Shown: positions 1 through 64,000 of the stretch, one piece after another
Numbering within the stretch: the first letter of the stretch is position 1
Layout: each line of letters begins with the position of its first letter
From: Candidatus Omnitrophota bacterium
GTDB lineage: Bacteria > Omnitrophota > Omnitrophia > Omnitrophales > Aquincolibacteriaceae
NCBI GenBank assembly: GCA_043732705.1
Contig: JAYTHE010000032.1
Coordinates: forward strand, 66,005 to 130,004
Direction of reading: 5' to 3'
DNA length: 64,000 nucleotides
Position numbers and translations under genes: made by a program
The notes under the pieces: generated by a model
The model's input: only the letters and a program-made list of their open reading frames with translations
What the model was told of the DNA's origin: nothing
Databases searched by the model: none

Positions 1-1
1 T

Positions 2-379
2 CAAATGAGCTCAGTGATTAAGAATTTATTGGTGATGCCTAAGAACATGATGGCCAATATGGAAAAGAGCCGCGGAATTGTATTTTCCCAGGGGCTTTTG
101 TTGAAGCTCGTCCGCAAAGATCTCACCCGCGAAGAAGGCTATGCGCTGGTTCAACGCGCGGCCAAAAAAGTTTGGGACGAAGGCATTACGTTGAAAGAAG
201 CCGTGCTTTCCGATGACGCATTGATGCAGCATTTATCCCGTCAGGAAGTTGAAGAAGCTTTTGATTATGATTATCACATGCGCAACGTGCCGGTGATTAT
301 GGAACGTGCAGGAATTCCTGTGCGGACGGCTCAGGCCCGTAAAGAAGCGCGCATTAAAGAAAAGGAAATACGGAGATGA
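2..379 (+). CDS. purB: adenylosuccinate lyase, C-terminal fragment (gene continues upstream of the window)
   Basis: Frame is open from the window edge; the C-terminal residues resemble the PurB C-terminus and the gene sits directly upstream of purC. Confidence 0.6.
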   Translation, partial: QMSSVIKNLLVMPKNMMANMEKSRGIVFSQGLLLKLVRKDLTREEGYALVQRAAKKVWDEGITLKEAVLSDDALMQHLSRQEVEEAFDYDYHMRNVPVIMERAGIPVRTAQARKEARIKEKEIRR

Positions 380-1293
380 GTACCATGACTCAAAACGTTA
401 AGACAGTTTATCAAACCGAACTTAATCTTCCCGTCGTCGGCCGCGGCAAAGTGCGCGATATTTATGCCGTGGGCTCCGACAAGCTTTTGCTTGTAACATC
501 CGATCGCTTGAGCGCTTTCGATGTAGTTTTGCCTGATCCGATCCCAAACAAGGGCAAAGTTCTCAACCAGCTCACGATTTTTTGGTTGGATTATTTTAAA
601 AATATTATTCCGCAGCATTTGCTTTCAACGGATGTGAAGACGATGGGACTGCCTGCGGATGTTCTGGCGAAGCATGGCGAATTGCTCGAGGGGCGTTCCG
701 TTCTCGTCAAGCGTGCCAAGCCTTTGCCGATCGAGTGCGTTGTACGCGGATATATTACGGGTTCGGGTTGGAAAGATTATTTGAAGACCGGCTCTGTGTG
801 TGGACACAAGCTTCCAGAGGGTCTTAAACAATGTGAGAAATTCCCCGAGCCGCTTTTTACGCCCGCGACCAAAGCCGAAAGCGGACATGATGAAAACATT
901 GATTTTGAAACGGCAGCGAAACTTTGCGGAAAAGAAATTGCCGAAAAAGTGCGCGAGCTTTCAATTATGCTTTATGAAAAAGGTGCGGAATTTGCAAAAA
1001 CCAAAGGAATCATCATCGCCGATACAAAATTTGAATTTGGAATTTTGGATGGAAAGCTTATTTTGATCGACGAAGTATTGACGCCGGATAGTTCGCGTTT
1101 CTGGCCCGCGGATCAATATGAAGTGGGGCATGACCAGCCGAGTTTTGATAAACAGATTGTGCGTAACTATTTAGACGGTTTGGATTGGAATAAGGAAGCT
1201 CCGGGGCCGAAGTTGCCCGCGGATATCGCGCTGAAGACCGGTCTTGCTTATGTAGCCGCATATGAAAAATTGACAAACAAAAAATTTAGTTAG
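376..1293 (+). CDS. purC: phosphoribosylaminoimidazole-succinocarboxamide (SAICAR) synthase
   Basis: VGRGKVRDIY...SDRLSAFD signature; start overlaps the purB stop (ATGA). Confidence 0.9.
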   Translation: MSTMTQNVKTVYQTELNLPVVGRGKVRDIYAVGSDKLLLVTSDRLSAFDVVLPDPIPNKGKVLNQLTIFWLDYFKNIIPQHLLSTDVKTMGLPADVLAKHGELLEGRSVLVKRAKPLPIECVVRGYITGSGWKDYLKTGSVCGHKLPEGLKQCEKFPEPLFTPATKAESGHDENIDFETAAKLCGKEIAEKVRELSIMLYEKGAEFAKTKGIIIADTKFEFGILDGKLILIDEVLTPDSSRFWPADQYEVGHDQPSFDKQIVRNYLDGLDWNKEAPGPKLPADIALKTGLAYVAAYEKLTNKKFS

Positions 1294-1301
1294 TTTTTGT
1301 T

Positions 1302-1367
1302 TGTCATCCCCGCGAAGGCGGGGATCCAGTTACTAAAGACTAGATTCCCGCCTTCGCGGGAATGACA
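1302..1367. repeat. 66-bp imperfect inverted repeat made of two CCCCGCGAAGGCGGGG-type hairpins, purC-purS spacer
   Basis: tgtcatccccgcgaaggcggggatc ... gattcccgccttcgcgggaatgaca; the two arms are reverse complements of each other. Confidence 0.5.
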
Positions 1368-1388
1368 GAGAAGATTTGGAGAAACAGT

Positions 1389-1640
1389 ATGAAATTTAAA
1401 GCCAAAGTTTTAGTTTATCTTAAAAAATCAATTCTCGACGCGCAGGGTAATACAACTTTACACGCTTTGAAGAAAATCGGTTTTGCCGAAACCGAGAGCC
1501 TGCGTATCGGAAAGTATTTTGATTTGACGCTCGAAGCTGCTTCTCAGGCTGAAGCTGAAGCAAAAGCTAAGAAAATGAGTGAGCAGGTTCTTGCAAACAC
1601 CGTCATGGAAGACTTTTCAGTTGAGGTGAAAGCGCAATGA
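1389..1640 (+). CDS. purS: phosphoribosylformylglycinamidine (FGAM) synthase subunit PurS
   Basis: [20 protein letters not shown]... ~83 aa PurS-like; true start inside the longer track ORF. Confidence 0.85.
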
Positions 1641-2338
1641 AAGCGGCTGTCATCGTTTTTCCGGGATCAAACTGCGACACAGACTGTCAGCATGCTTTAC
1701 AGAATGTCATGGGTATTTCAACTGAAATGGTTTGGCATAAAGATGCCGTGCTGCCCAAAGTTGATTTAGTCGTTTTGCCGGGCGGATTCAGCTACGGCGA
1801 TTATCTGCGCACTGGCGCGATTGCAAAATTTTCGCCGATTATGGAGCAGGTAAAAAAGCATGCCGAACGCGGCGGGCTTGTGATCGGCATCTGCAACGGT
1901 TTTCAAATTCTTCTGGAAGCAGGGCTTTTACCGGGAGCGATGCTGCGTAACCGTAATCAGCATTTTATCTGTAAGCATGTTTGGTTGAAAACGGAATCCA
2001 ACCAAACGTCGTTTACAAGTATATTGAAGACAGGCGAGCTTTTGAATGTTCCCGTGGCACACGGTGAGGGCAATTATTACTGTGACGATGCGACACTTAA
2101 ATCTTTACAGGAAGGCAAACAGATTATTTTTACGTATTCGAATGAAAAAGGTGAAGTGAATGAAAATACGAATATTAATGGATCGCGCGCCAATATCGCG
2201 GGCATTTGTAACGCAAAACGTAATGTGCTTGGCATGATGCCGCATCCTGAACGCGCCAGTGAATCAGTTTTAAGTTCATGGGACGGAAAAAAGATTTGGG
2301 AAAGTTTATTGAGTCAGGCCGGAGTGGCGCTCAAATGA
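1637..2338 (+). CDS. purQ: FGAM synthase glutaminase subunit PurQ
   Basis: Class-I glutamine amidotransferase with GICNGFQ motif; ATGA overlap with purS. Confidence 0.9.
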
Positions 2339-4590
2339 CAACAACTGCTGTGGAAAAAAAGATGACACCCGAAATTATCAAGGCGCATGGGATTACAACC
2401 GACGAATACAGCCGGATTTTAAAAATCCTCGGCCGCGAACCGAATTTGACCGAGCTCGGAATGTTTAGCGTGATGTGGAGCGAGCATTGCTCCTACAAAA
2501 ATTCAAAGCCCATTCTCAAATTATTTTCAAAAATGAATGCGGATTTGCCGCGCCAGGAACAGCTTCTCGTGAAGCCGGGCGAAGAAAATGCGGGCATTAT
2601 TGATATCGGCGACGGCTGGGCGATTTGTTTTAAAATCGAAAGTCATAATCATCCTTCCGCGATTGAGCCGTTTCAAGGTGCCGCAACCGGCGTGGGCGGG
2701 ATCTTGCGTGACATTTTTACCATGGGCGCGCGGCCTGTATTGCTCATGAATTCATTACGTTTCGGAGATTTGAAGCAGCCGATTACACAGCGTTTATTTA
2801 AAGGTGTTGTTGCGGGTATCAGCCATTATGGTAATTGCATGGGGATTCCGACGGCGGGCGGCGAAGTTTATTTTGATCCTTGCTACGAAGGCAATCCGCT
2901 TGTGAATGCAATGGCGCTGGGCCTTATCCGTTCGGATGAAATTGTGCGCGGCAGCGCAACCGGCATCGGAAATTCAGTTTATTATCTTGGCGCGGCAACC
3001 GGACGCGACGGACTCGGCGGCGCGGCCTTCGCATCCAAAGAACTTTCTGAAGAAAGCCACGAAGACCGACCTGCGGTTCAAGCCGGCGATCCGTTTATGG
3101 AAAAGCTTTTGCTTGAAGCCTGCCTCGAACTTTTAAAAACCGACGCGGTTGTAGGTATGCAAGATATGGGCGCGGCGGGATTAACTTGCGCGGGCTGCGA
3201 AACAGCATCGCGCGGAAATTCAGCGGTCGAAATTGATTTACAGTATGTGCCACGCCGCGAAACAGGAATGATTCCTTACGAAATTATGCTTTCTGAATCC
3301 CAAGAGCGCATGCTTGTGATCGTAAAAAAAGGCCGCGAAAGTGAAGTGGAACGTATTTTTGAAAAATGGGATTTACATGCGGTTCGGATCGGAGAAGTCG
3401 TTGCCGGCAATGACTATATTGTTAAAGATAACGGCAAAGTTGTTGCGCAGATTCCGGCGAAAGCTCTCGCCGATGACGGTCCGGTTTATGTGCGTGAAGA
3501 ACAGCGACCCGCATATTTAGCTGAGGCTTCAAAATTGGATTTATCTAAAATTCCCGAGCCAAAAGATTTCACCGTGACCTTGCTCAAACTTTTGGGACAT
3601 CCTTCGCTTGCAAGTAAAGCATGGGTTTGGGAACAGTACGATCACATGGTCCGTACCGACACTGTTTTTTATCCCGGTCATGATGCTGCGTTAATCCGCG
3701 TTAAAGGGACGAATAAGGGCATTGCGGTTTCGACTGATTGCAATAGCTTGTATGTTTATCTTGATCCTTATCGCGGAGGAACCATTGCCGTGGCTGAAGC
3801 GGCCCGCAATGTCGCATGTACAGGAGCGCGTCCGGTCGGTATGTCAAATTGTTTAAACTATGGTAACCCAATGAAGCCGGAAATTTTCTGGCAATTCCAT
3901 CAATCGGTTTTGGGCCTCATCGAATCCTGCAAAACACTTGAAATTCCGGTGACCGGCGGCAATGTCAGCTTTTATAATGAAAGTCCGCAAGCCGCTGTTT
4001 TTCCGACGCCGACGATTACGATTGTAGGCTTGCTTGATAATCTTGAAAATCGCGTCCCGTCTTCATTTCAAAATGAAGGTGATTTGATTTTTGTCGTGGG
4101 CGAAACCAAAAATGAAATCGGCGCCAGCCATTATTTAATGGTTGAGCATGGTTTGCAGAAAGGCGTGCCGCCGATTCTTGATTTAAAGCGTGAAAAAAAT
4201 CTTCAACAGTTTTTAATCGCAGCTGCCGCGCAGAAGCAAGTCAACTCCGCGCATGACACATCAGAAGGCGGATTGGCATTTGCACTTGCAGAATGCTGCT
4301 TTAAGAACTGTAAAGGTTTGGGCGCCGTAGTGGATGGCCTTGAGCTTATCCGTCACTCTGAACTGCGTGATGATGCGCTTTATTTCGGTGAAAGCCAGTC
4401 ACGCGTGATTATTTCTGTAAATGCCGGTAAGAAAGAATCCGTGATTAAGCTTGCAATGCAATATGACTTACCGATTCTTCCGCTTGGAAAAGTCTCTGGT
4501 AAAGAATTGATCATGGATAAGTTGCAGATTTCGGTTGAAAAAATGAAACAGGTCTTTGATTCCGCCATTCCAAACATCATGGACGCATAA
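2335..4590 (+). CDS. purL: FGAM synthase II large subunit PurL
   Basis: AIR-synthase-related repeats; start MTTTAVEKK overlaps the purQ stop. Confidence 0.9.
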
Positions 4591-6132
4591 ATGGACATTT
4601 TTAAGTACCAGCGGTTGCTCAAAAAAGCTCAGATGCAAGACGCGGCCGAGCGATTGCGGAGGCGTGCAAAGACGCACGCCGCACAAAAGAGCGGTGGACG
4701 CGACGCAGCAGGTGAATTTTTTCAGCAGCCGCAGCACTATTGTGGAGTGTTCGGGATTTACAACCATCCCGAAGCAGCGCGTCTAACGCATCTCGGTCTT
4801 TTCGCTTTGCAGCATCGCGGTGAAGAAGCTGCTGGTATTTGCACATCCGACGGACGTGAACTCCACCTGATTAAAAATCGCGGTCTAGTTGGAGAAGTCT
4901 TCAACGAGGAAAGTTTTGCCAAGCTTCCGGGCTCGAGCGCAATCGGACATGTTCGTTACTCAACTACCGGCTCATCCAACCTTTTAAATACCCAGCCGTA
5001 CAAAGTGAACTATTTAAAAGGACAGCTCGCGGTGGGGCATAACGGTAATTTGGTGAATGCGCAGCAACTGCGCGCGGACCTCGAAGCATCTGGCGCGATT
5101 TTTGGCAGCACGATGGATTCCGAGGTTTTTGTGCATCTTATGGCCAATCCCGCGTACCCAACGTTGGAAGAAGCTCTAACGCACACTGTAAAGAAAGTCG
5201 AGGGCGCGTACTCGCTCGTTATGCTGACTCAAAAAGAATTGATCGGCGTGCGTGATCCAAATGGTTTTCGTCCACTTTGCTTAGGTAAAATCGGCGGATG
5301 CTACGTGATTGCTTCCGAAACCTGCGCGTTTGATTTAGTGGAAGCGGAATTAATCCGTGAAATTGAACCGGGCGAAGTCGTGATTATTGACGAGAACGGA
5401 GTGAAGAGCTTTTTCCCGCACGGCCGTAACTCGCGGAAGCCCGCTCAATGTGTTTTTGAATTTGTTTATTTTGCGCGTCCCGATTCGAATATTTTCGGAA
5501 ATAACGTTGCGCTGGTACGTGAAGAATTAGGCCGTCAGCTTGCCAAAGAAACAAACGTAGCCGCTGATCTTGTCATTCCGGTGCCGGACTCAGGCAATTT
5601 TGCGGCCATGGGATATTCAAAGCAATCCGGAATTCCTTTGGGGCATGGCTTCACACGCAACCATTATATTGGGCGAACCTTTATTAATCCCGAACAGGGA
5701 CAGCGGACACTCAAAGTAAAAATTAAACTGAATCCGATTAAGCAGGTTGTGAAAGATAAACGCGTTGTGGTGGTGGATGATTCGATTGTGCGCGGCAACA
5801 CGGCAAAATCGCGCGTCAAGCTTTTGCGTGCCGCGGGAGCCAAGGAAGTGCATATGCGCATCAGCTGTCCGCCACATCTTTGGCCATGCTATTACGGGAT
5901 TGATTTTCCTTCAAAAACGGAACTGATCGCATCCAACATGGAAATCAGCGAAATCAAAAAATATTTAGATGTCGACAGCATTGGTTATCTGTCGCTCGAT
6001 GGCATGCTGCAGGCAACAGGCAAGAATCCCAACGATTTTTGCTCGGCTTGTTTTGACGGAAAGTATCCGACTAAAATTACGGATGAAATTGATAAATTGA
6101 AGCTAGAAAGAAAAACGAGTTTATTCGCATGA
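4591..6132 (+). CDS. purF: amidophosphoribosyltransferase (long N-terminal extension before the catalytic Cys)
   Basis: CGVFGIY...HRGEEAAGI Ntn motif, PRTase domain and C-terminal Cys ligands. Confidence 0.85.
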   Translation: MDIFKYQRLLKKAQMQDAAERLRRRAKTHAAQKSGGRDAAGEFFQQPQHYCGVFGIYNHPEAARLTHLGLFALQHRGEEAAGICTSDGRELHLIKNRGLVGEVFNEESFAKLPGSSAIGHVRYSTTGSSNLLNTQPYKVNYLKGQLAVGHNGNLVNAQQLRADLEASGAIFGSTMDSEVFVHLMANPAYPTLEEALTHTVKKVEGAYSLVMLTQKELIGVRDPNGFRPLCLGKIGGCYVIASETCAFDLVEAELIREIEPGEVVIIDENGVKSFFPHGRNSRKPAQCVFEFVYFARPDSNIFGNNVALVREELGRQLAKETNVAADLVIPVPDSGNFAAMGYSKQSGIPLGHGFTRNHYIGRTFINPEQGQRTLKVKIKLNPIKQVVKDKRVVVVDDSIVRGNTAKSRVKLLRAAGAKEVHMRISCPPHLWPCYYGIDFPSKTELIASNMEISEIKKYLDVDSIGYLSLDGMLQATGKNPNDFCSACFDGKYPTKITDEIDKLKLERKTSLFA

Positions 6133-6143
6133 GCCTATTTTTG

Positions 6144-6169
6144 TTTTGCTCTGGGCTGCGCCCAACCGC
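6144..6169 (+). repeat. intergenic motif family copy 1 (TTTGCTCTG-hairpin-CAACCGC)
   Basis: ttttgctctgGGGCtgcGCCCaaccgc between purF and purM. Confidence 0.6.
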
Positions 6170-6184
6170 TAAGAGGCAATAATA

Positions 6185-7216
6185 GTGACAAAAAAACCTC
6201 TGAAAAAATGGACCTACGAAGCCGCGGGTGTGCCGCATTTAAAAGGCGACCCAAAATATAACGGAGAAATCCGCAATTGGATCGGCTCAACCAAAATTCC
6301 CGGTGTGATGGGCAGTGCCACGGGCTTCGCGTCGATGTTTGATTTAAGTGCGCGGGGTATTAAAGATCCTGTTATGGTAACTTCGACGGATGGTGTGGGT
6401 ACCAAGTTGGAACTTGCGTCATTGCAAAAAAAGCATGATACGATCGGAATTGATTTGGTCGCGATGTGCGTGAACGATATTCTCGCGGTCGGTGCGGCGC
6501 CCGTTGTCTTTTTAGATTATTTTGCGACAGGAAAGTTTAATCCCAAAACGACGCGTGAAGTTTTAAGAGGTGTAGTCGAAGGCTGCCGCCAGGCCGGCTG
6601 CGCGCTTGTGGGCGGTGAAACCGCGATTATGCCCGGATTTTACCAAACATCAGGCGGACATTCACAATACGATGTGGCTGGTTTTTCAGTAGGGCTAGTT
6701 TCCAAAAGCCGGATTATCGACGGCAGTAAAATAAAAAAGGGCGATGTTGTTTTAGGTATCGCATCATCCGGCGTGCATTCAAACGGTTTTTCGCTTGTGC
6801 GGAAATTATTTTCAAAAAAGGAATTATCCGGGAAAATCGGGCAATCGCTTTTAACTCCGACGCGAATTTATGTGAAACCTGTTTTGCGTTTGATGCAGTC
6901 TGTTTCGCTCCTGGGAATCGCGAATATTACCGGAGGCGGCTTGGTTGATAATTTGCCGCGCATTTTGCCCAAAGGCCTTTCGGCCGCGATTGATGCGAAG
7001 AGTTGGACAGTACCTGATATTTTTAAAAAGATGCAAAGTGCGGGCGGTATCAATTCGCGTGAAATGTTCCGTACTTTTAATATGGGGATCGGTATGACGC
7101 TTGTCATGCGCCCTGATCATGCGGCGACAGCGCAAAAAATTTTAAAATCATTGGGTTTTGTGTCATGGAAAATCGGTCACATTGTTTCCGGTAAACAGCA
7201 AGTGGAGATTGCATGA
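6185..7216 (+). CDS. purM: phosphoribosylformylglycinamidine cyclo-ligase (AIR synthetase)
   Basis: PurM-like N- and C-terminal domains (DGVGTK...). Confidence 0.9.
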   Translation: MTKKPLKKWTYEAAGVPHLKGDPKYNGEIRNWIGSTKIPGVMGSATGFASMFDLSARGIKDPVMVTSTDGVGTKLELASLQKKHDTIGIDLVAMCVNDILAVGAAPVVFLDYFATGKFNPKTTREVLRGVVEGCRQAGCALVGGETAIMPGFYQTSGGHSQYDVAGFSVGLVSKSRIIDGSKIKKGDVVLGIASSGVHSNGFSLVRKLFSKKELSGKIGQSLLTPTRIYVKPVLRLMQSVSLLGIANITGGGLVDNLPRILPKGLSAAIDAKSWTVPDIFKKMQSAGGINSREMFRTFNMGIGMTLVMRPDHAATAQKILKSLGFVSWKIGHIVSGKQQVEIA

Positions 7217-8493
7217 AAGTCTTAGTGGTTGGTTCCGGCGCGCGCGAGCATGCGTTGATTTGGAAAATGAAGCAAAGTCCGATTGTTACCAAGATTTTTG
7301 CCGCGCCAGGGAATGCTGGCATCGCGGATATCGCGGAATGTGTTTCAATTAAAGTTGAAGACATTCAAGGTTTGCTTGATTTTGCTTTAACAGAAAAAAT
7401 CGGATTGACGGTAGTGGGTCCGGAAATTCCACTTGTACTCGGAATTCAAAATGCTTTTCACGAACGCGGGCTTAAAGTATTTGGACCTTCAAAAGAAGCC
7501 GCATATCTTGAAGGCAGTAAAGTTTTTTCCAAGCAAATGATGACAAAATATGGAATTCCTACCGCGGAATATGAAATCTTTTCCAACCCAAACGAAGCCA
7601 AGCATTATGTGATTGAAACTGAAATGCCGGTTGTGATTAAGGCCGATGGGCTCGCAGCGGGCAAAGGCGTTATTATTTGTGAAACAGCCGAACAGGCGGT
7701 TGCCGCAATCACGCAAATCATGGAACAAAAAATTTTCGGAGATTCCGGAAATAAGATTGTGATTGAGGAAAAATTAGAAGGCGAGGAGATTTCCGTTTTT
7801 GCTTTAACTGACGGAGAAATGGTTTTACCTTTAATCAGCGCGCGTGACCATAAGCGTGCTTATGATAATGATCAGGGGCCGAATACCGGCGGAATGGGCG
7901 CTTTTTCACCGAACCCCCAATTTTCAGATGCAGACACTCAGGAAATGGTTCGGGTCGCGATTGAACCGCTTGTGAAGGGCATGAAAAATGAAGGCAAGCC
8001 TTTTCGTGGTGTCGTATTCGCGGGGATCATGATGACGGCAAAAGGCCCGTATGTGCTTGAATACAACGCGCGTTTTGGTGACCCCGAAACCGAAGTCATT
8101 TTACCGCGTTTAAAATCCGATATAGTTCCGTTATTCCAGCAAATCAGCGAAGGCCGTTTAACGACACGGCAGCTTGATTGGGATATGCGTCCATGCATGA
8201 CCGTTGTGATGGTTTCAGGCGGTTATCCCGGTGGTTACGCCAAGGGCCATCCGATTCATGGACTTCAAGCCTCTGCGCAAAGAAAAGATGTTTGCGTGTT
8301 TCATGCTGGAACCGCTTTTAACGATTCGAAGCAAGTTGTAACGGCGGGTGGGCGTGTGCTGGCGGTAACGGCCTGGGGTGAAACTATGCGTGAGGCGTTT
8401 GACCGCGTTTACCAGGCAGTTTCCGACATTAAATTTAAAGATGCGTATTTCCGCCGCGACATAGGCAAGAAGACGTTGGAAGTACTGCGCTGA
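7213..8493 (+). CDS. purD: phosphoribosylamine-glycine ligase
   Basis: MKVLVVGSGAREHAL... ATP-grasp fold; ATGA overlap with purM. Confidence 0.9.
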   Translation: MKVLVVGSGAREHALIWKMKQSPIVTKIFAAPGNAGIADIAECVSIKVEDIQGLLDFALTEKIGLTVVGPEIPLVLGIQNAFHERGLKVFGPSKEAAYLEGSKVFSKQMMTKYGIPTAEYEIFSNPNEAKHYVIETEMPVVIKADGLAAGKGVIICETAEQAVAAITQIMEQKIFGDSGNKIVIEEKLEGEEISVFALTDGEMVLPLISARDHKRAYDNDQGPNTGGMGAFSPNPQFSDADTQEMVRVAIEPLVKGMKNEGKPFRGVVFAGIMMTAKGPYVLEYNARFGDPETEVILPRLKSDIVPLFQQISEGRLTTRQLDWDMRPCMTVVMVSGGYPGGYAKGHPIHGLQASAQRKDVCVFHAGTAFNDSKQVVTAGGRVLAVTAWGETMREAFDRVYQAVSDIKFKDAYFRRDIGKKTLEVLR

Positions 8494-8497
8494 TATA

Positions 8498-8525
8498 TTT
8501 TGCTCTGTGCCAATGGCACAACCGC
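8498..8525 (+). repeat. intergenic motif family copy 2
   Basis: tttgctctgTGCCAaTGGCAcaaccgc immediately after the purD stop. Confidence 0.6.
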
Positions 8526-8534
8526 ACAATTATG

Positions 8535-8559
8535 TTTAGCTCTGGCTTCGCTCAACCGC
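8535..8559 (+). repeat. intergenic motif family copy 3 (tandem with copy 2)
   Basis: tttagctctggcttcgctcaaccgc followed by gaagtc (alternative pairing). Confidence 0.45.
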
Positions 8560-8588
8560 GAAGTCTATAAAATAAGGAGAAGGTTAGT

Positions 8589-9089
8589 ATGTCAAAAGTT
8601 CAAGTATCAATTCTTATGGGCAGTGACTCGGATTGGGAAGTTATGAAAGAAGCCTATGATGCCATGAAGGAATTTGGCGTTGTAAGCGATATGAACGTGA
8701 TGTCAGCTCATCGCACGCCGCATGAAGTTGGGGAATTTGTCTCACGCGCGGTGAGTGACGGTAAGAAAGTGATTATCGCAGGCGCGGGCAGCGCGGCGCA
8801 TTTGGCGGGAGTTTGTGCGGCGCATACGACATTACCCGTTATCGGTGTTCCGCTCAATGCCACTTCATTGGGCGGATTTGACGCTTTGCTTGCTACAGTT
8901 CAAATGCCCGCAGGTATTCCTGTTGCGACTGTCGCGGTTGGGAAGTCGGGCGCGCGCAATGCAGGTATTTTGGCTGTGCAAATTTTGGCGACTTCGGACG
9001 CGGTATTGGCAAAAAAATTAACAGAATTTAAAAAGACCATGGCCGACAAAGTAAAAGAAAAAAATGCGCGCATGCAGAAGACGCTGTGA
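8589..9089 (+). CDS. purE: N5-carboxyaminoimidazole ribonucleotide mutase / AIR carboxylase
   Basis: ILMGSDSDW...GAGSAAHL PurE signature. Confidence 0.9.
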   Translation: MSKVQVSILMGSDSDWEVMKEAYDAMKEFGVVSDMNVMSAHRTPHEVGEFVSRAVSDGKKVIIAGAGSAAHLAGVCAAHTTLPVIGVPLNATSLGGFDALLATVQMPAGIPVATVAVGKSGARNAGILAVQILATSDAVLAKKLTEFKKTMADKVKEKNARMQKTL

Positions 9090-9091
9090 TA

Positions 9092-9117
9092 TTTTTTTCT
9101 CTGCGTAAACGCAACCG
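9092..9117 (+). repeat. intergenic motif family copy 4
   Basis: tttttttctctGCGTaaACGCaaccg after the purE stop. Confidence 0.55.
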
Positions 9118-9133
9118 AGAAACCTAATAAACT

Positions 9134-9595
9134 ATGACTGAAACAGCGACAGCAGTAAAAAAAGTTTTAGTGGTTTGCACGGGGAATACATGCCGTTCTC
9201 CGATGGCGGAAGCCCTGCTCCGTTTAGAATTTAAGAAAAAAGGTTATGGCTCGCGCGTGGAAGTTTCTTCCTGCGGAACAGGAACCCGTGACGGAATTCC
9301 AGCCGCTTCAGAAGGTGTTTTTGTGATGCGTAACCGTGAAATTGATATTAGTCCGCATCGCAGCCGTAAAATCAAACCGGAATTTTTAAAAGACGCGGCC
9401 TTAATTATTGCCATGAATCCGATGCATACGGAGGCATTACTTGCGACCAATCCGGAAGTGAAGCCTAAGCTGATGACGTTTCAAATTACGGATCCGGTCG
9501 GAATGAGTATTCGTGTTTATCAGGAGACGCTTGATTCAATTCAGGTTCAAATTACAAAAGAATGGCCGGAAATCTTAAAAAGGCTGGGATTGTAA
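9134..9595 (+). CDS. low-molecular-weight protein tyrosine phosphatase
   Basis: VLVVCTGNTCRSPMAE P-loop (CX5R) near the N-terminus. Confidence 0.8.
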   Translation: MTETATAVKKVLVVCTGNTCRSPMAEALLRLEFKKKGYGSRVEVSSCGTGTRDGIPAASEGVFVMRNREIDISPHRSRKIKPEFLKDAALIIAMNPMHTEALLATNPEVKPKLMTFQITDPVGMSIRVYQETLDSIQVQITKEWPEILKRLGL

Positions 9596-10056
9596 TGAAT
9601 ATTCAAAAAATTGCGTTAGCCTGTGATCACCGCGGCATTGCGATTAAAAATGAAATTATCGGTTATTTAAAGAAGCGCGGAATCGAAGCGCTTGATTTTG
9701 GGACCAATACGGAAGCTTCCTGCGATTATCCCGATTTTATTTTACCGGCCGCGGTTTCGCTCTCAAAAGGCGAATCGCAACGCGCGATCGGGATTTGCTA
9801 TACGGGTATCGGCAGTGTGATTGCTGCGAATAAGGTCAAAGGTGTGCGAGCGGCTTTGGTCGAAGATGTTCCTCGCGCCCGGTTGACGCGTCAGCATAAT
9901 GATTCCAATATGCTGATTCTTGCGTCAGGTTTTCATTCCAGTAACGAATTAATGCAAATTGTCGAAGCCTGGCTCGACACCGACTTCGAAGGAGGCCGTC
10001 ATGAGCACCGCGTTCGCAAAATCGAGTCCTATGAAAACAAACACATCGCTTCTTGA
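9595..10056 (+). CDS. rpiB: ribose-5-phosphate isomerase B (RpiB/LacAB family)
   Basis: [21 protein letters not shown]...; a good ATG at 9595 inside the longer track ORF. Confidence 0.8.
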
Positions 10057-11299
10057 GCAATTAAAAAAAGGCGACCCCGCGATTTATGAATGCGTGCGCA
10101 ATGAAATGCGTCGGCAAAATCAGGGGATTGAGCTGATCGCCAGCGAGAATTTCACCTCGCTTGCCGTGATGGAAGCGATGGGTTCGGTGCTGACCAATAA
10201 ATATGCCGAAGGTTATCCCGGAAAACGCTGGTATGGCGGCTGCGAATATGTCGATGTGGTTGAACAGCTAGCGATTGACCGGGCTAAAAAGCTTTTCGGC
10301 GCGGAGCATGCGAATGTTCAGCCGCATAGCGGTGCTTCCGCGAATACGGCGGTCTTTATGGCGGTTTTAAATCCCGGTGATAAAATTCTCGGGATGAATT
10401 TATCGCATGGCGGACATTTGACGCATGGGCATCCGATGAATTTTTCGGGTAAGTTCTATCAAATTATTCCTTATGGCGTGAGCAAAGAAACCGAAACGAT
10501 TAATTATGACGAACTCGACGCTTTAGCGCGCGAGCACAAGCCTAAACTCATTTTGATGGGCGCTTCGGCCTATTCACGGCAGATTGATTTTGCGCGTGCG
10601 AGAAAAATCGCAGATGAGGTTGGGGCGTTAGTGATGGTCGATATGGCGCATTTCGCGGGATTGGTCGCGGTTGGCGCGCATCCTAATCCGGTTCCGTATG
10701 CTGACATTGTGACAACGACAACGCATAAAACTTTGCGCGGACCGCGCGGCGGCTTAATTCTTTGCAAAGAAAAATATGCCAAGGCTATTGATTCAGCGGT
10801 GTTTCCCGGAGTCCAAGGCGGACCTTTGATGCATGTGATTGCGGGCAAAGCCGTTTGTTTTCATGAAGCACTGCAGCCTTCGTTTAAAGATTACGGATTG
10901 CAAGTTGTCAAAAATGCGAAAGCGCTTTGCGAAGCGATGAAAGCTAAAGGCTGGCGCATCGTATCCGGCGGAACGGACAATCATTTAATGCTTGTTGACG
11001 TAAAATCAAAAGGTTTTAACGGCAAGCAGGTCCAGGAAGCTTTGGACGTGGTGCATATCACGGCAAATAAAAATACGATTCCGTTTGATGCGGAGTCGCC
11101 GTTCAAAGGTTCGGGTATTCGTCTCGGAACACCCGCGGTAACAACGCGCGGTTTAAAAGAGCCCGAAATGAAACTGATCGCAGGCTGGATTGATGACACG
11201 ATGAAAAATCTTGATAACGAAAGCGAACTTTCCAAAATTCGCGCCCAGGTGTTGGATTTAATGGCAAAGTTTCCGCTTTATCCGGAGATTAACGGCTGA
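10031..11299 (+). CDS. glyA: serine hydroxymethyltransferase
   Basis: [11 protein letters not shown]...; PLP-lysine region [13 protein letters not shown]. Confidence 0.9.
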
Positions 11300-11760
11300 T
11301 GCTTTGCCCCTATTGTAAAGTTGATAACGATAAAGTTCTCGATTCACGCTCGGTCAGCGATGGGGTGGTGATTCGCCGCCGCCGCGAATGTATCGGCTGC
11401 GGCCGACGTTTTACGACTTATGAGCGGATCGAGGAAATGCCGCTTTTCGTGATTAAGAAGGACCAGCGGCGTGAACCTTATGACCGTATTAAAGCCTTGG
11501 CGGGCGTGTATAAAGCCTGCGAGAAAAGGCCTGTGCCGCTTTCGGTGCAAGATGAAGTAGCTGAAGAGCTTGAGAAAATGATCCGAGATAAGTATGACAA
11601 GGAAATTCCCGCGAAAATGATCGGAGAATTTATTATGCGCAAACTCGCAAAAATTGATCAAATTGCGTATGTCCGGTTTGCGAGCGTTTACCGTGAATTT
11701 CAAGACGTCAGTCATTTTATGGATGAACTCAAGGGACTTTTAGATAAGTCTAAAAAATAG
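11299..11760 (+). CDS. nrdR: transcriptional repressor NrdR
   Basis: MLCPYCK...CIGCGRRFTTYERIE zinc ribbon plus ATP-cone. Confidence 0.9.
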   Translation: MLCPYCKVDNDKVLDSRSVSDGVVIRRRRECIGCGRRFTTYERIEEMPLFVIKKDQRREPYDRIKALAGVYKACEKRPVPLSVQDEVAEELEKMIRDKYDKEIPAKMIGEFIMRKLAKIDQIAYVRFASVYREFQDVSHFMDELKGLLDKSKK

Positions 11761-11933
11761 TCCTTAATACTGTGCTTGAAGGGGGGTCGGCGTTATGGTA
11801 TAAAAATGCCGACTTGTAGAGGGTTGAATTGCGTTAAACTGTTTTTTTAATTAACTCGGTAACAGCGCTGAGTTTTGGAATTCAAATTATTTGAATCCTA
11901 ATGAAGCACTTGTAACCACAAAAGGAGAATATC

Positions 11934-12188
11934 ATGGCGAAAGCAAATTCCGCGTTTATGAAACCGTTGACAGTGAGCGATAGTCTTGCCGCTGTTGTGG
12001 GGAAAGGTCCGATGCCGCGCAGTGAAGTTGTGAAGAAGATCTGGGTTTACATCAAGAAGAATAAGCTTCAGGACGACAAGAACAAACGTAATATCAATGC
12101 TGATGCAGCATTGAAAGTTGTTTTTGGCGGAAAAGCCGTCGTCAATATGTTTGAGATGACTAAGCTTGTTTCCAAGCACCTCTCGTAA
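11934..12188 (+). CDS. SWIB/MDM2-domain protein
   Basis: PRSEVVKKIWVYIKKNKLQD...NMFEMTKLVSKHL matches the SWIB core. Confidence 0.7.
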   Translation: MAKANSAFMKPLTVSDSLAAVVGKGPMPRSEVVKKIWVYIKKNKLQDDKNKRNINADAALKVVFGGKAVVNMFEMTKLVSKHLS

Positions 12189-12203
12189 TTTTTGATTCAA
12201 TCG

Positions 12204-12246
12204 GGCGGGAGTTAAACGCTCCCGCCCGTATCAATTTGTTTTTATT
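12204..12246 (+). terminator. rho-independent terminator
   Basis: gggcgggag-ttaaacg-ctcccgccc stem-loop followed by a T-rich tail. Confidence 0.6.
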
Positions 12247-12963
12247 ATGGTTGTAAGATTTTTTATAGTAGCGGGTTTTATCTTAGCGCTTGTCGCCGCG
12301 GGCGGTTCATTTTCTATTTATCAATCCTACCAAACGGAACGCGAACAACGTCTTGATGCCGAAAGCAAGTTTATGCAGGCGCAGGATTCCGCCGCCGCAA
12401 TTAAAGCCGACATGGAGCAACAAAAATCACGCGTGGTTGATTTAGAAGGCCAAGTCGAGTCCCTGAAGAAGGAAAGTCAAAATTTTAAAACTCAGCAAGC
12501 CGCAAAAGACACTGAAATTCAAAGTCTAAAAAATGATATCGCTTCAAAGTCTGAAGAGCTTCTGAAGTTAAAAGGGCAGCTGGAAACTTATAAGCAAAAG
12601 GAACGAATTCCTGCGGCTGTCGGCACGAATGTTTCAGGTCTTGCGGGAGCGGCTGCACCCTCTTCAACGACGCCTGTTTTAAAGCTGGAACCAAGCGGTG
12701 CTTCCGCAGTGATTCCAGCCGAAGCGCCGCCGTCCGATGACAGCCGTATTTTGACGGTTAACCGCAAGTTCAATTTTATTGTTGTGAATCTTGGATTGCG
12801 CGATGGTTTAAGAATGGGCGATAAAGTTCAGGTTGTTCAGGGCGGTAATCCAAAAGCTTCGGCGCAAATTGAAAAAATTTACGATAAATTTTCAGCGGCA
12901 ACGTTGCTTGATGAAGATAAAGGAAATCCTGTTCATGAAGGCGACTCTGTTCGTAAAGGTTAA
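12247..12963 (+). CDS. hypothetical membrane-anchored coiled-coil protein with Ala/Pro linker and C-terminal beta domain
   Basis: N-terminal TM, heptad-rich middle, no recognised catalytic motif. Confidence 0.45.
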   Translation: MVVRFFIVAGFILALVAAGGSFSIYQSYQTEREQRLDAESKFMQAQDSAAAIKADMEQQKSRVVDLEGQVESLKKESQNFKTQQAAKDTEIQSLKNDIASKSEELLKLKGQLETYKQKERIPAAVGTNVSGLAGAAAPSSTTPVLKLEPSGASAVIPAEAPPSDDSRILTVNRKFNFIVVNLGLRDGLRMGDKVQVVQGGNPKASAQIEKIYDKFSAATLLDEDKGNPVHEGDSVRKG

Positions 12964-13177
12964 TTTTCTTATTTGGGCCTGCCTATTGGCCTCATTTCTT
13001 TTCTTTTTCTCAGCTGCGTTTGCTGCGGGTGATTCCACTGGCGCGAGTTCTGATCAGCTGCTTCAAATCAATAAGAAGCTCGATGAGTCACAAAAGCGCG
13101 AAGAACGGATTCTTGCCAATCAGGAAAAAATTATCGCTGAAATTATAAAATCCCGTAAATGGGCATATAATAACTAA
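12935..13177 (+). CDS. hypothetical small secreted protein (signal peptide + coiled coil)
   Basis: MKATLFVKVNFLIWACLLASFLFFFSAAFAAG signal-like N-terminus; start uncertain. Confidence 0.3.
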   Translation: MKATLFVKVNFLIWACLLASFLFFFSAAFAAGDSTGASSDQLLQINKKLDESQKREERILANQEKIIAEIIKSRKWAYNN

Positions 13178-13183
13178 CTCCTC

Positions 13184-14476
13184 ATGTCCGACCTTGTTTT
13201 TGAGGGTTCCCGGCGTTTTTTGGGAACTTTGCAGCCCTCCGGTGATAAATCCGTTTCCCACCGCGCGCTTCTTTTTGGGGCGATTTCTTCCGGCGTGAGC
13301 CGTTATGAAGGCTTTCTCGCGTCCGAAGATTGTCTTTGCACCTTGCAAGCCCTCCGTGACTTAGGTGTTACCATCCGGCATGATCCCGCGAATCAAACCA
13401 TCGAAGTCCATGGCGTTGGAATGCATGGACTCAAACAGCCCGCAGTTGATCTCAATATGGGTAATTCCGGAACCGCGATGCGCTTGATGCTCGGCCTTTT
13501 AGCGGGACAAAAATTAAGCGCGACACTTTTTGGCGATGCTTCACTTTCTTCCAGGCCGATGCGTCGCGTAACCGATCCCTTGAAGCAGATGGGGGCGCAG
13601 ATCAAAGGCGGGGAAAAAGGTAATTTTGCGCCGCTTACAATTCAAGGCGGAAAACTAAAAGCGATCGAATTTCACAATAAGTTACGCAGCGCGCAACTAA
13701 AATCCGCGCTGCTGTTTGCCGGAATGTATGCTGACGGTGTAACAAAAATTATTGAAGATATCCCTTCCCGCGATCACACGGAAAGATTTTTAAATGCCGC
13801 AGGGGCGGTCTTTAAACAACAGGGCGGTATTTTGGAAATTCAAAAGACCGAATCTTTAAAAGCATTGTCAGGGCGCATCCCGGGCGATATTTCTTCCGCG
13901 GCTTTTTTTATCGTGGGCGCGAGTTTAACCCCAGGCTCCGACGTGACATTCCGCCATGTTGGTTTAAATCCGACACGTGTGGGTTTACTCAACGTTTTGA
14001 AACGCATGGGCGCTCATATTGAAGTGACGCAGGAAAGCGATATTCCCGAACCTATCGGAGCTATCCGCGTACGCGGCAGCAAACTAGCCGGAACCCGGAT
14101 TAAGCATGATGAAATTCCTGCGTTGATTGATGAGCTTCCAATTTTGATGGTAGCGATGTCGCTTGCGGAAGGTGAAAGCCTCGTTTCGGGAGCGGAAGAA
14201 TTACGGGTTAAAGAAACTGATCGAATTTTGGCGATGGTGACCAACCTTAAAAAAGCGGGTGCTGACATTGAGGAGCTAGTGGATGGCTGTATTGTTCGTG
14301 GTGTTGCATCTTTGAAGGGCGCGGAGATTGACAGTTTTGGGGATCATCGCGTGGCGATGAGTTTTGCGGTCGCAAGCTGTGCCGCGGCAGGCCCCATGCG
14401 CATTTTGAATACCGATTGCATCGCGACATCTTATCCAGATTTTACCCGCCATTTTAAGCTTTTAACCGCCGGTTGA
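13184..14476 (+). CDS. aroA: 3-phosphoshikimate 1-carboxyvinyltransferase (EPSP synthase)
   Basis: LQPSGDKSVSHRALLFGA...; full-length two-domain EPSPS. Confidence 0.9.
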   Translation: MSDLVFEGSRRFLGTLQPSGDKSVSHRALLFGAISSGVSRYEGFLASEDCLCTLQALRDLGVTIRHDPANQTIEVHGVGMHGLKQPAVDLNMGNSGTAMRLMLGLLAGQKLSATLFGDASLSSRPMRRVTDPLKQMGAQIKGGEKGNFAPLTIQGGKLKAIEFHNKLRSAQLKSALLFAGMYADGVTKIIEDIPSRDHTERFLNAAGAVFKQQGGILEIQKTESLKALSGRIPGDISSAAFFIVGASLTPGSDVTFRHVGLNPTRVGLLNVLKRMGAHIEVTQESDIPEPIGAIRVRGSKLAGTRIKHDEIPALIDELPILMVAMSLAEGESLVSGAEELRVKETDRILAMVTNLKKAGADIEELVDGCIVRGVASLKGAEIDSFGDHRVAMSFAVASCAAAGPMRILNTDCIATSYPDFTRHFKLLTAG

Positions 14477-14496
14477 GTCGAGCCATCCTGTTTCAT

Positions 14497-14525
14497 TTGA
14501 CAGGGTTAGGGGTGTTGCTTATACT
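14497..14525 (+). promoter_or_regulatory. sigma-70-type promoter TTGACA-17-TATACT upstream of mreB
   Basis: Exact -35 consensus, 17-nt spacer, near-consensus -10, ~40 nt before the mreB start. Confidence 0.55.
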
Positions 14526-14566
14526 AGCCCCCAATTTCAGACCCATTTTAAGCAAGTGATGGTGAC

Positions 14567-15625
14567 ATGTTTTTCATTGACCGAATTCTTAGTTTCTTTT
14601 CAAGCGATATCGGAATTGATCTTGGAACCGCCAATACTCTTGTGTATGTCAAGGGGCAGGGCGTAGTCCTTTGTGAACCCTCCGTCGTCGCCGTTGATAA
14701 AGTGACGGGACAAGTGCTTAAAGTCGGCGAAGAAGCGAAGCGTATGTTGGGCCGTACTCCCGGAAGTATTGTTGCTATCCGTCCGATGAAAGATGGCGTG
14801 ATTGCTGATTTTGATATTACCGAAGCTATGCTGCGCCATTTTATTCAAAAAGTTCACCGCAAAAATACTCTCATCAGTCCGCGCGTTGTCATTGCCGTAC
14901 CGAGTGGAATCACCGAAGTTGAAAAACGCGCCGTGAAAGATTCTGCGGAACGCGCCGGAGCCCGTTCGCCGGTTTATTTAGTTGAAGAACCGATTGCCGC
15001 TGCGATTGGTGTGGGCCTCCCGATTCAGGAGCCGACCGCAAGTATGATCGTGGACATCGGCGGCGGTACAACTGAAATCGCCGTGATTTCTTTGGGCGGA
15101 ATTGTTTTTTCAAAAAGTTTACGCGTCGGCGGTGATGAATTTGATGATGCCGTTATTTCCCACCTTAAAAAATCTTACAATCTTTTGATTGGTGAAAGAA
15201 CCGCGGAAGAAATTAAAATCCGTATCGGTTCCGCGTATCCGCTTGAAGAAGAAATGACGATGGATGTCAAAGGTCGCGATATTTTGGCCGGTCTTCCCAA
15301 GACAATTACAGTGACCAGCGAAGAAATTCGTGAAGCTCTTTCCGAGTCTCTTTCCGCGATTTTAGAAGGCGTGCGTATCGCGCTTGAACGTACTCCGCCG
15401 GAACTTTCTTCCGACTTAATCGATAAGGGTTTAATTTTAGCGGGCGGCGGTTCTTTGATTCGCGGGCTTGATAAGCTAGTAAGCGAAGAAACAGGTTTGC
15501 CAGTTCATATTGCAGATGATCCGTTAACTGCCGTTGCCCTCGGTACAGGCCGCTATTTGACCGATTTTAATTTGCTTAAGAGTTTGTCTGTGAATCGCGG
15601 CGGCGCGAGTGCCCGCGAATACTGA
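14567..15625 (+). CDS. mreB: rod shape-determining protein MreB
   Basis: [15 protein letters not shown]... actin-like ATPase. Confidence 0.9.
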
Positions 15626-15763
15626 TTAACGAGCGTCCGGTAAATTGGGAGATCATTTTGCCGGTGAAATTCCTCGAGAGTTACCCCGCCGATATTGATT
15701 CGATACGAGTTCTTATGACACGCCTAGTCTATTTACTATTGTCCTGCAAAATTTATTCGCGAT

Positions 15764-16561
15764 ATGTTTAAACGTTTTTTAGCCTTTGCCGCCGCGGCCT
15801 TCGTCCTAATTGCTTTTACTTTCCAATTTCCAAAAATCCGCAATGTCACGGGCGTATGGGCTCACTCCTTCTTCCGGCCTTTTTTAGAATCAACCAGCCT
15901 TGTCAGCGCTCAAGCGGGGCATGTGCGCAACCAGTTTTATAATTATTGGAACGCAATTGATAAGCAGCATGAACAAGAACAGGAAATCAATGAGCTTGAG
16001 TCAAGGCTTGTGCATTTTGATGAAGTTCTGGGAGAAAATAACCGTTTGAAACGCCTGCTTGATTTTCGTGATTCACTTTCGCAAAAAGCCGTCGGTGTCC
16101 GAATTATGGGGTATGGACTCAAACCCTGGAAAAAGTCTGTGTTGTTGAATAAGGGAAGCAGCCAAGGTATTAAGCCCTTGTCCGCTTTGGTTGTGCCTTC
16201 GGGACTTGTGGGGCGAATTGTAGATGTGGGTTTGCTTTCATCCCAGGCTATTTTTTTAACGGACCCCGAATCCCGCGTCACGGCGGTGACGCTCAATAGC
16301 CGCGCGCAAGGAATTGCGGAGGGAAATGGCGGCGACAAGCTCAAGCTGCGGTACCTGAATTTAGATGATGCGGTTCAAGTCGGCGAAATTGTGGTTACTT
16401 CCGGTCTCAGCGATATTTACCCAAAAGGTTTGCGGGTCGGCCGGATTGAGTCTGTTGAGCGCGATCCGGATGGTTTGCATTTGTCGGCGACGGTTCGTCC
16501 GGCTGTAAAATTTTCAAGAATTGAGGAAATGCTGTGTTTGGAACCCTCCGATTTAAAATAG
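15764..16561 (+). CDS. mreC: rod shape-determining protein MreC
   Basis: N-terminal TM/coiled coil; C-terminal VGRIVDV...VVTSGLSDIYPKGLRVGRI beta domain. Confidence 0.85.
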   Translation: MFKRFLAFAAAAFVLIAFTFQFPKIRNVTGVWAHSFFRPFLESTSLVSAQAGHVRNQFYNYWNAIDKQHEQEQEINELESRLVHFDEVLGENNRLKRLLDFRDSLSQKAVGVRIMGYGLKPWKKSVLLNKGSSQGIKPLSALVVPSGLVGRIVDVGLLSSQAIFLTDPESRVTAVTLNSRAQGIAEGNGGDKLKLRYLNLDDAVQVGEIVVTSGLSDIYPKGLRVGRIESVERDPDGLHLSATVRPAVKFSRIEEMLCLEPSDLK

Positions 16562-17055
16562 TTCTCCTTTCGCTTGGACTGTTAATTTTTGACTGCTGCA
16601 TTGCGCCGGTCATTGAAGTATCAGGCGCGCGGCCGGTCTTTTCATTTTTATTGATCGCCTATGCCGCATTCCACTGGGATTCCCATCGAATTTTGCCGCT
16701 GGCCGCTTTTCTTGGTTTAGCGCGAGATATCTTGGGGGGGGGGATTTTGGGCGTTGAAATGTTGGCGCTTGTTTGTGGCGGGTTTGTGTTTGATGCGGTC
16801 GCGCATAAAATCGAACGGGAATTTCCTGGAATTTATTTTTTATTGACCGTGATCTTTTGCTTTTTTGTTCTTTCCGGAGAAATAGTTTTGGACTCCATTT
16901 TGGGCAGAGTCTCATTGGTGGGCTGGGAACACCTGCGCGTTATTTTTATGAGCTCCGTTTATACCGGATTATTTTTGCCGCTCTTTTATCAAATCGCGGA
17001 TTTTCTTTTTAAGCCGCATTCGGAACTACGACAGTATGATCTTTTCAGAGCTTGA
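16534..17055 (+). CDS. mreD: rod shape-determining protein MreD
   Basis: Polytopic small membrane protein directly after mreC; contains a G10 homopolymer. Confidence 0.7.
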   Translation: MFGTLRFKIVLLSLGLLIFDCCIAPVIEVSGARPVFSFLLIAYAAFHWDSHRILPLAAFLGLARDILGGGILGVEMLALVCGGFVFDAVAHKIEREFPGIYFLLTVIFCFFVLSGEIVLDSILGRVSLVGWEHLRVIFMSSVYTGLFLPLFYQIADFLFKPHSELRQYDLFRA

Positions 17056-17073
17056 TCCGAATCGGATACCGTT

Positions 17074-18789
17074 GTGATCGGCAGGCATCATCTTTTTCAG
17101 ACGACGATTCTCAGCTTAATCGCTGTTTTAACCGGCGGCCTTTTTTATATGCAGGTCATACGTGGCGATGAATTCGCTCAAATGAGCGAAAGAAATTATA
17201 TTCGTCTCATTCCGCTTGAAGCGCCGCGCGGCCGTGTTTTTGACGCTCAGGGGCGACTGCTGGCCGCCAACCGGCCCTCTTTTGATGTGGTTGCAATTCC
17301 TGAAGACGTGCGGGCCACAACTTTTGCTCAGCTCGCGCCTTTGCTCGGAATGACGCCGCTGGAAGTGCGCAAGCGTTTGGCCGAGAAACGGGAATATAAT
17401 TTCGCGCCCGCGGTTATTGCCGAGGATGTTTCTCAGGAGCTTGCCTATAAAATTGAAGAACATCGTCCCGAATTGCCGGGAGTTTCCATTCGCGTTTCCG
17501 GAATTCGTTATTACCCTTACGGAAAAACAGCTTCGCATATCATCGGCTATATCGGAAAAATCAGTCCCACAGAATATGAAAAATCTGACCGCGGGCGGTT
17601 TGGAATGAATTCCATGGTCGGGCGCGCGGGCTTGGAGCGGTCCTATGATGAAGATCTACGCGGCTGGCGCGGCGGAAAAACAATCCAGGTCAATTCTGCC
17701 GGGCGGCTTGTGAAAGTTATTTCGGCGCGCAACCCGGAACCTGGAAAAGACGTGCATTTGACGATTGATTTGGAATTCCAAAAAAAGATTATGCAGATGA
17801 TTGAAGGCAAGACTGCGACGGTGGCGGTGATTGATTTGGAAACCGAAGGTTTGTTGGCCCTCGCAAGTACGCCGGCGTATGACCCCAATGTTTTTGTCAG
17901 CCCGGTGCGCAGCGATGAAAGAACCGAGCTTTTGACCAGCACGCATTCGCCGTTGCTGGATCGAGCGATGAATTCAGCTTATCCTCCCGGTTCGATTTTT
18001 AAACTTGTTACGGGCCTTTCAGGCCTCGAAACGGGAGCTATCCAGCCGGGAAGCCGGTTTTATTGCGGAGGACAGTTTTTTACAAGTCCAAAAGCGCGGC
18101 CCATGAAATGCTGGTGGCATACAGGCCATGGCAGTATTAATTTATATGAAGCGCTTGAACGCTCATGCAATGTTTACTTCTATAATGTGGCGCGCAAAGT
18201 GGGACCAGAGCAAATTGCTTACCACGCGCGTTTGTTTGGTTTTGGCGCGCCATATTCATTGGAAACCGGCCAGGTTACGGCGGGGCTGATTCCTGACCCG
18301 CAGTGGAAAATGAAAAAAATGCATGAAAAATGGTATGAAGGCGAAACGTTGAATATGGGAATCGGCCAAGGTTATGTTCAAGCCAATCCGCTGCAAATCC
18401 TACGCATGACTTCGATGATCGCAAAAGACGGAGAAATCGTTGAGCCGCATCTTGTAAAAAAAGAAAAGGATCCCATGGCGCGCAAGCCGCGTTTGCCGGT
18501 AAAGCGTGAAAACCTTGCCGCTCTGCGCAAGGGCATGTTTCAAGTGGTTCAATCACCTTATGGCACAGGACAATTAGCGCGTGTCGATTATGCCAGGCTC
18601 GCGGGTAAAACAGGCACGGCTCAAAATCCGCCGCATGAACCCCATAGTTGGATGACCGGTTTTCTGCCATTTAATAAGCCCAAGCTTGCGCTCGTTGTTT
18701 TTGTTGAAAATGGGGGATCGGGCGGTATTACCAGCGGGAAAATTGTTAAGCAGGTTCTTATGGCCGCGAAGGAGCAAAACCTTGTTTAA
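17074..18789 (+). CDS. mrdA: penicillin-binding protein 2 (peptidoglycan D,D-transpeptidase)
   Basis: SIFK (SxxK), SCN and KTG motifs. Confidence 0.85.
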   Translation: MIGRHHLFQTTILSLIAVLTGGLFYMQVIRGDEFAQMSERNYIRLIPLEAPRGRVFDAQGRLLAANRPSFDVVAIPEDVRATTFAQLAPLLGMTPLEVRKRLAEKREYNFAPAVIAEDVSQELAYKIEEHRPELPGVSIRVSGIRYYPYGKTASHIIGYIGKISPTEYEKSDRGRFGMNSMVGRAGLERSYDEDLRGWRGGKTIQVNSAGRLVKVISARNPEPGKDVHLTIDLEFQKKIMQMIEGKTATVAVIDLETEGLLALASTPAYDPNVFVSPVRSDERTELLTSTHSPLLDRAMNSAYPPGSIFKLVTGLSGLETGAIQPGSRFYCGGQFFTSPKARPMKCWWHTGHGSINLYEALERSCNVYFYNVARKVGPEQIAYHARLFGFGAPYSLETGQVTAGLIPDPQWKMKKMHEKWYEGETLNMGIGQGYVQANPLQILRMTSMIAKDGEIVEPHLVKKEKDPMARKPRLPVKRENLAALRKGMFQVVQSPYGTGQLARVDYARLAGKTGTAQNPPHEPHSWMTGFLPFNKPKLALVVFVENGGSGGITSGKIVKQVLMAAKEQNLV

Positions 18790-19861
18790 ACTTTTTCGCA
18801 GGATTCACTTCTCGATGCTTTTTGCGATGCTGGGGCTTTCTGTTCTAGGCGTGCTTTTTATTTTCAGCGCATCTTATGACCAGCCCGGATATTTTGAGCT
18901 CAAGCAATGTGTTTGGATCGCGGCCGGAATCGCGGTTTATTTTATGACCGCCTCAGCAGGTTACCGCACTTTTCTGAGCCTGTCTTATTTGCTTTATGTT
19001 GTATCCGTTATTTTGTTGGTGGCAGTAGCGTTATTTGGACAAAAAGTTTATGGGGCGCAGCGATGGCTGACTCTGGGGCCGCTTGTCGTTCAGCCATCTG
19101 AGTTCGCAAAAATTTTTACGCTTGTCGCGGTTGTTAAGTATGTCGGGAATTACGACCCGAGAAATAATCAGTTCAAAGCTATCGGCGGGGCGACTGCGAT
19201 TGTCATACTGCCATTTTTATTTATTTTAAAACAACCCGATTTAGGCAGTGCTTTGTTGTTTATTCCAATGTTGCTTGCGGTTCTTTTTTTATGGGGGATT
19301 CGCATTCGGTATCTCATTTTAACAATTACTTCCGCGCTGATTGCCATGCCGATCGCGTGGAATTTTTTGAAGCCCTATCAGAAAAAACGTTTACTTGTTT
19401 TTATCGATCCCAACGCGGATCCGCTCGGTTCAGGCTACACCGCTCTTCAATCTAAGATTGCGGTCGGCTCGGGAGGATTATTTGGAAAAGGTTATTTGCT
19501 CGGCACACAAACCCAGCTTAATTTTGTACCTGAGCATCATACGGATTTTATTTTCAGTGTCGTGGGGGAGGAATGGGGGTTCATCGGCTCCTTGGCGGTA
19601 ATTTGTTTGTATGTTTTGCTTTTTATCGCTCTTTTCAGAATATGTGATCAGACCACGGACCCCAAGGCAAAAATGCTGGTGAGCGGCGTATCCGCGCTCA
19701 TTTTTGCCCAAGTTTTTATCAATATCGGAATGACATTTGGCTGGATGCCCATCACCGGATTGACATTGCCCTTCGTGAGTTATGGGGGGTCGTCCTATAT
19801 TTTAATGTGCTTTTGCTTGGCGTTAGCTTTGAGCGTTCACAGGGAACGATCCATATTTTAA
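18782..19861 (+). CDS. rodA: peptidoglycan glycosyltransferase RodA (SEDS family)
   Basis: FtsW/RodA/SpoVE topology; probable TTG start overlapping the mrdA stop. An ATG at 18710 or 18815 is possible instead. Confidence 0.8.
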   Translation: MFKLFRRIHFSMLFAMLGLSVLGVLFIFSASYDQPGYFELKQCVWIAAGIAVYFMTASAGYRTFLSLSYLLYVVSVILLVAVALFGQKVYGAQRWLTLGPLVVQPSEFAKIFTLVAVVKYVGNYDPRNNQFKAIGGATAIVILPFLFILKQPDLGSALLFIPMLLAVLFLWGIRIRYLILTITSALIAMPIAWNFLKPYQKKRLLVFIDPNADPLGSGYTALQSKIAVGSGGLFGKGYLLGTQTQLNFVPEHHTDFIFSVVGEEWGFIGSLAVICLYVLLFIALFRICDQTTDPKAKMLVSGVSALIFAQVFINIGMTFGWMPITGLTLPFVSYGGSSYILMCFCLALALSVHRERSIF

Positions 19862-19916
19862 CTAGTTATTGATAGCTTCTTTCGAGCCAAATAGATAGAA
19901 TTCCTCGTTTCAATTT

Positions 19917-19991
19917 TCGGGGTGTAGCTCAGCTTGGCTAGAGCGCTTGCTTTGGGAGCAAGATGTCGTAGGTTCAAATCCTGCCATCCCG
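19917..19991 (+). tRNA. tRNA-Pro (anticodon UGG)
   Basis: Cloverleaf CGGGGTG/CATCCCG acceptor, GCTC..GAGC D-arm, anticodon loop TTTGGGA, T-loop TTCAAAT; CCA not encoded. Confidence 0.9.
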
Positions 19992-20029
19992 ATACTAAAA
20001 GACCGAGATTCATTCTCGGTCTTTTAGTA
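19991..20029 (+). terminator. hairpin/terminator downstream of tRNA-Pro
   Basis: atactaaaagaccgag-attcatt-ctcggtcttttagtat, 16-bp stem. Confidence 0.5.
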
Positions 20030-20181
20030 TTTGAGCTCAGGATTTGAAGGGAGCTTCGCAATTTATAAAGCTGAACGGCTCAAAAAACTGACTTAATGTC
20101 AGATTTTTGAAAAGTGAAGACGGCGCGAAGCGGGAGGCGACTCAAAGCGAATGCCGCGGCTAGCGGACATAAGCGAAGAGC

Positions 20182-20201
20182 GTCAAATCCTGCCAACCCG
20201 A
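20182..20201 (+). repeat. partial direct duplicate of the tRNA-Pro 3' end (att-like)
   Basis: gtcaaatcctgccaacccga vs tRNA gttcaaatcctgccatcccga, 19/21 identical; an inverted T-loop fragment caggatttgaagg lies at 20037-20049. Confidence 0.5.
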
Positions 20202-20229
20202 TTTTTATGATCCTCAGGATCATAAAAAT
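20201..20229. repeat. 29-nt near-perfect palindrome
   Basis: atttttatgatcc-tca-ggatcataaaaat. Confidence 0.6.
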
Positions 20230-20241
20230 CTTCGATCAGTT

Positions 20242-20270
20242 ATATTTTGCTCTGGGCTTCGCCCAACCGC
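20242..20270 (+). repeat. intergenic motif family copy 5
   Basis: tattttgctctgGGGCttcGCCCaaccgc. Confidence 0.6.
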
Positions 20271-20603
20271 ATCTCGCGCCAATGGCGTAACCTGCGTGCT
20301 GCTGGTCAATCTTAATCATGCTTGATCAGGTGCATCCTACCACGAGCTTGCCTGGTCTGTGTCTTTGATCGAAATAAAATAAGAAGTTGCATTTTCTCCG
20401 GCATTTCGTTACATTTATTAGATGGGAAGCAGGAGCTTGTTGCCCTATTACTTGTTGTTAGCGACCTCGAACACCCCCATGGATGATGTTTCTGCTGAAG
20501 TTTTGCAGAAAATATCCGTAAATTAAAGGGTTGCTTTGGCTCCTTTTAATGAATTTATAAAAATATATGAAGCCGATTTTTACGGCAAAGGATTAGTATA
20601 AAA

Positions 20604-21779
20604 ATGGAACATAGCGGTTACGCAAAACGAAAACTGATTTGGCGCAATATTCTATTTTTTGTGTTCACTACCCTTGTTGCTTTGGTGGGTTGTCCTTTAT
20701 ACCTTCTGCATTATGGGATTTCTCCGTCTATTATTGGGTTGACCGCTTTTTTTATGGTGGCAACTGGCATGTCAATTACGGTGGGGTATCATCGCTTGTT
20801 TGCCCACGCGACCTTCAAAGCGCATCCCGTCGTTCGTTTTCTCCTTCTTTTTTTTGGTGCAGCGGCCTTTCAACAGGCAGCCTTAGAATGGTCTGCACAG
20901 CATCGTGATCATCACCGTTATGTTGATACAGATCGTGATCCTTACGATATTAAAAAGGGATTCTTTTACGCGCATATCGGCTGGCTTATTTTTTGGGAGC
21001 ATGTTGTAGATTTTGATAATGCGCATGACTTGGCCAAAGATCCCATGGTCGCACATCAAAATAAGCACTATTTTGCGTGGTGCATTGTTGCAGGGGTAAT
21101 TACGCCGGTGCTCATCGGCGCTCTTATGGGGCACGCTTTAGGAGCCTTTCTTTTTGCGGTTTGCCTGCGCATTACGCTTGTTTATCATTCCACCTTTTGC
21201 ATTAATTCGGTTTGCCATATGTTCGGCACCGCGACTTACGATCCTGATTCTTCCGCAAAAGATAATTGGCTTAGCGCGCTTGCGACAAACGGTGAAGGAT
21301 ATCATAATTTTCACCACCGCTTTCCGAGCGATTATCGTAATGGTGTGCGTTGGTATCATTTTGATCCGAGCAAGTGGTTGATCAAAGGCTTAGCAACGCT
21401 TGGCTTGACTTGGGACTTGAAGCAGGTTTCTGATTTTAGAATTCTTGCCGCGCGCCTTTACGGAGAAAATGTCCGCGTTACCAAAGCATTGGCGTTGTTG
21501 CAAAAACACGAAGCTGAAAAACTACAGGCTCAGTTGGTGTGGACGCAGCGTTATGAGGCCGTGAGACGCAACTTAACCGAATGGCAAACTCAGTTTGAGT
21601 CTTACCAGGCTTTAGCTCGTGAGCGGATGAGCGAGTCTTCACATGAATTGCGCGTCTCGGCTCGAAAAAACATGAAAGAAGCACGCCGGAAATTTAAAAC
21701 TACGCATATCCAGTGGAAGGAATTGACGCGGAAGCATCCCGTGCATCTTCAGGGTTTGTTGCTTGCGGGAATTGCATAA
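20604..21779 (+). CDS. acyl-CoA/acyl-lipid delta-9 fatty acid desaturase with ~110-aa C-terminal coiled-coil extension
   Basis: Histidine boxes HRLFAH, HRDHHRY, HNFHHRF; four TM segments. Confidence 0.85.
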   Translation: MEHSGYAKRKLIWRNILFFVFTTLVALVGCPLYLLHYGISPSIIGLTAFFMVATGMSITVGYHRLFAHATFKAHPVVRFLLLFFGAAAFQQAALEWSAQHRDHHRYVDTDRDPYDIKKGFFYAHIGWLIFWEHVVDFDNAHDLAKDPMVAHQNKHYFAWCIVAGVITPVLIGALMGHALGAFLFAVCLRITLVYHSTFCINSVCHMFGTATYDPDSSAKDNWLSALATNGEGYHNFHHRFPSDYRNGVRWYHFDPSKWLIKGLATLGLTWDLKQVSDFRILAARLYGENVRVTKALALLQKHEAEKLQAQLVWTQRYEAVRRNLTEWQTQFESYQALARERMSESSHELRVSARKNMKEARRKFKTTHIQWKELTRKHPVHLQGLLLAGIA

Positions 21780-21797
21780 TTTTCGATTTTAATAAAA

Positions 21798-21836
21798 GCC
21801 CCCAATCGGTTTTACCGGTTGGGGGTTTCTTTTTTT
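21798..21836 (+). terminator. rho-independent terminator after the desaturase
   Basis: gcccccaatcgg...ccggttggggg stem then tttcttttttt. Confidence 0.7.
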
Positions 21837-21943
21837 GTTTAAGCCAAGCGCTGAAACCACAACCCCCGTTGCTATTATAATTATTTTGTTTTCTCTATTC
21901 GAAGCGTATAGTTTTTGATAGTTTAAGCGTGTCTGGATTATTT

Positions 21944-22540
21944 ATGCCGAACAAAATCATTATTTATTTAGCTTCACAGTCACCGCGAAGGCGGCATTTA
22001 ATCCGCAAGGCCGGATATGGCTGCCGTGTGATTCCAAGCTCCTATGTCGAAAAGCATGAATCGCGCGCGCTTCCTCGACAGCTTGTTCTGAAACATGCCC
22101 GCGGTAAATTAGCTCAAGCTAAGATTCCGTCCGGTGCGCGCTTTGTTATTGCTGCTGATACCGTTGTTGCGCTGCATGGAAAAGTTTACGGCAAACCATC
22201 GAACTTGAAGCATGCTGAGCGAATGCTTAAAACTTTGTCTGGTCATACGCATGATGTCTATACGGGCTGGGCCATGCGCGATTTATTGTCTGGGCGGAAA
22301 ACAGTCCGCTGCGTGCGTTCACGTGTTAAAATCCGCGAGCTCAGTAAAGAAGCGATACGTCAATATTTTAAGAAAATGAACCCGCTTGATAAAGCCGGTT
22401 CTTACGCAGTGCAGTCGCGTCCGTCGGTGGTGCGCTTTATTGACGGGTCTTATTCCAACGTTATGGGGTTTCCCATGGAAGACTTTGAAGCAAGAATGAA
22501 AATGATTTTAAAAGGCGCCGGGCGTAATGAAAAAAAATAA
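21944..22540 (+). CDS. maf: Maf-like nucleoside triphosphate pyrophosphatase
   Basis: IIYLASQSPRRRHLI ... Maf fold. Confidence 0.8.
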   Translation: MPNKIIIYLASQSPRRRHLIRKAGYGCRVIPSSYVEKHESRALPRQLVLKHARGKLAQAKIPSGARFVIAADTVVALHGKVYGKPSNLKHAERMLKTLSGHTHDVYTGWAMRDLLSGRKTVRCVRSRVKIRELSKEAIRQYFKKMNPLDKAGSYAVQSRPSVVRFIDGSYSNVMGFPMEDFEARMKMILKGAGRNEKK

Positions 22541-23342
22541 CCGCCGCGCACTGCTTTGTTTTACAGCCTTGTTAACCGCACTTGTGACGTCCGCAGCTTA
22601 TGCAGAAGACCAGGAAGACTATAAAATTCTCCGTGAAATAGTAATCAATGAATTTAAGAAAGAAGTCCCAGCCGAACAGGGCAGTGAGTTTGCGGATATT
22701 TTGCGCCGTTTCAAAGCCAAGGAAAAGAAGGTCGCGATCATTTTAGGTGCCTGTTTGGATCAGGGCACGGAAGTAGACGACGAGCTTTTCCGGAAATTTC
22801 AAGAGAAACAAACCCCGGTTTCTCTTTTTGTAGACCAGGGATGGCTCAAAAAAAATTCGGATAAATTAAAAAAAATTACTTTGTCTAAAAACGTCACGCT
22901 TGAAAATCATGGTCTTTTTTGCCGGCCTCTTTCGGTTGCCGGGAAAGGAATGAAGGGACATCCGGGCACGGCGGATGTTGACGAGGCTTTCGAAGAAATT
23001 GAGAAAAACGCGCGGGAAATCGAGCAGTTTTCAGGCCGTTTGCCAAGATTCTTTGCGTCAGGGTTTGATTCTTATGATGATGTGTCCTTGAAAATTGTAT
23101 CCGTGTTGGGTTATACGGCAGTTCAGGGCGATTTAAAATTACGCGCGCGTGATGTTGAGTCGGATAGTTCGCTTAAAGATTTTTTAGGGCAAGTTAATCC
23201 GGGGTCGATTATTTTAATTCCCGCCAATCGTCCGGGCTCCGCGGCTGTTTGGATTCCCAAATTACTTGAAGGCCTCGAGCGCGGTGGGTATCAGGTTGTC
23301 GCGCTGGACGACGCGGTGAATGCCGAAGAAGAAAGCCGTTAG
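22527..23342 (+). CDS. secreted protein, divergent polysaccharide-deacetylase (CE4)-like
   Basis: Signal peptide; weak NodB-like motifs (ENHG..., RFFASGFDSY). Confidence 0.35.
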   Translation: MKKNNRRALLCFTALLTALVTSAAYAEDQEDYKILREIVINEFKKEVPAEQGSEFADILRRFKAKEKKVAIILGACLDQGTEVDDELFRKFQEKQTPVSLFVDQGWLKKNSDKLKKITLSKNVTLENHGLFCRPLSVAGKGMKGHPGTADVDEAFEEIEKNAREIEQFSGRLPRFFASGFDSYDDVSLKIVSVLGYTAVQGDLKLRARDVESDSSLKDFLGQVNPGSIILIPANRPGSAAVWIPKLLEGLERGGYQVVALDDAVNAEEESR

Positions 23343-23347
23343 GTAGA

Positions 23348-24235
23348 ATGTTGAGTCCGACTGCTGATTCTTTCGAAAGTATTTTTTCATTTCTCCCCAA
23401 GCAAAAAGCGCAAGAGCCGCTTATTATTCATTTTCTTAAAAATTTAGGTTTTGCAAGATACGAACTGATTCAAACGCGTGAAGGTAAGTGGGCGCAGATT
23501 CGTGTTTACTTTTCCAGTCAAACCCAGGCAAAACGACTTCGACTTGCGGTTGAAAAGAACCCTATTTCCAAAGTTTGTTTTTCTGAGCGAAAACTGGCCT
23601 ATAAAGAATGGGCGGAAAAATGGAAAGAAGATTATCAGATTCAAACCTTAGGAAAGTCTTTTGTGGTCGTACCCGCATGGCGCAAAAAAGAATTTAAACC
23701 CGATATGTTTCCAAAGCGCATTCCGATTTGGATTGATCCTTTAAGTGCGTTTGGCTCAGGAGAACATGAAACAACACGCTTGGTTGTGCGGCTTATGGAG
23801 ACCGTGAAAGGACGGTTTCAATCTTTTTTGGATGTGGGGACGGGTACAGGTATTCTTTCAATTGCGGCTGCATATTGCGGGGCCAATAAAATCAGCGGCT
23901 TTGATAACGATAAGCCTTCCGTGGAATGCGCGCGATTTAATTTTCAGCAGAATGGATTAAATAAAAATCTGGCGCAATTTACAGGAGCAGAATTGGCACG
24001 TTTTAAAACAAAGACATCATTTGATTTAGTTTGCGCGAATATCAATTCACATATTCTTGAAAATTACCGCAAGCAAATTGTTGCTGCAGCAAAAAAGGGC
24101 GGGTGGGTTTTGGTCTCAGGAATTTTACATCAAACCTATGCTTCATTTCGCGAAGCTTTCGACGGAAAAGATTTGCGTTGTTTGAAGGTCCTGCGCGGCC
24201 GCCGCTGGGTAGCGGTTTTATATCGCAAGCTTTAG
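23348..24235 (+). CDS. prmA: ribosomal protein L11 methyltransferase
   Basis: FGSGEHETTRL and LDVGTGTGILSIAA SAM-binding motif. Confidence 0.8.
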   Translation: MLSPTADSFESIFSFLPKQKAQEPLIIHFLKNLGFARYELIQTREGKWAQIRVYFSSQTQAKRLRLAVEKNPISKVCFSERKLAYKEWAEKWKEDYQIQTLGKSFVVVPAWRKKEFKPDMFPKRIPIWIDPLSAFGSGEHETTRLVVRLMETVKGRFQSFLDVGTGTGILSIAAAYCGANKISGFDNDKPSVECARFNFQQNGLNKNLAQFTGAELARFKTKTSFDLVCANINSHILENYRKQIVAAAKKGGWVLVSGILHQTYASFREAFDGKDLRCLKVLRGRRWVAVLYRKL

Positions 24236-24264
24236 CCGCATTACGAGCTTGCGAAGCAATGCAT

Positions 24265-24972
24265 TTAATAGCGGAGATTCCAGTCGGATTGGGAATAAAC
24301 TTCGGATTTTAATTTTTCAATATCGGGGACCGGACCAAATTTTTTTTCTGCCCCCCATGCTTTTTGAAGCGACGCGATGATGGTTTGCTTTTTAACCGGA
24401 ATATTGGTCAAAAAGTCTTGATGCGCACGTTTGGCACGGTAAGCAGGCTCACGATCGGGATTTCCCAGGTAATCTGAAATTTTAGGAAGATCGAATTGGT
24501 AAAGAAAAGTTCCGTGAAAAAGAAAGAATTTTTTACCGCGGCGCATGGCATTGCCTGAAAACTTTCGGTCGGCCCAAGTTAAGTCGCTGATGCCTTGAAT
24601 TTCAATTTTTTCTTTGAGCTTCCAGGTTTCAGCCGCTTGTAAATTTCTTTCCATGACCAGCTTCGTGTCGGTTTTAATGCCAGAGTTTTCTGCGGCTTTG
24701 AGAATTAAAGAAAAATTGAGACAGCCGGCTCCTTGAAGTACCGTGGCTCCGCCGCTTTTTCTTCTTAATATTCGGACATTGTCCTTTTTGCAGTTCTTGG
24801 TTTTGACTTCATTTTTCCATTTACTGGAATAACCTAGCACGACGAAGTAATCGGGAGATTCCCAGACTCTCAAAACTTCTCCGTTTAAGCCGGACTCAGC
24901 GTTTTCGAGCAAGGTTTCATCCAAGGCAAGATTTGATTCAGGGTCCTGGAAAGAGTGGTTGAGGAACAACAT
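24265..24972 (-). CDS. lipoate-protein ligase / octanoyltransferase family protein (BPL_LplA_LipB domain)
   Basis: LRRKSGGATVLQGAGCLNFSLI... conserved Lys-containing motif. Confidence 0.65.
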   Translation of the reverse strand: MLFLNHSFQDPESNLALDETLLENAESGLNGEVLRVWESPDYFVVLGYSSKWKNEVKTKNCKKDNVRILRRKSGGATVLQGAGCLNFSLILKAAENSGIKTDTKLVMERNLQAAETWKLKEKIEIQGISDLTWADRKFSGNAMRRGKKFFLFHGTFLYQFDLPKISDYLGNPDREPAYRAKRAHQDFLTNIPVKKQTIIASLQKAWGAEKKFGPVPDIEKLKSEVYSQSDWNLRY

Positions 24973-25011
24973 ACAGGCACATTAGCACGCAATTGAAAAG
25001 GGCTCAAGCAA

Positions 25012-25192
25012 ACCTGAATGTCTCATCCGTTTTCTGTTGCGTCGGCACATTTGCCTGCGTCTACGGCGTTATGCTCGCAAAGCTTCCCTCGACGTGCTAC
25101 GAGAGCACGCCTGCGGGTTCTTTGCTCGCAAGCCTTGTATTCTCAGGCAACTCTGCGCGACTCACGACGAAACGGATGAGACATTTAGGTTA
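25012..25192. repeat. 181-bp MITE-like / structured element with 20-bp terminal inverted repeats
   Basis: cctgaatgtctcatccgttt ... aaacggatgagacatttagg (19/20 complementary) enclosing internal direct repeats and a cgtgct-acgag-agcacg hairpin; ORF-poor divergent region upstream of aceE. Confidence 0.45.
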
Positions 25193-25297
25193 GGGGTTTT
25201 ATAAAAGGTCAAAAAAGATTTGATTGGGGGGGGAGATTCATGTAAATTGGTGGCTCATTTTGAGCCCAACTCGGGTATCTCTAACACGTTATCATCT

Positions 25298-28069
25298 ATG
25301 AAATCCAAGAAAAATATGAGCACAGCACAAGACAGCGAAAACGCCCTGACAGACTTACCTGCGGTGGGTAGCCCCACTTCATCTTCATTACCCAAAAATA
25401 TTACCGACGAAAATACGCAAGAATGGCAAAAGTGGCTTGATTCTCTGGAGCATATCCTCGAGGTGGCCCTGAAAGACCAGGCTGGTCCCGACCGTGCGCC
25501 TTTTATTATGGATACCCTGATCAAACGTCTCCGTAAATCCGGGATTCCGTTGCCGGCTCCTGTAAGCACGCCTTATATCAATACTATCCCGGCGACTGAA
25601 GAACCTGATTATCCCGGTGACCGTGAAATCGAACGCCGCATAAAAAGCTTAGTCCGTTGGAATGCCATGGCGATGGTGGTTAAGGCCAATGAAGTTCATC
25701 CGGGTTTGGGCGGACATATTTCAACCTTTGCTTCAAGCGCCACACTTTATGAAGTTGGGTTTAATCATTTCTTTCATGGCGGCGATAAAGAAGGGCGTCC
25801 CGCGGATTTCATTTATTTTCAGGGGCATGCATCGCCCGGTAATTATGCGCGCGCATATCTTGAACGCCGTTTGAACAAAGAACATCTGCATAATTTCCGA
25901 CAAGAACTTGCTCCAGGCGGAGGCCTTTCGTCTTATCCACATCCTTACTTGATGCCGAACTTCTGGCAATTTCCGACTGTGTCCATGGGCTTGGGACCGA
26001 TCATGTCGATTTATCAAGCTCGGTTTATGAATTATTTGAAAGCCCGCGGAATTTTTACCGGCGAAATGCCCAAGGTTTGGTCTTATGTCGGCGACGGCGA
26101 AACAGGCGAGCCCGAAACATTTGGTGCGCTTAATTTTGCGGGTCGCGACAAATTAGATAATTTAATTTGGGTTGTGAACTGTAATCTTCAGCGTTTGGAT
26201 GGTCCCGTTCACGGCAACGGAAAAATTATTCAGGAATTCGAATCAGTTTTCCGCGGCGCGGGCTGGAATGTGATCAAAGTGATTTGGGGTTCGGAGTGGG
26301 ATGAACTCATGAAGAAAGACAGCAAGGGCTTGCTTCTGAAACGTATGAGCGAATGCTGCGACGGAGATTATCAAAAATATTCTGTTGAGCCGGGAAGTTA
26401 TACCCGTAAACATTTCTTCGGCAAATATCCCGAGCTGCTTGCGATGGTGAATCATATGACCGATGCGCAAATTACAAAGTTATTGCGCGGAGGACATGAC
26501 CCTAAGAAAGTTTATGCCGCTTACAAAGCCGCGGTTGAGCATAAAGGCCAGCCGACTGTGATTCTCGCTAAAACTATCAAAGGTTACGGTTTAGGTGAAG
26601 CCGGTGAAGGCCGCAATATTACGCATCAACAGAAGAAGTTGAATGAAAAAGAATTACGCGAATTCCGCCAGCGCTTTGATATTCCTATCGGCGATGAAGA
26701 AATTGTTACGACCCCGTTTTACCGTCCGCCTGTGGATAGTCCGGAAATGAAATATCTTTTTGAGCGCCGTAAAGCTCTCGGCGGCTTTGTTCCTGAGCGT
26801 AAGGTTAAAGCAGCCTTGTTGCAAACTCCGGGATTCGATTATTACGATGAGTTTACAAAAGGTTCGGGTGAAGCCGAAGTTTCGACGACGATGGCTTTCG
26901 TGCGTATTCTGACCAAGCTTTTACGCGAACCCAATATCGGAAAAAATATCGTTCCGATTATTCCGGATGAAGCGCGTACTTTCGGTATGGACGCGCTTTT
27001 TCGCCAGGTTGGAATTTACGCTCCGCAAGGTCAGCTTTATGAACCTGTCGACATCGAGTCTTTGCTTTACTTTAAAGAAGCCAAAGACGGTCAGATTCTT
27101 GAAGAAGGAATTAATGAGGCCGGTTCAATGTGCTCATTTATTTCAGCGGGAACGGCGCATGCTACGGTCGGTACTTATATGATTCCGTTCTACATTTACT
27201 ATTCGATGTTCGGATTCCAGCGTGTGGGTGATTTGATTTGGCTTGCCGGTGATATCCGCGCCAAAGGATTTATGCTTGGCGGAACTTCCGGCCGCACGAC
27301 ATTAAACGGCGAAGGATTACAGCATCAAGACGGACATAGCCAATTGATGGCAAGCACGGTTCCGAGTCTTGTGGCCTATGATCCTGCATTTGCTTATGAG
27401 CTCGCTGTGATTATTGAAGACGGTATTGAGCGCATGTATAAAAAAGGCGAAGAGCTTTTTTACTATTTGAGCGTCTATAACGAAAATCATGTGATGCCCG
27501 CGATGCCTGCAGGAAGCCGTGAGGGTATTCTCAAGGGGCTTTATAAATTCAAGGCCAGCGATAAGAAGCTTAAATTGCGCGCCCAGCTTTTAGGAAGCGG
27601 TCCGATTATTCAATCCGCGCTTAAAGCCCAACAGATGCTTGAAAAGTATGGCGTTGCCGCGGATGTTTGGTCAGTAACCAGCTATAATCAGCTGCGCCGC
27701 GAAGCGCTTGAAGTTCAGCGCGCAAACCGCCTCAATCCAACAGCTAAACCGAATAAGTCTTATGTTGAGCAGTCCTTTGACAAGCAAGAGGGTGTTTTTG
27801 TGGCGGTTTCGGATAACATGAAAATTGTAGCCGAGCAAATCACGCCTTGGGTGCCGGGTAAATTTACGGTACTCGGAACGGATGGGTTTGGACGCAGTGA
27901 TACTCGTGCACAATTGCGCCGTTTTTTTGAAATCGATGCTGAGAGTGTTGTGATTGCGACTTTATATGCTTTGATGGAAAAAGGTGAAGTCGATGCGAAA
28001 GTTGTTAAACAAGCGATGCAAGATTTGAATTATTCTGCCGATAAAACCTATCCTCATATAGTCATATGA
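25298..28069 (+). CDS. aceE: pyruvate dehydrogenase E1 component (homodimeric type)
   Basis: TPP-binding and transketolase-like domains; the N-terminus resembles E. coli AceE once the start is set at MKSKKNM. Confidence 0.85.
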   Translation: MKSKKNMSTAQDSENALTDLPAVGSPTSSSLPKNITDENTQEWQKWLDSLEHILEVALKDQAGPDRAPFIMDTLIKRLRKSGIPLPAPVSTPYINTIPATEEPDYPGDREIERRIKSLVRWNAMAMVVKANEVHPGLGGHISTFASSATLYEVGFNHFFHGGDKEGRPADFIYFQGHASPGNYARAYLERRLNKEHLHNFRQELAPGGGLSSYPHPYLMPNFWQFPTVSMGLGPIMSIYQARFMNYLKARGIFTGEMPKVWSYVGDGETGEPETFGALNFAGRDKLDNLIWVVNCNLQRLDGPVHGNGKIIQEFESVFRGAGWNVIKVIWGSEWDELMKKDSKGLLLKRMSECCDGDYQKYSVEPGSYTRKHFFGKYPELLAMVNHMTDAQITKLLRGGHDPKKVYAAYKAAVEHKGQPTVILAKTIKGYGLGEAGEGRNITHQQKKLNEKELREFRQRFDIPIGDEEIVTTPFYRPPVDSPEMKYLFERRKALGGFVPERKVKAALLQTPGFDYYDEFTKGSGEAEVSTTMAFVRILTKLLREPNIGKNIVPIIPDEARTFGMDALFRQVGIYAPQGQLYEPVDIESLLYFKEAKDGQILEEGINEAGSMCSFISAGTAHATVGTYMIPFYIYYSMFGFQRVGDLIWLAGDIRAKGFMLGGTSGRTTLNGEGLQHQDGHSQLMASTVPSLVAYDPAFAYELAVIIEDGIERMYKKGEELFYYLSVYNENHVMPAMPAGSREGILKGLYKFKASDKKLKLRAQLLGSGPIIQSALKAQQMLEKYGVAADVWSVTSYNQLRREALEVQRANRLNPTAKPNKSYVEQSFDKQEGVFVAVSDNMKIVAEQITPWVPGKFTVLGTDGFGRSDTRAQLRRFFEIDAESVVIATLYALMEKGEVDAKVVKQAMQDLNYSADKTYPHIVI

Positions 28070-28083
28070 GGATAGGTTTTTTT
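28047..28083 (+). terminator. rho-independent terminator overlapping the 3' end of aceE
   Basis: cctatcctcatat-agtc-atatgaggatagg (13-bp perfect stem) followed by T7. Confidence 0.65.
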
Positions 28084-28088
28084 AATTA

Positions 28089-28116
28089 TTAAGCTCTGAG
28101 CCTTTGGCTCAACCGC
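28089..28116 (+). repeat. intergenic motif family copy 6
   Basis: ttaagctctgaGCCtttGGCtcaaccgc between aceE and aceF. Confidence 0.6.
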
Positions 28117-28133
28117 AATACATTAGCTAGGAG

Positions 28134-29501
28134 TTGAAGATGGAAGTTCGTTTACCGCAGCTTGGGGAAGGTGCCGATACAGGTACTGTCGTAAATATTT
28201 TGGTTAAAGTCGGTGATACCGTCAAAAAGAATCAAACTTTAATTGAGCTTGAAAGCGGTAAAGCTGTCGCGCCGATCCCTTCAACCGGCGACGGAACGGT
28301 TCAAACTTTGAATGTTAAACAAGGTGATAAAGTTTCTGTCGGCCAATTAATCGCTACGTTGTCGGGTTCAGGCACGATTTCTTCTGGCTCTGCGCCTGCG
28401 GCGCAACCGCAAACACCGGTTCAGCAGCCAATTCAGCAAAACACCTTTAATGCCGCGCCTTCACAGGTTCTGCCTGCTGCAGGTGCCTATCAATATCAGT
28501 CGCAAAGTGGTTTTCCGCCTGCGGCTGCGCCTTCGGTTCGTGCAATTGCGCGAGATCTTGGGATTGATTTAGGACGAGTCCGCGGAACGGAAAACGGCGG
28601 ACGTATTGGTTTAGCTGATTTGCGTAATTACTTTATGCAGATTCAGGCGATGGCATTCGCTGGATCAGGTTCTGCGGCTGCTAGTACTTCTGCCTCCGCG
28701 ACGCAGTCGCAACCGGCGGCTGCAATTGATTTTTCGCAATGGGGAACCGTAACCAAGAAACCGCTTTCGGGTTTACGCCGTGCAATCGCGAAGCAAATGA
28801 GCAGTTCATGGAATACCATTCCGCATGTCACTCAATTTGATGATGCGGATGTAACCGTAATCAGCCAGCTGCGCAAAAAATATGCGGCTGAATATGAAAA
28901 GAAAGGCGCGAACTTAACTTTGACTGCCATTATTTTGAAAGCAGTTACAGTTGCGCTCAAAAAACATCCTGTATTGAACTCAAGTATCGATCTTGAGAAA
29001 GATGAGCTGATTTTAAAAGAGTATATTCATCTGGGTGTTGCGGTGGATACAGACCAAGGGTTAATTGTGCCTGTGATTCGCAATGCTGATAAAAAATCAA
29101 TTTTTGAATTAGCTCAGGAACTCGGACAGCTTGCTGAAAAGACACGCGCCCGCAAAATTTCCGGTGAAGAACTTAAAGGCGGAACTTTTACGATTTCGAA
29201 TTTGGGCGGAATTGGCGGCGGACATTTTACGCCGATTGTGAATAAGCCTGAAGTCGCGATTCTTGGAATCGGCCGCGGAGTTCCCAAGACAGTCGTACGG
29301 GACGGAAAAATTGAAATTCGCACACTGATGCCTGTTTGCGTATCATATGATCACCGTGTGGTTGATGGGGCTGATGGAGCAAGATTTACACGCGCATTTG
29401 TCGAAGCATTGGAAAAAATTACTGATGCTGACATCAAATTAAGCTCTACAACAAAGGCTCAACCGGCTGCTAAAAAACCGGTCAAGAAGGGGAAGAAATA
29501 A
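28134..29501 (+). CDS. aceF: dihydrolipoamide acetyltransferase E2
   Basis: Single lipoyl domain (ELESGKAVA), Ala/Pro linker, E3-binding domain, catalytic DHRVVDGA. Confidence 0.85.
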   Translation: MKMEVRLPQLGEGADTGTVVNILVKVGDTVKKNQTLIELESGKAVAPIPSTGDGTVQTLNVKQGDKVSVGQLIATLSGSGTISSGSAPAAQPQTPVQQPIQQNTFNAAPSQVLPAAGAYQYQSQSGFPPAAAPSVRAIARDLGIDLGRVRGTENGGRIGLADLRNYFMQIQAMAFAGSGSAAASTSASATQSQPAAAIDFSQWGTVTKKPLSGLRRAIAKQMSSSWNTIPHVTQFDDADVTVISQLRKKYAAEYEKKGANLTLTAIILKAVTVALKKHPVLNSSIDLEKDELILKEYIHLGVAVDTDQGLIVPVIRNADKKSIFELAQELGQLAEKTRARKISGEELKGGTFTISNLGGIGGGHFTPIVNKPEVAILGIGRGVPKTVVRDGKIEIRTLMPVCVSYDHRVVDGADGARFTRAFVEALEKITDADIKLSSTTKAQPAAKKPVKKGKK

Positions 29502-29502
29502 A

Positions 29503-30930
29503 ATGGCCAAGATGGAAGCGGATATTGTTGTATTAGGCGCGGGCCCCGGCGGTTATGCAGCGGCTTTTTATGCCGCTACAAAAGGACGTAAAGTTTTATT
29601 GATCGAAAGAGACACCCGTTTGGGCGGCGTTTGTTTAAATCGCGGTTGTATTCCATCTAAAGCCTTGTTACATGCGACAGCGTTAATGAGCGAGGCCCGC
29701 GAAGGTGTTCATTGGGGAATTGAATTCAGCGCTCCTAAAATTAATTTAGAAAAATTACGTGCTTGGAAAGAATCTGTTTTAAGTAAGTTGTCAGAGGGGA
29801 TCCGGGGGTTGGCGAAACGCCGCAACGTGGAAGTGATTCAGGGCCGCGGTCATTTTGAAGGCAATAATGTTCTGCGTTTAGAAACTGAAGACGGACAAAA
29901 GTTTATTCATTATAAAAAATTGATAATGGCTGTCGGTTCCTCACCGGCATTACCGGCTGTTTTTGATTTGGGTAATAAGCGCATCATGACTTCAACGGAA
30001 GCTTTGGAACTTGAAGAAATCCCCGAAACATTGCTGGTTGTCGGCGGCGGTTATATCGGAATGGAATTAGGAACAGTTTATGCCGAGCTCGGCAGTAAAG
30101 TCACCGTTGTTGAAGCATTGGACACGATTCTGGCCGGCGCCGATCAGGATTTAGCGCGTCCGGTACAAGAGTATGCCAAGAAGAATTTTAAAGAGGTGCG
30201 TGTTAAAGCTAAGGTTTCCAAAATGGCAACGCATGGCAAGCAAATTAAAGTTGTTATGGAATATGAAGGCAAAAAGCTTGAAGAAACATATGACCGTGTT
30301 TTGGTTTCGGTGGGGCGTGTGCCGAATACGGGCGACTTAGGTTTAAAAAGTACTTCGATTCAGCTTGATCCCAAGGGTTTTATTAAAGTCAATTCCGGAC
30401 AGCAAACAGATGATCCGGATATTTATGCCATCGGTGACGTTGTCGGTGGGCTAATGCTGGCCCATAAGGCTTCAAAAGAAGCGCGTATTGCCGTTGATCA
30501 GGTTTGCGGTGAAAGCAGTGTTTTTGAGGACGTTGTCATTCCCGCGGTCGTTTTCACTAATCCCGAAGTGGCTTGGTGTGGTTTAACTGAGTCGGATGCG
30601 CGTAAGAAGAATATTGCCGTTGAAGTTGTTAAATTTCCTTGGGCTGCCAGCGGACGCGCAATGACTTTGGACCGCACGGATGGTTTAACAAAACTTATTA
30701 TTGAACCGGGAACCGATCGGATTTTAGGAGTGGGCCTGGTAGGCGTAGGCGCGGGCGACATGATTGCTGAAGGTGTTTTGGCGGTTGAAATGGGCGCGAC
30801 AGCACTTGATTTAGCATCTTGCGTCCATCCGCATCCGACGCTTTCAGAAACTTTGCAGGAAGCCGCGGAAATGTTTTACGGTCACTCATCTCATGCTTAC
30901 TCGCGTCCTCGGGACCATGTTGGGGTTTGA
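29503..30930 (+). CDS. lpdA: dihydrolipoyl dehydrogenase E3
   Basis: GAGPGGY FAD motif, redox disulfide GGVCLNRGCIPSK, C-terminal HPHPTLSE. Confidence 0.9.
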   Translation: MAKMEADIVVLGAGPGGYAAAFYAATKGRKVLLIERDTRLGGVCLNRGCIPSKALLHATALMSEAREGVHWGIEFSAPKINLEKLRAWKESVLSKLSEGIRGLAKRRNVEVIQGRGHFEGNNVLRLETEDGQKFIHYKKLIMAVGSSPALPAVFDLGNKRIMTSTEALELEEIPETLLVVGGGYIGMELGTVYAELGSKVTVVEALDTILAGADQDLARPVQEYAKKNFKEVRVKAKVSKMATHGKQIKVVMEYEGKKLEETYDRVLVSVGRVPNTGDLGLKSTSIQLDPKGFIKVNSGQQTDDPDIYAIGDVVGGLMLAHKASKEARIAVDQVCGESSVFEDVVIPAVVFTNPEVAWCGLTESDARKKNIAVEVVKFPWAASGRAMTLDRTDGLTKLIIEPGTDRILGVGLVGVGAGDMIAEGVLAVEMGATALDLASCVHPHPTLSETLQEAAEMFYGHSSHAYSRPRDHVGV

Positions 30931-30974
30931 CCAATAATAGTTTTGAATCGGTAGTATAATATCTCAGGTAAAAA

Positions 30975-31448
30975 ATGCGCCCCATACAAGAACTTGTAAA
31001 AAATATTAAAATCGGTCAAATCGTTAATCCACGGTTGATCCAAGCCCCGCCTGAAATTACTGTTCGCACTGCGGTTGAGATCATGCAAAACAACAAATCA
31101 GGCTATATTGTAATTGCTGATCACCAAAGAAAAGTGGTCGGAATTTTTACCGAAACTGATGTGCTGCAAAAAGTTTTTGGAAAAAAAGATGCATGGGAAA
31201 AGCCCGTGTCACAGTATATGACTCAAAATCCCAAAGTTCTCAGCGTGCGTGATACGGTCGGCCAGGCGATTGAGCTCATGGGTAAAAATCACTTTTACCA
31301 TATTCCGCTTGTGGACGAAAAGGCGGCACTTGTGAATGTTATTTCGGTGCGGACACTGATTCGATTTTTGGCGGAGTTTTACCCGACGGAAATTTATAAT
31401 TTGCCGCCCCGATATAATCAGATTATGGAAACCGCAGAGGGCGGGTAA
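30975..31448 (+). CDS. CBS-domain pair protein
   Basis: Two CBS motifs, ~157 aa. Confidence 0.7.
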   Translation: MRPIQELVKNIKIGQIVNPRLIQAPPEITVRTAVEIMQNNKSGYIVIADHQRKVVGIFTETDVLQKVFGKKDAWEKPVSQYMTQNPKVLSVRDTVGQAIELMGKNHFYHIPLVDEKAALVNVISVRTLIRFLAEFYPTEIYNLPPRYNQIMETAEGG

Positions 31449-31460
31449 AGCGATTTTTTT

Positions 31461-31500
31461 GTTTGCTGAGCAAGCCTCAGCAAACACTTTTAGAATTTAT
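31461..31500 (+). terminator. hairpin (possible terminator/attenuator) in the kor leader
   Basis: gtttgctgag-caagc-ctcagcaaac 10-bp stem; more hairpins follow before korA. Confidence 0.45.
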
Positions 31501-31572
31501 TTTACGTTTGCGATCCTCGATAAAACTCGGATCGCAGTTGCGCGAAGCGCAGAGCAAATAGGAAATAATAGA

Positions 31573-33438
31573 ATGGATACTGAAAAAGAAACGAAGCATG
31601 TGCAGAAGCAGGAGCCTCAGGAGCTTTCCGCGATTACAGTGAGATTTGCAGGCGATTCCGGCGACGGAATGCAGCTGACAGGTGATCAATTTACTGACAC
31701 GACGGCGATGATGGGCAATGACTTTGCAACGTTTCCGGATTATCCGGCTGAAATTCGCGCTCCGGTTGGTACGCTTCCCGGAGTGAGCAGTTTTCAAATT
31801 CAATTTTCTAAATCCATTATTTTTACTCCGGGCGACATGTCGGATGTTTTGGTCGCGATGAATCCTGCCGCGCTCAAAGTTAACCTTTCCAATATTAAGA
31901 AAAATGGTTTGATCATTGTTAACTCGGACGCGTTCAATGAAATCAATTTGCGGAAATCTGCCTGGAAAGTGAATCCGCTTTTAGATGAAACGCTTAAAGA
32001 TTTTCAAGTTATCAAGGTTCCGCTTTCAGAACTGACAAAAAACGCGCTTAAAGAACATCCGTTGAAGCTGACAGAAGTTGACCGCTGCAAAAACTTTTTC
32101 GCGTTGGGAATGATGTTTTGGCTTTATGACCGGGTTTTAGATCACACCGTTGATTGGATTACAAAAAAGTTTGTAAAAAAACCCGAGATGGTAAATGCCA
32201 ATGTGGCCGCACTTAAAGCCGGGTACAATTTTGCTGATATCACCGAAACTTTGCCGACTCAATACCGGATTCCTAAAACAAAAATGGAGCCGGGCACTTA
32301 CCGTAAAATTTCAGGCAATGAAGCAACCGCGATTGGGTTGATTACTGCCGCGCAGCTTGCGGGCAAGACTCTTTTTTATGGTTCCTATCCCATTACGCCT
32401 GCAAGCAATATTTTGCATGATTTGGCACGCTACAAAAATTTTGGCGTGCGGACTTTCCAGGCTGAAGATGAGATCGCCGCGATGGGAACAACCATTGGCG
32501 CGGCCTTCGGCGGTGCGATCGGCGTTACGGGCACCAGCGGCCCGGGAATTTGTTTAAAGTCCGAAGCACTTGGTTTGGCTGTTATGGCCGAACTTCCCGT
32601 GGTTGTGATTGATGTGCAGCGTGGCGGGCCAAGTACCGGTATGCCCACAAAAACCGAACAAACAGATTTGTTGCAGGTGATGTTTGGCCGCAACGGAGAA
32701 TCTCCTGTAGCGGTTGTTGCACCCAAGACGCCTTCGGATTGCTTTGCGATGGCGTTAGAAGCTGTGCGCTTGGCTTTGACGCATATGACACCGGTTATCT
32801 TTTTGTCGGAAGGTTATTTGGCGAATGCGGCGGAACCCTGGAAACTTCCTAAAATCGAAGATCTGCCAAAAATCGAAATTAAGCATCCTGTTGCTGAAGA
32901 GGGTAAACCTTTTTATCCGTATGCGCGCGATGAAAAGACATTGGCCCGTCCCTGGGCGCTTCCGGGAACGCCAGGGCTTGAGCATCGCATCGGAGGGCTT
33001 TCGAAAGCTGATTTAACCGGGAACGTAAGCTATGACCCTGAAAATAATCAAAAGATGATTAATTATCGTGCTGAAAAAGTGGCGCGCATCGCGAATGATA
33101 TTCCTGAAATTGAAGTCCGCGGCGAGCAGAAAGGGAAATTGTTGATTTTGGGATGGGGTGGAACCTTTGGCGCGATTTTCCAGGGAATGGAAGAGCTTGC
33201 AGGTCAGGGTATTCATGTTTCGCATGCTCATTTAAATTATCTCAATCCGTTTCCAAGAAATTTAGGCAAGGTGCTTTCTAGCTTTGAGAAAATTTTAATT
33301 CCCGAATTGAATATGGGGCAGCTTTTAATGTTAATTCGAAATGGCTTTCCCGGAGTGAACGCGGTGGGTCTGAATAAAGTCAAAGGTTTGCCGTTTCATG
33401 GTGCCGAAATCGCCGAGCGAGTGAAGGAGCTTTTATGA
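31573..33438 (+). CDS. korA: 2-oxoacid:ferredoxin oxidoreductase alpha(/gamma) subunit
   Basis: POR N-terminal and domain III regions; RBS-supported ATG at 31573 inside the longer track ORF. Confidence 0.85.
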   Translation: MDTEKETKHVQKQEPQELSAITVRFAGDSGDGMQLTGDQFTDTTAMMGNDFATFPDYPAEIRAPVGTLPGVSSFQIQFSKSIIFTPGDMSDVLVAMNPAALKVNLSNIKKNGLIIVNSDAFNEINLRKSAWKVNPLLDETLKDFQVIKVPLSELTKNALKEHPLKLTEVDRCKNFFALGMMFWLYDRVLDHTVDWITKKFVKKPEMVNANVAALKAGYNFADITETLPTQYRIPKTKMEPGTYRKISGNEATAIGLITAAQLAGKTLFYGSYPITPASNILHDLARYKNFGVRTFQAEDEIAAMGTTIGAAFGGAIGVTGTSGPGICLKSEALGLAVMAELPVVVIDVQRGGPSTGMPTKTEQTDLLQVMFGRNGESPVAVVAPKTPSDCFAMALEAVRLALTHMTPVIFLSEGYLANAAEPWKLPKIEDLPKIEIKHPVAEEGKPFYPYARDEKTLARPWALPGTPGLEHRIGGLSKADLTGNVSYDPENNQKMINYRAEKVARIANDIPEIEVRGEQKGKLLILGWGGTFGAIFQGMEELAGQGIHVSHAHLNYLNPFPRNLGKVLSSFEKILIPELNMGQLLMLIRNGFPGVNAVGLNKVKGLPFHGAEIAERVKELL

Positions 33439-34472
33439 GTCCCGAAACATTAACACCGGCACCGGTGCCGTATCAAAAAGCGGACTTCGAATCCAATCAA
33501 GAAGTCCGTTGGTGTCCCGGTTGTGGCGACTATTCGATTCTTGCGACAATGCAGAGAACTTTAACCAAGTTCAATCGCCCGAAACACGAATATGCTTTTA
33601 TTTCTGGCATTGGCTGTTCAAGTCGCTTTCCTTATTACATGAATACGTATGGATTTCATACGATTCATGGGCGCGCGCCCACAATTGCGTCCGGCTTGCG
33701 CTGCGTGAATCCGAATCTTTCGATTTGGGTCATTACCGGCGACGGTGATGGCCTCAGTATTGGAGGCAATCATTTAATTCATTGTATGCGCCGCAATATC
33801 AATCTGAATATCTTGCTTGTGAATAATGAGATCTATGGTTTGACCAAAGGTCAATATTCACCGACTTCGCGTGTCGGAACAGTGACCAAGTCAACGCCGA
33901 TGGGATCGATTGATTATCCGTTGAACGCGCTTTGTGTTGCGATCGCTTCGGAAGCGACTTTTATCGCGCGCACTTTAGATTCGGATCCGAATCACATGAG
34001 CATGATTATGGAACGCGCTGAAAAACACAAAGGTGTTTCGTTTGTGGAGATTTTACAGAACTGTGTTATTTTTAATGATAAGGTTCACGCGCCGGTAGTG
34101 GCCCGCGAAAACCGCGAAGACCGCATGATTTACCTTGAGCATGGCAAGCCGCTTCTGTTCGGAAAAAATAAAGCGAAGGCGATTCGGCTGAGCGGGCTGC
34201 GCGCAGAGATCGCCGATGCAAACGATGCGGATGCTAAAGAGCATTTACTAATTCATAACGAGAAAGATGCGACCCCGAATTACGCGTACTTGCTGACGCA
34301 GATGACTTATCCGGAAATGCCGGTGCCTTTCGGTGTTTTTCGCGATATTGACCGTCCTACTTATGATGAACTGATGCTCGGCCAGGAAAAGGCGGCATTA
34401 GAAGCGCGCGGCAAAGGCGATTTAAAAAAATTGATTTACGGTTCGAATACTTGGGAGGTAAAACCTACATGA
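33435..34472 (+). CDS. korB: 2-oxoacid:ferredoxin oxidoreductase beta subunit (TPP-binding)
   Basis: CPGCGD...GDGD TPP motif; ATGA overlap with korA. Confidence 0.9.
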   Translation: MSPETLTPAPVPYQKADFESNQEVRWCPGCGDYSILATMQRTLTKFNRPKHEYAFISGIGCSSRFPYYMNTYGFHTIHGRAPTIASGLRCVNPNLSIWVITGDGDGLSIGGNHLIHCMRRNINLNILLVNNEIYGLTKGQYSPTSRVGTVTKSTPMGSIDYPLNALCVAIASEATFIARTLDSDPNHMSMIMERAEKHKGVSFVEILQNCVIFNDKVHAPVVARENREDRMIYLEHGKPLLFGKNKAKAIRLSGLRAEIADANDADAKEHLLIHNEKDATPNYAYLLTQMTYPEMPVPFGVFRDIDRPTYDELMLGQEKAALEARGKGDLKKLIYGSNTWEVKPT

Positions 34473-34984
34473 TTCTTCATCGTAAACCCGGCGATTCTCA
34501 CGAAAATTCAGTGAAGCATGTTTTTCATCCGGGTGACAAAGTTCCCATGAGCGCGGGCGCTCAGCGGAGTCCGTCTGACGAATACCAAAATATTATGATG
34601 GAAAAGCCGGTTTCTGAACTTCTTAGTAAGAAAAGTTTTTTGTATGTTCTGCCCTCTGACTCGGTTGAAAAAATCGTTCATATTTTGCAAAAAGAAAAGC
34701 AAAGCGCCGTTCTCATTATTCAGCATGAACGTCTCATGGGGATTGTCAGTAAACGTGATCTTTTGCGAAGAACCGCGGGAAATGAAACCAAGCTTTCGAG
34801 TATGAAAGCTTTGGACGTGATGACCGCCAACCCTGAGATTGTAAAAGCAGCTGACCCGCTTTCTTTCGCGGTTAATAAAATGGCCATGGGCGGCTTTAGG
34901 CATTTACCGGTTTTATCTGAAGAAGGGGATCCGATCGGGATTATCTCGATTCAGGATGTATTGAGTTTTTTAGCTCAGCTTTAA
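34469..34984 (+). CDS. CBS-domain pair protein
   Basis: Start overlaps the korB stop with a strong RBS (gggagg); two CBS motifs. Confidence 0.7.
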   Translation: MILHRKPGDSHENSVKHVFHPGDKVPMSAGAQRSPSDEYQNIMMEKPVSELLSKKSFLYVLPSDSVEKIVHILQKEKQSAVLIIQHERLMGIVSKRDLLRRTAGNETKLSSMKALDVMTANPEIVKAADPLSFAVNKMAMGGFRHLPVLSEEGDPIGIISIQDVLSFLAQL

Positions 34985-34992
34985 CAGTTTCT

Positions 34993-35023
34993 TTTTTGCC
35001 TCTGTGCTTTGGGCACAACCGGC
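34993..35023 (+). repeat. intergenic motif family copy 7
   Basis: ttttttgcctctGTGCtttggGCACaaccggc. Confidence 0.55.
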
Positions 35024-35063
35024 GATTTAATTTCTCATCTATTTCTCGACCTTTTCATATCAA

Positions 35064-35107
35064 GTGCCCGTAGCTCAGTTGGATAGAGCAACAGATTTCT
35101 AATTTGA
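35064..35107 (+). pseudogene. 3'-truncated tRNA-Arg(TCT): acceptor 5' strand, D-arm and anticodon arm only
   Basis: GTGCCCG-TA-GCTCAGTTGGATAGAGC-A-ACAGA-TTTCTAA-TTTGA; no T-arm or 3' acceptor strand follows. Confidence 0.6.
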
Positions 35108-35584
35108 TTCAGCTGTTTTCATAACTACTTAAAAAATAACGCTTTTTATTGTCAGTTCAACACTTGCGCGAAAATCTCTTGTTGATTAATATACTCTAAA
35201 ATGCCCAATTTACCGAAGTTAGACAGGGGACAGGTACAAAAGCAGGTCTGTTTGCAGGAGTTTTCAGGGTATCTCCTTATCCTGATCAAACTAGCCACTG
35301 CTATAGAATATAGAGACTTTCTCTATACGAGGGCAGGTTGGTTGAACTCCATTTTTTAATATTAGCTTTCACTAACGATGAAGGCAAGTTTTGAGCATGA
35401 AGCTGTTGCTTCAGTTCAAAGATATGTCAGACCGAAGGCACATGGTACCACCCGCAAAAGAAATCAATCTTTTTTTTCAAGAGAGTGATATGCAAATGCA
35501 ATGATTCCGAACGCAATAAGCAAAACTGCAAAAATTGCATTTTGGTTCATAAAAAAACTGATTTTATACCCTGATTTTTAGCAA

Positions 35585-35734
35585 TTAAAGTTTTTTATTT
35601 CCACCGATAAGATTAACCAACACCATGACCACGGCAACAACGAGCAGGATATGAATAAATCCACCCATGGTATAACTGCTTACTAAACCCAAAACCCATA
35701 AAACTAAAAGCACAACAGCAATTGTGTACAACAT
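35585..35734 (-). CDS. lmo0937-family small membrane protein (49 aa)
   Basis: MLYTIAVVLLVLWVLGLVSSYTMGGFIHILLVVAVVMVLVNLIGGNKKL read from the minus strand; below the ORF-track cutoff. Confidence 0.55.
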   Translation of the reverse strand: MLYTIAVVLLVLWVLGLVSSYTMGGFIHILLVVAVVMVLVNLIGGNKKL

Positions 35735-35752
35735 ACACGCTCCTTATAGTTG

Positions 35753-35788
35753 TCGCATCCGAGTGAAAATTTTTTCACTCGGATGCGA
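35753..35788. terminator. perfect palindromic (bidirectional) terminator downstream of the BON gene
   Basis: tcgcatccgagtgaaaa-tt-ttttcactcggatgcga. Confidence 0.65.
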
Positions 35789-35797
35789 AGTTTATTC

Positions 35798-36592
35798 TTA
35801 GATATTTTTAGGAGTGTTAACTGACATATTGTTGACGATGCTTTGAACGCCGACAATATCGCTCGTGAGTTTTGTCACGAGGTCTTTTTCCGCGCCATTT
35901 TTAGCGTCACCGTTTAATGTCACGATACCGTCCTTGGTCGAGACGGAAGTTTTAACTGCGCTCGTAGAGCGATGAGTCAAAAGCGCCATTTTAACCTGAG
36001 CGGTAATCGACGCATCATCAATTTTCTCTTGCATCGTTTGTTTTGTATCTCCCTTGACCGTTTGATCCGAATTACTTTGTGCATTTGCGACAGTCATTTC
36101 ATTTTTAACTTCCCGAACACCTTCAATATCCGCGTATTCAGCAGTCAATTCCTTTTGAGATTCGCTGGCCGCTTCTCCGCGCAATGTGACAATGCCTTCC
36201 TCGACATACACCTGTGTGTTCGTGGCGCTTACATTTCGGTGGAAGAGCAGCGCAGCTTTGATATTCAGCGCAAGCCACGCATTCGATTTTTCGTCCGGAT
36301 AGCCTACTTTGAGTTCTAAGAGGTTATCAACTTTGGTAACGCCCGGCAGATTGGATACAGTTTCTTGAGCCAATGCTTTGTGGGATTGTTGATTGACTGT
36401 TCCTGACAAGGTCACCATACCGTTTTTGGAAGTCGCTTTGACAGCGTCCTCTTTGAGGTAGGTTTTGAACACATAGGATTCTTTAGCGGAGGACTCAATA
36501 CGATCATCCATTTCGGAAGCACGAAGCGGCGTGCTTGCTGACAGAAGAGCCATTACAGCCACGGTTAGAATTCGTTGATAATTAAATTTCAT
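35798..36592 (-). CDS. periplasmic OsmY-like protein with three BON domains
   Basis: Signal peptide plus three repeats of GxVTLxGxV...xVxGVxxVxNxL; RBS aaggatgg before the ATG at 36592. Confidence 0.8.
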   Translation of the reverse strand: MKFNYQRILTVAVMALLSASTPLRASEMDDRIESSAKESYVFKTYLKEDAVKATSKNGMVTLSGTVNQQSHKALAQETVSNLPGVTKVDNLLELKVGYPDEKSNAWLALNIKAALLFHRNVSATNTQVYVEEGIVTLRGEAASESQKELTAEYADIEGVREVKNEMTVANAQSNSDQTVKGDTKQTMQEKIDDASITAQVKMALLTHRSTSAVKTSVSTKDGIVTLNGDAKNGAEKDLVTKLTSDIVGVQSIVNNMSVNTPKNI

Positions 36593-36658
36593 AGAACCAT
36601 CCTTCGTTTTTAGTTTGTTTTGCGATCCGAGCATCATGGCTCGAAAGAAAGTAAAAAA

Positions 36659-36674
36659 CTATGGGGTTAAACCC
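36659..36674 (-). promoter_or_regulatory. GGGG-N4-CCCC-ATA regulon motif copy (upstream of the BON gene)
   Basis: Minus strand GGGTTTAACCCCATAG, ~62 nt upstream of the BON start. Confidence 0.5.
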
Positions 36675-36783
36675 TATTGCAACCTTTTATTGAACGTAAG
36701 GGTTTGCCTGATAGGCCGATGTAGGCAATCGGCTTATAGTTACATGGATTTGATCCAAAGAATTATCGCAGCCGCCGGGCAGG

Positions 36784-37557
36784 GTGTTTATGCCGAAAAA
36801 GTTAAAACAGATGATTCTCAAGCATAAAGTTGTGAGTAGAAGACTCGCAACAAGAGAACAGCATTACAGTCACTTGCTGGAGCAGTCGCGCTACAGTGAA
36901 AAGCATTTTCGCCGCCTGGCCCGCCAGATTCTTCTGACGCAAGAAAAGGAACGTAAACAAATCAGCCGCGAGCTTCACGATGGAATCGCCCAGACTTTGG
37001 CGGGAATCAATCTTTATCTTGAGACGCTCAAGGTCAAGACCGCCGTCAGTGGCAATGGCTCCACAAAAAAAATCACGCTTGCCCAAAGTCTTGTCGAAAA
37101 ATCGTTGAAAATCGTGCTGGGCTTTGCTCGTGACCTGCGTCCGACGCTTTTGGATGATTTGGGGCTTTTCCCTGCTTTGCAAGCGCATATGAAAAGCTTT
37201 ACAAAACGCACCGGTATTTTGATCCGTTTTAAAACTTTTCAAGGTGAGGAGAAATTAAACAGTGTTAAACGCACGGTGCTTTACCGCGTTGCGCAAGCCA
37301 CTCTTGAAAATGTCGCACGGCATGCGCAGGCGAGCCTTGTGAAAATTAAAATTCAAAAAATAACCCGCTTCATTCAAATGGAAATCAAAGATAACGGAAA
37401 ATCTTTTCGAGTTAAGAACTTGTCACCGGTTACAAAAAGTAATCGGTTGAGTTTGCATGGTATGCGTGAGTATGTTGAGATGGTAGGGGGGCGCTTTACC
37501 GTAAAATCTATAATGGGCATCGGCACAACGGTTAAGGTTGAGGTTCCATTCCTATGA
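36784..37557 (+). CDS. cytoplasmic sensor histidine kinase, HisKA_3 (NarX/DegS-type) + HATPase_c
   Basis: Phospho-His box ELHDGIAQTL; no TM segments; coiled-coil N-terminus. Confidence 0.8.
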   Translation: MFMPKKLKQMILKHKVVSRRLATREQHYSHLLEQSRYSEKHFRRLARQILLTQEKERKQISRELHDGIAQTLAGINLYLETLKVKTAVSGNGSTKKITLAQSLVEKSLKIVLGFARDLRPTLLDDLGLFPALQAHMKSFTKRTGILIRFKTFQGEEKLNSVKRTVLYRVAQATLENVARHAQASLVKIKIQKITRFIQMEIKDNGKSFRVKNLSPVTKSNRLSLHGMREYVEMVGGRFTVKSIMGIGTTVKVEVPFL

Positions 37558-38243
37558 AAAAAAACACCGCGAGGACCACAGTTTTGCTTGTGGATGATCA
37601 CGCTGTGCTCCGTGAAGGGCTTCGGATGGTACTGGAAGCCGAAAAAGATATGCACGTCATCGCCGAGGCTCGCAGCGGGCGTGAGGCTGTTGAGTTTGTT
37701 AAACAGTTTCGGCCCGATGTGGTTGTCATGGATATTGCCATGCCGCTTCTCAATGGATTTGAAGCCGCCAGGCAGATCATAAAATCTTTTTCCGCCACAA
37801 GAATTTTGATTCTTTCGGCCTATAGTGATGATGAGTACATTGATCAAATGATCGCGATCGGTGTCGCCGGGTACTTGATCAAACAAAGCTCCGCGCAGAT
37901 TTTATCTAAAGCAATACGAGAGGTCAGCAAAGGCCGCTTGTTTTTCAGCGCGGAAATTGCAAAGCGCCTCGAAGAGAAAAATAAAAAGTCATTGGGGCGC
38001 AATGGAGTCCTTAAAAATAAAAATATACGATTGAGTTCGCGCGAAGCCGAAGTCCTTCAGCTGATTGCTGAAGGCAAAGCGAATAAGGAAATTGCTTCAG
38101 AATTAACGATTAGTATTAAAACAGTCGAGAAGCACCGCCAACATCTGATGGAAAAACTCAATATTCATGATACCGCCGGGCTGACTCGCCACGCTATTTC
38201 TGCGGGAGTGATTGAAAGTAGTATTCAGTTGCCCGTTCGTTAG
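37554..38243 (+). CDS. NarL/LuxR-family response regulator (REC + HTH)
   Basis: Receiver Asp in VVVMDIAMP; C-terminal LSSREAEVLQLIAEGKANKEIASELTISIKTVEKH. Confidence 0.85.
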   Translation: MKKNTARTTVLLVDDHAVLREGLRMVLEAEKDMHVIAEARSGREAVEFVKQFRPDVVVMDIAMPLLNGFEAARQIIKSFSATRILILSAYSDDEYIDQMIAIGVAGYLIKQSSAQILSKAIREVSKGRLFFSAEIAKRLEEKNKKSLGRNGVLKNKNIRLSSREAEVLQLIAEGKANKEIASELTISIKTVEKHRQHLMEKLNIHDTAGLTRHAISAGVIESSIQLPVR

Positions 38244-38288
38244 GCTCCTGCGGAAAGATGATTGTTTTCAACTCATTAGGGGAATACC

Positions 38289-38303
38289 CCATATTGTCTG
38301 TCT
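38289..38303 (+). promoter_or_regulatory. GGGG-N4-CCCC-ATA regulon motif copy
   Basis: GGGGAATACCCCATA, then 21 nt, then TACGAT; ~55 nt upstream of 38358. Confidence 0.5.
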
Positions 38304-38357
38304 TGTTTACAGCATACGATCTTGTCCAAGAATGGTTTTCAACCTAAAGAGGAATGA

Positions 38358-38699
38358 ATGAATAATCCTGAAGCAAAGACACCGCTCGCCACCAAAGCAT
38401 CGCAATCAAATTTAAAGGATGTCGAAAAAGTTAACCGCAACGAAAAAGAAGCCGGATCTCGAGAAGATTGGGAGGGGGGCGCATCACGTCCAATGGACGC
38501 GATAGTTCCGGAGGAAAAACTTCCCAATAGCAGCTCCGCAAAAAATTTACAGGCTCAGGCTGAAAGTGTTCCTAAAACACCGAGTGGTGATAATGGGCCG
38601 CCCGAGAATCTGCAATCTCTCCCAACTCAAGATACGCATACAGTGAGTCCGGAACAAGAAGTTGAAAATAAGCCCAAGCGGCAGCGACTTCCTTTTTAA
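38358..38699 (+). CDS. intrinsically disordered hydrophilic protein, SREDWEGG / GPPxNLQSLPTQxTH family, paralog 1
   Basis: Low-complexity, highly charged; shares two blocks with 50468..51049. Confidence 0.55.
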   Translation: MNNPEAKTPLATKASQSNLKDVEKVNRNEKEAGSREDWEGGASRPMDAIVPEEKLPNSSSAKNLQAQAESVPKTPSGDNGPPENLQSLPTQDTHTVSPEQEVENKPKRQRLPF

Positions 38700-38732
38700 G
38701 CGGTAATTTTCTCCGATCTAACCTTGCCCTGA

Positions 38733-38747
38733 GGGTAATACCCCATA
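38733..38747 (+). promoter_or_regulatory. GGGG-N4-CCCC-ATA regulon motif copy
   Basis: GGGTAATACCCCATA, then 22 nt, then TATGAT; upstream of the lipoprotein gene at 38822. Confidence 0.5.
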
Positions 38748-38821
38748 GTTTCATTGATGGACTTAGTCCTATGATCAACTCTGACAACAAAAGCCTGCCC
38801 ACAGGCAGGCAGGAGGAAAAT

Positions 38822-39058
38822 ATGAAAAAATTATTAGTCGCTTCTATGATTTTATCGGTGGCTTTGGGACTGTCGGCGTGTAGTGGTGCGTTTTGGGGCG
38901 GTGCGGGCGGCGGAACAGCTGCGGCAGGCGCGGGCTATGAAGTTAACGCAAAATTAAAGATGGACCAGCTGAAGAAAGATCTCGCTGCAGGTAAGATCAA
39001 TCAGGCTGAATACGATATTCGCGTCGATCAAATTAAAAAAATGTCGCTGATTTATTAA
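38822..39058 (+). CDS. small lipoprotein with Gly/Ala-rich linker and SHOCT-like C-terminal motif, paralog 1
   Basis: Lipobox LSAC; ...LKKDLAAGKINQAEYDIRVDQIKKM; RBS caggagg. Confidence 0.55.
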   Translation: MKKLLVASMILSVALGLSACSGAFWGGAGGGTAAAGAGYEVNAKLKMDQLKKDLAAGKINQAEYDIRVDQIKKMSLIY

Positions 39059-39080
39059 TCGGCATTTAAAAGGGAGCGTC

Positions 39081-39206
39081 ATGAGAAAAATTCAGTGGGG
39101 TTTAATCCTTTTTTGTGTCTTAGGCCTATTTGCAGGTTGTCATAGTGGAATTATGAAAGGTGCCGGATCTGATATGTCCAGAATGGGAGATAGCTTACAG
39201 AAATAA
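39081..39206 (+). CDS. entericidin (EcnA/EcnB)-like small lipoprotein, 41 aa
   Basis: MRKIQWGLILFCVLGLFAGCHSGIMKGAGSDMSRMGDSLQK; lipobox plus the G-x-G-x-D-hxxxG entericidin pattern; below the ORF cutoff. Confidence 0.7.
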   Translation: MRKIQWGLILFCVLGLFAGCHSGIMKGAGSDMSRMGDSLQK

Positions 39207-39236
39207 AACAGTCAACTGTTTAAGGTAAAGGCTTTT

Positions 39237-39641
39237 ATGAAAAAAAATGTGGGCTTGTGGATTGATCACCGTGAGGCAGTGATGGTTTTTGCTTCACCTG
39301 AAGGGGAAGTCATCAAGAAAATCAGTTCTGCCGCTGAGAAGCATGCCGGCAGGATTGATGGTGAGCGCTCAACTGCGCCTTATGAGTCACAGCTGGTGCA
39401 CGCAGATGACAGCCAACAACGTGCTCTCACGGGACATTTAAACCATTACTATGATGAAGTGATTGCCGACATTCATGACGCAGAATCCATTCTGATATTT
39501 GGCCCCGGCGAAGCAAAAACCGAGCTTAAAAATAGAATGCAGCTTTCAAAAGCGAATTGTTCCGCGGTTATTGTTGAAGCTGCAGACAAGATGACTGACC
39601 CGCAAATTGCGGCAAAAGTTTGGGACTATTTTAAAATTTAA
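39237..39641 (+). CDS. eRF1-like 'host attachment protein' (baeRF-type) family protein
   Basis: Pattern GLWIDHREAVMVF ... ILIFGPGEAKTEL ... VIVEAADKMTDPQIA resembles PF10116-like proteins. Confidence 0.4.
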   Translation: MKKNVGLWIDHREAVMVFASPEGEVIKKISSAAEKHAGRIDGERSTAPYESQLVHADDSQQRALTGHLNHYYDEVIADIHDAESILIFGPGEAKTELKNRMQLSKANCSAVIVEAADKMTDPQIAAKVWDYFKI

Positions 39642-40191
39642 CGATAAAGCATCAAAATTCTTGCCGTATTAAAGTGAGTATAAAATTTATTTAGCGATGT
39701 CATAAATTTCTGACATATTTCTATCATTTCAGACATAGCGCCCGCATTTTAAAGCCTTCCCCTCGAAAGAAACAGGCATGAAGATTGCCTGGTTTTCAAA
39801 TAATATATCCTGAAAGTTTGAGGGAGGCTTTATGCTCGGAAAATCAACTATGGGTATAAAGTTTTCAGCGAAAAAGGTAGGTCTTTGGGCCAAGTTTAAA
39901 AAATGCGAACTGAAGCGGTTAAGGGCGTGGATAGATTAGTATTTTAAACGCAAAGCGGGCTGACCCGCCCGCCTGAAATCGAAAAAATTTAGAATGAGAT
40001 TGATTCGTCGCGGAGATGATCGAGGAGACAAAGAAGATCTGCTCTTAGAACGCTTAAAAAAATTCCTTGTGAGTACGGTTGGCAAAAGAGATTTAAATCT
40101 TAGGTGTTCTCCCAGTTTGTCTTTGTAAGGGGAAATAAATCTATTTTTTTTATTTGCTTTGCCTATATTATAGTCACGCGAAGATAATTTT

Positions 40192-40222
40192 TTGACGTCA
40201 AATGCGATTGAGTTAACTCAAT
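40192..40222 (+). promoter_or_regulatory. two adjacent palindromes (TTGACGTCAA; ATTGAGTTAACTCAAT) 20 nt upstream of the CHASE3 kinase
   Basis: A perfect 10-bp and a perfect 16-bp palindrome immediately 5' of the RBS/GTG start. Confidence 0.4.
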
Positions 40223-40241
40223 TCCGAAGAAGGAAAGACTC

Positions 40242-42545
40242 GTGTTAACCACTTTCTATTCTCAAATTTTACGCTTAATCCGTAAATGGATTTCAGGAAG
40301 AGAGTTTTTTCTTTCGGCCGTAATTTTGGTTTCTCTGCTTTCGGTGAATTCATGGCTTTCTTTCCGCAATATCAATCTCGTGCGCCATGACGCCGAATTA
40401 GTTATTCATACCCAAAAAGTAATTAACGCTCTTGAGGCGGCGCTTTCATTTGCAAAAGATGCGGAGACCGGGCAGCGAGGCTATCTTCTTACCGGCAAAC
40501 AATCCTATCTCGAACCGTATAATCATGCGGTACCGGCCATTTATGGGCAATTGGCGCTGCTGAAACAATTGACCCGTGATAATGCATCGCAGCAGAAACG
40601 CCTGGATGAATTTAAAGCGCGCATTGGATTAAGGTTGAAAGTGCTGGATGAAGTTATCAATGCACAAGAAGGTTTACGCTATCAGTTTACCCGTAAGACT
40701 TTATTGGGCGACCGCGGCAAAGTCGAGATGGACGCCTTGCGCCGGCAGGCCGCTACCATTGAAAAGGTAGAACGCGATTTGTTAGAGCAAAGAACGGAAC
40801 GCTCCACTGTCTCATACCACATCGCGCTTTTCACCAGTTTTCTGTCAAGTTCGATCGGGTTAGGCTTGCTTGTCGCGTTTCTTTTTCTTTTAAGGAAACA
40901 TTTAATTTCTAAAGACAAAGATATGGCCGCGATTTTTGAGCAGCACGAAAGATTTCGAATCACAATCGGAAGTATCGGCGATGCGGTTCTGACCACAGAT
41001 ACACAGGGCCGCGTTACATACTTAAATGAAATTGCGCAAAAATTGACAGGCTGGAAAGAAAAAGATGCTTTCGGGAAGCCTCTAGAGGTAGTTCTTCACA
41101 TTTTAAATGAAAGTTCCCGCCGTATTGTTGAAAGCCCCGCATATCAGGCGTTAAGAGAAGGCACCATTGTCGGGCTGGCTTATGGGACGCTTCTGATCGC
41201 GAAGGACGGAAAAGAAATTCAAATCGAGGACAGTGCCGCACCGATCCGCAATCAGCAAGGTGATGTTGTGGGGGTTGTGCTCGTGTTCCGGGATGTAACT
41301 GATCGTAAAAAATCAGAAGCTGTTTTACTCGAAAGCGAAAAGCGTTATCGACAGTTAATTCAAGGTCTGCCCGCAGCTGTTTATACCTGTGATGCTGACG
41401 GCTACATTATGCTTTATAACCCCGCAGCGGCTGTGCTTTGGGGCCGGGAACCCGAGTTGGGGAAAGAGCTGTGGTGCGGCTCGCATCGAATCTATAGGTC
41501 AAACGGAGAACCTCTCCCGTTAGAGCAATGCCCCATGGCCGTTGTTTTGGAAGGAAAAGAGCCGAAGCGCGGTCAGGAAATTATTATTGAAAGGCCCGAT
41601 GGTACGCGGCGGAATGTTCTACCTTATCCCCAGGCGATTCTTAATAAAGACGGAATTCTCATGGGTGCGATTAACATGCTTGTGGATATCACCGAGCGTA
41701 AAAAAGCAGAGCAAGATTTAATCCGCACGGCCAAAGAGCTTGCAGCTTCAAACACTGAATTAGAAAAAGCGAATATACAGCTTAAGAAATCGACGCATGA
41801 ACTTGAACTGGCAAATATAAGCCTAAAAAAACTCGATGAGATGAAAACGAATTTTATTGCGATCGCATCGCATGAACTCAAGACCCCTCTGACCGCGATG
41901 AAAGGTTTTTTAAGTTTAGTCATCGAAGGCGCGAACGGAAAGCTGCGAGCCGCACAAAAGGAAAGTTTACTTTTTGTAAAAGAAGGCAGTGATCGAATGC
42001 ACCGGCTGATTGACAGTCTATTGAATCTATCGAAAATGGAGCTTGGGCAAATGCCGATGAAAATGAGCGAGAAGGTAAGTGTTAAGAGAATTTTGAGCGA
42101 GACCGTGCGAACATTTCATAATTTAGCCGAAAAGAAGAGCATTTCAATTCAAGAGGAAGTCGAAAGTGATTTAAAAGAAGTTTGTGGCGACGAAGACCGT
42201 TTACGGGAAGTGTTTGATAATCTTGTTTCCAATGCTCTGAAATATACTCCACGTGGCGGAACTATTTGGATTCGAGCGAAAAATAATTCAAAAAAAGTAG
42301 AAATTAAAATTGAAGATACCGGAATTGGAATGAGAAAAGAAGATCTTTGTAAAATATTTGAACCTTTCCAGCACTTGAGGCGCAGCGGCTTGGAAGGCGA
42401 AGAAAGCACCGGATTGGGTTTAGCGTTAGTCAGAAAAATTATCGATGCGCATGGCGGAGAAGTTCAAGTTGAAAGCGTGCTCGGAAAAGGTTCGATTTTT
42501 ATGGTGCTGCTTCCGCAAAAAAATTTGATGGAGGCGGCGCGATGA
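40242..42545 (+). CDS. sensor histidine kinase: CHASE3 - TM - 2x PAS - HisKA - HATPase_c
   Basis: GTG start; CHASE3-like N-terminus, PAS blocks, H-box IASHELKTPLTAMKG, G-boxes. Confidence 0.85.
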   Translation: MLTTFYSQILRLIRKWISGREFFLSAVILVSLLSVNSWLSFRNINLVRHDAELVIHTQKVINALEAALSFAKDAETGQRGYLLTGKQSYLEPYNHAVPAIYGQLALLKQLTRDNASQQKRLDEFKARIGLRLKVLDEVINAQEGLRYQFTRKTLLGDRGKVEMDALRRQAATIEKVERDLLEQRTERSTVSYHIALFTSFLSSSIGLGLLVAFLFLLRKHLISKDKDMAAIFEQHERFRITIGSIGDAVLTTDTQGRVTYLNEIAQKLTGWKEKDAFGKPLEVVLHILNESSRRIVESPAYQALREGTIVGLAYGTLLIAKDGKEIQIEDSAAPIRNQQGDVVGVVLVFRDVTDRKKSEAVLLESEKRYRQLIQGLPAAVYTCDADGYIMLYNPAAAVLWGREPELGKELWCGSHRIYRSNGEPLPLEQCPMAVVLEGKEPKRGQEIIIERPDGTRRNVLPYPQAILNKDGILMGAINMLVDITERKKAEQDLIRTAKELAASNTELEKANIQLKKSTHELELANISLKKLDEMKTNFIAIASHELKTPLTAMKGFLSLVIEGANGKLRAAQKESLLFVKEGSDRMHRLIDSLLNLSKMELGQMPMKMSEKVSVKRILSETVRTFHNLAEKKSISIQEEVESDLKEVCGDEDRLREVFDNLVSNALKYTPRGGTIWIRAKNNSKKVEIKIEDTGIGMRKEDLCKIFEPFQHLRRSGLEGEESTGLGLALVRKIIDAHGGEVQVESVLGKGSIFMVLLPQKNLMEAAR

Positions 42546-42925
42546 AAAAGCATATTCTTATTGTCGAAGATGACTTTGCGATCGGCAAGCTCCTTCAAAT
42601 GTCTTTTACGCATGCAGGATTTACCGTTTCTTTGGCGCGCGATGAAGCCTCTTTTTGCGAGTTGGCGAAAAATACATCCCCCGATTTTATTTTGCTTGAT
42701 CTGATGATTAACAATCGAAAAAGCATCGAATTTTATGAGGCATTAGTTGAAGAAGGGTTGAATCCGCATATCCCGGTGATTGTTTTGACAGCGTCTGTCC
42801 AGGGATTGGTTTCTGTGAAAGGCCCCTCCGGAAAATCTTATCGGGCCTTCGGCAAGCCTTTCGAAACTAAAAACCTGATTGAATTAGTGGGTTCTTCTTT
42901 TTCAGTCAAGCCTTCGAAAGCCTAA
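42542..42925 (+). CDS. single-domain response regulator (receiver only), paralog family member
   Basis: ILIVEDDF...ILLDLMI...; ATGA overlap with the kinase. Confidence 0.75.
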   Translation: MKKHILIVEDDFAIGKLLQMSFTHAGFTVSLARDEASFCELAKNTSPDFILLDLMINNRKSIEFYEALVEEGLNPHIPVIVLTASVQGLVSVKGPSGKSYRAFGKPFETKNLIELVGSSFSVKPSKA

Positions 42926-43056
42926 AAAACCCGTGTAAAAGTGTCTCGTCTTTCGTACAGAATTCTTAAAAATCTGACACATTTCAGCCGCACAAAACAG
43001 CTCTTTTAAGAAATAATATTTTTGTTCCCAATAAGAAGCATGCGCAGTGGCCGAGC

Positions 43057-43072
43057 TGGCACTCCTGATGCT
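43057..43072 (+). promoter_or_regulatory. candidate sigma-54 promoter (TGGCAC-N5-ATGCT)
   Basis: cTGGCACtcctgATGCt, GG-N10-GC spacing correct; ~120 nt upstream of the ferritin-like gene. Confidence 0.4.
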
Positions 43073-43191
43073 ACTCTGATGTTGGGGTTTTCTCAAAGAA
43101 TGAGCTTCAGACGCTTGCCGATGGGGGCTAAAAATGAACAATGAAGATTGGGATTTAGAATAATTCAATTGAATATTATTCGAATTTTTAA

Positions 43192-43788
43192 ATGAAAAAG
43201 GAAAAAATGAAAAATAAAGGTTCTGATTTGGAGCAAAAATCAAAAAGCCGGTTTGTGATGGATGTAAAGGAAATCCGCCGCCGCGCCCGCAAACATGTCG
43301 AAGAAGGTGCTGTCACGGAAGGTTACGAAGGTGACCGCAAGACTATCTTAAAGCTGCTCAATGATGCGCTTGCGACCGAAATTATTTGTGTATTACGCTA
43401 CAAGCGCCATTATTTCATGGCGCAAGGCATTCATGCGAAACCGATTGCTGAAGAATTCCAGGAGCATGCCACTGAAGAACAGGCGCATGCCGACAGTATC
43501 GCGGAAAGAATTATGCAGCTGGGCGGTGAACCTGACCTGAATCCTGAAGGCTTGACTACCCGCAGCCACTCACAGTATGTGGAAGGCGAGTCTTTGCTTG
43601 ATATGGTTAAAGAAGATTTGGTTGCGGAAAGAATCGCGATTGATTCTTACAAAGAAATCATCGCCTATGTCGGCGGCAAAGACCCGACGACCCGCCGTCT
43701 TATGGAGGAAATTCTTTCGAAGGAAGAAGAACATGCGGATGATATGGCGGATATTTTGGCGGCCCTAGATCCGGCCAAAAAAATGTGA
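43192..43788 (+). CDS. bacterioferritin/ferritin-like di-iron protein
   Basis: Ferritin-like four-helix bundle with paired E..H ligand motifs (EIICVLRY...EEQAHADSIAERI). Confidence 0.65.
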   Translation: MKKEKMKNKGSDLEQKSKSRFVMDVKEIRRRARKHVEEGAVTEGYEGDRKTILKLLNDALATEIICVLRYKRHYFMAQGIHAKPIAEEFQEHATEEQAHADSIAERIMQLGGEPDLNPEGLTTRSHSQYVEGESLLDMVKEDLVAERIAIDSYKEIIAYVGGKDPTTRRLMEEILSKEEEHADDMADILAALDPAKKM

Positions 43789-43812
43789 CGGTAAAACGGT
43801 AAAGATTAATTT

Positions 43813-43998
43813 ATGGAATTGATTTTTGAGTGGATAGCGTGGTTTGCCTTGTTCTTGGGATGTATTTTTATTTTATGGAAACTGTACTTATTCACGACGT
43901 GGAACATTGAGAGAACTGTTTTTCTTGGCGGAATCGGCGCTTATCTGGGTTCGAAGTCAAAAAACGCGCGGAAGAAGCAAGCCGTGGCCGCGAAATGA
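43813..43998 (+). CDS. hypothetical small membrane protein (61 aa)
   Basis: Two hydrophobic helices; stop overlaps the GT4 start (ATGA). Confidence 0.3.
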   Translation: MELIFEWIAWFALFLGCIFILWKLYLFTTWNIERTVFLGGIGAYLGSKSKNARKKQAVAAK

Positions 43999-45266
43999 AA
44001 ATATTGATGGTGACGAACACCTATTTAAATGTGGTGGGTGGCCTTGAAAAATCAATCCAGTCTTTTACGCAAAAATTAAGAGAATTGGGACACAAGGTAT
44101 TGATCGCCGGTCCTGACTTTGTCGGCGAAGAAATCGGCGGCAGCAAGGGGGCTCATCCTTTAGCGGACAAATATGCGCCAGTGGTTTTTCCTTTTCGTGG
44201 GAAACTTGAAAAAATTATTGCTCAATTTAATCCTGATGTCATCCACGCCCACCATCCTTTTTTAATGGGAGAAATGGCTTTGCGCTTCTCGGCCTATTAC
44301 GCGCGGCCCGTTATTTTTACTTACCATATTATGTTCAATCAATACGCGCATTATTTACCGTCTGTGTCTTCGTGCCTTTCCGGAACTTTCTTGGTGGAAA
44401 TGGCTGCGGGATTTTGCAATCTTTCAACCCGGGTGATTGCGCCGAGCGAAAGCGTACGTAAAATTTTATGCGATCAAGGCGTTAAAAAACCAATTGATGT
44501 CGTTCCAACCGGAGTTGATATCGCAAAGTTTTCGCGCGGGAACCGTGAAAAAAAGAGAAGAGAACTTGGTTTATCAAAAGAATCGATTCTGCTCGGTTAT
44601 GTGGGGCGTCTCGCGCCCGAGAAAAACCTTGAATTTTTGACAGCTCAGGTTGCACAGTTAATGAACACAAATAAAAATGTTCACTTTCTTGTCGTTGGGA
44701 AAGGTCCTTCCGAAAAAGATTTGGAGAAAGCCTTTAGCCATATGGATATATTGCCGCGTCTTCACTTTTTGGGTGCGCTTCAAGGGCAGGATTTGGTGGA
44801 TTGCTACCATGCAATGGACGTGTTTGTGTTTGCGTCCAAAAGCGAAACTCAAGGTTTGGTTCTCTGCGAAGCGATGGCAGCGGGAGTGCCTGTGGTAGCT
44901 TTGGATGCGCCGGGAGTCCGTGAAGTTGTCAAGGATTTTGAAAATGGCCGGCTAATCTCCGGCGGACATGAAGAGGAGTTTCAATCCGCCTTGGTGTGGT
45001 GCGTGAGCCAGGAGGGCAGGAAGCTTATTCAGTTGAAACAAAACGCCCGGGAAACCGTCAACGCTTTCGGACTTGAAATTTGCGCGGTTCGCGCGCTGGA
45101 GACATATCGTTCAGCTATGCAAGATTATTCTTGTCTTAAAAATGCTCATAAAAACAGAGAGCTAAAGTTATGGCAGTGTTTTCGGATTGAATTGAAAATA
45201 GCGGGTAATTTTCTCCGCTCTTTTTTTCGTGCAGTGAGTAAGACGCTTTTTAAACAAGCAGCCTGA
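43995..45266 (+). CDS. GT4-family glycosyltransferase, paralog 1
   Basis: MKILMVTNTY..VGGLEKSIQ N-terminus; E-x7-E region ...FASKSETQGLVLCEAMAAGVPVVA. Confidence 0.8.
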   Translation: MKILMVTNTYLNVVGGLEKSIQSFTQKLRELGHKVLIAGPDFVGEEIGGSKGAHPLADKYAPVVFPFRGKLEKIIAQFNPDVIHAHHPFLMGEMALRFSAYYARPVIFTYHIMFNQYAHYLPSVSSCLSGTFLVEMAAGFCNLSTRVIAPSESVRKILCDQGVKKPIDVVPTGVDIAKFSRGNREKKRRELGLSKESILLGYVGRLAPEKNLEFLTAQVAQLMNTNKNVHFLVVGKGPSEKDLEKAFSHMDILPRLHFLGALQGQDLVDCYHAMDVFVFASKSETQGLVLCEAMAAGVPVVALDAPGVREVVKDFENGRLISGGHEEEFQSALVWCVSQEGRKLIQLKQNARETVNAFGLEICAVRALETYRSAMQDYSCLKNAHKNRELKLWQCFRIELKIAGNFLRSFFRAVSKTLFKQAA

Positions 45267-45276
45267 GGAGGGCATA

Positions 45277-45402
45277 ATGAAAAGGTTTATGTTGGTTTTA
45301 ATCATGATTCTTTTTGTGGGAGCATTCAATGGTTGTCATAGCGGAACGATGCGTGGAGTCGGTTCGGACATTTCGAGGGTCGGAGACCACTTGCAGAAAT
45401 AA
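45277..45402 (+). CDS. entericidin-like small lipoprotein, paralog 2 (41 aa)
   Basis: MKRFMLVLIMILFVGAFNGCHSGTMRGVGSDISRVGDHLQK; RBS gaggaggg. Confidence 0.7.
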   Translation: MKRFMLVLIMILFVGAFNGCHSGTMRGVGSDISRVGDHLQK

Positions 45403-45484
45403 ATGAACAGATTTATTGCCTGCAAGCTAAACGCAAGAGTACCTTTTATTTCTTTTTAGGAAACAGTACAATATGTTTTAACTT

Positions 45485-45895
45485 ATGGATCAAAAGAAAA
45501 GTGCTCCCGATGCGGGAGTGGTTAAACCCAGAGTTCTTGTCGTGGATGACGAGCAGTCCATGCGGCGTCTTTTGTGCCATACTCTCTCTCTCTCCGGCTT
45601 TAATATTTCAACTGCAGCTAATGCGGCAGAATTTCGTGAGCAAGTTTTTATTCAAAAACCAGAGGTTATTATTCTCGATATTTTGCTGGGTGACCATAAC
45701 GGTCCCGAAGTTTATTTGGAACTGCTGGATGAGGGCTTGGATTCAAATATTCCCGTCATTTTTCTTTCGGCACTGATTGAAAAAAGGTGGATGCCCAAAT
45801 CGATTGAGAGTAACCCGCGCCATGCATTTATCAGCAAGCCGTTTGAGTACCAAGAACTAATACTCAAATTGCGAGAGTTTGCGGCGCTTAAATAA
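45485..45895 (+). CDS. single-domain response regulator (receiver only), paralog family member
   Basis: VLVVDDEQ...IILDILLGDHNGPEVY...IPVIFLSAL. Confidence 0.75.
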   Translation: MDQKKSAPDAGVVKPRVLVVDDEQSMRRLLCHTLSLSGFNISTAANAAEFREQVFIQKPEVIILDILLGDHNGPEVYLELLDEGLDSNIPVIFLSALIEKRWMPKSIESNPRHAFISKPFEYQELILKLREFAALK

Positions 45896-48779
45896 TAAGT
45901 GGGGGATTGCTTTTACCGTGCCAAAGCAGAGTTCTTTTTTAAATCGTCTCCGTTTGAGTAACCTTCTTATTCCTCGGAAGCTGGGCCTGATTGTGGCTAT
46001 TTTTTCGCTTATCATTTGCGCCCTGCTTTCAGTCAATCTCTTTGGAATGGGGGTTCTCTCCGATGTTCGTGCTTATGTTGCCGGTGAAGGAATATGGTCA
46101 AAATCACAAAAAGAAGCCGTTTATGCATTGATGCGGTATGTGATTTTTTATCAGGAAAAAGATTATCAGAATTATTTGGACCATCTCAAAGTTCCTCTGG
46201 GGGACCGTAAAGCCTTAATCGAGCTTTCAAAGCCCAACCCTGACTTTCTCGTTGTGGATGCCGGCTTTATTGAAGGTCAAAATCATCCGCGTGATGTGCG
46301 TGGCATGGGGTATTTATTTAAGCGTTTTTATTTTATTTCTTATATTCGTGATGCCATTCAAGCCTGGAAAGAAGCGGATCAGCTGCTGAATGAATTGATT
46401 CGAGCGGGAGAAGAAGTCAGGAAATATGTCCGGTCCGGAAATGTCACTGAAGAGAAAACGACGCAGTTTTTAGAACGCATAGATAAAATCAATAATACCT
46501 TGGCGCCGCTTGAAGATTCATTTTCTTATCGGTTAGGGGAAGGTGCACGGTGGCTTGTCAGCCTGTTGGTTTGTGTGATGTTCGGGGTTACAGGTATACT
46601 GTTGATTCTAGGAATTATTATCGCAAATTTTATTGCGCGCCAGCTGATCCAGGAAATATACCGGCTTAGAAACGCGGCGGCCAAAATTGCCGAGGGGGAT
46701 TACAGTCAGCCGATAGAAAATCACACCTTGGATGAAGTCGGGGACCTTGCCCGGAGCTTTCAGCAAATGGCGGCTCAGCGACAACACGCGGAAAGAGTTA
46801 AAAATGAATTTTTTGCGACCGTTTCTCATGAACTTCGTACGCCCTTAACATTAGTGCTGACACCGCTTGAATCGCTTTTAATGGGCGAATATGGCCCGTT
46901 ATCGGAACCCGCGCAGCGGATTTTGGGAACGATGCACAATAACGCGATACGACTGCTTCAGATGGTGACCGGGCTGCTTGATTTCTCAAAATTTGAAGCC
47001 GGGCGGATGGAAGTTAAGCGTGAAGATACCGATATCATCGGGGTTACGCAGTCGATTCTCGATGATTTTACGGCCATTGTCAGCCAGAAAAAAATAAAAG
47101 TTCGGCTGAGCGCAAATCAGCCCTCTATTTCGGTTCTTATGGATCGTTATTTTTACGAGCGAATTTTATTTAATCTTCTTTCCAATGCGGTTAAATTTAC
47201 ACCCGAAGAAGGTGAAATTTCTGTTGCGCTTGAACTGCGCGGTGAATATTTGCGCTTGGTGGTTTGTGATACTGGCATTGGCATCTCGGAAGAAAATCAA
47301 AAAATCCTGTTTGAAAAATTTAAACAGCTTGAAGGCGCATCAACACGGCGCTTTGAAGGAACTGGCCTGGGGCTTGCTTTAGTCAAAGAATTTTCCGAAC
47401 TTCTTGGCGGACAGGTTTTGGTTCACAGCGAAGCCGGAAAAGGATCGACATTTACCGTGGAGTGTTTTGCCCCGGCCGCAGCGTCTGTGGCAAAGATCGA
47501 AACTGTGCGTCCCAAAAGAAAACTGGTTCAGCAATTTCCGGTGAATACGGAGTTATCACTCATTTCCGATTCAGTTGATAGGAAGGAATTACCCAAACTT
47601 CTGATTGCTGAAGATAATCCCGAGCTGGCGTTTTATTTGTCCGAGCAGATGCAGGATATTGCGCGCTTAAAAATCGCGAAAGACGGGGAAGAAGCATTGA
47701 AGCTTGCCGAAGAATGGCTGCCTGATCTTGTTCTTTCTGATGTCATGATGCCCAAATTAGACGGAATCGCCCTATGCCGGGCGATTAAAAGCCATCCGAA
47801 AATGGCTTACATTCCGGTTATTTTGCTGACCGCATTGACTTACCGGGATGCTCTTTTAAAAGGATGGGAAGCGGGCGCGGACGAGTATTTGTTTAAACCT
47901 TTTCACCCCACTGAACTTTTAACACGGGTTAAATCCGTGCTTGAAAATTGCAAAGAGCGCCGTGAAACACAAATTGCGCTTAAAGAGTCACACGACCAGC
48001 TTGAAGTCAAAGTCCGCGAGAGAACCGAGGAGCTTCTCGGGGCGAATGAGCGTTTAAAAGAGCTGGATGAATTAAAAACACAATTTATTTTGACCGCGTC
48101 GCATGAGCTCAGGACTCCGCTAACGTCGATTAAGGGCTATGTTGAAATGGTTTTGTACGGTGAGGCGGGCGCGCTCAATGACGAACAAAAAGAGTTTTTG
48201 GGATATGTCAAGGACTCCACCGACCGTTTGCAGCGTTTACTGCGCGAACTTTTGGATATTTCAAAAATAGAATCCGGCGGAGTAGCCATGCATCGGGAAT
48301 TTACTGATATGCGGATTTTAATTAAAGAAGAGCAGGCTCTTTTTAAAGCGCAGGCGCTGGATAAAAAAATTCAGATTCTGATGGATGTTGATCCGGAGTT
48401 AAAGTTTATTTTTTGTGATTCGGATAAAATTCGCGAGGTTTTGGATAATTTGCTCAGCAATGCCATAAAATATACACCCGCAAAAGGGCAAATTAAAATT
48501 TTCGCGCAAAACCAGGAGCATGGAATTTTAATTGGTGTTCAGGATAATGGCATTGGAATTAAAAAGAAAGACCACCGCCTGATTTTTGAACCTTTTCAAC
48601 ATTTGGGAAAGAATGGAACGAATGCCTCAGAGGAAAGTACGGGTTTGGGTTTAACGCTTGTTGAAAAAATTGTTGAAGCGCATGGCGGGCAAGTTCAGGT
48701 CCAAAGCGAAGAGGGTCAAGGCGCGCTTTTTACTGTAAACTTACCTTTCGATATGAATGAAAAAAAACAACCGGAGTAA
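45879..48779 (+). CDS. hybrid sensor kinase with two transmitter modules: sensor-TM-HAMP-HisKA-HATPase-REC-coiled coil-HisKA-HATPase
   Basis: Two H-boxes (ATVSHELRTPLT; LTASHELRTPLTSIKGY), two G-box sets, and an internal receiver (LLIAEDNPE...LVLSDVMMPKLDG). TTG/GTG start uncertain. Confidence 0.85.
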   Translation: MRRLNNKWGIAFTVPKQSSFLNRLRLSNLLIPRKLGLIVAIFSLIICALLSVNLFGMGVLSDVRAYVAGEGIWSKSQKEAVYALMRYVIFYQEKDYQNYLDHLKVPLGDRKALIELSKPNPDFLVVDAGFIEGQNHPRDVRGMGYLFKRFYFISYIRDAIQAWKEADQLLNELIRAGEEVRKYVRSGNVTEEKTTQFLERIDKINNTLAPLEDSFSYRLGEGARWLVSLLVCVMFGVTGILLILGIIIANFIARQLIQEIYRLRNAAAKIAEGDYSQPIENHTLDEVGDLARSFQQMAAQRQHAERVKNEFFATVSHELRTPLTLVLTPLESLLMGEYGPLSEPAQRILGTMHNNAIRLLQMVTGLLDFSKFEAGRMEVKREDTDIIGVTQSILDDFTAIVSQKKIKVRLSANQPSISVLMDRYFYERILFNLLSNAVKFTPEEGEISVALELRGEYLRLVVCDTGIGISEENQKILFEKFKQLEGASTRRFEGTGLGLALVKEFSELLGGQVLVHSEAGKGSTFTVECFAPAAASVAKIETVRPKRKLVQQFPVNTELSLISDSVDRKELPKLLIAEDNPELAFYLSEQMQDIARLKIAKDGEEALKLAEEWLPDLVLSDVMMPKLDGIALCRAIKSHPKMAYIPVILLTALTYRDALLKGWEAGADEYLFKPFHPTELLTRVKSVLENCKERRETQIALKESHDQLEVKVRERTEELLGANERLKELDELKTQFILTASHELRTPLTSIKGYVEMVLYGEAGALNDEQKEFLGYVKDSTDRLQRLLRELLDISKIESGGVAMHREFTDMRILIKEEQALFKAQALDKKIQILMDVDPELKFIFCDSDKIREVLDNLLSNAIKYTPAKGQIKIFAQNQEHGILIGVQDNGIGIKKKDHRLIFEPFQHLGKNGTNASEESTGLGLTLVEKIVEAHGGQVQVQSEEGQGALFTVNLPFDMNEKKQPE

Positions 48780-48790
48780 TCAATAAAGTT

Positions 48791-50149
48791 ATGAATAAAA
48801 CTGTTCTTGTTGTGGATGATGACAGTCGAATCGCGAATCTCATTTCGACTCGCTTAAAGAAGCAAGGATATTTGCCCGTGATTGTTGAAGATGGCAACAG
48901 CGCGATTGAATGGGTCGAGCGTAATGAAGCGGCATTGATTATGTTGGATGTCCGGCTTCCAGATATTAACGGTGTTGATGTGTTAAGACAAATCATCAAA
49001 AAGAAACCGGGTCTATTTGTAATTATGATTAGTGCGCATGCGGACGTTCAAAACGCGGTGGAATGTATCAAAATCGGAGCCACGGACTTTCTTGAAAAGC
49101 CGTTTGAATTTCCTACCTTTGACGCAAAAGTGAAGCAGATTTTTCAGCAGCTGGGATTAAAGGCCGAGGTTGCCGCTTTAAAACAGGAATTAGGAATTAC
49201 TTATAAAGATAAAAGTTTAATCGGAAAAAGCCCCGCGATGATTAAGGTTTTTCAATCGATTGGCATCGCGGCAAAAAGTGAAGCCAGTGTCTTGATTCAC
49301 GGAGAAAGCGGAACAGGAAAAGAGCTTGTTTCAAGAGCAATTCATTTTAACGGGACACAAAAACAGGGCCCTTTTATGGCGGTGAATTGCGGAGCCATTC
49401 CGGAAAACCTTCTTGAAAGTGAATTATTTGGACATGAGAAGGGATCTTTTACGGGCGCGGTAGGCCGTAAGCTGGGAAAATTCGAGGAAGCGCAAAACGG
49501 AACTATATTTTTAGATGAAATCGGGGAAATGCCACTGTCATTGCAGGTTAAATTGCTGCGGGTGCTGCAAGAGCGAGAAATCGTCCGCGTGGGCGGAACG
49601 GTCTCCATTCCCATTCATGCCCGCTTTATTACGGCGACAAACCGCGATTTAAAGAAAATGGTGCAAGAAGGGTTGTTCCGCGAAGATCTTTATTACCGGA
49701 TCAATGTATTTCCGATTCGTTTGCCGCCCTTACGCGAAAGAAAAGAGGATATTACAGATCTTTTCCGCCACTTCGTAAACCGGCATAGCGAAGGCAAAGC
49801 GTCGGTTAAGACAGATGAAGGCGCGTTAAGAAGACTGGAAGAGTATGACTGGCCCGGAAATATCCGCGAGCTAGAAAATTTTGTCGAACGTCTTTTGCTT
49901 TTATTGGGAGAAAAAAATCACATTACCGAAAAAGATATCGATGCTATGGATGGATTAAGCGATGCTCCTGCTTCAGAAAAAGCCGAAGCGCCTAAAGAAA
50001 GAGCTCAGGTGTTGGGCGAGACGGAGCGGGCAATTCTTGAAAAGGCATTGCAAGACGCCAATGGTAATATTGCTAAGGCTTCTAAGCTTGTTCAGATGAG
50101 CCGTGATTCTTTTTATCGGAAGATGAAAAAATATTCAATTGCCCGGTAA
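48791..50149 (+). CDS. sigma-54-dependent response regulator (NtrC family: REC - AAA+ - Fis-type HTH)
   Basis: GESGTGKE Walker A, GSFTGA (GAFTGA-type) motif, C-terminal HTH. Confidence 0.9.
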   Translation: MNKTVLVVDDDSRIANLISTRLKKQGYLPVIVEDGNSAIEWVERNEAALIMLDVRLPDINGVDVLRQIIKKKPGLFVIMISAHADVQNAVECIKIGATDFLEKPFEFPTFDAKVKQIFQQLGLKAEVAALKQELGITYKDKSLIGKSPAMIKVFQSIGIAAKSEASVLIHGESGTGKELVSRAIHFNGTQKQGPFMAVNCGAIPENLLESELFGHEKGSFTGAVGRKLGKFEEAQNGTIFLDEIGEMPLSLQVKLLRVLQEREIVRVGGTVSIPIHARFITATNRDLKKMVQEGLFREDLYYRINVFPIRLPPLRERKEDITDLFRHFVNRHSEGKASVKTDEGALRRLEEYDWPGNIRELENFVERLLLLLGEKNHITEKDIDAMDGLSDAPASEKAEAPKERAQVLGETERAILEKALQDANGNIAKASKLVQMSRDSFYRKMKKYSIAR

Positions 50150-50467
50150 GTCTTATAACAAGAACGGCTGTTATCTCCATTTGTGCTTAAAACGCGCTAT
50201 GCGATGCGTTAAAGTCCGCTATTGCTAAGCTGGATGGGGCCGCGCTGAATTTTCCAGCCTGCATGGCTTCCCAAGGCTTTTCCTTCCTAGTCCGACAATT
50301 GCAAAAAACCGTCAGAGCCCTCTGACACTATTTTCTTAATTGAGATTTTTTCAAAAGACGTTTTTTTCTTAAGTTGTTTATCTGTATGAAGATATGACTT
50401 TGGCATGCGCCGTGGATATACAGAGTCAACGGAATGAAATACGTGAGGGAAAAAGGAGGGCTTGTTT

Positions 50468-51049
50468 ATGGAAAAGAGTCATTACGAACAAATCAAAAAT
50501 AATAATAATTTCAATTCATCGACGAGGGGATCCAAACGCAGACCACCGATGCAAAGTGAGTTTGATGAGCCTAAATTATCCTATTGCGATGTCCCTCAGC
50601 CGGCTGTAAGTGCTTGCGGGATAGCTCAATCGACAAATGCGCAAGCCTGTGATCAAACAGCTTATTCACGCTCGCAAGGAACTTCTGATCAGACTTTTAA
50701 AAATAAAAAAGATCAGAAAGACGCTGTGTCCCGTGAAGACTGGGAAGGCGGCGGGTCGCGTCCCGCGGCAGCATTCTCAGACGAAATGTTTCCCCATAAT
50801 AACCCTGCAAATGACTTACAGACACAAGCTGACAGTGTTCCAAAAGCTAAATATGGCGACTTTGGGCCGCCTAAAAATCTTCAATCGCTTCCGACCCAAA
50901 ATACGCATGAGCTGGCTGCGGAAGAGGAGCTTGATGATGAAGTGCGTGTAAAAGCAGCGAAGAACTCCGGAGAAGAAGTCCATTGGAACGAAAGAGCGGA
51001 CCGCCTTAAAAAGCGGGGAGAAGATTATAGAGGGCGTCGCAGTGCTTAG
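50468..51049 (+). CDS. intrinsically disordered hydrophilic protein, SREDWEGG / GPPKNLQSLPTQNTH family, paralog 2
   Basis: Shares SREDWEGGGSRP and GPPKNLQSLPTQNTH blocks with 38358..38699; RBS aaaggaggg. Confidence 0.55.
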   Translation: MEKSHYEQIKNNNNFNSSTRGSKRRPPMQSEFDEPKLSYCDVPQPAVSACGIAQSTNAQACDQTAYSRSQGTSDQTFKNKKDQKDAVSREDWEGGGSRPAAAFSDEMFPHNNPANDLQTQADSVPKAKYGDFGPPKNLQSLPTQNTHELAAEEELDDEVRVKAAKNSGEEVHWNERADRLKKRGEDYRGRRSA

Positions 51050-51155
51050 CATTACGTCCTCGGCGGAGAGTCAAGCTCCGCGTCAACCGAAGGAGATGGC
51101 GGGCTTCAAAAGCAGTAGTCCCGCCGCTCTTCTCGGAATAGTTAAGGAGGCTGTT

Positions 51156-51545
51156 ATGAATGAACGGATTTTAGTCATCGAAAACAGAGGGCCTAGCTAT
51201 CAAATTTTGAAGGATAAGTTGGAAGAAAAAGGCTGCGTTGTTTTAACGGCTCAAAACGAACACGAGTTTTGGGGGCATGCTTGCGAGACGAATGTTGAAT
51301 TAGTTCTTTTTGATATTTGCCTCAAGAACCGGCTCAGTTCCGAGGTTTACGCGGCAATTTTAAACTTTCAACAAAGCCGAAAAATCCCGGTCATTTTTAA
51401 GACCGGGATGACTGACCAGGACGAACACGGAGCCATGCTGTATGACGAGAACTATATTTTTTTTCCGGAACCGGTTGGTTTTGAGCGTCTCTATGTAGAA
51501 ATACAAAAACTACTTAATCAAAGACAGCTGGCCCATGCTGCCTAA
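51156..51545 (+). CDS. receiver-like single-domain protein with partly degenerate acidic pocket (EN in place of DD)
   Basis: MNERILVIENRGPS...LVLFDICL...IPVIFKTG; RBS aaggagg; paralogous to the other stand-alone receivers. Confidence 0.55.
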   Translation: MNERILVIENRGPSYQILKDKLEEKGCVVLTAQNEHEFWGHACETNVELVLFDICLKNRLSSEVYAAILNFQQSRKIPVIFKTGMTDQDEHGAMLYDENYIFFPEPVGFERLYVEIQKLLNQRQLAHAA

Positions 51546-51557
51546 GAGAAGGAAACA

Positions 51558-52043
51558 ATGAAAAAAATTTTAGTGGTGGATGATGAATGGGCCATTCTTG
51601 AACTTTTACGGATCAAACTTACAAAAAAGGGGTTTGATGTGATTACCGCGAGCAATGAAAAAGAGTTTTTTGAACAGGTTTTTGAAAATAAACCGGATTT
51701 GATTATTTTGGATATTTGGCTCGGGAACGAAGGCGGCGGAACGAAGCTTTATGACGTGGCGCTTGACGGAGGGCTTGATCCGGATGTTCCGGTTATTTTT
51801 ATGAGCGCACTTGTAGAAGAAGGTACGCCGCCCAAAAGAGCGTCCAAGGGAGGGCGTTTTGCTCTGTACGGCAAACCATTCGATTTTAATTTTTTGTTGG
51901 AAGACATTTATTGTTTAACGGGGGTTGAGTCGGGGTTGAATTCGGCGGAAGTTGACAGAGATAGGATTGGGAAGGCTGCAAATTTAGGGAAATATAAAAG
52001 TGGGTCGAATGGCGGGCCAGCCCCGCAGCTAAAAACCGGATAA
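51558..52043 (+). CDS. single-domain response regulator (receiver only) with Gly-rich C-terminal tail
   Basis: ILVVDDEW...IILDIWLGNEGGGTKLY...VPVIFMSAL. Confidence 0.75.
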   Translation: MKKILVVDDEWAILELLRIKLTKKGFDVITASNEKEFFEQVFENKPDLIILDIWLGNEGGGTKLYDVALDGGLDPDVPVIFMSALVEEGTPPKRASKGGRFALYGKPFDFNFLLEDIYCLTGVESGLNSAEVDRDRIGKAANLGKYKSGSNGGPAPQLKTG

Positions 52044-52154
52044 GGAAATGAAAGCAGATCAGGGAAATTTGCATATGTCAACTTAACGAGATTAAGGAGG
52101 AAGCAAAAATGAAATACTTAAAACTAAAAAAAAGAATGGGATTCTATTACAGTC

Positions 52155-52391
52155 ATGGCTTTTGTGATTGCCGTGAGCGTGCTAAGTGGTTGCGCAAGCC
52201 ATTCTAAAATTGTTCATACCGAAACGGTAAGCAATCCGCCGGCACAGACTGTAGTTGTGGAGCAACAAACAACCAAAACAACGGCAGAGAGCCACGACTC
52301 CGGAATTTTAGGTGGAGCTTTCCATGTCGTCGGGGAAGTTTTGGCATTTCCGTTTGTCGTTATCGCAGATGTTTTTCGTTTCATCTTTTAA
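52155..52391 (+). CDS. putative small lipoprotein (start ambiguous; A8 tract and strong RBS upstream)
   Basis: MAFVIAVSVLSGCASHS lipobox; alternative start ATG 52109 lies in another frame across an A8 run. Confidence 0.35.
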   Translation: MAFVIAVSVLSGCASHSKIVHTETVSNPPAQTVVVEQQTTKTTAESHDSGILGGAFHVVGEVLAFPFVVIADVFRFIF

Positions 52392-52411
52392 CAGATAAAA
52401 AGGAGTTATTT

Positions 52412-52645
52412 ATGAAAACTTACGCATCTTTAGGGCTTTTGATCGCAGCGATTGCTTTTTCAGGGTGCAGCGGAGCTTTTTGGGGTGGAACGGCAGCCGG
52501 AGCAGCAGGCGGAGCGGCCGGTTATGAAGTCAATTCCAAAGTGCAAATGGACCGCTTGAATAAGGATCTTGCCGCGGGACGTATCAATCAACAGGAATAT
52601 GACATTCGCAAAGATCAAATTCAACGGGGTTCGGTTTTCTATTAA
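52412..52645 (+). CDS. small lipoprotein with Gly/Ala linker and SHOCT-like C-terminal motif, paralog 2
   Basis: Lipobox FSGC; ...LNKDLAAGRINQQEYDIRKDQIQ; paralog of 38822..39058. Confidence 0.55.
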   Translation: MKTYASLGLLIAAIAFSGCSGAFWGGTAAGAAGGAAGYEVNSKVQMDRLNKDLAAGRINQQEYDIRKDQIQRGSVFY

Positions 52646-52693
52646 TCGCTTTATTCGGTAACAGAACGTTGAAAGCAAAGGAGGCTGGTTACG

Positions 52694-52867
52694 TTGAATT
52701 GGGCAATTAGTTTTTTGATTATCGCATTGGTTGCTGCGATTTTAGGATTTGGAGGTATTGCCGCAACTGCTGTGGATATGGCGAAGGTCGTATTCGTAGT
52801 TTTTCTGGTGCTGGCATTGCTTTCAGGTTTGATCGGCATTTTCCAGGGTAAGGGGCCGCGGGTTTAA
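52694..52867 (+). CDS. DUF1328-family small membrane protein (57 aa)
   Basis: [45 protein letters not shown]; TTG start 10 nt after aaggagg. Confidence 0.6.
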
Positions 52868-52898
52868 ATAAAAAAGAAGAAACAAACAAGGAGGAGTT

Positions 52899-53240
52899 AT
52901 GCAGACACACACTAAGGTAAATGAGAAAAAAGACAAAATTCATGATGCTCTTGAGCTGCTTAATGATGCGGCAAAAGAGAAAAAGGATGAAGTTTTTGAA
53001 GTGATCAACACTAAGTATGAACATGTCCGGGATATGTTCGCAGGCGCTGCCGAAAACGGACAGGCCATTGCAAAGGAAGCCAAGAAGCAGCTTTCAAAAA
53101 CGCTTCAAACGGAAAAGATAAAAATTAAACAAGTCGCGGGCGATCTGAATAAGAAAGTTCACAGAAGCCCATGGGCCTATTTAGGCGGCGCGGCATTAAG
53201 TTCTTTTGTCGTTGGAATTTTACTGGCGCGCAAAAAATGA
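52899..53240 (+). CDS. DUF883 (ElaB/YqjD/YgaM) membrane-anchored stress protein, paralog 1
   Basis: C-terminal PWAYLGGAALSSFVVGILLARKK matches the ElaB tail anchor. Confidence 0.75.
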   Translation: MQTHTKVNEKKDKIHDALELLNDAAKEKKDEVFEVINTKYEHVRDMFAGAAENGQAIAKEAKKQLSKTLQTEKIKIKQVAGDLNKKVHRSPWAYLGGAALSSFVVGILLARKK

Positions 53241-53383
53241 TTCCGACTTATATTGTGGCGCTGCTGGCGGACCTGGCTTTTTTGTTATGGCTCGCCAGCG
53301 GCTTAGCATTCAATTGGTTTGAAGATTTCCTGGGCTCGTCGGAAACGAAAGGAGCTTTTTATGAAAGCGAATCTGGATCTTAA
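53237..53383 (+). CDS. hypothetical small membrane protein (48 aa), translationally coupled to DUF883
   Basis: ATGA overlap with 52899..53240; one hydrophobic helix. Confidence 0.3.
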   Translation: MIPTYIVALLADLAFLLWLASGLAFNWFEDFLGSSETKGAFYESESGS

Positions 53384-53459
53384 CTGCGTCTCTATTTTTT
53401 TGGCAAGGCGAGGGGGATGTTGGTTTTTGATTTTCTGAAAAGCAAAATAAAGGGGATTT

Positions 53460-53585
53460 ATGAATAAACTTATAAAAAAATCACAAAGTGAAAAGGGCGG
53501 ATTAAGAGGCGGGATTTTACTATGGCTGATTGGCGTGCCGTTGCCGCTCATTCTTTTGTTTTCACTTTTACGCGGTTGCCACTAA
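53460..53585 (+). CDS. small KGG-motif (stress-induced) membrane protein, 41 aa
   Basis: MNKLIKKSQSEKGGLRGGILLWLIGVPLPLILLFSLLRGCH; RBS aaagggg. Confidence 0.4.
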   Translation: MNKLIKKSQSEKGGLRGGILLWLIGVPLPLILLFSLLRGCH

Positions 53586-53603
53586 GCGGAGAAGCGGTGA
53601 TCT

Positions 53604-53777
53604 ATGTATGGAGTCATCGGAACCTTGGTTTTAATTCTGGATGTCGCTGTGATCGTCGATTGCCTGCAGTCGCCTATGAGCGCAGCAGAAAAATGCCTTT
53701 GGATCTTTTTGGTTCTGTTTTTGCCTGTCTTAGGCATGCTGCTTTACTTCTTATTGGCGAAACGACCTATTTTATAA
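53604..53777 (+). CDS. PLDc_N-family small membrane protein (57 aa)
   Basis: MYGVIGTLVLILDVAVIVDCLQSPMSAAEKCLWIFLVLFLPVLGMLLYFLLAKRP. Confidence 0.55.
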   Translation: MYGVIGTLVLILDVAVIVDCLQSPMSAAEKCLWIFLVLFLPVLGMLLYFLLAKRPIL

Positions 53778-53839
53778 CGAAAAGAACAGGAAGAATAAAA
53801 AGATGGGCACAGCCAGGATCGAGTCACTTCTTCGGTGCT

Positions 53840-53856
53840 GGGGTAAATGCCCCATA
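53840..53856 (+). promoter_or_regulatory. GGGG-N4-CCCC-ATA regulon motif copy
   Basis: GGGGTAAATGCCCCATA, then 21 nt, then TAAGCT; upstream of the DUF883 paralog at 53953. Confidence 0.5.
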
Positions 53857-53952
53857 TGAACGAAGTCAGTGGAAGGTTAAGCTTGCGTTTACGAAATAAG
53901 GGCTTTTTTGAGGTGAATCACGGAAATTTTAAATAAAAAAGGAAAACATAAT

Positions 53953-54294
53953 ATGACAACTCATTCGAAAGAAAATGAAAAGAAAGACAAAATTCACGAG
54001 GCATTGGAATTGTTGAATGAAGCCGCCAAAGAAAAAAAAGACGAGGTGTATGGCGTGATTAATTCCAAATATGAGCATCTTCGTGAAATGTTTGCCGGCG
54101 CGGTTGAGACAGGGCAGGACTTTGCGGACGACGCGAAGAAAAATATTTCCAAAACACTTTCAGCGGAAGAGAAGAAATTGAAACAAATCGCCGCTCAATG
54201 GGATAAGGAAGTTCGTAAAAATCCTTGGACTTATATCGGCGGAGCGGCGCTTGGCTCGCTTTGTTTGGGGCTTTTACTGGGCCGGAAGAAATAG
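53953..54294 (+). CDS. DUF883 (ElaB/YqjD) membrane-anchored stress protein, paralog 2
   Basis: ~60% identical to 52899..53240; PWTYIGGAALGSLCLGLLLGRKK tail. Confidence 0.75.
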   Translation: MTTHSKENEKKDKIHEALELLNEAAKEKKDEVYGVINSKYEHLREMFAGAVETGQDFADDAKKNISKTLSAEEKKLKQIAAQWDKEVRKNPWTYIGGAALGSLCLGLLLGRKK

Positions 54295-54318
54295 TAAGCA
54301 GTCAACTTGCTAAAAAGG

Positions 54319-54729
54319 ATGTTTATGAAGTTGAAAAATGCTTGGTTTATCGCAGAGCTTTTAGGCGCATTCGGAGTTGTGCAAAAGTACAAGAAAAATA
54401 CGGCAGAGTGGGTGCGGATTCAAACCGCGATGGTTTGGCTTAAGAGTATTGCTTTTGCACGTGATCTTGTGATTTATCAGGTGGGGATTTCAGCTTGCGT
54501 TTTAGTTCTGGTTATTAGTGCGGTTTTGATGGAAGTGGCGTTCATTTTTTGTTTGCCAATGAGCCTGCAATCAAAGATAACCGCTGTCTTCGTAGTGAGC
54601 GGAATTGATTTTGCGGCGGCGTTAAGCTTTCTGGGTTACTTTTTATCTTCTGAGCGTTGGCTTAAGCAGGCGGCCAGTTACAACGCTTGCGTTTCGGAAA
54701 TGATACAGAAAACGAATTCAAAAAAATAA
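54319..54729 (+). CDS. hypothetical inner-membrane protein, YqjE (DUF1469)-like position and size
   Basis: ~135 aa with 2-3 TM segments immediately after a DUF883 gene, as in the E. coli yqjD-yqjE arrangement. Confidence 0.4.
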   Translation: MFMKLKNAWFIAELLGAFGVVQKYKKNTAEWVRIQTAMVWLKSIAFARDLVIYQVGISACVLVLVISAVLMEVAFIFCLPMSLQSKITAVFVVSGIDFAAALSFLGYFLSSERWLKQAASYNACVSEMIQKTNSKK

Positions 54730-54744
54730 AAGAGAGGTATTGAT

Positions 54745-54903
54745 ATGGCAACGTCAACAATTTTACTCATCGTGCTTATAGTATTACTGATTGGCGGATT
54801 GCCGACATGGCCGCATAGCAAGAGTTGGGGATATTATCCTGCCGGCGGAATAGGGACTGTACTTCTGATTGTTTTGATTTTGGCATTGATGGGCCGAATC
54901 TAA
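54745..54903 (+). CDS. DUF3309-family small membrane protein (52 aa)
   Basis: MATSTILLIVLIVLLIGGLPTWPHSKSWGYYPAGGIGTVLLIVLILALMGRI. Confidence 0.6.
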   Translation: MATSTILLIVLIVLLIGGLPTWPHSKSWGYYPAGGIGTVLLIVLILALMGRI

Positions 54904-54941
54904 CATTTTTCAAAACGAAGTACAAAACAGCAGGAGGCTTT

Positions 54942-55469
54942 ATGTTGACTAAGATCGAAGAGAAGAAAACTGAGGTTGCGGTTGGCATTGCAGTCGACAA
55001 GCAGGTTGATATTGCGCTTCCCAAAAATGATCGTAAGGAGCTGGCGCATGCTCTCTCGCTTATATTGGCCGATACGTACGCGCTTTATTTGAAAACTCAA
55101 AACTTTCATTGGAATGTGAAGGGTGCACGTTTTCCATCGTTGCACATTCTTTTTGAAAGCCAATATCTCGAATTAGCGGCTGCGGTGGATTTAATCGCAG
55201 AACGGATCCGGGCGCTTGGATGTCTTGCCCCGGCAAGCTTCAGCGAGTTTGCGAAATTGACCTGTCTAGAAGAGGGCAATTCTCAAATTCCTGCAGCAGA
55301 AATGGTCGCGGTCCTCATGCATGATCACGAACGAGTAGCGCAAAGTATGCGTGCTATAGTGCCTAGGGCAGAGAAGACACATGATCACGCTTCCGTTGAC
55401 CTTCTTTCACAAAGAATATCAACGCATGAAAAGACAGCATGGATGCTTCGCAGCACAAACGAAACCTAA
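54942..55469 (+). CDS. dps: DNA starvation/stationary phase protection protein Dps
   Basis: LKTQNFHWNVKG...HILFESQY ferroxidase-centre region; RBS caggagg before the ATG at 54942. Confidence 0.85.
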   Translation: MLTKIEEKKTEVAVGIAVDKQVDIALPKNDRKELAHALSLILADTYALYLKTQNFHWNVKGARFPSLHILFESQYLELAAAVDLIAERIRALGCLAPASFSEFAKLTCLEEGNSQIPAAEMVAVLMHDHERVAQSMRAIVPRAEKTHDHASVDLLSQRISTHEKTAWMLRSTNET

Positions 55470-55562
55470 GTCAAACCAGATAAGCGTTCGTCTTTAACGG
55501 GCTTTTTTGCGCCGAGTGTAAAGACACAGAGACGAGTTGCTTTTTTTGGGATAGGATGAAGT

Positions 55563-57878
55563 ATGTGGAAAAAATGGCTTCCATGGCGTTTCTTCATTAG
55601 GGCACTTGCGCGCAAAAAGGGTTTTCTTGACCCCATTGCTTTTTTTTCCAAACTCCAAAGTTTTGGTCAGCCTTCCGAAGTGACCATGCCGATTGAAATT
55701 GTGCGTCTTGCGACAATATTAATTGCGCGCGGCTCGCTGAATGTTGTCGCGATTCAACATAACCTGGATTGGAATTGGCCTTATTGGGTCGTGCGCCAAT
55801 TTGATCCAAAAGATGTATCGTTTATTCCGCGCGCATTTTCACTGACTCATATTAATTTAACGCATCGTAATTGGACCGCTGTCGGTATTCCTGATCTGAG
55901 TTTGTATCCGATTGTTGACCCGCGAGGATTGCTGACCCCTTTTTTAGACGGCTGGTCTCTGGATGCTTGGGTGGTCCAAGGCGAAGGTGATCAAAACCTG
56001 ATTCCTGCGTATTTAAAAACAACTACTCAGAAATGGCATCTGGAAAAAACCCCCTCAATTACGACTCACTCAAACCATCATCATCTGAAACTTAATTCGC
56101 ATATCAGTGTTGAAAAAAGCAAAGAGGGGCCTTATTGCATGATGACTGTTGAAGCGAGTTCGGCCTCAGCCGCTTGGCTTGTGATTTCATTGCGTCCCCT
56201 TAACCCCGAGGGGGTGAGTGAAATCAGAAATATTACGCTCCTTGATCAAGGGTTAACGTGGCAGGTTAATAAAAAGGAGCGGATTTATTTTAATGAAGTT
56301 CCTGACAAGCATTATTTCTCTGAATTTCGAGAAGGCGACGTTTACCGTAAAGTTATGGCCGCAAATAAACACCCCGAAAAACTTTCGGCACAAAATGCCG
56401 AATCTGTTGAATGCTCTTCGGGAATGGCGACCGCGGCAGCCATGTTTCGTATTCCGGAACACGGACAAAGAAAAATCGAAATTCAAATTCCTTTGACGAT
56501 CTCTCTGATCAGGAAGCCCGTTCCGCAGAGTTTTATTGTGGCTTCAAGTGGCGAAGCGGAACAAATTTGGTCGGAAGCTCTACGGGGCCATACTAAACTT
56601 CAGGTTGCGGATAAACAGACGCAGGCCGTTTATGATGCTGCGGTTTATGCCATGATTCTACATACGCCCGGTATCGATGCTTTTCCCGGGCCGTATACCT
56701 ATAAACATTTTTGGTTCCGTGACGCGGCTTTTATTGTGAATGCTCTTTTGGGCGCAAACTTGATTGCAAGAGCCGAGAAAATTCTAGATCACTTTCCGGC
56801 TCGCCAAAGACTTACGGGTTACTTTTGTTCACAAGACGGCGAATGGGACTCCAACGGACAAGTGCTTTGGATTTACCGCCGGTTTTGTGAGTTAACAGGT
56901 ACTTTGCCCAAGGCTGCATGGAAAGATTCAATAAAAAGAGGCGCAGAATGGATGAAACGTAAAAGATTGCCCGAAGATCTTGAACAGCCGCATGCCGGAC
57001 TTTTTCCTCCCGGCTTTAGCGCCGAACATTTGGGTCCCAACGACTATTATTATTGGGATGATTTTTGGGGAGTAGAAGGATTTTTTTCCGCCGCTTACCT
57101 CATGCAGGGCTATCAAGATTCCCAAAGCGCGCAACAATATGAAAATGAGGCCGGCCATTTTGAAACTTGTCTCCTTCGCAGCCTAGATCAAAGTGAAGCA
57201 CGACTTAAGACAAAAGCCATGCCTGCATCACCTTATCGCCGTCTGGATACCGGAGCGATTGGTTCTTTGGCGATTGGTTATCCGCTCACTTTTTGGGAAC
57301 CTGATGATTTGCGTGTTATGCAGACAGTTGAATATCTTTTGAAAAATCATTTTATCGAACATGGATTTTTCCATGACATGAGTCACTCGGGTATTAATCC
57401 GTATCTGACATTAACAGTCGCGCAAACTCTATTGAGAAATTACGACCCGCGTTACGCGGATATCATGAGGCGTATTCAAAAGCTGGCATCGCCGACAGGA
57501 CAATGGCCCGAAGCCGTTCATCCTCAGACTTTGGGCGGCTGTATGGGAGATGGCCAGCATATCTGGGCCGCAGCGGAATGGATTCTCATGATTAAAAATT
57601 GTTTTGTACGCGAAGAAAAAGAAAGACTTATTCTTTGTTCGGGAGTTTTGCCGGAATGGTATGAGGGCGGCAAAAAAGCTTCCTTCGGAGTGACTCCCAT
57701 TTCACAAGGTTTAATTTCGGTGGAGCTTTTTTCAGAAGGTACCGGAGTGCGAGTGAGCTGGAAAGCCGAATGGCGCGGAGCGGTTCCGACGATTGAGGTC
57801 CGGCTTCCCGGTTACACAATGATCAACGTCAATTCCGGCGAGACCACGGTATTGCTGGCAAAGGAAAAGCATTCATGA
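55563..57878 (+). CDS. glycoside hydrolase, (alpha/alpha)6 six-hairpin superfamily (GH15/GH63/GDE-like)
   Basis: 771 aa; HFWFRDAAF-type motif and Trp/acidic-rich C-terminal half; exact family not assignable. Confidence 0.5.
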   Translation: MWKKWLPWRFFIRALARKKGFLDPIAFFSKLQSFGQPSEVTMPIEIVRLATILIARGSLNVVAIQHNLDWNWPYWVVRQFDPKDVSFIPRAFSLTHINLTHRNWTAVGIPDLSLYPIVDPRGLLTPFLDGWSLDAWVVQGEGDQNLIPAYLKTTTQKWHLEKTPSITTHSNHHHLKLNSHISVEKSKEGPYCMMTVEASSASAAWLVISLRPLNPEGVSEIRNITLLDQGLTWQVNKKERIYFNEVPDKHYFSEFREGDVYRKVMAANKHPEKLSAQNAESVECSSGMATAAAMFRIPEHGQRKIEIQIPLTISLIRKPVPQSFIVASSGEAEQIWSEALRGHTKLQVADKQTQAVYDAAVYAMILHTPGIDAFPGPYTYKHFWFRDAAFIVNALLGANLIARAEKILDHFPARQRLTGYFCSQDGEWDSNGQVLWIYRRFCELTGTLPKAAWKDSIKRGAEWMKRKRLPEDLEQPHAGLFPPGFSAEHLGPNDYYYWDDFWGVEGFFSAAYLMQGYQDSQSAQQYENEAGHFETCLLRSLDQSEARLKTKAMPASPYRRLDTGAIGSLAIGYPLTFWEPDDLRVMQTVEYLLKNHFIEHGFFHDMSHSGINPYLTLTVAQTLLRNYDPRYADIMRRIQKLASPTGQWPEAVHPQTLGGCMGDGQHIWAAAEWILMIKNCFVREEKERLILCSGVLPEWYEGGKKASFGVTPISQGLISVELFSEGTGVRVSWKAEWRGAVPTIEVRLPGYTMINVNSGETTVLLAKEKHS

Positions 57879-59443
57879 AAATTTTAATGATGACCAATAC
57901 CTACGCACCCATTGTCGGAGGGCTTGAAAAATCCATTCAGGTTTTCAGTGAGCAATTCAGATTAAAAGGGCATGAAGTTAAGATTGTCGCGCCCGAGTTC
58001 GAAAAAATGCCGGCACATGAAAAAGATGTGATTCGTGTGCCTTCGCTTGAAAAATTTGTCGGGACAGATTTTTCTGTGGGTTTACCGCTGCCTGAATTAC
58101 TTCAAAATTTGATCGAGAAATTTAAGCCCGATATCGTGCATTCCCACCATCCCTTTCTCATGGGGGATTTGGCTTTGCGTGTTTGTGGACAGCATAAAAT
58201 TCCACTGGTGTTCACTTATCACACCATGTTTGAGCATTACACGAACTACTTTGGACTCGAAAACCAGGCCATGCAGAAATTTGTCGTCGAAATTGCTACC
58301 GGATACGCCAAAATGGTGGATCAAGTCATTGTTCCAAGCGATAGTGTGGCGCGCCTTTTGGTAGAGAGAAAAATTCAGACGCCGATTGCTGTTGTTCCCA
58401 CCGGTCTTGATGTGGCACATTTTTCTCCCGCAGCCACGACACTCAGGAGACAGTTTAAAATTCCTCAAAAAGCTTTCGTTGTCGGACATTTAGGGCGACT
58501 CTCTCCTGAGAAAAATCTGATGTTTTTGACCGAAGCGGTTGCTGAGTTTCTTACCCAGCACAAAGAAGCTCATTTTTTGATTGTAGGCAGCGGACCCAGT
58601 GAAAGAGAAATGAAAAAAATGATGCGTGTGAAAGGAGTTTTAAACCGTGCGCATTTTGCGGGGGTGCAGAAAGGAAAAAAATTAGTCGAGGCTTATCATG
58701 CAATGGATGTTTTTGCTTTCGCCTCTAAGAGTGAAACGCAGGGTATGGTGGTGACTGAGGCAATGGCCGCAGGATTACCGGTTGTGGCTTTAGATGCTCC
58801 CGGAGTGCGTGAGGTTGTCCATGATAAAAAAAATGGCCGTCTGCTTGAGGAAGAATCCCGCAAGAAGTTTGCGGCCGCGCTGGCATGGTGCTTGATCCGA
58901 ACCGCACCTCAATGGAATTTGATAAAAAAGCAGGCTCTTGCAACCGCGAATGAATTCTCGTTGGAGACTTGCGCGACCAAGGCTTTAAAAGTTTATGAAA
59001 CTGTTTGTGCGAATCATGTTATTCCGTCAGACGATAAGTGGGGAGCTTGGCATGCGCTCGCGGGGAGATTTAAGACGGAGCTAGGGCTTTTACTTAATTT
59101 AGGTAAAGCCGCAGGATCTGCAGTGATTCAGGCGACGGTTACGGAAAGCCCGCTCAAAGAAAAAATTGTAAATGCTTATCAGAAAAAAATTACGGAATCA
59201 GTTGAATCTTGGACTGTGGCACTTAAAAAAAATCGCAAACAAGCGGAAGATGTGTTAAGGGGAGAGCAACCAAGATCTGAAAATGAAGATGAGGCCATTG
59301 CCAAAAAAATTCATATTTACGAATCGGAATTGATCGAGCTTAATCGCAAAGTTGCAAAAGCCTGCGAAGATTTTGAAAAATACTTTGATGACGCTCACGC
59401 AAATTTAAAAAAAGAGTTTGAAGGTGGAGCTCCGAGACAATGA
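57875..59443 (+). CDS. GT4-family glycosyltransferase, paralog 2, with ~140-aa C-terminal coiled-coil extension
   Basis: MKILMMTNTYAPIVGGLEKSIQ...; FASKSETQGMVVTEAMAAGLPVVA. Confidence 0.8.
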   Translation: MKILMMTNTYAPIVGGLEKSIQVFSEQFRLKGHEVKIVAPEFEKMPAHEKDVIRVPSLEKFVGTDFSVGLPLPELLQNLIEKFKPDIVHSHHPFLMGDLALRVCGQHKIPLVFTYHTMFEHYTNYFGLENQAMQKFVVEIATGYAKMVDQVIVPSDSVARLLVERKIQTPIAVVPTGLDVAHFSPAATTLRRQFKIPQKAFVVGHLGRLSPEKNLMFLTEAVAEFLTQHKEAHFLIVGSGPSEREMKKMMRVKGVLNRAHFAGVQKGKKLVEAYHAMDVFAFASKSETQGMVVTEAMAAGLPVVALDAPGVREVVHDKKNGRLLEEESRKKFAAALAWCLIRTAPQWNLIKKQALATANEFSLETCATKALKVYETVCANHVIPSDDKWGAWHALAGRFKTELGLLLNLGKAAGSAVIQATVTESPLKEKIVNAYQKKITESVESWTVALKKNRKQAEDVLRGEQPRSENEDEAIAKKIHIYESELIELNRKVAKACEDFEKYFDDAHANLKKEFEGGAPRQ

Positions 59444-61830
59444 TTTTAAGAAGATTTGTACGAAAATATTGCGTGTGGCTGAACCCTGATGAGCTGCGAA
59501 TGCGCCTGCTCGGATTGTCGCGTCCCGACAAGCCGCAAGAAGGGCGTGGGTTGGTTTTGATTCAAATCGACGGATTTTCCTATCGCAACTGTGAACGCGC
59601 AATGAAAAAAGGGCATATGCCTTTTTTGAAAAAACTGATCAATCGCGAGCATTATCAGTTTAGAGATATGTATTCGGGAATTCCTTCCAATACGCCCGCT
59701 TTTCAAGGGGAGTTTTTTTTTGGTAAAGCGCAATGTGTGCCCGCTTTTCAATACTGGAATCGTAAAAGCGGAAAAATTAACACGATGTATGAAAAGGAAA
59801 GCGCGGAAGCGATGGAGCGTTCGCTGATGCAGAACGAGCCGGGATTGATTGCGGGAGGAACGGCCTACGGAAATATTTTTTCAGGAGGCGCGGCCGAATC
59901 CCATGTGTGTGCTTCGACGGCGGATTGGCTCGGAGTGGTTAAAACTTGGAATCCTTACTCGGTCTTCGTCACTTTTTTGTTAAGCCCGTTTACGCTCATA
60001 CGCGGCCTATTTCTTTGTATCGTCGAAGCGGGTTTGGCATTTTTTGATTTTTTGAGGGCTCTCGCTAAAAAAGATATTCTGAATGAATTCGCATTTATCT
60101 TAATGCGCGTTTTTGTTTCCATTATGATGCGTGAAATTATTACAGCGCATGCGTGCATGGATATTTACCGCGGAACTAAAGTGGTTCATGTCAATTATTT
60201 TGGTTATGACGAACAGGCGCATCGCCGGGGTCCGTCCACGCGCTTTGCTTTTTGGAGTTTAAGCGGCATCGACAGCGCGATTAAAAAAATATGGAACGCC
60301 GCGGCGCATTCAGATTTACGTCATTATGATGTGTGGATTTACTCCGACCACGGACAGGAAACCGTGCAGCCCTTTCCAAGTATTTCAGATAAGAGCATTC
60401 AGACGCTGGTTCAGGAAGTCTATAGTGAGATGGGCATGTCTGAATCCGAAGTCTTTTCCTCGGTATTTGTGAAAAGACACGAACTTTCCGGCGATACGGT
60501 CATGAGTCAGCGGTTTTTGGGAGCACAAGATCAAGGTGAGGATGTCACGTGGCCGGTTGTGACAACTTTGGGACCCATTTGTCATATTTATTTTCAAAAA
60601 AAGCATATGGATGGGGAGAAACGGATTTTTGCTGAAAATCTTTTGAAGAAAAATATAAATCTGCCTGTGGTCGTGATTCCGCTAGAAAACGGAAAAGCAG
60701 AATACCGAACTCAGACTGAAACTTTAACTTTACCAGAAGATGCCTCGAAACTCTTGGGAGATGATCATCCCTACCGGGATGCCGTCACGAAAGACTTGGA
60801 AACTTTTTTGCAGCTTGAAAATTCCGGGGATCTTATTTTATTCGGTTGGTGTCATGGTAAACAGGCCATTTCTTTTTCAAGCGAACGCGGAGCCCATGCC
60901 GGCCTCGGACCGCATGAAACACAGGCGTTCGTGCTTTTGCCGCCGGATGCTGCGATTGAAAAAGATCCCAAGGTTTTGATCCGCGGAAATGATTTAAGAC
61001 AGGCCGCATTGAAAGTTCTCGGACGTGTAAAACACGATCGAAGGTCTCTGGTTGAGGCTGTTGCCACGGAACGCAGGAAATTGCGTGTTATGTCTTATAA
61101 CGTGCATAGCTGCATCGGTATGGACGGAAATTTATCGGTGGAACGGATTGCCCGTGTAATCGCCAAGTATGACCCGGATATTGTGGCTTTGCAGGAATTG
61201 GACGCGGGCCGCAGAATCAAAGGCTGTGACCAAGCGGCTGCCATTGCGCGCGAATTAGAAATGAATTTTCATTTTCATTCAGTGCATGGCGCGGAAAAGC
61301 AATGCTTTGGCAACGCGATTCTGAGTTGTCATCCCATGAAAATGATTCAGGCGGAACAACTGCCTTCCTTAAGAAAATCAGCTTTACTTGAGACGCGGGG
61401 AGTTTTGCAAATGGAGGTGGATTTTTATGGGCATAAAATACAGGTTTTTAACACACATTTGAGTATTTGGACTCCGGAGTTAAAATTGCAAATCCAAAAA
61501 TTAATACACGCTGAAATTTTGGGAAAACCCGGGCCCGAAGAGCATGTTATTTTATGCGGAGATTTCAACATGACGCCGCAATCTCAACTTTATCGCTTGC
61601 TCGCACAGTCTTTTCAAACCCCTCATTTTAAGAAGCAGAAAGGAATTTCTGAAAATACATGGATCAGTCACTGGCCAATCCGGAAACTCGATCATATTTT
61701 AATGCGCGGCGGTTTGACCGCTAAGTTTGTCAATGTGCCGCGGACAAGGCTTGAGCGCGATGCGTCTGATCATCTTCCGGTGGTTGCGGATTTCGTATTT
61801 AATCCGGTTTATCAAGGGAGTACGTTATGA
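59440..61830 (+). CDS. fusion protein: alkaline-phosphatase-superfamily (type I phosphodiesterase-like) domain + TM helices + C-terminal EEP phosphoesterase domain
   Basis: N-terminus LVLIQIDGFSYRN...GIPSNTPAF; C-terminus VMSYNVHSCIG...ALQELD...DHLPVVADF. Confidence 0.5.
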   Translation: MILRRFVRKYCVWLNPDELRMRLLGLSRPDKPQEGRGLVLIQIDGFSYRNCERAMKKGHMPFLKKLINREHYQFRDMYSGIPSNTPAFQGEFFFGKAQCVPAFQYWNRKSGKINTMYEKESAEAMERSLMQNEPGLIAGGTAYGNIFSGGAAESHVCASTADWLGVVKTWNPYSVFVTFLLSPFTLIRGLFLCIVEAGLAFFDFLRALAKKDILNEFAFILMRVFVSIMMREIITAHACMDIYRGTKVVHVNYFGYDEQAHRRGPSTRFAFWSLSGIDSAIKKIWNAAAHSDLRHYDVWIYSDHGQETVQPFPSISDKSIQTLVQEVYSEMGMSESEVFSSVFVKRHELSGDTVMSQRFLGAQDQGEDVTWPVVTTLGPICHIYFQKKHMDGEKRIFAENLLKKNINLPVVVIPLENGKAEYRTQTETLTLPEDASKLLGDDHPYRDAVTKDLETFLQLENSGDLILFGWCHGKQAISFSSERGAHAGLGPHETQAFVLLPPDAAIEKDPKVLIRGNDLRQAALKVLGRVKHDRRSLVEAVATERRKLRVMSYNVHSCIGMDGNLSVERIARVIAKYDPDIVALQELDAGRRIKGCDQAAAIARELEMNFHFHSVHGAEKQCFGNAILSCHPMKMIQAEQLPSLRKSALLETRGVLQMEVDFYGHKIQVFNTHLSIWTPELKLQIQKLIHAEILGKPGPEEHVILCGDFNMTPQSQLYRLLAQSFQTPHFKKQKGISENTWISHWPIRKLDHILMRGGLTAKFVNVPRTRLERDASDHLPVVADFVFNPVYQGSTL

Positions 61831-63488
61831 CAAAAGGGAAAGTCGGTATTGTTTTGGGGATTATGATTTTTTTAGGCGCAGCTGTTTTTATTCTCGGCCG
61901 CGGTGAAAAACTCCAGCAGCCTATCCAATGGGCTGCGGGCCAACTTCGCTACACGAAGTATCAAGAAACAAACTTTTTAAGTTTTAAAGTGTTACAAAGC
62001 CTCTATGAAAACCCGAATCCCAACGGGATGCTTGCGCTTAAATTAAAAAAATTTTGGAAAACACCTATTATCAGTAATGAAGCTTATTATCGGGGCGCCC
62101 AGCCCCATCATCCTGTTGACCCAAAGCTTGGTCCCGCGTTAAAGGTGATGACCTGGAATATTGAAAAATCCTATCACATTCGAGATGTGATTAAGTTGTT
62201 AACCTCCGATGATGAATTCCACAAAATGGTTAACTTGGAAAAGGCGCCGCCGGAATCAGAAGCTTTTAAAAATTTAGCGAGGCAGCGTGAACGGATGCAG
62301 CAGGCGGACATTATTCTGCTGCAAGAGATGGATATCGGCGTGAGCCGCTCGGGTTATATTGACGCGGCAAGGGAATTGGCGCAAGCCTTAAATATGAATT
62401 ATGCTTATGGACCTGAGCAGTTAGAAATTGACCCCGTGATTATGGGAACAGAAAAAATATTGCATTCAGACGGCTCGATTGATCAAGAAGCCACCCAGCA
62501 TTACAAAGCCGACCCCGAAAAATATAAAGGTGTTTTTGGTTCGGCCGTATTGTCGCGGTATCCCATTAAAAAAGTTGAGCTTTTTCAGCTGAATCATCAG
62601 GCTTATGACTGGTACGCGAAAGAGAAAGGCAAAACTACTTTTTTGGAAAAAGCGCGCCGGTTAGGCGCTGAAGTTACTTTTAAGAATGAAGTGACGCGCG
62701 AAATTAAAATGGGCGGGCGAATTTTCTTTCGTGTCGATTTGGATGTTCCCGACGTCCAAGGTGGAACGCTCAGCGTGATTGATATTCATTTGGAAATAAA
62801 ATGTCAGCCGCTGGGCCGGAAAATTCAGATGGAAGAAATCTTGGAATATATCCGGAAAATTAAAAATCCCATGATTGTTGCCGGTGATTTTAATTCAGCT
62901 CCCGATGATTTAAGCCCGACCTCTATTTCTCGTACGGCGGAACGCGCGGTTAAAAATCCGACCAATTGGTTTTCCGCGGGAGTGGCAGTCCTTCTTCCTC
63001 AAGCGCTTTTAATCAATACTTCCCGGGCATTGGGTAATGTTACAAAGAACTTTCAGGATCCCACGGCGAAAGATATTCCCGTACTTGCACCGAATAAAAT
63101 AAAAGGTTTGTTTGATTTGATGCAGAATTTTAGGTCATCACAGGGCTATGCTTTTGATTTTCGCGGCGAAAAAGAAAGGTCCATGGGCGGGCATACAGGC
63201 ACTCTCGCAAATGCCAATCAACGCGATCTCTTAGGCTTTAAAACAAGTTTCAGCGTGAAGCGTCCGTTGGGACCGATTGGTAAATACCGGCTGGATTGGA
63301 TTTTTGTTAAATCTTATTTGAAAGATCCTTTGGATGTTTCGGGTCCGCATCGCATGGCGCCGCATTTTGGCGAGACGCTGGAAGAATTAAATACCGGTGT
63401 TCAACCGCAGCTGTCCGACCATCATCCCAGTGTGGTTGATCTTCCTTTGCAGGAGCCCAAATTAATCAAAGACGGGACAGGTAAATAA
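61827..63488 (+). CDS. membrane-anchored EEP (endonuclease/exonuclease/phosphatase) family protein
   Basis: VMTWNIEKS...ILLQEMD...GDFNSAPDD...SDHHPSVVDL catalytic motifs; N-terminal signal anchor. Confidence 0.55.
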   Translation: MTKGKVGIVLGIMIFLGAAVFILGRGEKLQQPIQWAAGQLRYTKYQETNFLSFKVLQSLYENPNPNGMLALKLKKFWKTPIISNEAYYRGAQPHHPVDPKLGPALKVMTWNIEKSYHIRDVIKLLTSDDEFHKMVNLEKAPPESEAFKNLARQRERMQQADIILLQEMDIGVSRSGYIDAARELAQALNMNYAYGPEQLEIDPVIMGTEKILHSDGSIDQEATQHYKADPEKYKGVFGSAVLSRYPIKKVELFQLNHQAYDWYAKEKGKTTFLEKARRLGAEVTFKNEVTREIKMGGRIFFRVDLDVPDVQGGTLSVIDIHLEIKCQPLGRKIQMEEILEYIRKIKNPMIVAGDFNSAPDDLSPTSISRTAERAVKNPTNWFSAGVAVLLPQALLINTSRALGNVTKNFQDPTAKDIPVLAPNKIKGLFDLMQNFRSSQGYAFDFRGEKERSMGGHTGTLANANQRDLLGFKTSFSVKRPLGPIGKYRLDWIFVKSYLKDPLDVSGPHRMAPHFGETLEELNTGVQPQLSDHHPSVVDLPLQEPKLIKDGTGK

Positions 63489-63489
63489 A

Positions 63490-64000
63490 ATGTTGAATGG
63501 CGAGGAACAGCTTAAAAAAAATCCGGTTGTGCTTTTACATGCATTTCCGCTTTCCTCCGAAATGTGGCAGCCTCATGTAGATTCGCTCTCAAAAGACTTT
63601 CGTTTAATTACACCTGATTTGACGGGCTTAGGAAAATCACCCGTAAAAACAAAAGTTTCAATTGAGGGGATGGCGGAAGATATTTTTAAATCATTGGAAG
63701 ACATGAATCTCAAGCAGCCTGTTTTTTTGGCCGGCCTTTCGATGGGAGGATACGTTGCTTTTGAATTTTTCAGAAAATATCCTGAGCGAGTTAAAGGATT
63801 GGGATTATTTTCAACGCGTGCGAGCGCAGATACGCCGGCAACTCGTGAAAAGCGCTTTCAAGGTATTGAGAAGATTGAAAAAGAAGGTTTAGAGTCGTTT
63901 TTGGGAGGGAATTTACCCAGTCTGATAGGTAAAACGACCGCTGAAAAACATCCCGAAATACTGACGCAGCTTAAGATTATAGCCGGTGGCAACACGCCAG
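63490..64000 (+). CDS. alpha/beta-hydrolase fold protein (N-terminal part; continues beyond the window)
   Basis: VVLLHAFPLSS...GLSMGGYVAF nucleophile elbow; starts 1 nt after the preceding stop. Confidence 0.6.
   Translation, partial: MLNGEEQLKKNPVVLLHAFPLSSEMWQPHVDSLSKDFRLITPDLTGLGKSPVKTKVSIEGMAEDIFKSLEDMNLKQPVFLAGLSMGGYVAFEFFRKYPERVKGLGLFSTRASADTPATREKRFQGIEKIEKEGLESFLGGNLPSLIGKTTAEKHPEILTQLKIIAGGNTP

Follow-up and report, generated by a model that had tools for sequence, protein, structure and literature searches.

The window, i.e., the whole 64-kb stretch of DNA from an Omnitrophota MAG analysed here, contains among others the genes purF, purM, purD, and purE, the pair aceE and aceF, a CBS-domain gene, and a POR gene. 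A short hairpin element occurs nine times in this DNA (Table 1). The pattern CTCTG-N6-16-CAACCG has eight matches in the window, all on the plus strand, compared to a mean of 0.15 and a maximum of 1 in 100 dinucleotide-preserving shuffles. A covariance model of the element yields nine matches with E <= 0.002, followed by a next-best match with E = 1.3, and thereby adds a single minus-strand copy (copy 8), which was left out of the set used for model building. All seven copies reported in the first-pass annotation are located where it placed them, but its count lacks an eighth plus-strand copy inside the aceF linker (copy 7), and due to copy 8 its statement that all copies lie on the plus strand is not strictly true. 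Of the proposed constant 5' box TTKCTCTG, only CTCTG is invariant; the full string matches just four of the seven copies. Outer helix, antisense and in-ORF copies, insertional behaviour, and tRNA-adjacent copies, all described below, were absent from that annotation. Thirteen spacers in the regulatory half of the window are free of the element.

Table 1. Copies of the hairpin element in the window, with positions counted from the first nucleotide of the 64-kb stretch.
Copy	Position	Strand	Core	Inner stem	Location	Model score (bits)	Fold z
1	6135..6174	+	6149-6168	UGGGC/GCCCA	purF-purM spacer	44.5	
2	8489..8530	+	8503-8524	UGUGCC/GGCACA	directly after purD stop	42.7	
3	8526..8564	+	8540-8558		upstream of purE	24.2	
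4	9085..9123	+	9099-9117	UGCG(U)/(A)CGCA	between purE and low-molecular-weight phosphatase gene	38.3	-3.8
5	20236..20275	+	20250-20269	UGGGC/GCCCA		44.1	
6	28080..28121	+	28094-28115	UGAGCC/GGCUCA	between aceE terminator and aceF ribosome-binding site	39.4	
7	28374..28415	+	28388-28409	UGCGCC/GGCGCA	in frame within aceF	39.4	
8	31529..31568	-	about 31535-31554		between CBS and POR genes	32.5	
9	34986..35027	+	35000-35021	UGUGC/GCACA	downstream of CBS-domain gene	36.1	-3.1

Including an outer helix, the element spans about 40-48 nt and is thus longer than first described. Its fold reads 5' U-rich arm - G - C - [UC] - UG-N-GC - loop - GC-N'-CA - [ACC] - G - C - purine-rich arm 3'. It comprises the outer helix P1 of the U-rich and purine-rich arms, an invariant C=G pair, a 2x3 internal loop (5' UC / 3' ACC), and a GC-rich inner hairpin P2 of 5-6 bp with a loop of 3-5 nt. 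Due to the presence of P1, the two “boxes” form an internal loop, which provides an unpaired “head” (CUC) and a “tail” (ACC). The head occurs as GCUC (about 70%) or CCUC, the tail as ACC. P1, the 2x3 loop, and P2 were recovered in most minimum-free-energy folds.

Covariation was assessed for 67 distinct copies, with 500 shuffles and slid pairing partners as controls. Among these copies 78% of cells are paired, versus 71% in the shuffles; the covariation score is 0.241 versus 0.119, none of the 500 shuffles equals it, and it falls to 0.07-0.09 with slid partners. Both P1 and P2 covary well above the two controls. The structure is therefore kept by compensatory change, and the selection on structure suggested earlier is borne out by covariation far above, rather than at, the control level. 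The stem was said to vary in sequence and to stay paired. It does so mainly at one pair, N/N' in UG-N-GC...GC-N'-CA (AU 20, CG 18, GC 11, UA 5, UG/GU 5), and an optional fourth or fifth pair varies too; the closing pair is GC in 53 and CG in 8 copies. In one copy beside a tRNA-Lys gene, C-G replaces the otherwise constant U-A pair.

In case of copy 1, the TGA stop is situated 16 nt upstream of CTCTG, and the 3' arm of P1 contains AAGAGG, the Shine-Dalgarno sequence of purM; an ortholog of this copy is present at locus L003. Copies 2 and 3 form a head-to-tail tandem between purD and purE, with the purD TGA 9 nt upstream of the CTCTG of copy 2. The inner stem of copy 3, unlike the self-complementary stem described earlier, is imperfect, and an alternative hairpin is predicted as its fold. 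The loop-closing pair of copy 4 is U-A in place of G-C. Upstream of copy 5, the 3' end of tRNA-Pro occurs in duplicate (20180-20202), and a hairpin resembling a terminator is located there as well; the aceE terminator next to copy 6 (28043-28080) is strong. Copy 7 codes for GSAPAAQPQ in the Ala/Pro-rich linker of aceF. Copy 8, with the sequence CTCTGCGCTTCGCGCAACTG and the 3' box CAACTG, is antisense to both neighbours and has an orthologous antisense counterpart at locus L192; its T-rich arm adjoins the start of the POR gene and, read as its complement, provides the Shine-Dalgarno sequence AGGAAA. Copy 9 begins 15 nt past the stop codon of the CBS-domain gene and belongs to a “CCUCUG...CAACCGG” subtype with the closing pair swapped to C-G. 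The distance of 15-60 nt to the next start codon, formerly given for all copies, does not apply to copies 5 and 9: after copy 5 the next plus-strand gene begins only at 20604, and the nearest gene after copy 9 (35798-36637) is encoded on the opposite strand.

Relatives and metagenome contigs contributed about 90 more copies. In the genome fragments analysed, the density amounts to 9 copies per 64 kb in the window and 4 per 12.7 kb in the nearest relative; the 70 copies in 263 kb of metagenome loci stem from loci chosen for carrying the motif. Loci with a GC content of 50% or less contain 75 copies; the calls placed 55 of these between genes and 20 in ORFs, the latter including miscalls, so that most copies lie between genes although the loci are mostly coding. 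With respect to the upstream gene, 52 intergenic copies divide into 44 in sense and 8 in antisense orientation; both the strand bias and the intergenic preference foreseen in the first-pass annotation thus hold. A stop codon ends 4-16 nt upstream of CTCTG in 29 of the 44 sense copies, and six copies adjoin tRNA 3' ends in the orientation of the tRNA. Most retained copies are thus in sense orientation, and only a few nt separate P1 from the stop codon or tRNA 3' end that precedes it. Elements were also found within ribosomal-protein, tuf, rpoBC, and rpsO-pnp operons. At L176 and L151, each of the convergent genes has its own sense copy. Intact antisense copies make up about 15% in Omnitrophota.

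Presence and absence of copies vary between close relatives. At the purM-purD junction, L005 carries an insert of about 98 nt, whereas stop and start codons overlap in L004 and the window. The CBS-POR spacer harbours the antisense copy in the window and L192 and sense variants in L194 and L196; likewise, the aceF tail contains a copy that is antisense in L192, while those in L194 and L196 are sense. Copies mostly stand alone or follow each other in direct tandem, including perfect tandem arrays, and in-frame copies reside in the linker of one protein and in a protein tail. The few inverted pairs are located between convergent genes or join a sense copy to an antisense one (L176, L151, L200). 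Copies thus arise via insertion and local duplication. Once present, boxes and pairing are conserved over long divergence: the site of copy 6 is orthologous in L192, L194, L196, and L200 with stems that differ and yet pair (AGCC/GGCU, CGGC/GCCG, CGGU/ACCG), and the aceF-linker copy shows nucleotide-level conservation across five lineages, with pairwise third-codon-position identities of 54/60 compared to 314/570 in the adjacent lipoyl domain.

The core is shared by a few uncultured phage contigs, with GC contents of 39-65%. In the phage contigs most copies are antisense to genes, their orientation is independent of transcription, and wobble counts favour neither strand. Due to this predominance of antisense copies, a role at the RNA level cannot be general. 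A core common to phage contigs of such different base composition hints at a conserved recognition protein.

Several known classes were compared with the element. An Rfam 15 scan of the window at gathering thresholds returned tRNA-Pro only, and permissive scans (E up to 10) of positions 6050-9250 and of a three-copy phage locus gave no match on the elements. Like integron attC sites, the element is a hairpin conserved in structure with short constant boxes at its foot and one orientation between co-directional genes. Its boxes CUCUG and CAACCG, however, are not mutually complementary, RYYYAAC/GTTRRRY pairs, integrase, and promoterless cassettes are missing from the loci examined, and it is flanked by pur, PDH, ribosomal-protein, and tRNA genes. 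As for intrinsic terminators, the T-run precedes the hairpin, and a terminator scan that calls the nearby 28043-28080 calls no copy. For a Nus-factor boxA or lambda nut site, a contiguous single-stranded box like GCUCUUUAACAA is expected; the element shares only the hexamer (U)GCUCU, which is partly base-paired, and occurs several times per operon as opposed to once per leader.

We consider it probable that the element represents a REP-type family of small (about 40-48 nt) imperfect-palindrome repeats. A REP-like repeat is also the best-fitting of the options named in the first-pass annotation, and the genomic behaviour corresponds to that published for REP families (PMC3733652). Published REPs carry an unpaired head tag and a 3-nt tail, have heterogeneous stems and loops within families, are situated no farther than 20 bp from where the upstream ORF ends and at variable distance to the downstream ORF, can provide stop codons through their termini, exist as in-frame intragenic copies, and are present in the PVC superphylum (PMC3733652). 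REP units are imperfect palindromes of 20-40 nt. Like the GTAG- and CGTC-tagged superfamilies and the REPIN/RAYT systems (PMC3733652, PMC3116915), the element is a small imperfect palindrome with a CUC head and an ACC tail around a covarying stem and with heterogeneous stems and loops; it is mostly intergenic between unidirectional or convergent genes, close to the upstream ORF 3' end at variable distance to the next ORF, can contribute a stop codon through its terminus, has in-frame intragenic copies, and is plausibly transcribed. Head and tail differ, as (G/C)CUC and ACC stand against GTAG/CGTC and CCA; CCTC is listed just as a variant of the CGTC head (PMC3733652). Furthermore, the stem has 5-6 bp instead of 8-9 bp, head and tail become parts of an internal loop owing to the additional outer helix, inverted dimers (REPIN/BIME) are rare in contrast to most REP families, and the sense bias is marked and accompanied by tRNA-abutting sites. 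A tblastn search of 1.76 Mb with one approximate IS200 TnpA query, a weak test, gave no match to a Y1/HUH transposase such as that of a RAYT gene, and the genes between inverted copies are housekeeping genes; CGTC REPs are likewise devoid of a dedicated transposase (PMC3733652). Some Rickettsia palindromic elements (RPE) are classed as CGTC REPs (PMC3733652), and like RPE the element is inserted in frame at tolerant protein sites in either orientation, here the aceF linker and a C-terminal tail. Classical RPE-1, in contrast, measure 100-150 bp, whereas the element has about 45 nt and is mostly intergenic. Synonymous-site conservation of the in-ORF copy exceeds the prediction for a purely selfish insert. 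The family, found in one Omnitrophota lineage, is new and has unusual features, but it is not a new kind of element.

The sense bias, the sites after stop codons and directly after tRNA genes without encoded CCA, the invariant boxes with covarying helices, and the in-ORF copy kept at the nucleotide level would also suit a cis-acting RNA signal of the host evolving in place, i.e., a “punctuation” hairpin with an invariant internal loop that a host factor binds or cuts. Among the Omnitrophota copies, U.G pairs are frequent whereas A.C pairs are rare, and the helix is therefore better on the motif strand; moreover, highly expressed operons contain copies, and the regulatory-half spacers contain none. 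We nevertheless regard such a signal as unlikely, since intact antisense copies (a minority in Omnitrophota, the majority in phage contigs), antisense copies coding for part of a protein tail, the independent occupation of one spacer in both orientations, and perfect tandem arrays are predicted by insertion and not by selection in place. In one version of this explanation, P2 and the unpaired A-C-C mimic a tRNA acceptor stem (U1-A72, A73, C74, C75), and RNase P cleaves 5' of UG and so separates cistrons and tRNA trailers. With just 5-6 bp and a small loop, P2 is a poor RNase P substrate, and position -1, usually U in RNase P substrates, is a C in the element, which we count against this version. 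It is tempting to speculate that the invariant module is a previously undescribed RNA recognition or catalytic motif instead of a transposase tag and acts in general transcript punctuation behind cistrons and tRNAs in Omnitrophota and some uncultured phages. Such a module may consist of the C=G pair, the 2x3 internal loop, and the U-A/G-C foot of the short hairpin, for which a minimal acceptor mimic cut by RNase P may be a candidate, but we give this idea little credence.

Very doubtful is an element that acts as DNA only, namely a hairpin extruded from ssDNA for a recombinase or HUH enzyme like attC or IS200/IS605 ends, with no RNA role and an orientation reflecting the strand that is single-stranded in replication or transcription. 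Its orientation flips with the local gene or tRNA within loci of a few kb (L141, L143, L176, L151), thus replication direction cannot explain orientation, although over the whole window the G-rich (leading) strand is the plus strand. Structure kept while sequence varies, as in attC sites, copies between co-directional genes, and a phage-contig orientation not tied to transcription, with wobble counts there that speak for neither strand, agree with this explanation; the lack of paired RYYYAAC/GTTRRRY boxes, of an integrase or transposase among the examined loci, and of cassettes in the flanking housekeeping operons does not. An ordinary expression signal of the flanking genes, be it intrinsic terminator or promoter, is extremely improbable. 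Some copies do follow a terminator and precede a ribosome-binding site (copy 6, L050, L157), and in the most frequent length class the 17 nt after TTGCTC produce a sigma-70-like spacing. However, the would-be -10 positions hold just 0.1-0.2 bits of information, the T-run is located 5' and not 3' of the hairpin, no element is called as terminator or same-strand promoter, copies occur between cistrons of ribosomal-protein operons, and a promoter does not need compensatory stem changes.

Returning to the REP-type family, its copies would be transcribed within operon mRNAs and tRNA precursors. In E. coli, a REP in mRNA is a barrier to 3' exonucleases, and a REP within about 15 nt of the stop codon reportedly lowers translation (as Liang, Rudd, and Deutscher are said to have found in 2015). 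Similar to such mRNA REPs, the hairpin of the element starts a few nt past the stop in about two thirds of the sense copies. By this analogy, we propose that the RNA hairpin may block 3'->5' exonucleases and thus stabilise or punctuate the upstream segment. It may also modulate translation termination or re-initiation, because the hairpin begins inside the footprint of the terminating ribosome. The invariant head and tail would be recognition determinants of a putative protein that copies or binds the element, in analogy to known REPs with their GTAG/CGTC tags and CCA tails.

This is the first described interspersed repeat family of the candidate phylum Omnitrophota, and its consensus is ready for a covariance model. 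It aids MAG annotation with regard to spacers, false ORF extensions, and insertions in protein linkers and tails, and the element can serve as a marker for strain typing. With its different head and tail, the outer helix, single sense units that adjoin stop codons or the 3' ends of tRNAs, and a long-lasting conservation that includes synonymous positions within a gene, the family stretches the REP concept. Due to these unusual features, it bears on the question whether REP-type repeats are selfish, domesticated, or both.

The pattern CTCTG-N6-16-CAACCG matches eight times in the window, always on the plus strand; dinucleotide-preserving shuffles of the window average 0.15 matches and never exceed one. 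All seven copies named in the first-pass annotation were found at their window positions. A covariance model (R1, from alignment A1, with 11 copies as training set), searched with filters off, recovers all eight pattern-matched copies and detects a ninth that is outside its training set; the best remaining window match has E = 1.3. Two details of the earlier description are to be corrected: the constant 5' box is CTCTG and not TTKCTCTG, and the restriction of all copies to the plus strand does not hold for the ninth, which is situated on the minus strand.

Of the 18 spacers that reach 40 nt or more in the housekeeping part of the window (1-35.8 kb), 7 contain a copy, compared to none of 13 in the part rich in two-component regulator and glycosyltransferase genes (35.8-64 kb; hypergeometric p = 0.012). 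The element-free 36-64 kb have a lower GC content, and response regulators, histidine kinases, GT4 glycosyltransferases and ferritin-like genes abound there. Where this segment meets the element-rich housekeeping segment, GTGCCCGTAGCTCAGTTGGATAGAGCAACAGATTTCTAAT resembles the 5' half of a tRNA gene, which is called by neither ARAGORN nor Rfam; this stretch may mark an island boundary. A tRNA-Pro gene of the window has its own 3' end repeated ~190 nt further on (GTCAAATCCTGCCAACCCGAT), and this repeat looks like a relic of integration at the tRNA.

The window PurD is 92% identical to PurD of the 'Candidatus Omnitrophota' MAG GFS_12873, and 84-85% identity was observed to three other uncultured bacteria. 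The element is present in the closest relatives of the window; no copy was found in 36 kb of Omnitrophota lineages that are further removed (57-59% AceF identity) or in ~110 kb of unrelated bacterial loci. A 20-base pattern scan of metagenome contigs, with a seed that fixed TTTTG, the boxes and the GC pairs and left the variable pair N-N' of the inner helix (P2) and the outer helix (P1) free, yielded 50 loci of mostly 42-49% GC, within which the covariance model identifies 70 copies. A literature search, by sequence or for an Omnitrophota repeat, found no relevant account.

The anatomy of the element was derived from the window copies pooled with those of its relatives and of metagenome contigs, in which the conserved span reaches from ~12 nt before CTCTG to ~7 nt past CAACC. 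The base preceding CTCTG pairs with the second base past CAACC (G-C 48, C-G 13, U-A 2, G.U/U.G 6; unpaired in 6 of 75), and the next pair outward covaries too (U-A 23, U.G 14, G-C 11, C-G 3). Since the bases bordering the two boxes pair and covary, the boxes are not free flanks, and the element folds with P1 around them. In P1, the 5' arm is rich in U and the 3' arm in A/G; between P1 and P2 are an invariant C=G pair and a 2x3 internal loop (5' UC / 3' ACC). P2 is composed of U-A, G-C, N-N', G-C and C-G, at times with one extra pair, and its hairpin loop mostly comprises 3-5 nt. N-N' occurs as AU (20), CG (18), GC (11), UA (5) and UG/GU (5), and in one copy adjacent to a tRNA-Lys gene the otherwise constant U-A pair is replaced by C-G.

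For 67 distinct copies, 78% of the cells are paired compared to 71% in shuffles, and the covariation score of 0.241 exceeds the 0.119 of shuffled sequences (reached by 0 of 500) and the 0.07-0.09 obtained with slid partners, although copies added via R1 are biased to a paired P2 because R1 encodes this helix. Thus, the stem covariation proposed in the first-pass annotation stands above both controls. In P1, U.G pairs are common and A.C pairs scarce, so that the helix is better formed on the motif strand, an asymmetry which is partly mere arm composition. When folded individually as RNA, most window copies are predicted to adopt P1, the 2x3 loop and P2, with energies of -9 to -12 kcal/mol; for the tandem copy at 8540 a different hairpin is favoured. 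Variants with a sequestered box were also observed: in L005, one of the loci from relatives, metagenome or phage contigs designated by L-numbers, the 3' box is absorbed by a 10-bp stem (GCGGTTGCGT/ACGCAACCGC), L196 contains a perfect palindrome (GCCTCTGAGTTGCAACTCAGAGGC), and in L140 the 3' box is shared with a downstream terminator stem.

Coordinates of element copies and associated features in the window and in related loci
Feature	Locus	Position	Strand	Observation
Tandem copies	window	8503/8540
tRNA-Pro	window	19917-19993
Repeat of tRNA-Pro 3' end	window	20180-20202
Intrinsic terminator	window	28043-28080		17-bp stem and T-run
Eighth copy	window	28388-28409	+	in aceF; codes GSAPAAQPQ of the Ala/Pro-rich linker
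Ninth copy	window	31529-31568	-	covariance model, 32.5 bits, E = 2.5e-5; antisense, T-rich arm at start codon
tRNA-half-like stretch	window	35064-35100
Antisense copy	L140	7965		T-rich arm at start codon
Antisense copy	L141	3817		T-rich arm at start codon
Antisense copy	L136	3484		T-rich arm at start codon
Antisense copy	L184	95		T-rich arm at start codon
purE-start duplicate between two copies	L002	1492-1535
Tandem array	L142	1787-1876		2.7 copies of a 33-nt unit
Variant with sequestered box	L005	9903-9954
Variant with sequestered box	L196	5921-5961
Variant with sequestered box	L140	6489-6560
ParB-like phage ORF	L089	2232-4262		677 aa
Antisense GC-rich copies	L089	3417-3434, 4134-4151		in ParB-like ORF
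Phage contigs with element	L071, L049, L050, L089, L186, L082			IMG/VR; two or three copies each

Stem sequences at the orthologous aceE-aceF site vary by lineage and all still pair (AGCC/GGCU in the window and L192, CGGC/GCCG in L194, CGGU/ACCG in L196); the 3' box is decayed in L194 and L196. Three related contigs have copies downstream of rplA and rplK whose stems likewise differ and are paired. The copy in the aceF linker is kept in five lineages (AceF 73-100% identical) with the rest of the linker scrambled. Due to the fact that the peptide SAPAAQPQ is common to AceF homologues, a chance or codon artefact was considered first. In two lineages a synonymous change gives an uncompensated A.C, and in L200 two amino-acid changes lead to one mismatched pair in the 3' stem. 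Pairwise third-position identity amounts to 54/60 for the motif codons compared to 314/570 for the invariant residues of the lipoyl domain, with a nominal p that exaggerates the difference because the pairs are not independent; owing to this conservation of synonymous sites the artefact was rejected. The two-helix fold with its invariant internal loop is conserved and under long-term constraint. Directly 5' of an element copy, a strong intrinsic terminator is situated between aceE and aceF, within the expected pyruvate dehydrogenase operon.

By the simple longest-ORF calls used for the metagenome loci, a crude criterion, 55 of the 75 copies from loci with no more than 50% GC are intergenic, though these loci are mostly coding. 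An upstream gene was called for 52 of the intergenic copies; 44 of these are in sense and 8 in antisense orientation to it. For 29 of the 44 sense copies, CTCTG follows the end of the stop codon by 4-16 nt, typically as CTG TAA TAT TTT TG CTCTG, and P1 therefore starts 2-3 nt past the stop codon; the distance to the next gene is variable (10 to >100 nt). Many copies are located between cistrons of core operons, i.e., tuf-secE-nusG-rplKA, rpsLG-fusA, S10/spc and rpsO-pnp. Six copies begin at tRNA 3' ends or a few nt off in the same orientation (Trp, Lys, Ser x2, Arg), and an extra one occurs ~60 nt past tRNA-Gly on the far side of a terminator hairpin. Antisense copies are non-random as well: they have their T-rich arm directly beside the start codon of the opposite-strand gene, and the complement of this arm provides the Shine-Dalgarno sequence. 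In L176 and L151 each gene of a convergent pair has its own sense copy, and in L141 and L143 the orientation reverses within a few hundred bases along with genes and tRNAs. The orientation of the element follows the local gene and not the replicon, and replication strand as its cause is rejected because of these reversals inside single loci.

A core-pattern scan of IMG/VR revealed several contigs that each bear the element two or three times, a small family of 20 stretches in the entire collection. PHROGs identified baseplate, portal, head and endolysin genes, i.e., real phage genes, on these contigs. GenBank phages contain no copy of the element and no close relative of the contigs; the nearest cultured relative, a Rhizobium phage, has 34% identity. 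The contigs (L186, L082, L071 and others) span 39-65% GC, and a GC-rich variant of the element reads TCGCTCTG..CAACCGCTC. Phage copies have the whole core (G/C)C-UC-UGNGC..GCN'CA-ACC-GC, preceded by a constant TCG and followed by GCTC, and their P1 covaries clearly (CTCAT/ATGAG, CTCAC/GTGAG, GCGTC/GACGC, GCTGC/GCAGC, GCCGC/GCGGC), with 78 of 110 positions paired compared to 55.6 +/- 4.1 in shuffles. They are mostly antisense to genes with the T-rich side adjoining the start codon, as elsewhere; wobble counts favour neither strand, and the GC skew of the contigs is uninformative. The two copies in the ParB-like ORF of L089 lie past its recognisable ParB domain; they reflect either in-frame insertion or an ORF fused from several genes.

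The element has an insertional origin. At the purM-purD junction, which shows overlapping stop and start codons in the window and in L004, L005, a close relative of L004, carries ~98 inserted nt that comprise the element together with a new ribosome-binding site. Presence also varies among lineages at the purF-purM, purD-purE and purE-phosphatase junctions. In the CBS-POR spacer, the window and L192 carry an antisense copy and L194 and L196 sense variants, and the aceE-aceF spacer of L200 contains one copy of each orientation. An antisense copy encodes part of the C-terminal AceF tail in L192 (AAVGSKTQSKKK); in L194 and L196 a sense copy does so. Besides the tandem copies of the window, two copies in L002 flank a second, diverged version of purE codons 1-12 (MLKVKVSLFMLG vs MSKVLVSILMGS), which implies tandem duplication of the element along with ribosome-binding site and gene start. 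The tandem array of L142, a metagenome contig of 59% GC, is perfect, and its unit contains the motif.

Several known signals were weighed as identities of the element, which matches no Rfam 15 family at gathering or permissive thresholds. TTGCTC and a 17 nt spacing would fit a sigma-70 promoter, but the -10 positions are unconserved and a promoter scan gave zero same-strand calls on the elements. An intrinsic terminator would have its T-run on the other side of the hairpin, and no copy was called in a terminator scan, though true terminators nearby were. Sigma-54 promoter, ECF promoter and PurR box were rejected by inspection due to wrong order or spacing and a variable palindrome. BoxA/nut has nothing beyond one hexamer in common with the element, the boxes of integron attC sites are mutually complementary and those of the element are not, and SECIS was dismissed since TAA is among the stop codons and the following gene has its own start. 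CAACCGC is complementary to GCGGUUG of the E. coli-type 16S 3' region; this pairing was set aside as coincidence, as the box is located 5' of the Shine-Dalgarno sequence and the rRNA segment is paired in helix 45. The likeness to 16S GCUCAACC is superficial.

A repetitive extragenic palindrome (REP) unit is a palindrome with an unpaired 4-nt head, GTAG or CGTC (variants TGTC/CCTC), and a 3-nt tail, CCA, and stems and loops are heterogeneous within families (Di Nocera et al., PMC3733652). REPs occur no more than 20 bp from the 3' end of the upstream ORF and at variable distance to the downstream ORF, their termini can provide stop codons, in-frame intragenic copies occur, and families were found in the PVC superphylum (PMC3733652). 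All these behaviours are present in the Omnitrophota element, which differs, however, in head and tail sequence, its short stem and its outer helix, and which is rarely arranged in inverted dimers, strongly sense-biased and provided with tRNA-abutting copies. A tblastn search of 1.76 Mb with a single IS200-like transposase sequence as query gave no match; CGTC REPs likewise lack a dedicated transposase (PMC3733652).

The element is retained on the sense strand beside stop codons and tRNA ends. Head and tail would represent the recognition site of a putative protein that copies or binds the element. As a terminating ribosome covers P1 with its footprint, termination or re-initiation may be influenced by the element. 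Liang, Rudd and Deutscher reportedly observed in 2015 that E. coli REPs less than ~15 nt from the stop codon lower upstream translation. The element is probably transcribed inside operon RNAs and tRNA precursor RNAs, where it would act as a REP-like barrier to 3'-exonucleases or as a segment stabiliser.

Follow-up and report, generated by a model that had tools for sequence, protein, structure and literature searches.

A composite, probably vertically inherited stress and envelope locus with two candidate regulatory circuits in an Omnitrophota bacterium

Introduction

In Proteobacteria, BON, ElaB, DUF1328 and entericidin proteins are classic members of the general-stress regulon. The small proteins of the RpoS regulon, and the regulon itself, are the subject of earlier work (PMC5437024). 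The output of the locus described here resembles that of a general-stress or stationary-phase regulon, but two-component systems and sigma-54 appear to replace the alternative sigma-70-family factor. The source organism is uncultured, represented by an Omnitrophota MAG, and relatives (their loci are given L numbers) carry matching modules at 62-87% protein identity. Within the stretch of 64,000 nucleotides that was analysed (the window), the locus starts at ~35.6 kb and reaches 63.5 kb or further; features lie on the forward strand unless stated otherwise. Judging from the sequence, it is reasonably probable that this is a vertically inherited, composite stress/envelope locus, with two regulatory modules upstream of a conserved glyco-enzyme operon. 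Two circuits, one built on a NarL-type pair and the other on a sigma-54 activator, appear to act via two DNA signals; their putative targets are ~20 small genes for the envelope, iron and stress protection, plus the adjacent sugar-enzyme operon.

The initial annotation described dense two-component signalling accompanied by small stress-type effectors, with effector modules located behind regulator genes. Both descriptions hold, and the density of signalling and effector genes is exceptional. Three histidine kinases and seven receiver domains are confirmed by Pfam. The proposed difference from sigma-B and PhyR-type systems also stands, as no sigma-B, RpoS, EcfG or PhyR-type sigma/anti-sigma gene occurs among the scanned ORFs of the region. 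Of the effector families named, 3xBON, DUF5670, DUF1328, DUF3309, PLDc_N, ferritin and Dps-type ferritin score above Pfam thresholds; entericidin, SHOCT and ElaB/DUF883 are weak, the eRF1-like protein is a hint, and no KGG protein was found.

The left junction

The left edge is a genuine synteny break. A truncated tRNA-Arg(TCT) had been reported here, and a non-functional 5' fragment is indeed present (35064..35102), comprising the acceptor 5' strand, a complete D-arm (GCTCAGTTGGATAGAGC), the anticodon stem 5' strand and the loop (TTTCTAA). Within it, 24 nt match the D-arm region of a tRNA-Arg in L168. ARAGORN makes no tRNA call at these positions, and the Rfam tRNA score (17.3 bits) is under the gathering score of 29. 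The 3' half is absent downstream, where no matching acceptor strand (CGGGCAC, forward strand) was found. A group I intron at the fragment and a repeat of the fragment across the whole window were likewise sought and not found.

The position of the fragment coincides exactly with the end of synteny to more distant relatives, and it had been taken as the boundary of an island, that is, of horizontally acquired DNA that integrated at tRNA-Arg, truncated it and imported a self-contained stress/dormancy system. Overall G+C ~2 points below the upstream part of the window fits this proposal, as does the variable left flank of the BON module, which in L171 contains mobile-element-like Replic_Relax, HTH_17 and AbiE. 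However, GC3 and synonymous codon usage do not set the region apart from the core (GC3 of 0.449 vs 0.458, p=0.19; codon usage r=0.97), and the lower G+C arises from codon position 2 and the many intergenic gaps rather than from GC3. The region yielded no integrase, transposase or other mobility gene, nor remnants of one, and the fragment has no direct repeat in the window. Elements that target tRNA genes restore the 3' portion, and what they leave behind are 3' pieces, not 5' pieces such as the one seen here. Furthermore, the modules are kept across Omnitrophota genera with a core-gene-like gradient of identity: NtrC matches form a graded Omnitrophota series (87, 83, 71, 70 ... 53%, then at most 47%), comparable to the 71-74% of a core oxidoreductase subunit, and the best matches of the regulators are all from Omnitrophota. 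There is also no boundary at 55.5 kb, and acquisition as an island is largely refuted and carries very little probability. At this variable junction, the fragment represents a decayed scar and not an integration site through which the genes arrived.

The NarL-type pair and its palindromic box

A HisKA_3 kinase (36784-37557) with no recognisable sensor domain (GAF and haem sensor domains included) and no transmembrane domain overlaps by 4 nt the gene of a NarL/GerE response regulator (37554-38243; Pfam). The regulator matches more than 100 clusters at 64-83% identity, those named being mostly Omnitrophota. Divergent from this operon, likewise in L170 and L171, the reverse strand encodes a secreted 3xBON (OsmY-like) protein (35798..36637, with the true start probably at 36592; Pfam BON, E=1.7e-43, three stretches). 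A DUF5670 (lmo0937-type) small membrane protein (35585..35734, reverse strand; PF18919, E=6.5e-16) adjoins the BON/NarL module here and in L170, L172 and L173.

The 16-nt motif reported in four copies is intergenic at all four places and is kept beside the equivalent NarL-type pair in other genomes; with up to three mismatches, it has 7 matches in the window vs 1.9 expected. Its consensus is an imperfect palindrome, GGGT-N5-6-CCCCATA. NarL-box 1 (TATGGGGTTAAACCCTAT; 36660..36678, reverse strand) faces the BON gene and has orthologues in L170, L171 and L172. NarL-box 2 (AGGGGAATACCCCATA; 38278..38293) abuts a sigma-70-like -35 hexamer at 38306 and lies 65 nt upstream of SREDWEGG1, the first copy of a disordered SREDWEGGxSRP protein with no family match (38358..38699). 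NarL-box 3 (AGGGTAATACCCCATA; 38732..38747) precedes a trio (38771..39641) of a SHOCT-like lipoprotein (38822-39058), an entericidin-like 41-aa lipoprotein (Ecn1, 39081-39206) and a 134-aa protein with an ILIFGPGEAK motif (39237-39641). The trio is conserved in L172 (70%, 51% and 65% identity) behind an equivalent box at 12153. NarL-box 4 (GGGTAAATGCCCCATA; 53841..53856) is found 97 nt upstream of ElaB-like b, and L001 has a variant box at the equivalent place (14915-14930). Four genomes have the box together with the HisKA_3/NarL pair; the fifth, L001, has the variant copy. These five genomes contain ~14 boxes, at least 13 of them intergenic and all oriented with CCCCATA toward the downstream gene, where ~1 is expected in 139 kb. 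The homologue locus from Desulfuromonadaceae, L173, yielded no box.

In this circuit (circuit A), the soluble kinase would phosphorylate the NarL/GerE regulator, which would bind the box 25-100 nt upstream of start codons. The predicted targets are BON-DUF5670, the pair's own operon, SREDWEGG1, the trio and ElaB-like-b/DUF3309/Dps; transcription from NarL-box 4 probably reads through into the glyco-enzyme operon.

The regulator family and the G-rich palindromic box presumably resemble the DevR system, raising the question of a DosR-like programme of dormancy or ribosome hibernation in which the HisKA_3/NarL pair corresponds to DevS/DevR and the 134-aa protein is a mini aeRF1/Balon-type factor. 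The best fold matches of this protein are Pelota and Balon/Rv2629, and Balon genes typically occur in stress operons beside OsmY, MarC and similar genes (PMC10901736). However, the matches are not significant (E=0.04-0.3, from a low-confidence model, pLDDT 55), the protein has no sequence match to PDB or Pfam, and its 134 residues compare with ~360 in three-domain Balon. Given also the lack of GAF or haem sensor domains in the kinase and of USP, alpha-crystallin, HPF or RaiA in the window, a DosR-like system is improbable.

The CHASE3 kinase and stand-alone receivers

A CHASE3-PAS-PAS histidine kinase (40242-42545) is followed by REC1 (42542-42925), one of four stand-alone receivers (at 42542, 45485, 51042 and 51558), which count with the receiver of a hybrid kinase among the seven REC domains (Pfam). 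The four are paralogues spread over the circuits. All receivers, REC1 included, align with a conserved phospho-acceptor Asp, and REC3 is degenerate. The CHASE3-PAS kinase and the single-domain receivers are probably further inputs or phosphate sinks. A putative third activator site (ATGTCATAAATTTCTGACAT, TTTCAGACATAG) with a sigma-54-like element at 39774 (AGGCATGAAGATTGCC), which is also a hairpin, lies at 39697..39789; the assignment is of low confidence and has no comparative support.

The NtrC module and sigma-54 elements

The second module, identified by Pfam, comprises REC2 (45485-45895), a kinase (45879-48779; HAMP-HisKA-HATPase-REC-HisKA-HATPase) in which a receiver lies between two kinase cores, and an NtrC-type sigma-54 activator (48791-50149) with HTH_8 and a Sigma54_activat domain (E=3.8e-71). 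The activator also has a GSFTGA loop. Orthologous kinase-NtrC pairs occur in six further lineages (L001, L084-L086, L167, L169); in L168, amtB-glnB rather than a kinase precedes the NtrC gene.

Two candidate sigma-54 promoters are found. P1 (TGGCACTCCTGATGC; 43057-43071) and its upstream repeat (TCTGACACATTTCAG; 42973-42987) are kept in L001 (4854-5050, promoter 4958) even though the ferritin gene is absent there. The P1 leader contains a 9-codon ORF, MNNEDWDLE plus stop (43134..43163), whose peptide is identical in L001 with a synonymous change. Downstream are a ferritin-like protein (43192-43788), a 61-aa membrane protein, a GT4 glycosyltransferase (43995-45266) and a second entericidin-like lipoprotein (Ecn2, 45277-45402). 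The 61-aa and GT4 genes are syntenic in L001; the GT4 was missing from the initial list of genes. The weak entericidin match (Pfam E=0.007, below cut-off) comes from Ecn2, not Ecn1.

P2 (TGGCATGCGCCGTGG; 50401-50415) lies downstream of the NtrC gene and behind activator-site-like repeats (GTCCGACA ... GTCAGAGCCCTCTGACA; 50290-50327). TGGCAY-N5-KTG occurs just downstream of the NtrC gene in 8/8 lineages, with ~0.05 expected by chance in those gaps, and TGTCAGA/TCTGACA repeats precede it in most. The -12 element of the P2-type promoters, TTG(A/G/T) vs the canonical TTGC, counts against the sigma-54 reading, and rpoN is not in the window.

The predicted P2 operon (50468..53777; Pfam, NCBIfam) encodes SREDWEGG protein 2 (50468-51049), REC3, REC4, a 78-aa lipoprotein, SHOCT-like lipoprotein 2, DUF1328, an ElaB/DUF883-like tail-anchored protein (a), a small membrane protein, a 41-aa protein and PLDc_N. 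It is collinear in L001, and similar gene sets occur in L167 and L168; the SREDWEGG motif is common to both copies here, L001 and L168. ElaB/DUF883-like b, a 140-aa membrane protein, DUF3309 and Dps (probable start 54942) follow at 53953..55469, again collinear in L001, and the 140-aa protein holds the position of YqjE after yqjD. The SHOCT matches are weak (E=0.008-0.02), and both Pfam DUF883_C (E=0.17) and NCBIfam ElaB (E=1.5e-6) fall below cut-off. The effectors include four paralogue pairs (SREDWEGG proteins, 41-aa lipoproteins, SHOCT-like lipoproteins and 113-aa tail-anchored proteins), and nearly all the small ones are lipoproteins or membrane-anchored.

In circuit C, the membrane HAMP kinase, which in this genome carries a fused receiver and an additional kinase core, would phosphorylate the NtrC-type activator, which would bind the TGTCAGA/TCTGACA repeats ~65-85 nt upstream of the sigma-54 promoters. 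Predicted targets of P1 are ferritin, GT4 and entericidin, probably along with the genes of the circuit itself; those of P2 are SREDWEGG2, two receivers, the lipoproteins, DUF1328, ElaB-like-a and PLDc_N. For both circuits, the pairing of proteins with motifs, the partners in phosphotransfer, the extent of each operon and the signals that act as inducers are predictions from sequence; gene content, conservation, motif position and orientation and native composition are observed.

The 771aa-GT4-EEP operon

The system had been considered self-contained, with a right edge at 55.5 kb. This boundary does not hold: the adjoining genes for a 771-aa protein, a GT4, a phosphodiesterase-EEP protein and an EEP protein (55563..63488; Pfam, NCBIfam) belong to the unit and accompany both modules more constantly than any other partner, and L001 is collinear across the supposed edge. 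In relatives, this hub comes directly after the NarL module in L170-L172 and directly after the NtrC module in L085, L167 and L168. The 771-aa protein has a beta-sandwich and an (alpha/alpha)6 glycosidase/phosphorylase fold (AF2 model, pLDDT 79; GH15/GH94/GH65 fold matches ~1e-15).

The primary role of the locus might instead be envelope glycoconjugate or glycolipid remodelling, with the regulators tuning the surface, e.g. for attachment by these ultra-small and possibly host-dependent bacteria; the small membrane proteins would then be accessory. This would explain the constancy of the hub, the second GT4 behind P1 and the envelope location of most small effectors. The GT4s are closest to glycolipid or inositol-phosphate glycosyltransferases, below thresholds, and some homologues of the 771-aa protein carry a GtrA fusion. 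However, the locus encodes ferritin and Dps, and relatives have SOD and catalase, all of them cytoplasmic proteins of oxidative and iron stress; the general-stress families named in the Introduction also count against such a role. Remodelling as the primary role is rather unlikely; it overlaps the stress/envelope reading without excluding it.

Conservation and coupling of the modules

Collinearity of L001 (87%) with the window starts at 43.8 kb and continues past 61 kb. In L085, L167 and L168, NtrC is followed by a receiver (with a Response_reg call in L085 and L167 but not in L168), then by small proteins, DUF3309 and a 770-aa gene; Dps lies upstream of the latter in L167 and L168, while L085 keeps DUF3309 only. 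GT4 and EEP come next in L085 and L168, and the L167 contig ends after the 770-aa gene. In L170, L171 and L172, DUF5670/BON is divergent from HisKA_3-NarL and 764aa-GT4-EEP follows, with only the EEP gene visible before the contig end in L170 and no BON gene called in L172. A comparison of synteny thus finds the modules recurring in related genomes.

Other genomes or contigs carry the NarL and NtrC modules separately (L171 vs L086; L172 vs L002), so their coupling may be lineage-specific or only physical. The locus could then be a neighbourhood of independent two-component operons and stress genes, each circuit with its own signal and no common programme. Content between the anchors does differ (ferritin here, catalase/LysR in L001, SOD/GGDEF in L085 and L167), and the CHASE3 kinase is without comparative support. 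Against this, NarL-box 4 lies inside the gene string downstream of NtrC, its variant at the same place in L001; both modules are independently tied to the hub and to DUF3309/Dps; the SREDWEGG, SHOCT, entericidin-like and ElaB-like effectors are duplicated, one per circuit; and the stand-alone receivers are paralogues across circuits. Such a neighbourhood is doubtful but deserves some weight. The locus is best read as a general-stress/envelope regulon under two-component systems and sigma-54, whose output would consist of small proteins anchored in the envelope, ferritin and Dps for iron sequestration, and glycoconjugate enzymes.

Regulatory genes of the locus

Most of the gene list that the initial annotation had drawn up for this region was borne out by Pfam searches, with the entericidin, SHOCT, DUF883 and eRF1-like assignments weaker than implied. 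A DUF5670 protein and a protein with three BON domains are encoded on the minus strand, before a HisKA_3 kinase devoid of a sensor domain and a NarL/GerE regulator, whose genes overlap by 4 nt (36784-38243). This pair has the expected Pfam domains: HisKA_3 and HATPase in the kinase, a receiver (REC) and GerE in the adjacent regulator. Next come a CHASE3-PAS-PAS kinase and its neighbouring stand-alone receiver, a ferritin-like protein with a GT4 glycosyltransferase that the earlier list had missed, and a third system in which a receiver gene precedes those for a 966-aa HAMP kinase (two kinase cores and an internal receiver) and an NtrC-type sigma-54 activator (kinase and activator, 45879-50149). 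Two further receivers, DUF1328, PLDc_N and DUF3309 proteins and a Dps-type ferritin were also identified.

The NtrC-type protein matches Response_reg (8.9e-27), Sigma54_activat (3.8e-71) and HTH_8 (6.3e-12) in Pfam and has a GSFTGA loop in its sequence; at the protein level it therefore shows the REC domain, the AAA+ domain with a GAFTGA-type loop and the HTH_8 domain of the NtrC family. Among the matches listed in a metagenome scan with this protein, only paralogues of at most 48% identity were found. The 966-aa kinase (45879-48779) comprises two complete HisKA-HATPase cores with a receiver between them, and its distant orthologues are single-core proteins of 590-650 aa. The three kinase C-termini of the locus are alike at the DNA level (42399-42501, 47352-47454 and 48630-48732), suggesting that they arose by duplication and fusion within the locus. 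The four stand-alone receivers are mutual paralogues. The phospho-acceptor aspartate is retained in all receivers; in REC3 (51042) both the acidic pair and the conserved lysine are missing.

The window encodes no RpoN box, and no Sigma70_r2/r4 protein, Rsb or PhyR architecture is found at 35-64 kb. Within that interval Sigma70_r4_2 matches just once, below cut-off, in the helix-turn-helix of the NarL regulator's GerE domain.

A predicted NarL-type box upstream of stress genes

The 16-nt motif TATGGGGYATTWCCCY, noticed in the initial annotation as operator-like, is real: four intergenic copies lie at 36660, 38278, 38732 and 53841, and the window holds seven matches with up to three mismatches, compared with 1.9 expected. 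The motif, GGGT-N5-6-CCCCATA (here the NarL box), recurs in loci of other Omnitrophota genomes. In three of these, L170, L171 and L172, the divergent BON/kinase region contains a pair of boxes, CTATGGGGTGAAACCCTAT and TAGGGTATTACCCCATAG, and more boxes precede a 764-aa protein operon, DUF3309 (a weaker variant), BrkB, an entericidin-like gene and a lipoprotein trio. L001, a locus of GCA_043718225.1, has a variant box where the window has its 53841 copy. In five genomes ~14 boxes were found (roughly one expected in 139 kb), at least 13 of them intergenic. Every box points its CCCCATA side at the gene, whose start codon is 25-100 nt away, and forms an imperfect palindrome, GGGGT-N5-6-ACCCC, fitting a GerE-type dimer.

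Box and HisKA_3/NarL pair occur together in four genomes, the fifth locus (L001) having the variant copy. The box is absent from L085, L167 and L168, loci with the NtrC module only, and from L173, which belongs to a Desulfuromonadaceae MAG. Because the box travels with the HisKA_3/NarL pair, the NarL regulator is the obvious candidate and the predicted binder. A generic scan for sigma-70 promoters and terminators did not rise above shuffled sequences and was used only for a hairpin at 35753 and for hexamers at 38306.

Predicted sigma-54-type promoters and leader regions

Downstream of the NtrC gene, the intergenic gap contains a TGGCAY-N5-KTG site in all eight lineages examined, with ~0.05 expected by chance in those gaps. 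The site in the window, P2, is TGGCATGCGCCGTGG (50401-50415). Its counterparts are TGGCACGGGCGGTGG in L001, TGGCATGGATATTGA in L084, TGGCATGGCAATTGA in L085, TGGCACGGCGATTGA in L086, TGGCATAGCAATTGA in L167, TGGCATGGAAGTTGG in L168 and TGGCACGGCAGTTGT in L169. These sites have a canonical -24 element, while TTGA, TTGG or TTGT takes the place of the canonical TTGC at -12, which may represent a lineage-specific promoter variant. The relaxed -12 form was recognised only by comparing orthologous intergenic regions; canonical TGGC-N8-TGC is not enriched in the window (6 matches, 10.7 expected).

A second promoter of this type, P1 (TGGCACTCCTGATGC, at 43057), is fully canonical (TGGCAC-N5-ATGC) and lies 84 nt downstream of a TCTGACA repeat, ahead of genes for the ferritin, a 61-aa protein and GT4. 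Inverted or repeated TGTCAGA/TCTGACA half-sites are located ~65-85 nt upstream of the window's promoters, at a distance that varies in relatives. P1 and a 9-codon upstream ORF are kept in L001, where the ferritin gene is absent. This ORF, MNNEDWDLE* (43134-43163; ~5020-5050 in L001), is located in the P1 leader and encodes an identical peptide in L001, the 87% relative, despite a synonymous change. The EDW at the centre of the peptide is reminiscent of SREDWEGG, the motif found in the first gene product after each regulator.

The 600-nt gap before the CHASE3 kinase contains, at 39697-39939, TCTGACA-type repeats and the palindromic AGGCATGAAGATTGCC, which is sigma-54-like or a hairpin; a third sigma-54 promoter candidate at 39774 is unsupported. 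The same gap includes a 35-aa basic ORF with a strong Shine-Dalgarno sequence (39832-39939).

Module arrangement in related genomes

The regulatory modules are kept in nine related Omnitrophota loci, and only their arrangement and some of the cargo vary. L170, L171 and L172 encode a NarL regulator 72-82% identical to that of the window, with DUF5670 and/or BON divergent upstream of HisKA_3-NarL. Genes for a 754-764-aa protein, GT4 and phosphodiesterase/EEP come next, directly or past a few small genes, and L170 contains only EEP before its contig end. L085, L167 and L168 encode an NtrC protein of 62-66% identity in the order kinase, NtrC, receiver(s), small proteins (DUF1328, ElaB-like, SOD, DUF3309, PLDc_N, Dps), 759-770-aa protein, GT4 and EEP; the L167 contig stops after the 770-aa gene, and no receiver was called downstream in L168. 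In the window, NarL and NtrC modules stand in series ahead of the operon that encodes the 771-aa member of this family, GT4 and two EEP proteins (55563-63488). L001 combines the same NtrC part with the NarL-type box, its NarL genes being outside the fetched region.

The trio of genes for a SHOCT-like lipoprotein, an entericidin-like 41-aa lipoprotein and a 134-aa protein (38771-39641) is kept in L172 just upstream of the 754-aa gene (70%, 51% and 65% identity). Compared with the L172 order, the window thus has ~16 kb extra between the trio and the 771-aa operon, and this stretch (39.6-55.6 kb) corresponds to the CHASE3 kinase and the sigma-54 module. Cargo between the anchors differs, with ferritin in the window, catalase/LysR in L001 and SOD/GGDEF in L085 and L167; the variable genes are oxidative-stress or signalling genes.

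In L168 the upstream place of the kinase is occupied by amtB-glnB, encoding an ammonium transporter and P-II (8127-9814), and a tRNA-Arg(CCG) (6525-6600) also lies before the NtrC orthologue; such a context may point to a link with nitrogen, or to no more than a rearrangement. L173 (1-6003) encodes a 65%-identical NarL-type regulator beside BON, DUF5670, a PAS kinase and two stand-alone receivers. As this module comes without the NarL box, either it is older than the box or it was transferred between phyla.

The tRNA fragment and the boundaries of the locus

The initial annotation had placed the start of an island of ~20 kb at a truncated tRNA-Arg(TCT) at 35064. The truncated gene is real. Its sequence, GTGCCCGTAGCTCAGTTGGATAGAGCAACAGATTTCTAA, comprises the acceptor 5' strand, a complete D-arm, the anticodon-stem 5' strand and the TCT loop; the tRNA likeness stops after the anticodon loop, and the recognisable 5' half scores 17.3 bits against the Rfam tRNA model (gathering score 29). 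The sole tRNA of the window found by ARAGORN, and by Rfam at gathering thresholds, is tRNA-Pro (19917-19993). A split or intron-bearing tRNA was rejected, as the window has no matching 3' acceptor strand downstream and a permissive Rfam search of 34.8-36.0 kb revealed no group I intron. Repeats of the fragment of at least 11 nt occur at no meaningful place in the window. AGA accounts for 9.8% of Arg codons in the window's genes, so a functional tRNA-Arg(UCU) must exist elsewhere and the 35064 copy is a dead fragment.

Integration into a tRNA gene restores the 3' part of the gene and leaves no 5' half; the fragment is therefore not the expected trace of such an event. Misassembly at this point is unlikely, since a clean half-tRNA would be an improbable product. 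The simplest account is a deletion that took away the 3' half and perhaps a former element with it; most plausibly, the fragment is a scar, marking a junction that is variable in other lineages as well. In L171 (3814-6668), AbiE-type toxin-antitoxin, HTH_17 and Replic_Relax genes resembling those of an integrative element abut the BON/NarL module, which makes the left flank of the module a variable spot in several lineages.

Composition, which the initial annotation had proposed to compare with the core, gives no sign of foreign origin at synonymous sites. Overall G+C is ~2 points below that of the upstream part, a difference located at codon position 2 (p=4e-4) and due to amino-acid composition. 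GC3 is 0.449, compared with 0.458 in the core (p=0.19), and synonymous codon usage correlates with that of the core at r=0.97. Pfam scans of candidate ORFs, among them the small ones in the two non-coding gaps of 600 nt, detected no integrase, transposase or remnant. The window itself is part of an Omnitrophota MAG. Homologues of the NtrC-type protein form an Omnitrophota series of 87, 83, 71, 70 ... 53% identity, then generic NtrC proteins at ≤47%; the gradient resembles that of a neighbouring core oxidoreductase subunit, whose top matches are at 74, 74 and 71%.

The left boundary was anchored on the adjacent 2-oxoacid:ferredoxin oxidoreductase (OFOR) subunit, a search of GTDB genomes that found only relatives of 71-74% identity. 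In these the CBS-OFOR-CBS operon ending at 34984 is kept, and the sequence downstream of it has no match to the window and no tRNA. The left synteny break is real, but at a distance where breaks are common. On the right, the closest relative with a usable contig, L001, is collinear from 43.8 kb (GT4, REC2, double kinase, NtrC, small-protein string, DUF3309, Dps), and its collinearity crosses 55.5 kb into the 771-aa protein, the second GT4 and the phosphodiesterase/EEP genes at ~80% amino-acid identity. The position at which the island had been taken to end, 55.5 kb, is thus no boundary.

Like tRNA-associated islands and integrative elements, the locus has a tRNA-derived sequence at an edge where gene order departs from that of relatives. 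It differs from them in that the fragment is 5' rather than 3', integrase, flanking repeat and GC3 deviation are missing, and the content is conserved across the phylum. None of four features of such islands was found (intact tRNA with a 3' repeat, mobility genes, deviating composition, sporadic presence). With homologous loci in other genomes, core-like composition and no mobility genes, the claim of an acquired island largely falls, also by the refuting conditions that the initial annotation had itself named.

Effector proteins and the 771-aa operon

Several effectors resemble known families only in part. Similarity to entericidin and SHOCT proteins is present, but below Pfam cut-offs, and no ORF matched KGG, which had also been listed. 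The two 113-aa proteins, previously assigned to DUF883, match NCBIfam ElaB over the full length (E=1.5e-6; 28.7 bits, cut-off 139) and Pfam DUF883_C at E=0.17, and both have a hydrophobic C-terminal tail. Between the tandem minus-strand DUF5670 and BON genes, a perfect hairpin with a 16-bp stem (35753-35788) is probably a terminator or attenuator within their small operon.

For the 134-aa protein, the eRF1-like label comes down to a hint of fold: sequence searches of Pfam, NCBIfam and PDB found no match, and those with a two-sequence profile did not exceed chance level (E above 0.1). In a single-sequence AF2 model (pLDDT 55), the best fold matches are Pelota and Balon/Rv2629, which are non-significant (E=0.04-0.3). 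The motifs VGLWIDHREAV and ILIFGPGEAK are invariant in this family of 134-161 aa (39237-39641; L172, 12609-13094), and the latter recalls the central domain of Pelota/eRF1. Balon/aeRF1 has a three-domain fold, whereas the window protein has only 134 aa and is left unassigned to the Balon family. Balon genes sit in stress operons with OsmY and MarC (PMC10901736).

The S(R/N)EDWEGG(A/G)SRP motif occurs at 38424-38460 and 50696-50735 in the window, at 11724 in L001 and at 11767 in L168, in proteins that are otherwise low-complexity, rich in K, E and Q, and that matched no known family. In the window, an SREDWEGG gene comes first both after the NtrC-linked promoter and after the NarL regulator; L001 and L168 have one in first position behind the NtrC-linked promoter.

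The 771-aa protein (55563-57878) has no Pfam, NCBIfam or PDB sequence match. It has >4500 homologues (E≤1e-5), the best 120 at no less than 49% identity, and some are fused to GtrA. An AlphaFold model (30-sequence alignment, pLDDT 79) consists of a beta-sandwich and an (alpha/alpha)6 barrel, a fold resembling GH15 glucoamylase/glucodextranase and GH94/GH65 phosphorylases (E ~1e-15). Together with GT4 and two EEP/phosphodiesterase genes (57875-63488), its gene makes up an operon found consistently next to either regulatory module.

Comparison with known stress systems

The effector repertoire is nearly the same as that of the RpoS regulon of Enterobacteria (osmY, elaB/yqjD/ygaM, ytjA, ecnB, dps), with BON/OsmY, ElaB/DUF883-type tail-anchored proteins, DUF1328/YtjA, entericidin-type lipoproteins and Dps in common. 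An ElaB-like gene followed by one for a small membrane protein recalls yqjD-yqjE (compare also PA3040-3042, PMC11302039). Unlike the RpoS regulon, the locus has no alternative sigma-70-family factor, its genes are clustered rather than scattered, and control would be by NarL and sigma-54. As in the PhyR-NepR-EcfG system of Alphaproteobacteria, several kinases and several stand-alone receivers would converge on genes for BON and Dps proteins and for small hydrophilic and membrane proteins; unlike that system, the locus encodes no PhyR, NepR or ECF sigma, its outputs are NarL and NtrC, and its kinases are HisKA/HisKA_3 rather than HWE/HisKA_2. No sigma, anti-sigma or PhyR gene is present at 35-64 kb, which places the locus outside the RpoS, SigB/Rsb and PhyR-NepR-EcfG systems.

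The HAMP kinase/NtrC circuit was compared with the sigma-54/NtrC circuits ZraSR and PspF of Enterobacteria, Hk2-Rrp2-RpoN of Borrelia and CtcB-CtcC-sigma-54 of Chlamydia, the Chlamydiae being possibly near Omnitrophota phylogenetically. A kinase with an NtrC-family AAA+ activator, -24/-12 promoters with upstream repeats (here predicted) and envelope or stress targets (likewise predicted) are common to all. The locus differs in its targets (small stress proteins, ferritin, GT4), in the TTG(A/G/T) at -12 of P2-type sites and in its target operon, which has a conserved gene for a single-domain receiver in first position or close to it; in several lineages this gene comes right after the promoter. 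The activator belongs to the NtrC family, and orthology to ZraSR, PspF, Hk2-Rrp2-RpoN or CtcB-CtcC is not supported.

DevS/DosT-DevR of Mycobacterium resembles the other circuit in its HisKA_3 and NarL pair, a palindromic G/C-rich box before small stress genes and, as predicted here, autoregulation; a further likeness is the possible aeRF1-like member (Rv2629/Balon in mycobacteria), non-significant here. Unlike in the DosR system, the kinase has only HisKA_3 and HATPase without GAF/haem sensor, and the box sequence is different. No USP, alpha-crystallin or nitroreductase families are found in the window, and the DosR analogy fails on sensor domains and regulon content.

Proposed regulatory model and its significance

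From gene content, conservation, motifs and composition, which were observed directly, we infer a scheme of binding, phosphotransfer, operon limits and inducing signals. The soluble HisKA_3 kinase would phosphorylate the NarL regulator, which would act on its boxes to control BON-DUF5670, its own operon, the first SREDWEGG gene, the lipoprotein trio and the genes for the second ElaB-like protein, a 140-aa protein, DUF3309 and Dps, probably with read-through from the last box into the 771-aa operon. The HAMP kinase would phosphorylate NtrC, which is predicted to bind the TGTCAGA repeats and to activate P1 and P2 with sigma-54. These promoters would induce ferritin, GT4, entericidin and the string of the second SREDWEGG protein, receiver, lipoprotein, DUF1328, first ElaB-like protein and PLDc_N, and probably the circuit's own genes. 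Extra inputs or a phosphate drain could plausibly come from the CHASE3-PAS kinase and the set of paralogous single-domain receivers. Physically the two circuits interlock: one of the NarL boxes falls within the string of genes that follows NtrC, and four effector types have one paralogue per circuit. The predicted output consists of protein families known from proteobacterial general-stress regulons.

Omnitrophota are widespread, mostly uncultured and often ultra-small. Literature searches returned nothing on this gene set or locus, on stress regulation in Omnitrophota or on their gene regulation. What would be new here is that an uncultured phylum places a regulon of the general-stress type under the control of two-component systems and sigma-54, using two newly predicted cis-codes. 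In its full form the proposal is tentative: Omnitrophota, and possibly neighbouring phyla, might have a general stress or stationary-phase response that dispenses with a dedicated alternative sigma-70-family factor and in which the NarL pair with its GGGT-N5-6-CCCCATA code and the sigma-54/NtrC circuit with its non-canonical -12 jointly control a clustered regulon, cross-wired by single-domain receivers. The regulon would include the SREDWEGG proteins (always first behind a regulator) and the 771-aa family, both uncharacterised and widespread, and maybe a single-domain aeRF1/Balon-like ribosome factor.

In practical terms the value is modest, as the component families are ordinary and nothing mechanistically unprecedented emerges. 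For the phylum, the locus offers a testable regulon model with two predicted cis-codes and ~30 target genes, and it ties three uncharacterised families to this setting: the 771-aa glycosidase-fold, SREDWEGG and 134-aa ILIFGPGEAK proteins. If true, it would be a further example of a tool-kit of small stress proteins (BON, ElaB, DUF1328, entericidin, Dps) that different phyla have retained under different master regulators.

Follow-up and report, generated by a model that had tools for sequence, protein, structure and literature searches.

Which protein acts on the GGGG/CCCC boxes that precede four genes or operons in this stretch of Omnitrophota DNA (all 64,000 nucleotides of it are called the window here), and what would it do there? 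The original prediction held that the boxes form the operator of a regulon, with constant spacing to a -10 element and the neighbouring NarL-type regulator as candidate binder. This is supported by comparative tests of conservation, of coupling to the -10 hexamer, of linkage to the regulator and of the type of recognition helix. The boxes are promoter-linked sites, most likely bound by the neighbouring response regulator, and we put at about 75% the probability that they are the operators of the adjacent two-component system, serving an activated general-stress-like regulon.

The four boxes in the window

A pattern search of the window returned three exact matches to GGGKWWWWCCCCATA, at 36660-36674 (minus strand), 38279-38293 and 38733-38747 (both plus strand), versus 0.02 expected from shuffles, and the fourth copy is GGGGTAAATGCCCCATA at 53840-53856 on the plus strand; all four copies reported in the original prediction were found in their places. 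The boxes come in two discrete forms, both widely conserved and abundant around orthologues of the regulator. Form A, GGTAGGGT-N3-ACCCCAT, is that of sites 1 to 3, and form B is an 18-bp palindrome, ATGGGGT-N4-ACCCCAT, which accounts for the odd spacing of site 4. Hence, of the single GGGG-N4-CCCC arrangement that had been proposed, the box and its distance to the -10 hexamer stand, but the spacer varies (4 versus 6 nt). The sites are as follows:

36658..36678, minus strand: site 1, predicted form A operator AATAGGGTTTAACCCCATAGT (core 36660-36674), an exact match with the best matrix score in the window (21.7); -10-like hexamer CATGAT at 36638-36633, minus strand, 22 nt after CCCCAT
38275..38295, plus strand: site 2, predicted form A operator ATTAGGGGAATACCCCATATT (core 38279-38293), an exact match with matrix score 15.9, beginning 36 nt past the regulator stop codon; -10-like hexamer TACGAT at 38315-38320, plus strand, 22 nt after CCCCAT
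38729..38749, plus strand: site 3, predicted form A operator CTGAGGGTAATACCCCATAGT (core 38733-38747), an exact match with matrix score 17.4; -10 hexamer TATGAT at 38770-38775, plus strand, 23 nt after CCCCAT
53838..53858, plus strand: site 4, predicted form B operator CTGGGGTAAATGCCCCATATG (core 53840-53856), 7+4+7 and palindromic, with form B matrix score 18.3; -10-like hexamer TAAGCT at 53878-53883, plus strand, 22 nt after CCCCAT

These distances of 22-23 nt after CCCCAT agree with the 21-22 nt given originally, which were counted after ATA. All four boxes are intergenic and each is oriented toward its downstream gene, at 67, 64, 74 and 96 nt from the true start codons of sites 1 to 4 (36592 on the minus strand, 38358, 38822 and 53953, respectively). 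Site 1 is unchanged in three syntenic Omnitrophota loci (L001, L010 and L015). When a weight matrix built only from loci of other genomes was scanned over the 64 kb, the four boxes received the top four scores (21.7, 18.3, 17.4 and 15.9), and the fifth-ranked match (14.0) lies inside an ORF and lacks a -10 element. On its own, the heptamer CCCCATA is enriched in the window as well (15 versus 4.4 expected); however, the 11 remaining copies are unrelated to the boxes because they lack the GGG arm and mostly lie antisense to genes on the plus strand. It should be noted that the 125-aa ORF overlapping site 4 (53522-53899) is spurious, a PLDc_N gene occupying another frame at 53604-53777. An unannotated 41-aa ORF is present at 53460-53585.

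The kinase-regulator operon and the predicted target genes

Two genes between sites 1 and 2 encode the two-component system, and a further element precedes them:

36784..37557, plus strand: histidine kinase of 257 aa with HisKA_3 and HATPase_c domains, identified by domain search
37554..38243, plus strand: response regulator with REC domain and GerE/LuxR-type HTH, recognition helix SIKTVEKHRQ; candidate binder of the box
36696..36740, plus strand: degenerate relic of a kinase-facing operator, GTAAGGGTTTGCCTGAT (36696-36712), recognised by alignment with the same three Omnitrophota loci

The kinase has neither a sensor domain nor an RsbU_N domain. It is 48-56% identical to the kinases beside regulator orthologues, and in an alignment of eight kinases the H-box residues H65 and D66 do not vary. 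The REC domain of the regulator is intact (Pfam E = 8.3e-27), with phospho-acceptor residues read by eye as DD 14-15, D60 in VVVMDIAMP, S88 and K110; at least 95% of 80 orthologues conserve these columns, and the HTH is nearly invariant among them. The nearest solved structures are LiaR/VraR (3e-40), DesR, NarL and DevR (E = 2e-28). Assignment of the regulator as a NarL equivalog was rejected, the model giving 137 bits versus a cut-off of 250. At the position of the relic the three syntenic loci carry intact GGGTnnnnACCCCAT boxes, and in the window a good -10 hexamer, TATAGT (36735-36740), lies exactly 22 nt beyond it; the relic is not among the 30 best matrix matches listed for the window (scores down to -0.5). 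The kinase-regulator operon is probably transcribed from this element, its autoregulatory box having decayed, and autoregulation may therefore be lost here.

The predicted targets of sites 1 to 4 are, in this order:

35798..36592, minus strand: OsmY-like protein with three BON domains and a signal peptide (BON 1.7e-43; OsmY 91 bits, below cut-off); its real start is ATGAAATTT at 36592
38358..38699, plus strand: low-complexity, probably disordered protein of 113 aa, downstream of site 2
38822..39641, plus strand: probable operon for lipoproteins of 78 aa (38822-39058) and 41 aa (39081-39206) and a 134-aa protein (39237-39641), with intergenic gaps of 22 and 30 nt
53953..54729, plus strand: genes for a tail-anchored ElaB/DUF883-like protein (53953-54294) and, next, a membrane protein of 140 aa (54307-54729)

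Profile searches of Pfam and NCBIfam gave no family match for the 113-aa protein, which has a paralogue at 50462-51049 (48 identical residues over 103 aligned columns), or for the three proteins of the lipoprotein operon. By eye, the N-terminus of the 134-aa protein resembles a representative of three motif-preceded proteins from two loci. Two of the original gene labels find no confirmation in Pfam: SHOCT for the lipoprotein at 38822 (a SHOCT-like paralogue at 52412 gives only a sub-threshold match, E = 0.008) and DUF883 for the gene at 53953, which has just a weak ElaB match (E = 5.8e-6, below cut-off). The ElaB-like operon is followed by a Dps gene at about 54942-55469 (67 bits; ferritin-like domain), which may have its own promoter.

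Conservation, promoter geometry and linkage to the regulator

We sampled 80 loci of orthologues of the window regulator from genomes of the PVC superphylum, and found sites in 64 of them. The pattern GGG-N4-6-CCCCAT occurs 267 times in the 1.2 Mb of these regulator loci versus mostly 8-69 matches for control patterns of the same composition; a single control reached 140, largely through form A re-detected on the opposite strand. Only 45% of the sites, versus 89% of all bases, lie within long-ORF sequence. The distal arm of the dyad is as conserved as the proximal one, the family consensus half-site being yACCCCAT. Each promoter has a single box, and the sequence upstream of the box is not conserved.

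The box is coupled to the -10 element in 45-55% of copies. A perfect TAnnnT begins 22 nt past CCCCAT in 119 of the 267 copies versus 1.4% of random positions, and the same coupling is seen in 132 of 239 copies in motif-seeded loci, which were collected by a pattern that does not include the -10 element. An ORF begins 6-7 nt past the hexamer in 32/190 cases (regulator loci) and 33/182 cases (motif-seeded loci); in these leaderless genes the transcription start is fixed, which places the centre of the site at about -43.5. A consensus scan found no -35/-10 pair at box promoters.

Site density is highest at both ends of the kinase-regulator operon (0.54-0.57 per kb versus 0.04-0.29 in other bins), with peaks directly upstream of the kinase gene and directly downstream of the regulator gene; a plus-strand site follows the regulator gene within 400 nt in 30 of 77 loci. 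The largest target cluster is the kinase gene itself, with 18 members from 17 loci, and this points to autoregulation. Of the 54 long loci whose regulator has a KT[VI]EKHR helix, 44 include a canonical site, versus one of eight for the sister subfamily KTVDKHR (Fisher p = 2.7e-4, with phylogeny ignored and a negative group of 8 loci). Elsewhere, BON is the commonest target family after the kinase, and the others include PRC barrel, CsbD, DUF1328, DUF3309, YflT, DUF5670, ferritin, entericidin and fatty-acid desaturase.

Binder, mode of action and related systems

We infer from these comparisons that the box is bound by this regulator, that the effect is activation and not repression, and that the signal is stress. 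Once phosphorylated, the regulator would bind as a dimer to the 17-18 bp site, its proximal half-site ACCCCAT always at about -41 to -35 and its distal half-site being either ATGGGGT 4 nt away (form B) or GTAGGGT 3 nt away (form A). Centred at about -43.5, the dimer would bring housekeeping RNA polymerase to promoters with a TAnnnT -10 and without a usable -35, a class-II-type activation as with LuxR, TraR and DevR. In the window it would act on the BON/OsmY-like gene, the disordered-protein gene, the small-lipoprotein operon and the ElaB-like operon.

It is unlikely that the box is bound by some other transcription factor encoded elsewhere (a global PVC regulator, say) and that the two-component operon is just another of its targets. 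Such a factor would fit the sites found as far as 10 kb from the regulator and the motif-seeded loci that lack it, which make up about 80% of those of at least 5 kb; the latter are expected for a dispersed regulon, yet leave room for another binder. On the other hand, the regulator is present in 8 of these 47 loci and the kinase stands at the contig end in two more, so that the operon occurs in 17-21% of them, whereas for 10 kb taken at random from a several-Mb genome we estimate well under 1%. Sites also flank the operon on both sides at syntenic positions, their presence tracks the type of recognition helix, an 18-bp dyad fits a GerE-type dimer, and no other transcription-factor gene appeared among the conserved-neighbour clusters. 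The two half-site spacings could mean two binders; some genomes carry tandem or second regulator paralogues, and the window has one GerE-type regulator only. The site abuts the -35 position and could equally serve repression, the same regulator occluding this region until phosphorylation or dephosphorylation relieves it. The proximal half-site does end at -35, overlapping the position of sigma region 4. We nevertheless regard repression, too, as improbable: repressor operators tolerate variable placement, whereas the -10 spacing here is constant to within 1 bp over hundreds of promoters, and this constancy, the absence of a recognisable -35 and the common self-targeting of the kinase operon fit activator-dependent promoters.

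It is very unlikely that CCCCAT and TAnnnT make up a bipartite promoter read by an alternative sigma factor of the ECF or stress type, even though the regulon content resembles those of sigma-S, sigma-B and EcfG and sigma-70-family genes are among the targets in three loci. The elements are 22 nt apart versus 16-18 nt in known sigma-70-family promoters, the upstream one is a dyad whose two arms are equally conserved, the downstream one is an ordinary TAnnnT, and no sigma-factor gene is conserved beside the sites. We give hardly any credence to the idea that the palindromes play no part in initiation and instead act at the RNA level, for instance as terminator hairpins, or are repeats of the REP type. 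The arms can pair (predicted -3.9 to -9.5 kcal/mol) and site 2 directly follows the regulator stop codon, but the stems have only 4-6 bp, none of the four boxes is followed by a T-tract, an Rfam search gave no match and the flanking similarity typical of mobile repeats is absent. Moreover, orientation and distance to the -10 and to the downstream gene are conserved, divergent promoters included.

Activation by the neighbouring regulator has parallels in known systems. DevR/DosR of the Mycobacterium tuberculosis dormancy regulon is likewise a NarL-family regulator with a kinase and a survival/dormancy-type regulon, and its box is also palindromic with a G-triplet per half, contacted in DevR by the C-terminal-domain dimer. 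DevR regulates its own operon, a likeness to the self-targeting seen here. The promoter-proximal DevR box ends 33-34 nt from the transcription start, adjoining the -35 (PMC3177182), and the box described here, which ends at about -35, is comparable. However, the DevR box reads GGGACT...AGTCCC versus (A/G)T(G/A)GGGT...ACCCCAT, DevR promoters always have at least two tandem boxes versus one here, the taxonomic group differs, and the window regulator is no closer to DevR than to LiaR/VraR or NarL. LuxR and TraR bind, as GerE/LuxR-type HTH dimers, an 18-20 bp dyad centred near -42 to -45 that overlaps a weak -35, and form B resembles this lux box or tra box arrangement. These boxes differ in sequence and have no asymmetric 17-bp form, and LuxR and TraR are ligand-binding quorum-sensing regulators, whereas the candidate here is a phospho-accepting response regulator. 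Escherichia coli NarL/NarP share the REC+GerE superfamily, the HisKA_3 kinase and a C-rich half-site core (ACCCC), but the likeness to NarL heptamers that had been suggested is superficial, as consensus, arm polarity and spacing all differ: the window half-sites TACCCCA (twice), AACCCCA and TGCCCCA do not match TACYYMT, and the arms run GGGG...CCCC, 3-4 nt apart, versus CCCC...GGGG, 2 nt apart, in the NarL 7-2-7 site.

As for content, the targets overlap strongly with families typical of the RpoS (Gammaproteobacteria), SigB (Firmicutes) and EcfG (Alphaproteobacteria) regulons, namely OsmY/BON, ElaB/DUF883-like, Dps/ferritin, CsbD, YflT, DUF1328 and PRC-barrel proteins. Those regulons depend on a replacement sigma factor, whereas control here is apparently exerted by a two-component activator on housekeeping-type promoters. 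The RsbU_N domain of stressosome-linked kinases precedes HisKA_3 in orthologues of the window kinase from Verrucomicrobia, but is lacking in the window kinase itself and in its relatives from Omnitrophota. No RsbR-, RsbS- or RsbT-like clusters stood out among the conserved neighbours, whose cluster representatives were viewed by eye, and in the literature searched we found no target regulon or operator described for RsbU_N kinases. The combination of box, regulator and stress-protection gene set recurs across Verrucomicrobia, Omnitrophota and their relatives, and it is apparently undescribed. PVC-wide, the box would control general-stress-like genes and, usually, the kinase-regulator operon as well.

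Boxes, promoters and genes in the window

The pattern GGGKWWWWCCCCATA matches the 64-kb window three times, against 0.02 in dinucleotide-preserving shuffles, and a fourth box reads GGGGTAAATGCCCCATA (site 4). By reading the sequence, we assigned the following -10-like hexamers, gaps and start codons to the four boxes, hereafter sites 1-4:

Site 1, 36660-36674 (-): -10-like CATGAT at 36638-36633 (-), 22 nt past CCCCAT; start codon at 36592 (-), 67 nt from the box
Site 2, 38279-38293 (+): -10-like TACGAT at 38315-38320, 22 nt past CCCCAT; start codon at 38358, 64 nt from the box
Site 3, 38733-38747 (+): -10-like TATGAT at 38770-38775, 23 nt past CCCCAT; start codon at 38822, 74 nt from the box
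Site 4, 53840-53856 (+): -10-like TAAGCT at 53878-53883, 22 nt past CCCCAT; start codon at 53953, 96 nt from the box

The original prediction, that four such boxes lie before stress-type genes and that each is followed by a -10-like hexamer, is thus borne out, and all four boxes are intergenic. An intragenic position of site 4 was rejected: the ORF covering it (53522-53899) was judged spurious because a PLDc_N gene (53604-53777) and an unannotated 41-aa ORF (53460-53585) lie in another frame.

A weight matrix trained without the window placed sites 1-4 at ranks 1-4 among the window matches, and the matrix scan revealed no further convincing site in the window. The fifth-best match, GTTAGAGCAATGCCCCATGGC at 41519-41539 (+) with a score of 14.0, lies within a CHASE3-PAS histidine kinase gene (40242-42545); as it is not followed by a -10 at the required spacing, it probably arose by chance. 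Taken by itself, the heptamer CCCCATA exceeds expectation about threefold across the window (15 copies versus 4.4 expected). The other eleven copies (7081-33318) are devoid of the GGG arm, and most of them are located on the minus strand within genes of the plus strand; they were therefore treated as unrelated to the boxes, and probably reflect a coding or codon effect (...ATGGGG...).

The genes behind and between the boxes are as follows:

35798-36592 (-), three-BON-domain protein, OsmY-like, behind site 1
36784-37557 (+), 257-aa HisKA_3/HATPase_c kinase without a sensor domain
37554-38243 (+), REC+GerE response regulator
38358-38699 (+), low-complexity protein with no family match, behind site 2
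38822-39641 (+), two small lipoproteins and a 134-aa protein, probably an operon, behind site 3
53953-54294 (+), tail-anchored protein with a weak ElaB match (E = 6e-6), behind site 4

The last gene is followed by a membrane protein gene and, past a gap, by a Dps gene. Pfam matches to the kinase-regulator pair were clear (Response_reg 8e-27, GerE 8e-20, HisKA_3 1e-11, HATPase_c 8e-10). The earlier labels SHOCT, for the lipoprotein at 38822, and DUF883, for the protein at 53953, are plausible by architecture and were left unconfirmed by Pfam. A perfect 7-bp GC-rich hairpin, GCCTGCC-TGTG-GGCAGGC (38793-38810), lies in the 5' leader predicted for the 38822 lipoprotein gene, a few nt ahead of the ribosome-binding site. 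The terminator scan picked it up solely on the minus strand, and it might influence translation of this gene.

It should be noted that a second cluster of small stress-type genes in the window (50462-53777) has no box at all, and must be under another mode of control:

50462-51049, paralogue of the disordered protein encoded at 38358
51042-52043, two single-domain receiver proteins
52155-52645, a lipoprotein and a paralogue of the SHOCT-like lipoprotein
52694-52867, DUF1328 protein
52899-53240, ElaB-like paralogue (73/113 residues identical to the 53953 protein)
53604-53777, small PLDc_N protein

Forms of the site and geometry of the promoter

Relatives of the regulator were sought in one genome per species, which yielded 80 loci (57-67% identity), nearly all from metagenome-assembled genomes of the PVC superphylum (Omnitrophota, Verrucomicrobiota, Lentisphaerota, Kiritimatiellota and Phycisphaerae). 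In the 1.2 Mb of sequence that these loci comprise, GGG-N4-6-CCCCAT has 267 strand matches, against mostly 8-69 for control patterns of the same composition; the one control with 140 matches largely re-detects one form of the box (form A, below) on the opposite strand. At least one copy is present in 64 of the 80 loci. In these loci, only 45% of the copies fall within sequence covered by ORFs of at least 120 aa, versus 89% of all bases.

The site exists in two forms, which occur together within the same contigs. Form A, GGTAGGGT-(t w y)-ACCCCAT-rG, is an imperfect dyad of 17 bp (7+3+7 nt) with an asymmetric distal arm (105 matches), and form B, ATGGGGT-(g a a c)-ACCCCAT-aG, is an 18-bp palindrome (7+4+7 nt; 125 strand matches) in which GAAC is preferred at the centre on the -10-bearing strand. 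The fixed point in both is the promoter-proximal arm ACCCCAT, and both have the size (~16-20 bp) and dyad symmetry that suit a helix-turn-helix dimer. Sites 1-3 of the window are of form A and site 4 is of form B; the odd spacer of site 4 is therefore a regular variant, and the idea that this site is an imperfect copy can be dismissed, since it is the canonical 7+4+7 palindrome.

When the copies from the regulator loci are aligned, a TAnnnT hexamer begins 22 nt past CCCCAT, and its positions T1, A2 and T6 are all present in 119 of the 267 copies, compared with 69 of 5000 random positions. The start codon of 32 of the 190 downstream ORFs lies only 6-7 nt past the hexamer, indicating leaderless genes that pin the predicted transcription start; CCCCAT would consequently occupy -40 to -35, and the 18-bp palindrome would be centred at about -43.5. 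An 18-bp dyad at such a position recalls the lux and tra boxes. No conservation is seen farther upstream, positions -25 to -13 ahead of the box carrying no information, which argues for a single box per promoter, and none of the four window promoters showed a -35/-10 pair in a consensus scan. With a site centre near -41 to -45, a fixed phase to the -10 and a weak or absent -35, the predicted geometry is that of activator-dependent class-II promoters.

The leaderless arrangement is seen at ~17% of the box-bearing promoters (e.g., L005:10735-10790, L007:12774-12830 and L021:10787-10840; L numbers denote loci around regulator orthologues), which, as read from sequence, implies leaderless stress-gene mRNAs in Verrucomicrobia. 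The four box-preceded genes of the window have 37-69 nt between -10 and start codon. Many Verrucomicrobial form B promoters, in front of apparently differing genes and in differing genomes, have an unusually alike spacer between box and -10, AGCGCCCGCACGGTTTCCCGGCTTAT (e.g., L079:14990-15040, L079:17859-17910, L003:10690-10740 and L012:5437-5490), which might be an additional element or simply reflect the descent of a small family of leaderless genes from a common ancestor.

The adjacent regulator and its kinase

Several lines of evidence connect the box with the REC+GerE regulator. The density of sites per locus peaks in the kb before the kinase gene (0.54/kb) and in the kb after the regulator gene (0.57/kb), the other bins having 0.04-0.29, and in 30 of 77 loci the first 400 nt past the regulator gene contain a site in the correct orientation. 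Of the gene clusters found behind sites, that of the kinase is the largest, with 18 genes from 17 loci, which indicates autoregulation. A site upstream of the kinase was found in 6 of 49 loci with a narrow search window, and in about 20 of 49 when each locus was inspected by eye; this site is often located ~1.1-1.3 kb upstream of the start of the kinase alignment because an RsbU_N domain, or a separate RsbU_N-DHp gene, lies in between.

The relationship was also found in reverse. When metagenomes were scanned with only the form A pattern, 120 new loci came up, 47 of them of at least 5 kb, and 8 of these 47 contain a regulator orthologue (at least 50% identity), with the kinase at the contig end in two more; by our own estimate, the chance of finding the operon in a random 10-kb piece of a several-Mb genome is well under 1%. 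The -10, absent from the query, is perfect in 132 of 239 copies in the motif-seeded loci and matches at two or more of the three positions in 215, and the leaderless start-codon peak is seen again.

The presence of the site also follows the recognition helix. Among loci of at least 10 kb, a canonical promoter-coupled site occurs in 44 of the 54 whose regulator has the helix KT[VI]EKHR (0.142 per kb), a group that includes the window regulator (SIKTVEKHRQ), whereas it occurs in 1 of the 8 loci of a sister subfamily of similar overall identity with KTVDKHR (0.008 per kb; Fisher p = 2.7e-4, a value not corrected for phylogeny). The sister subfamily, in which I and A near the helix are usually replaced by F and P, respectively, is thus essentially without a box within 10 kb and probably has a different operator. 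Its members with the helix G-V-S-F-K-T-V-D-K-H-R-Q (L022, L046, L049, L055, L067, L073 and L080) are 57-60% identical to the window protein and lie at ~10001-10660 in full-flank loci; L046 and L052 belong to a single genome bin, with one of the two regulator subfamilies in each.

Site and regulator were accordingly found to co-occur and co-vary across genomes, and the boxes are, judged from sequence comparison, probably operators of the adjacent regulator acting as an activator, to which we assign a probability of roughly 0.75. We consider it unlikely that another transcription factor binds the box; no other regulator genes were seen to be conserved in the neighbourhood of the kinase-regulator operon. 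Repression by the same regulator through the box is about equally improbable, the predicted promoter geometry being of the activator-dependent type. Readings of the box as a sigma-factor element or as RNA are very improbable. An alternative-sigma promoter (ECF, SigB or EcfG type) was rejected in view of the gap of 22 nt instead of 16-18, the dyad nature of the upstream element and the generic -10, TAnnnT. The stems that could form are of 4-6 bp (-3.9 to -9.5 kcal/mol) with no T-tract, which led us to discard a terminator, a REP-like hairpin or another RNA element; none of sites 1-4 was listed as terminator-like in the terminator scan, and the only Rfam match over the window is a tRNA (19918-19992).

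The closest solved relatives of the putative activator are LiaR/VraR (3e-40), DesR, NarL and DevR, and no NCBIfam equivalog was reached, the best being MctR with 184 bits against a cut-off of 300. NarL recognizes heptamers of the consensus TACYYMT, which can be arranged as inverted TACYYMT-N2-AKRRGTA. The half-sites of the window are TACCCCA (twice), AACCCCA and TGCCCCA, and across the family the consensus is yACCCCAT, the A being preceded preferentially by C. Unlike in the 7-2-7 site of Escherichia coli NarL, the G-rich arm precedes the C-rich one, and 3-4 nt lie between them; in addition, the regulator scores only 137 bits against the cut-off of 250 of the NarL equivalog model. The proposed likeness of the half-site to NarL heptamers therefore had to be abandoned on the grounds of consensus, arm polarity and spacing.

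Judged by analogy, the best functional analogue is DevR/DosR, which is likewise a NarL-family protein and controls a survival regulon. The DevR box is a palindrome with GGGACT in each half; the dimer contacts one G-triplet per half, and 33-34 nt separate the end of the proximal box from the transcription start (PMC3177182). The proximal DevR box thus adjoins the -35, as does the box described here, which ends at about -35. The systems differ in that the half-site here has the G-triplet within (T)GGGGT or (A)GGGT, and in that DevR boxes are always tandem, with at least two per promoter, whereas only single boxes are found here. Orthology of the regulator to DevR was rejected upon comparison with its structural relatives.

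Three Omnitrophota loci (L001, L010 and L015) share the gene order of the window: the BON gene, a form A box facing it, a box facing the kinase, the kinase and the regulator. The BON-facing box is invariant in the alignment. The kinase-facing box is intact in the relatives and degenerate in the window (GTAAGGGTTTGCCTGAT, 36696-36712 (+)), where a good -10 (TATAGT, 36735-36740) is still present at a distance of exactly 22 nt downstream of it; we therefore do not count it as a fifth site but as a relic, and its decay suggests that the operon may be expressed here without positive feedback. The kinases of the window and of its Omnitrophota relatives have no RsbU_N. Verrucomicrobial orthologues have this N-terminal partner-switching domain ahead of HisKA_3 (e.g., L003:8793-9917 and L004:8789-9943), and in some loci (L019:8145-8834 and L041:8114-8851) RsbU_N and DHp form a separate, box-preceded gene of ~230 aa upstream of a short kinase. 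The domain raises the possibility that an RsbT-like or stressosome-like input feeds the kinase, and protein-partner input to the Verrucomicrobial version is a reasonable guess. By inspection of cluster representatives by eye, no RsbR-, RsbS- or RsbT-like clusters were seen among the conserved neighbours; HATPase_c_2 matches may be the kinases themselves, since two kinases give weak matches of this type. The conserved operon neighbours identified by eye include large CheB/CheR-PAS-fusion-like proteins (13 loci, e.g., L043:793-3543), KaiB-like homologues (11 copies in 7 loci, e.g., L020:1342-1692) and a 768-aa glycosyltransferase-like protein (7 loci).

The predicted regulon and its place in the PVC superphylum

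Pfam scans were performed on two independent samples of ORFs behind promoter-coupled boxes.

Pfam families behind promoter-coupled boxes in 150 regulator-seeded ORFs and 150 motif-seeded ORFs (numbers in this order; a dash means absent from the 25 families listed for that sample)
HisKA_3: 13; 8
RsbU_N: 11; 5
BON: 6; 10
PRC barrel: 3; 6
Fatty-acid desaturase: 6; 1
DUF3309: 6; -
Sigma70 region 4 (Sigma70_r4_2): 3; -
Radical SAM/B12: 3; -
Ferritin: 2; -
CsbD: 2; -
DUF1328: 2; -
Entericidin: 2; -
RRM: 2; -
YflT: -; 4
OMP beta-barrel: -; 4
DUF5670: -; 3
DUF2934: -; 3
Dodecin: -; 2
DUF4142: -; 1

The predicted targets are mostly small stress-protection proteins (BON/OsmY, CsbD, YflT, Dps/ferritin, DUF1328, PRC and ElaB-like). 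Such gene sets, to which the OsmY-like, ElaB-like and Dps genes of the window can be added, are typical of the general stress regulons known from other phyla, those of RpoS, SigB and EcfG.

We tentatively propose, at somewhat less than even odds, that the general stress response of the PVC superphylum (here Verrucomicrobiota, Omnitrophota, Lentisphaerota, Kiritimatiellota and relatives) is run by one ancient two-component system and not by an alternative sigma factor. A HisKA_3 kinase, equipped in Verrucomicrobia with the RsbU N-terminal partner-switching domain, would act through a GerE-type regulator with the helix KTVEKHRQ on a nearly invariant operator of 17-18 bp at -43.5, in many cases ahead of leaderless genes. 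On this view, a lineage-specific version would be found in the window, one in which the kinase has lost RsbU_N and the autoregulatory box has decayed.

A full-text search of the literature, incomplete in coverage, returned no description of the box or the regulon, which is absence of evidence only, and nothing on how PVC bacteria coordinate stress protection. The mechanism class, a response-regulator operator with class-II activation, is ordinary; the motif, the regulator subfamily, the conservation over several phyla and the predicted regulon are new, and what makes the finding valuable is how broad this conservation is, together with the new regulon. The gain is a concrete cis element together with a named candidate regulator and kinase, and the box could act as a stress-inducible promoter part in PVC genetics. 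The analysis also points to frequent leaderless stress genes in Verrucomicrobia, and provides a likely output for kinases with an RsbU_N domain, an architecture that has been noted in other bacteria without known targets. Members of the predicted regulon can be identified directly in any genome or metagenome bin of PVC bacteria, a group that includes relatives of Akkermansia, abundant Verrucomicrobia of soil and peat, and the largely uncultured Omnitrophota.
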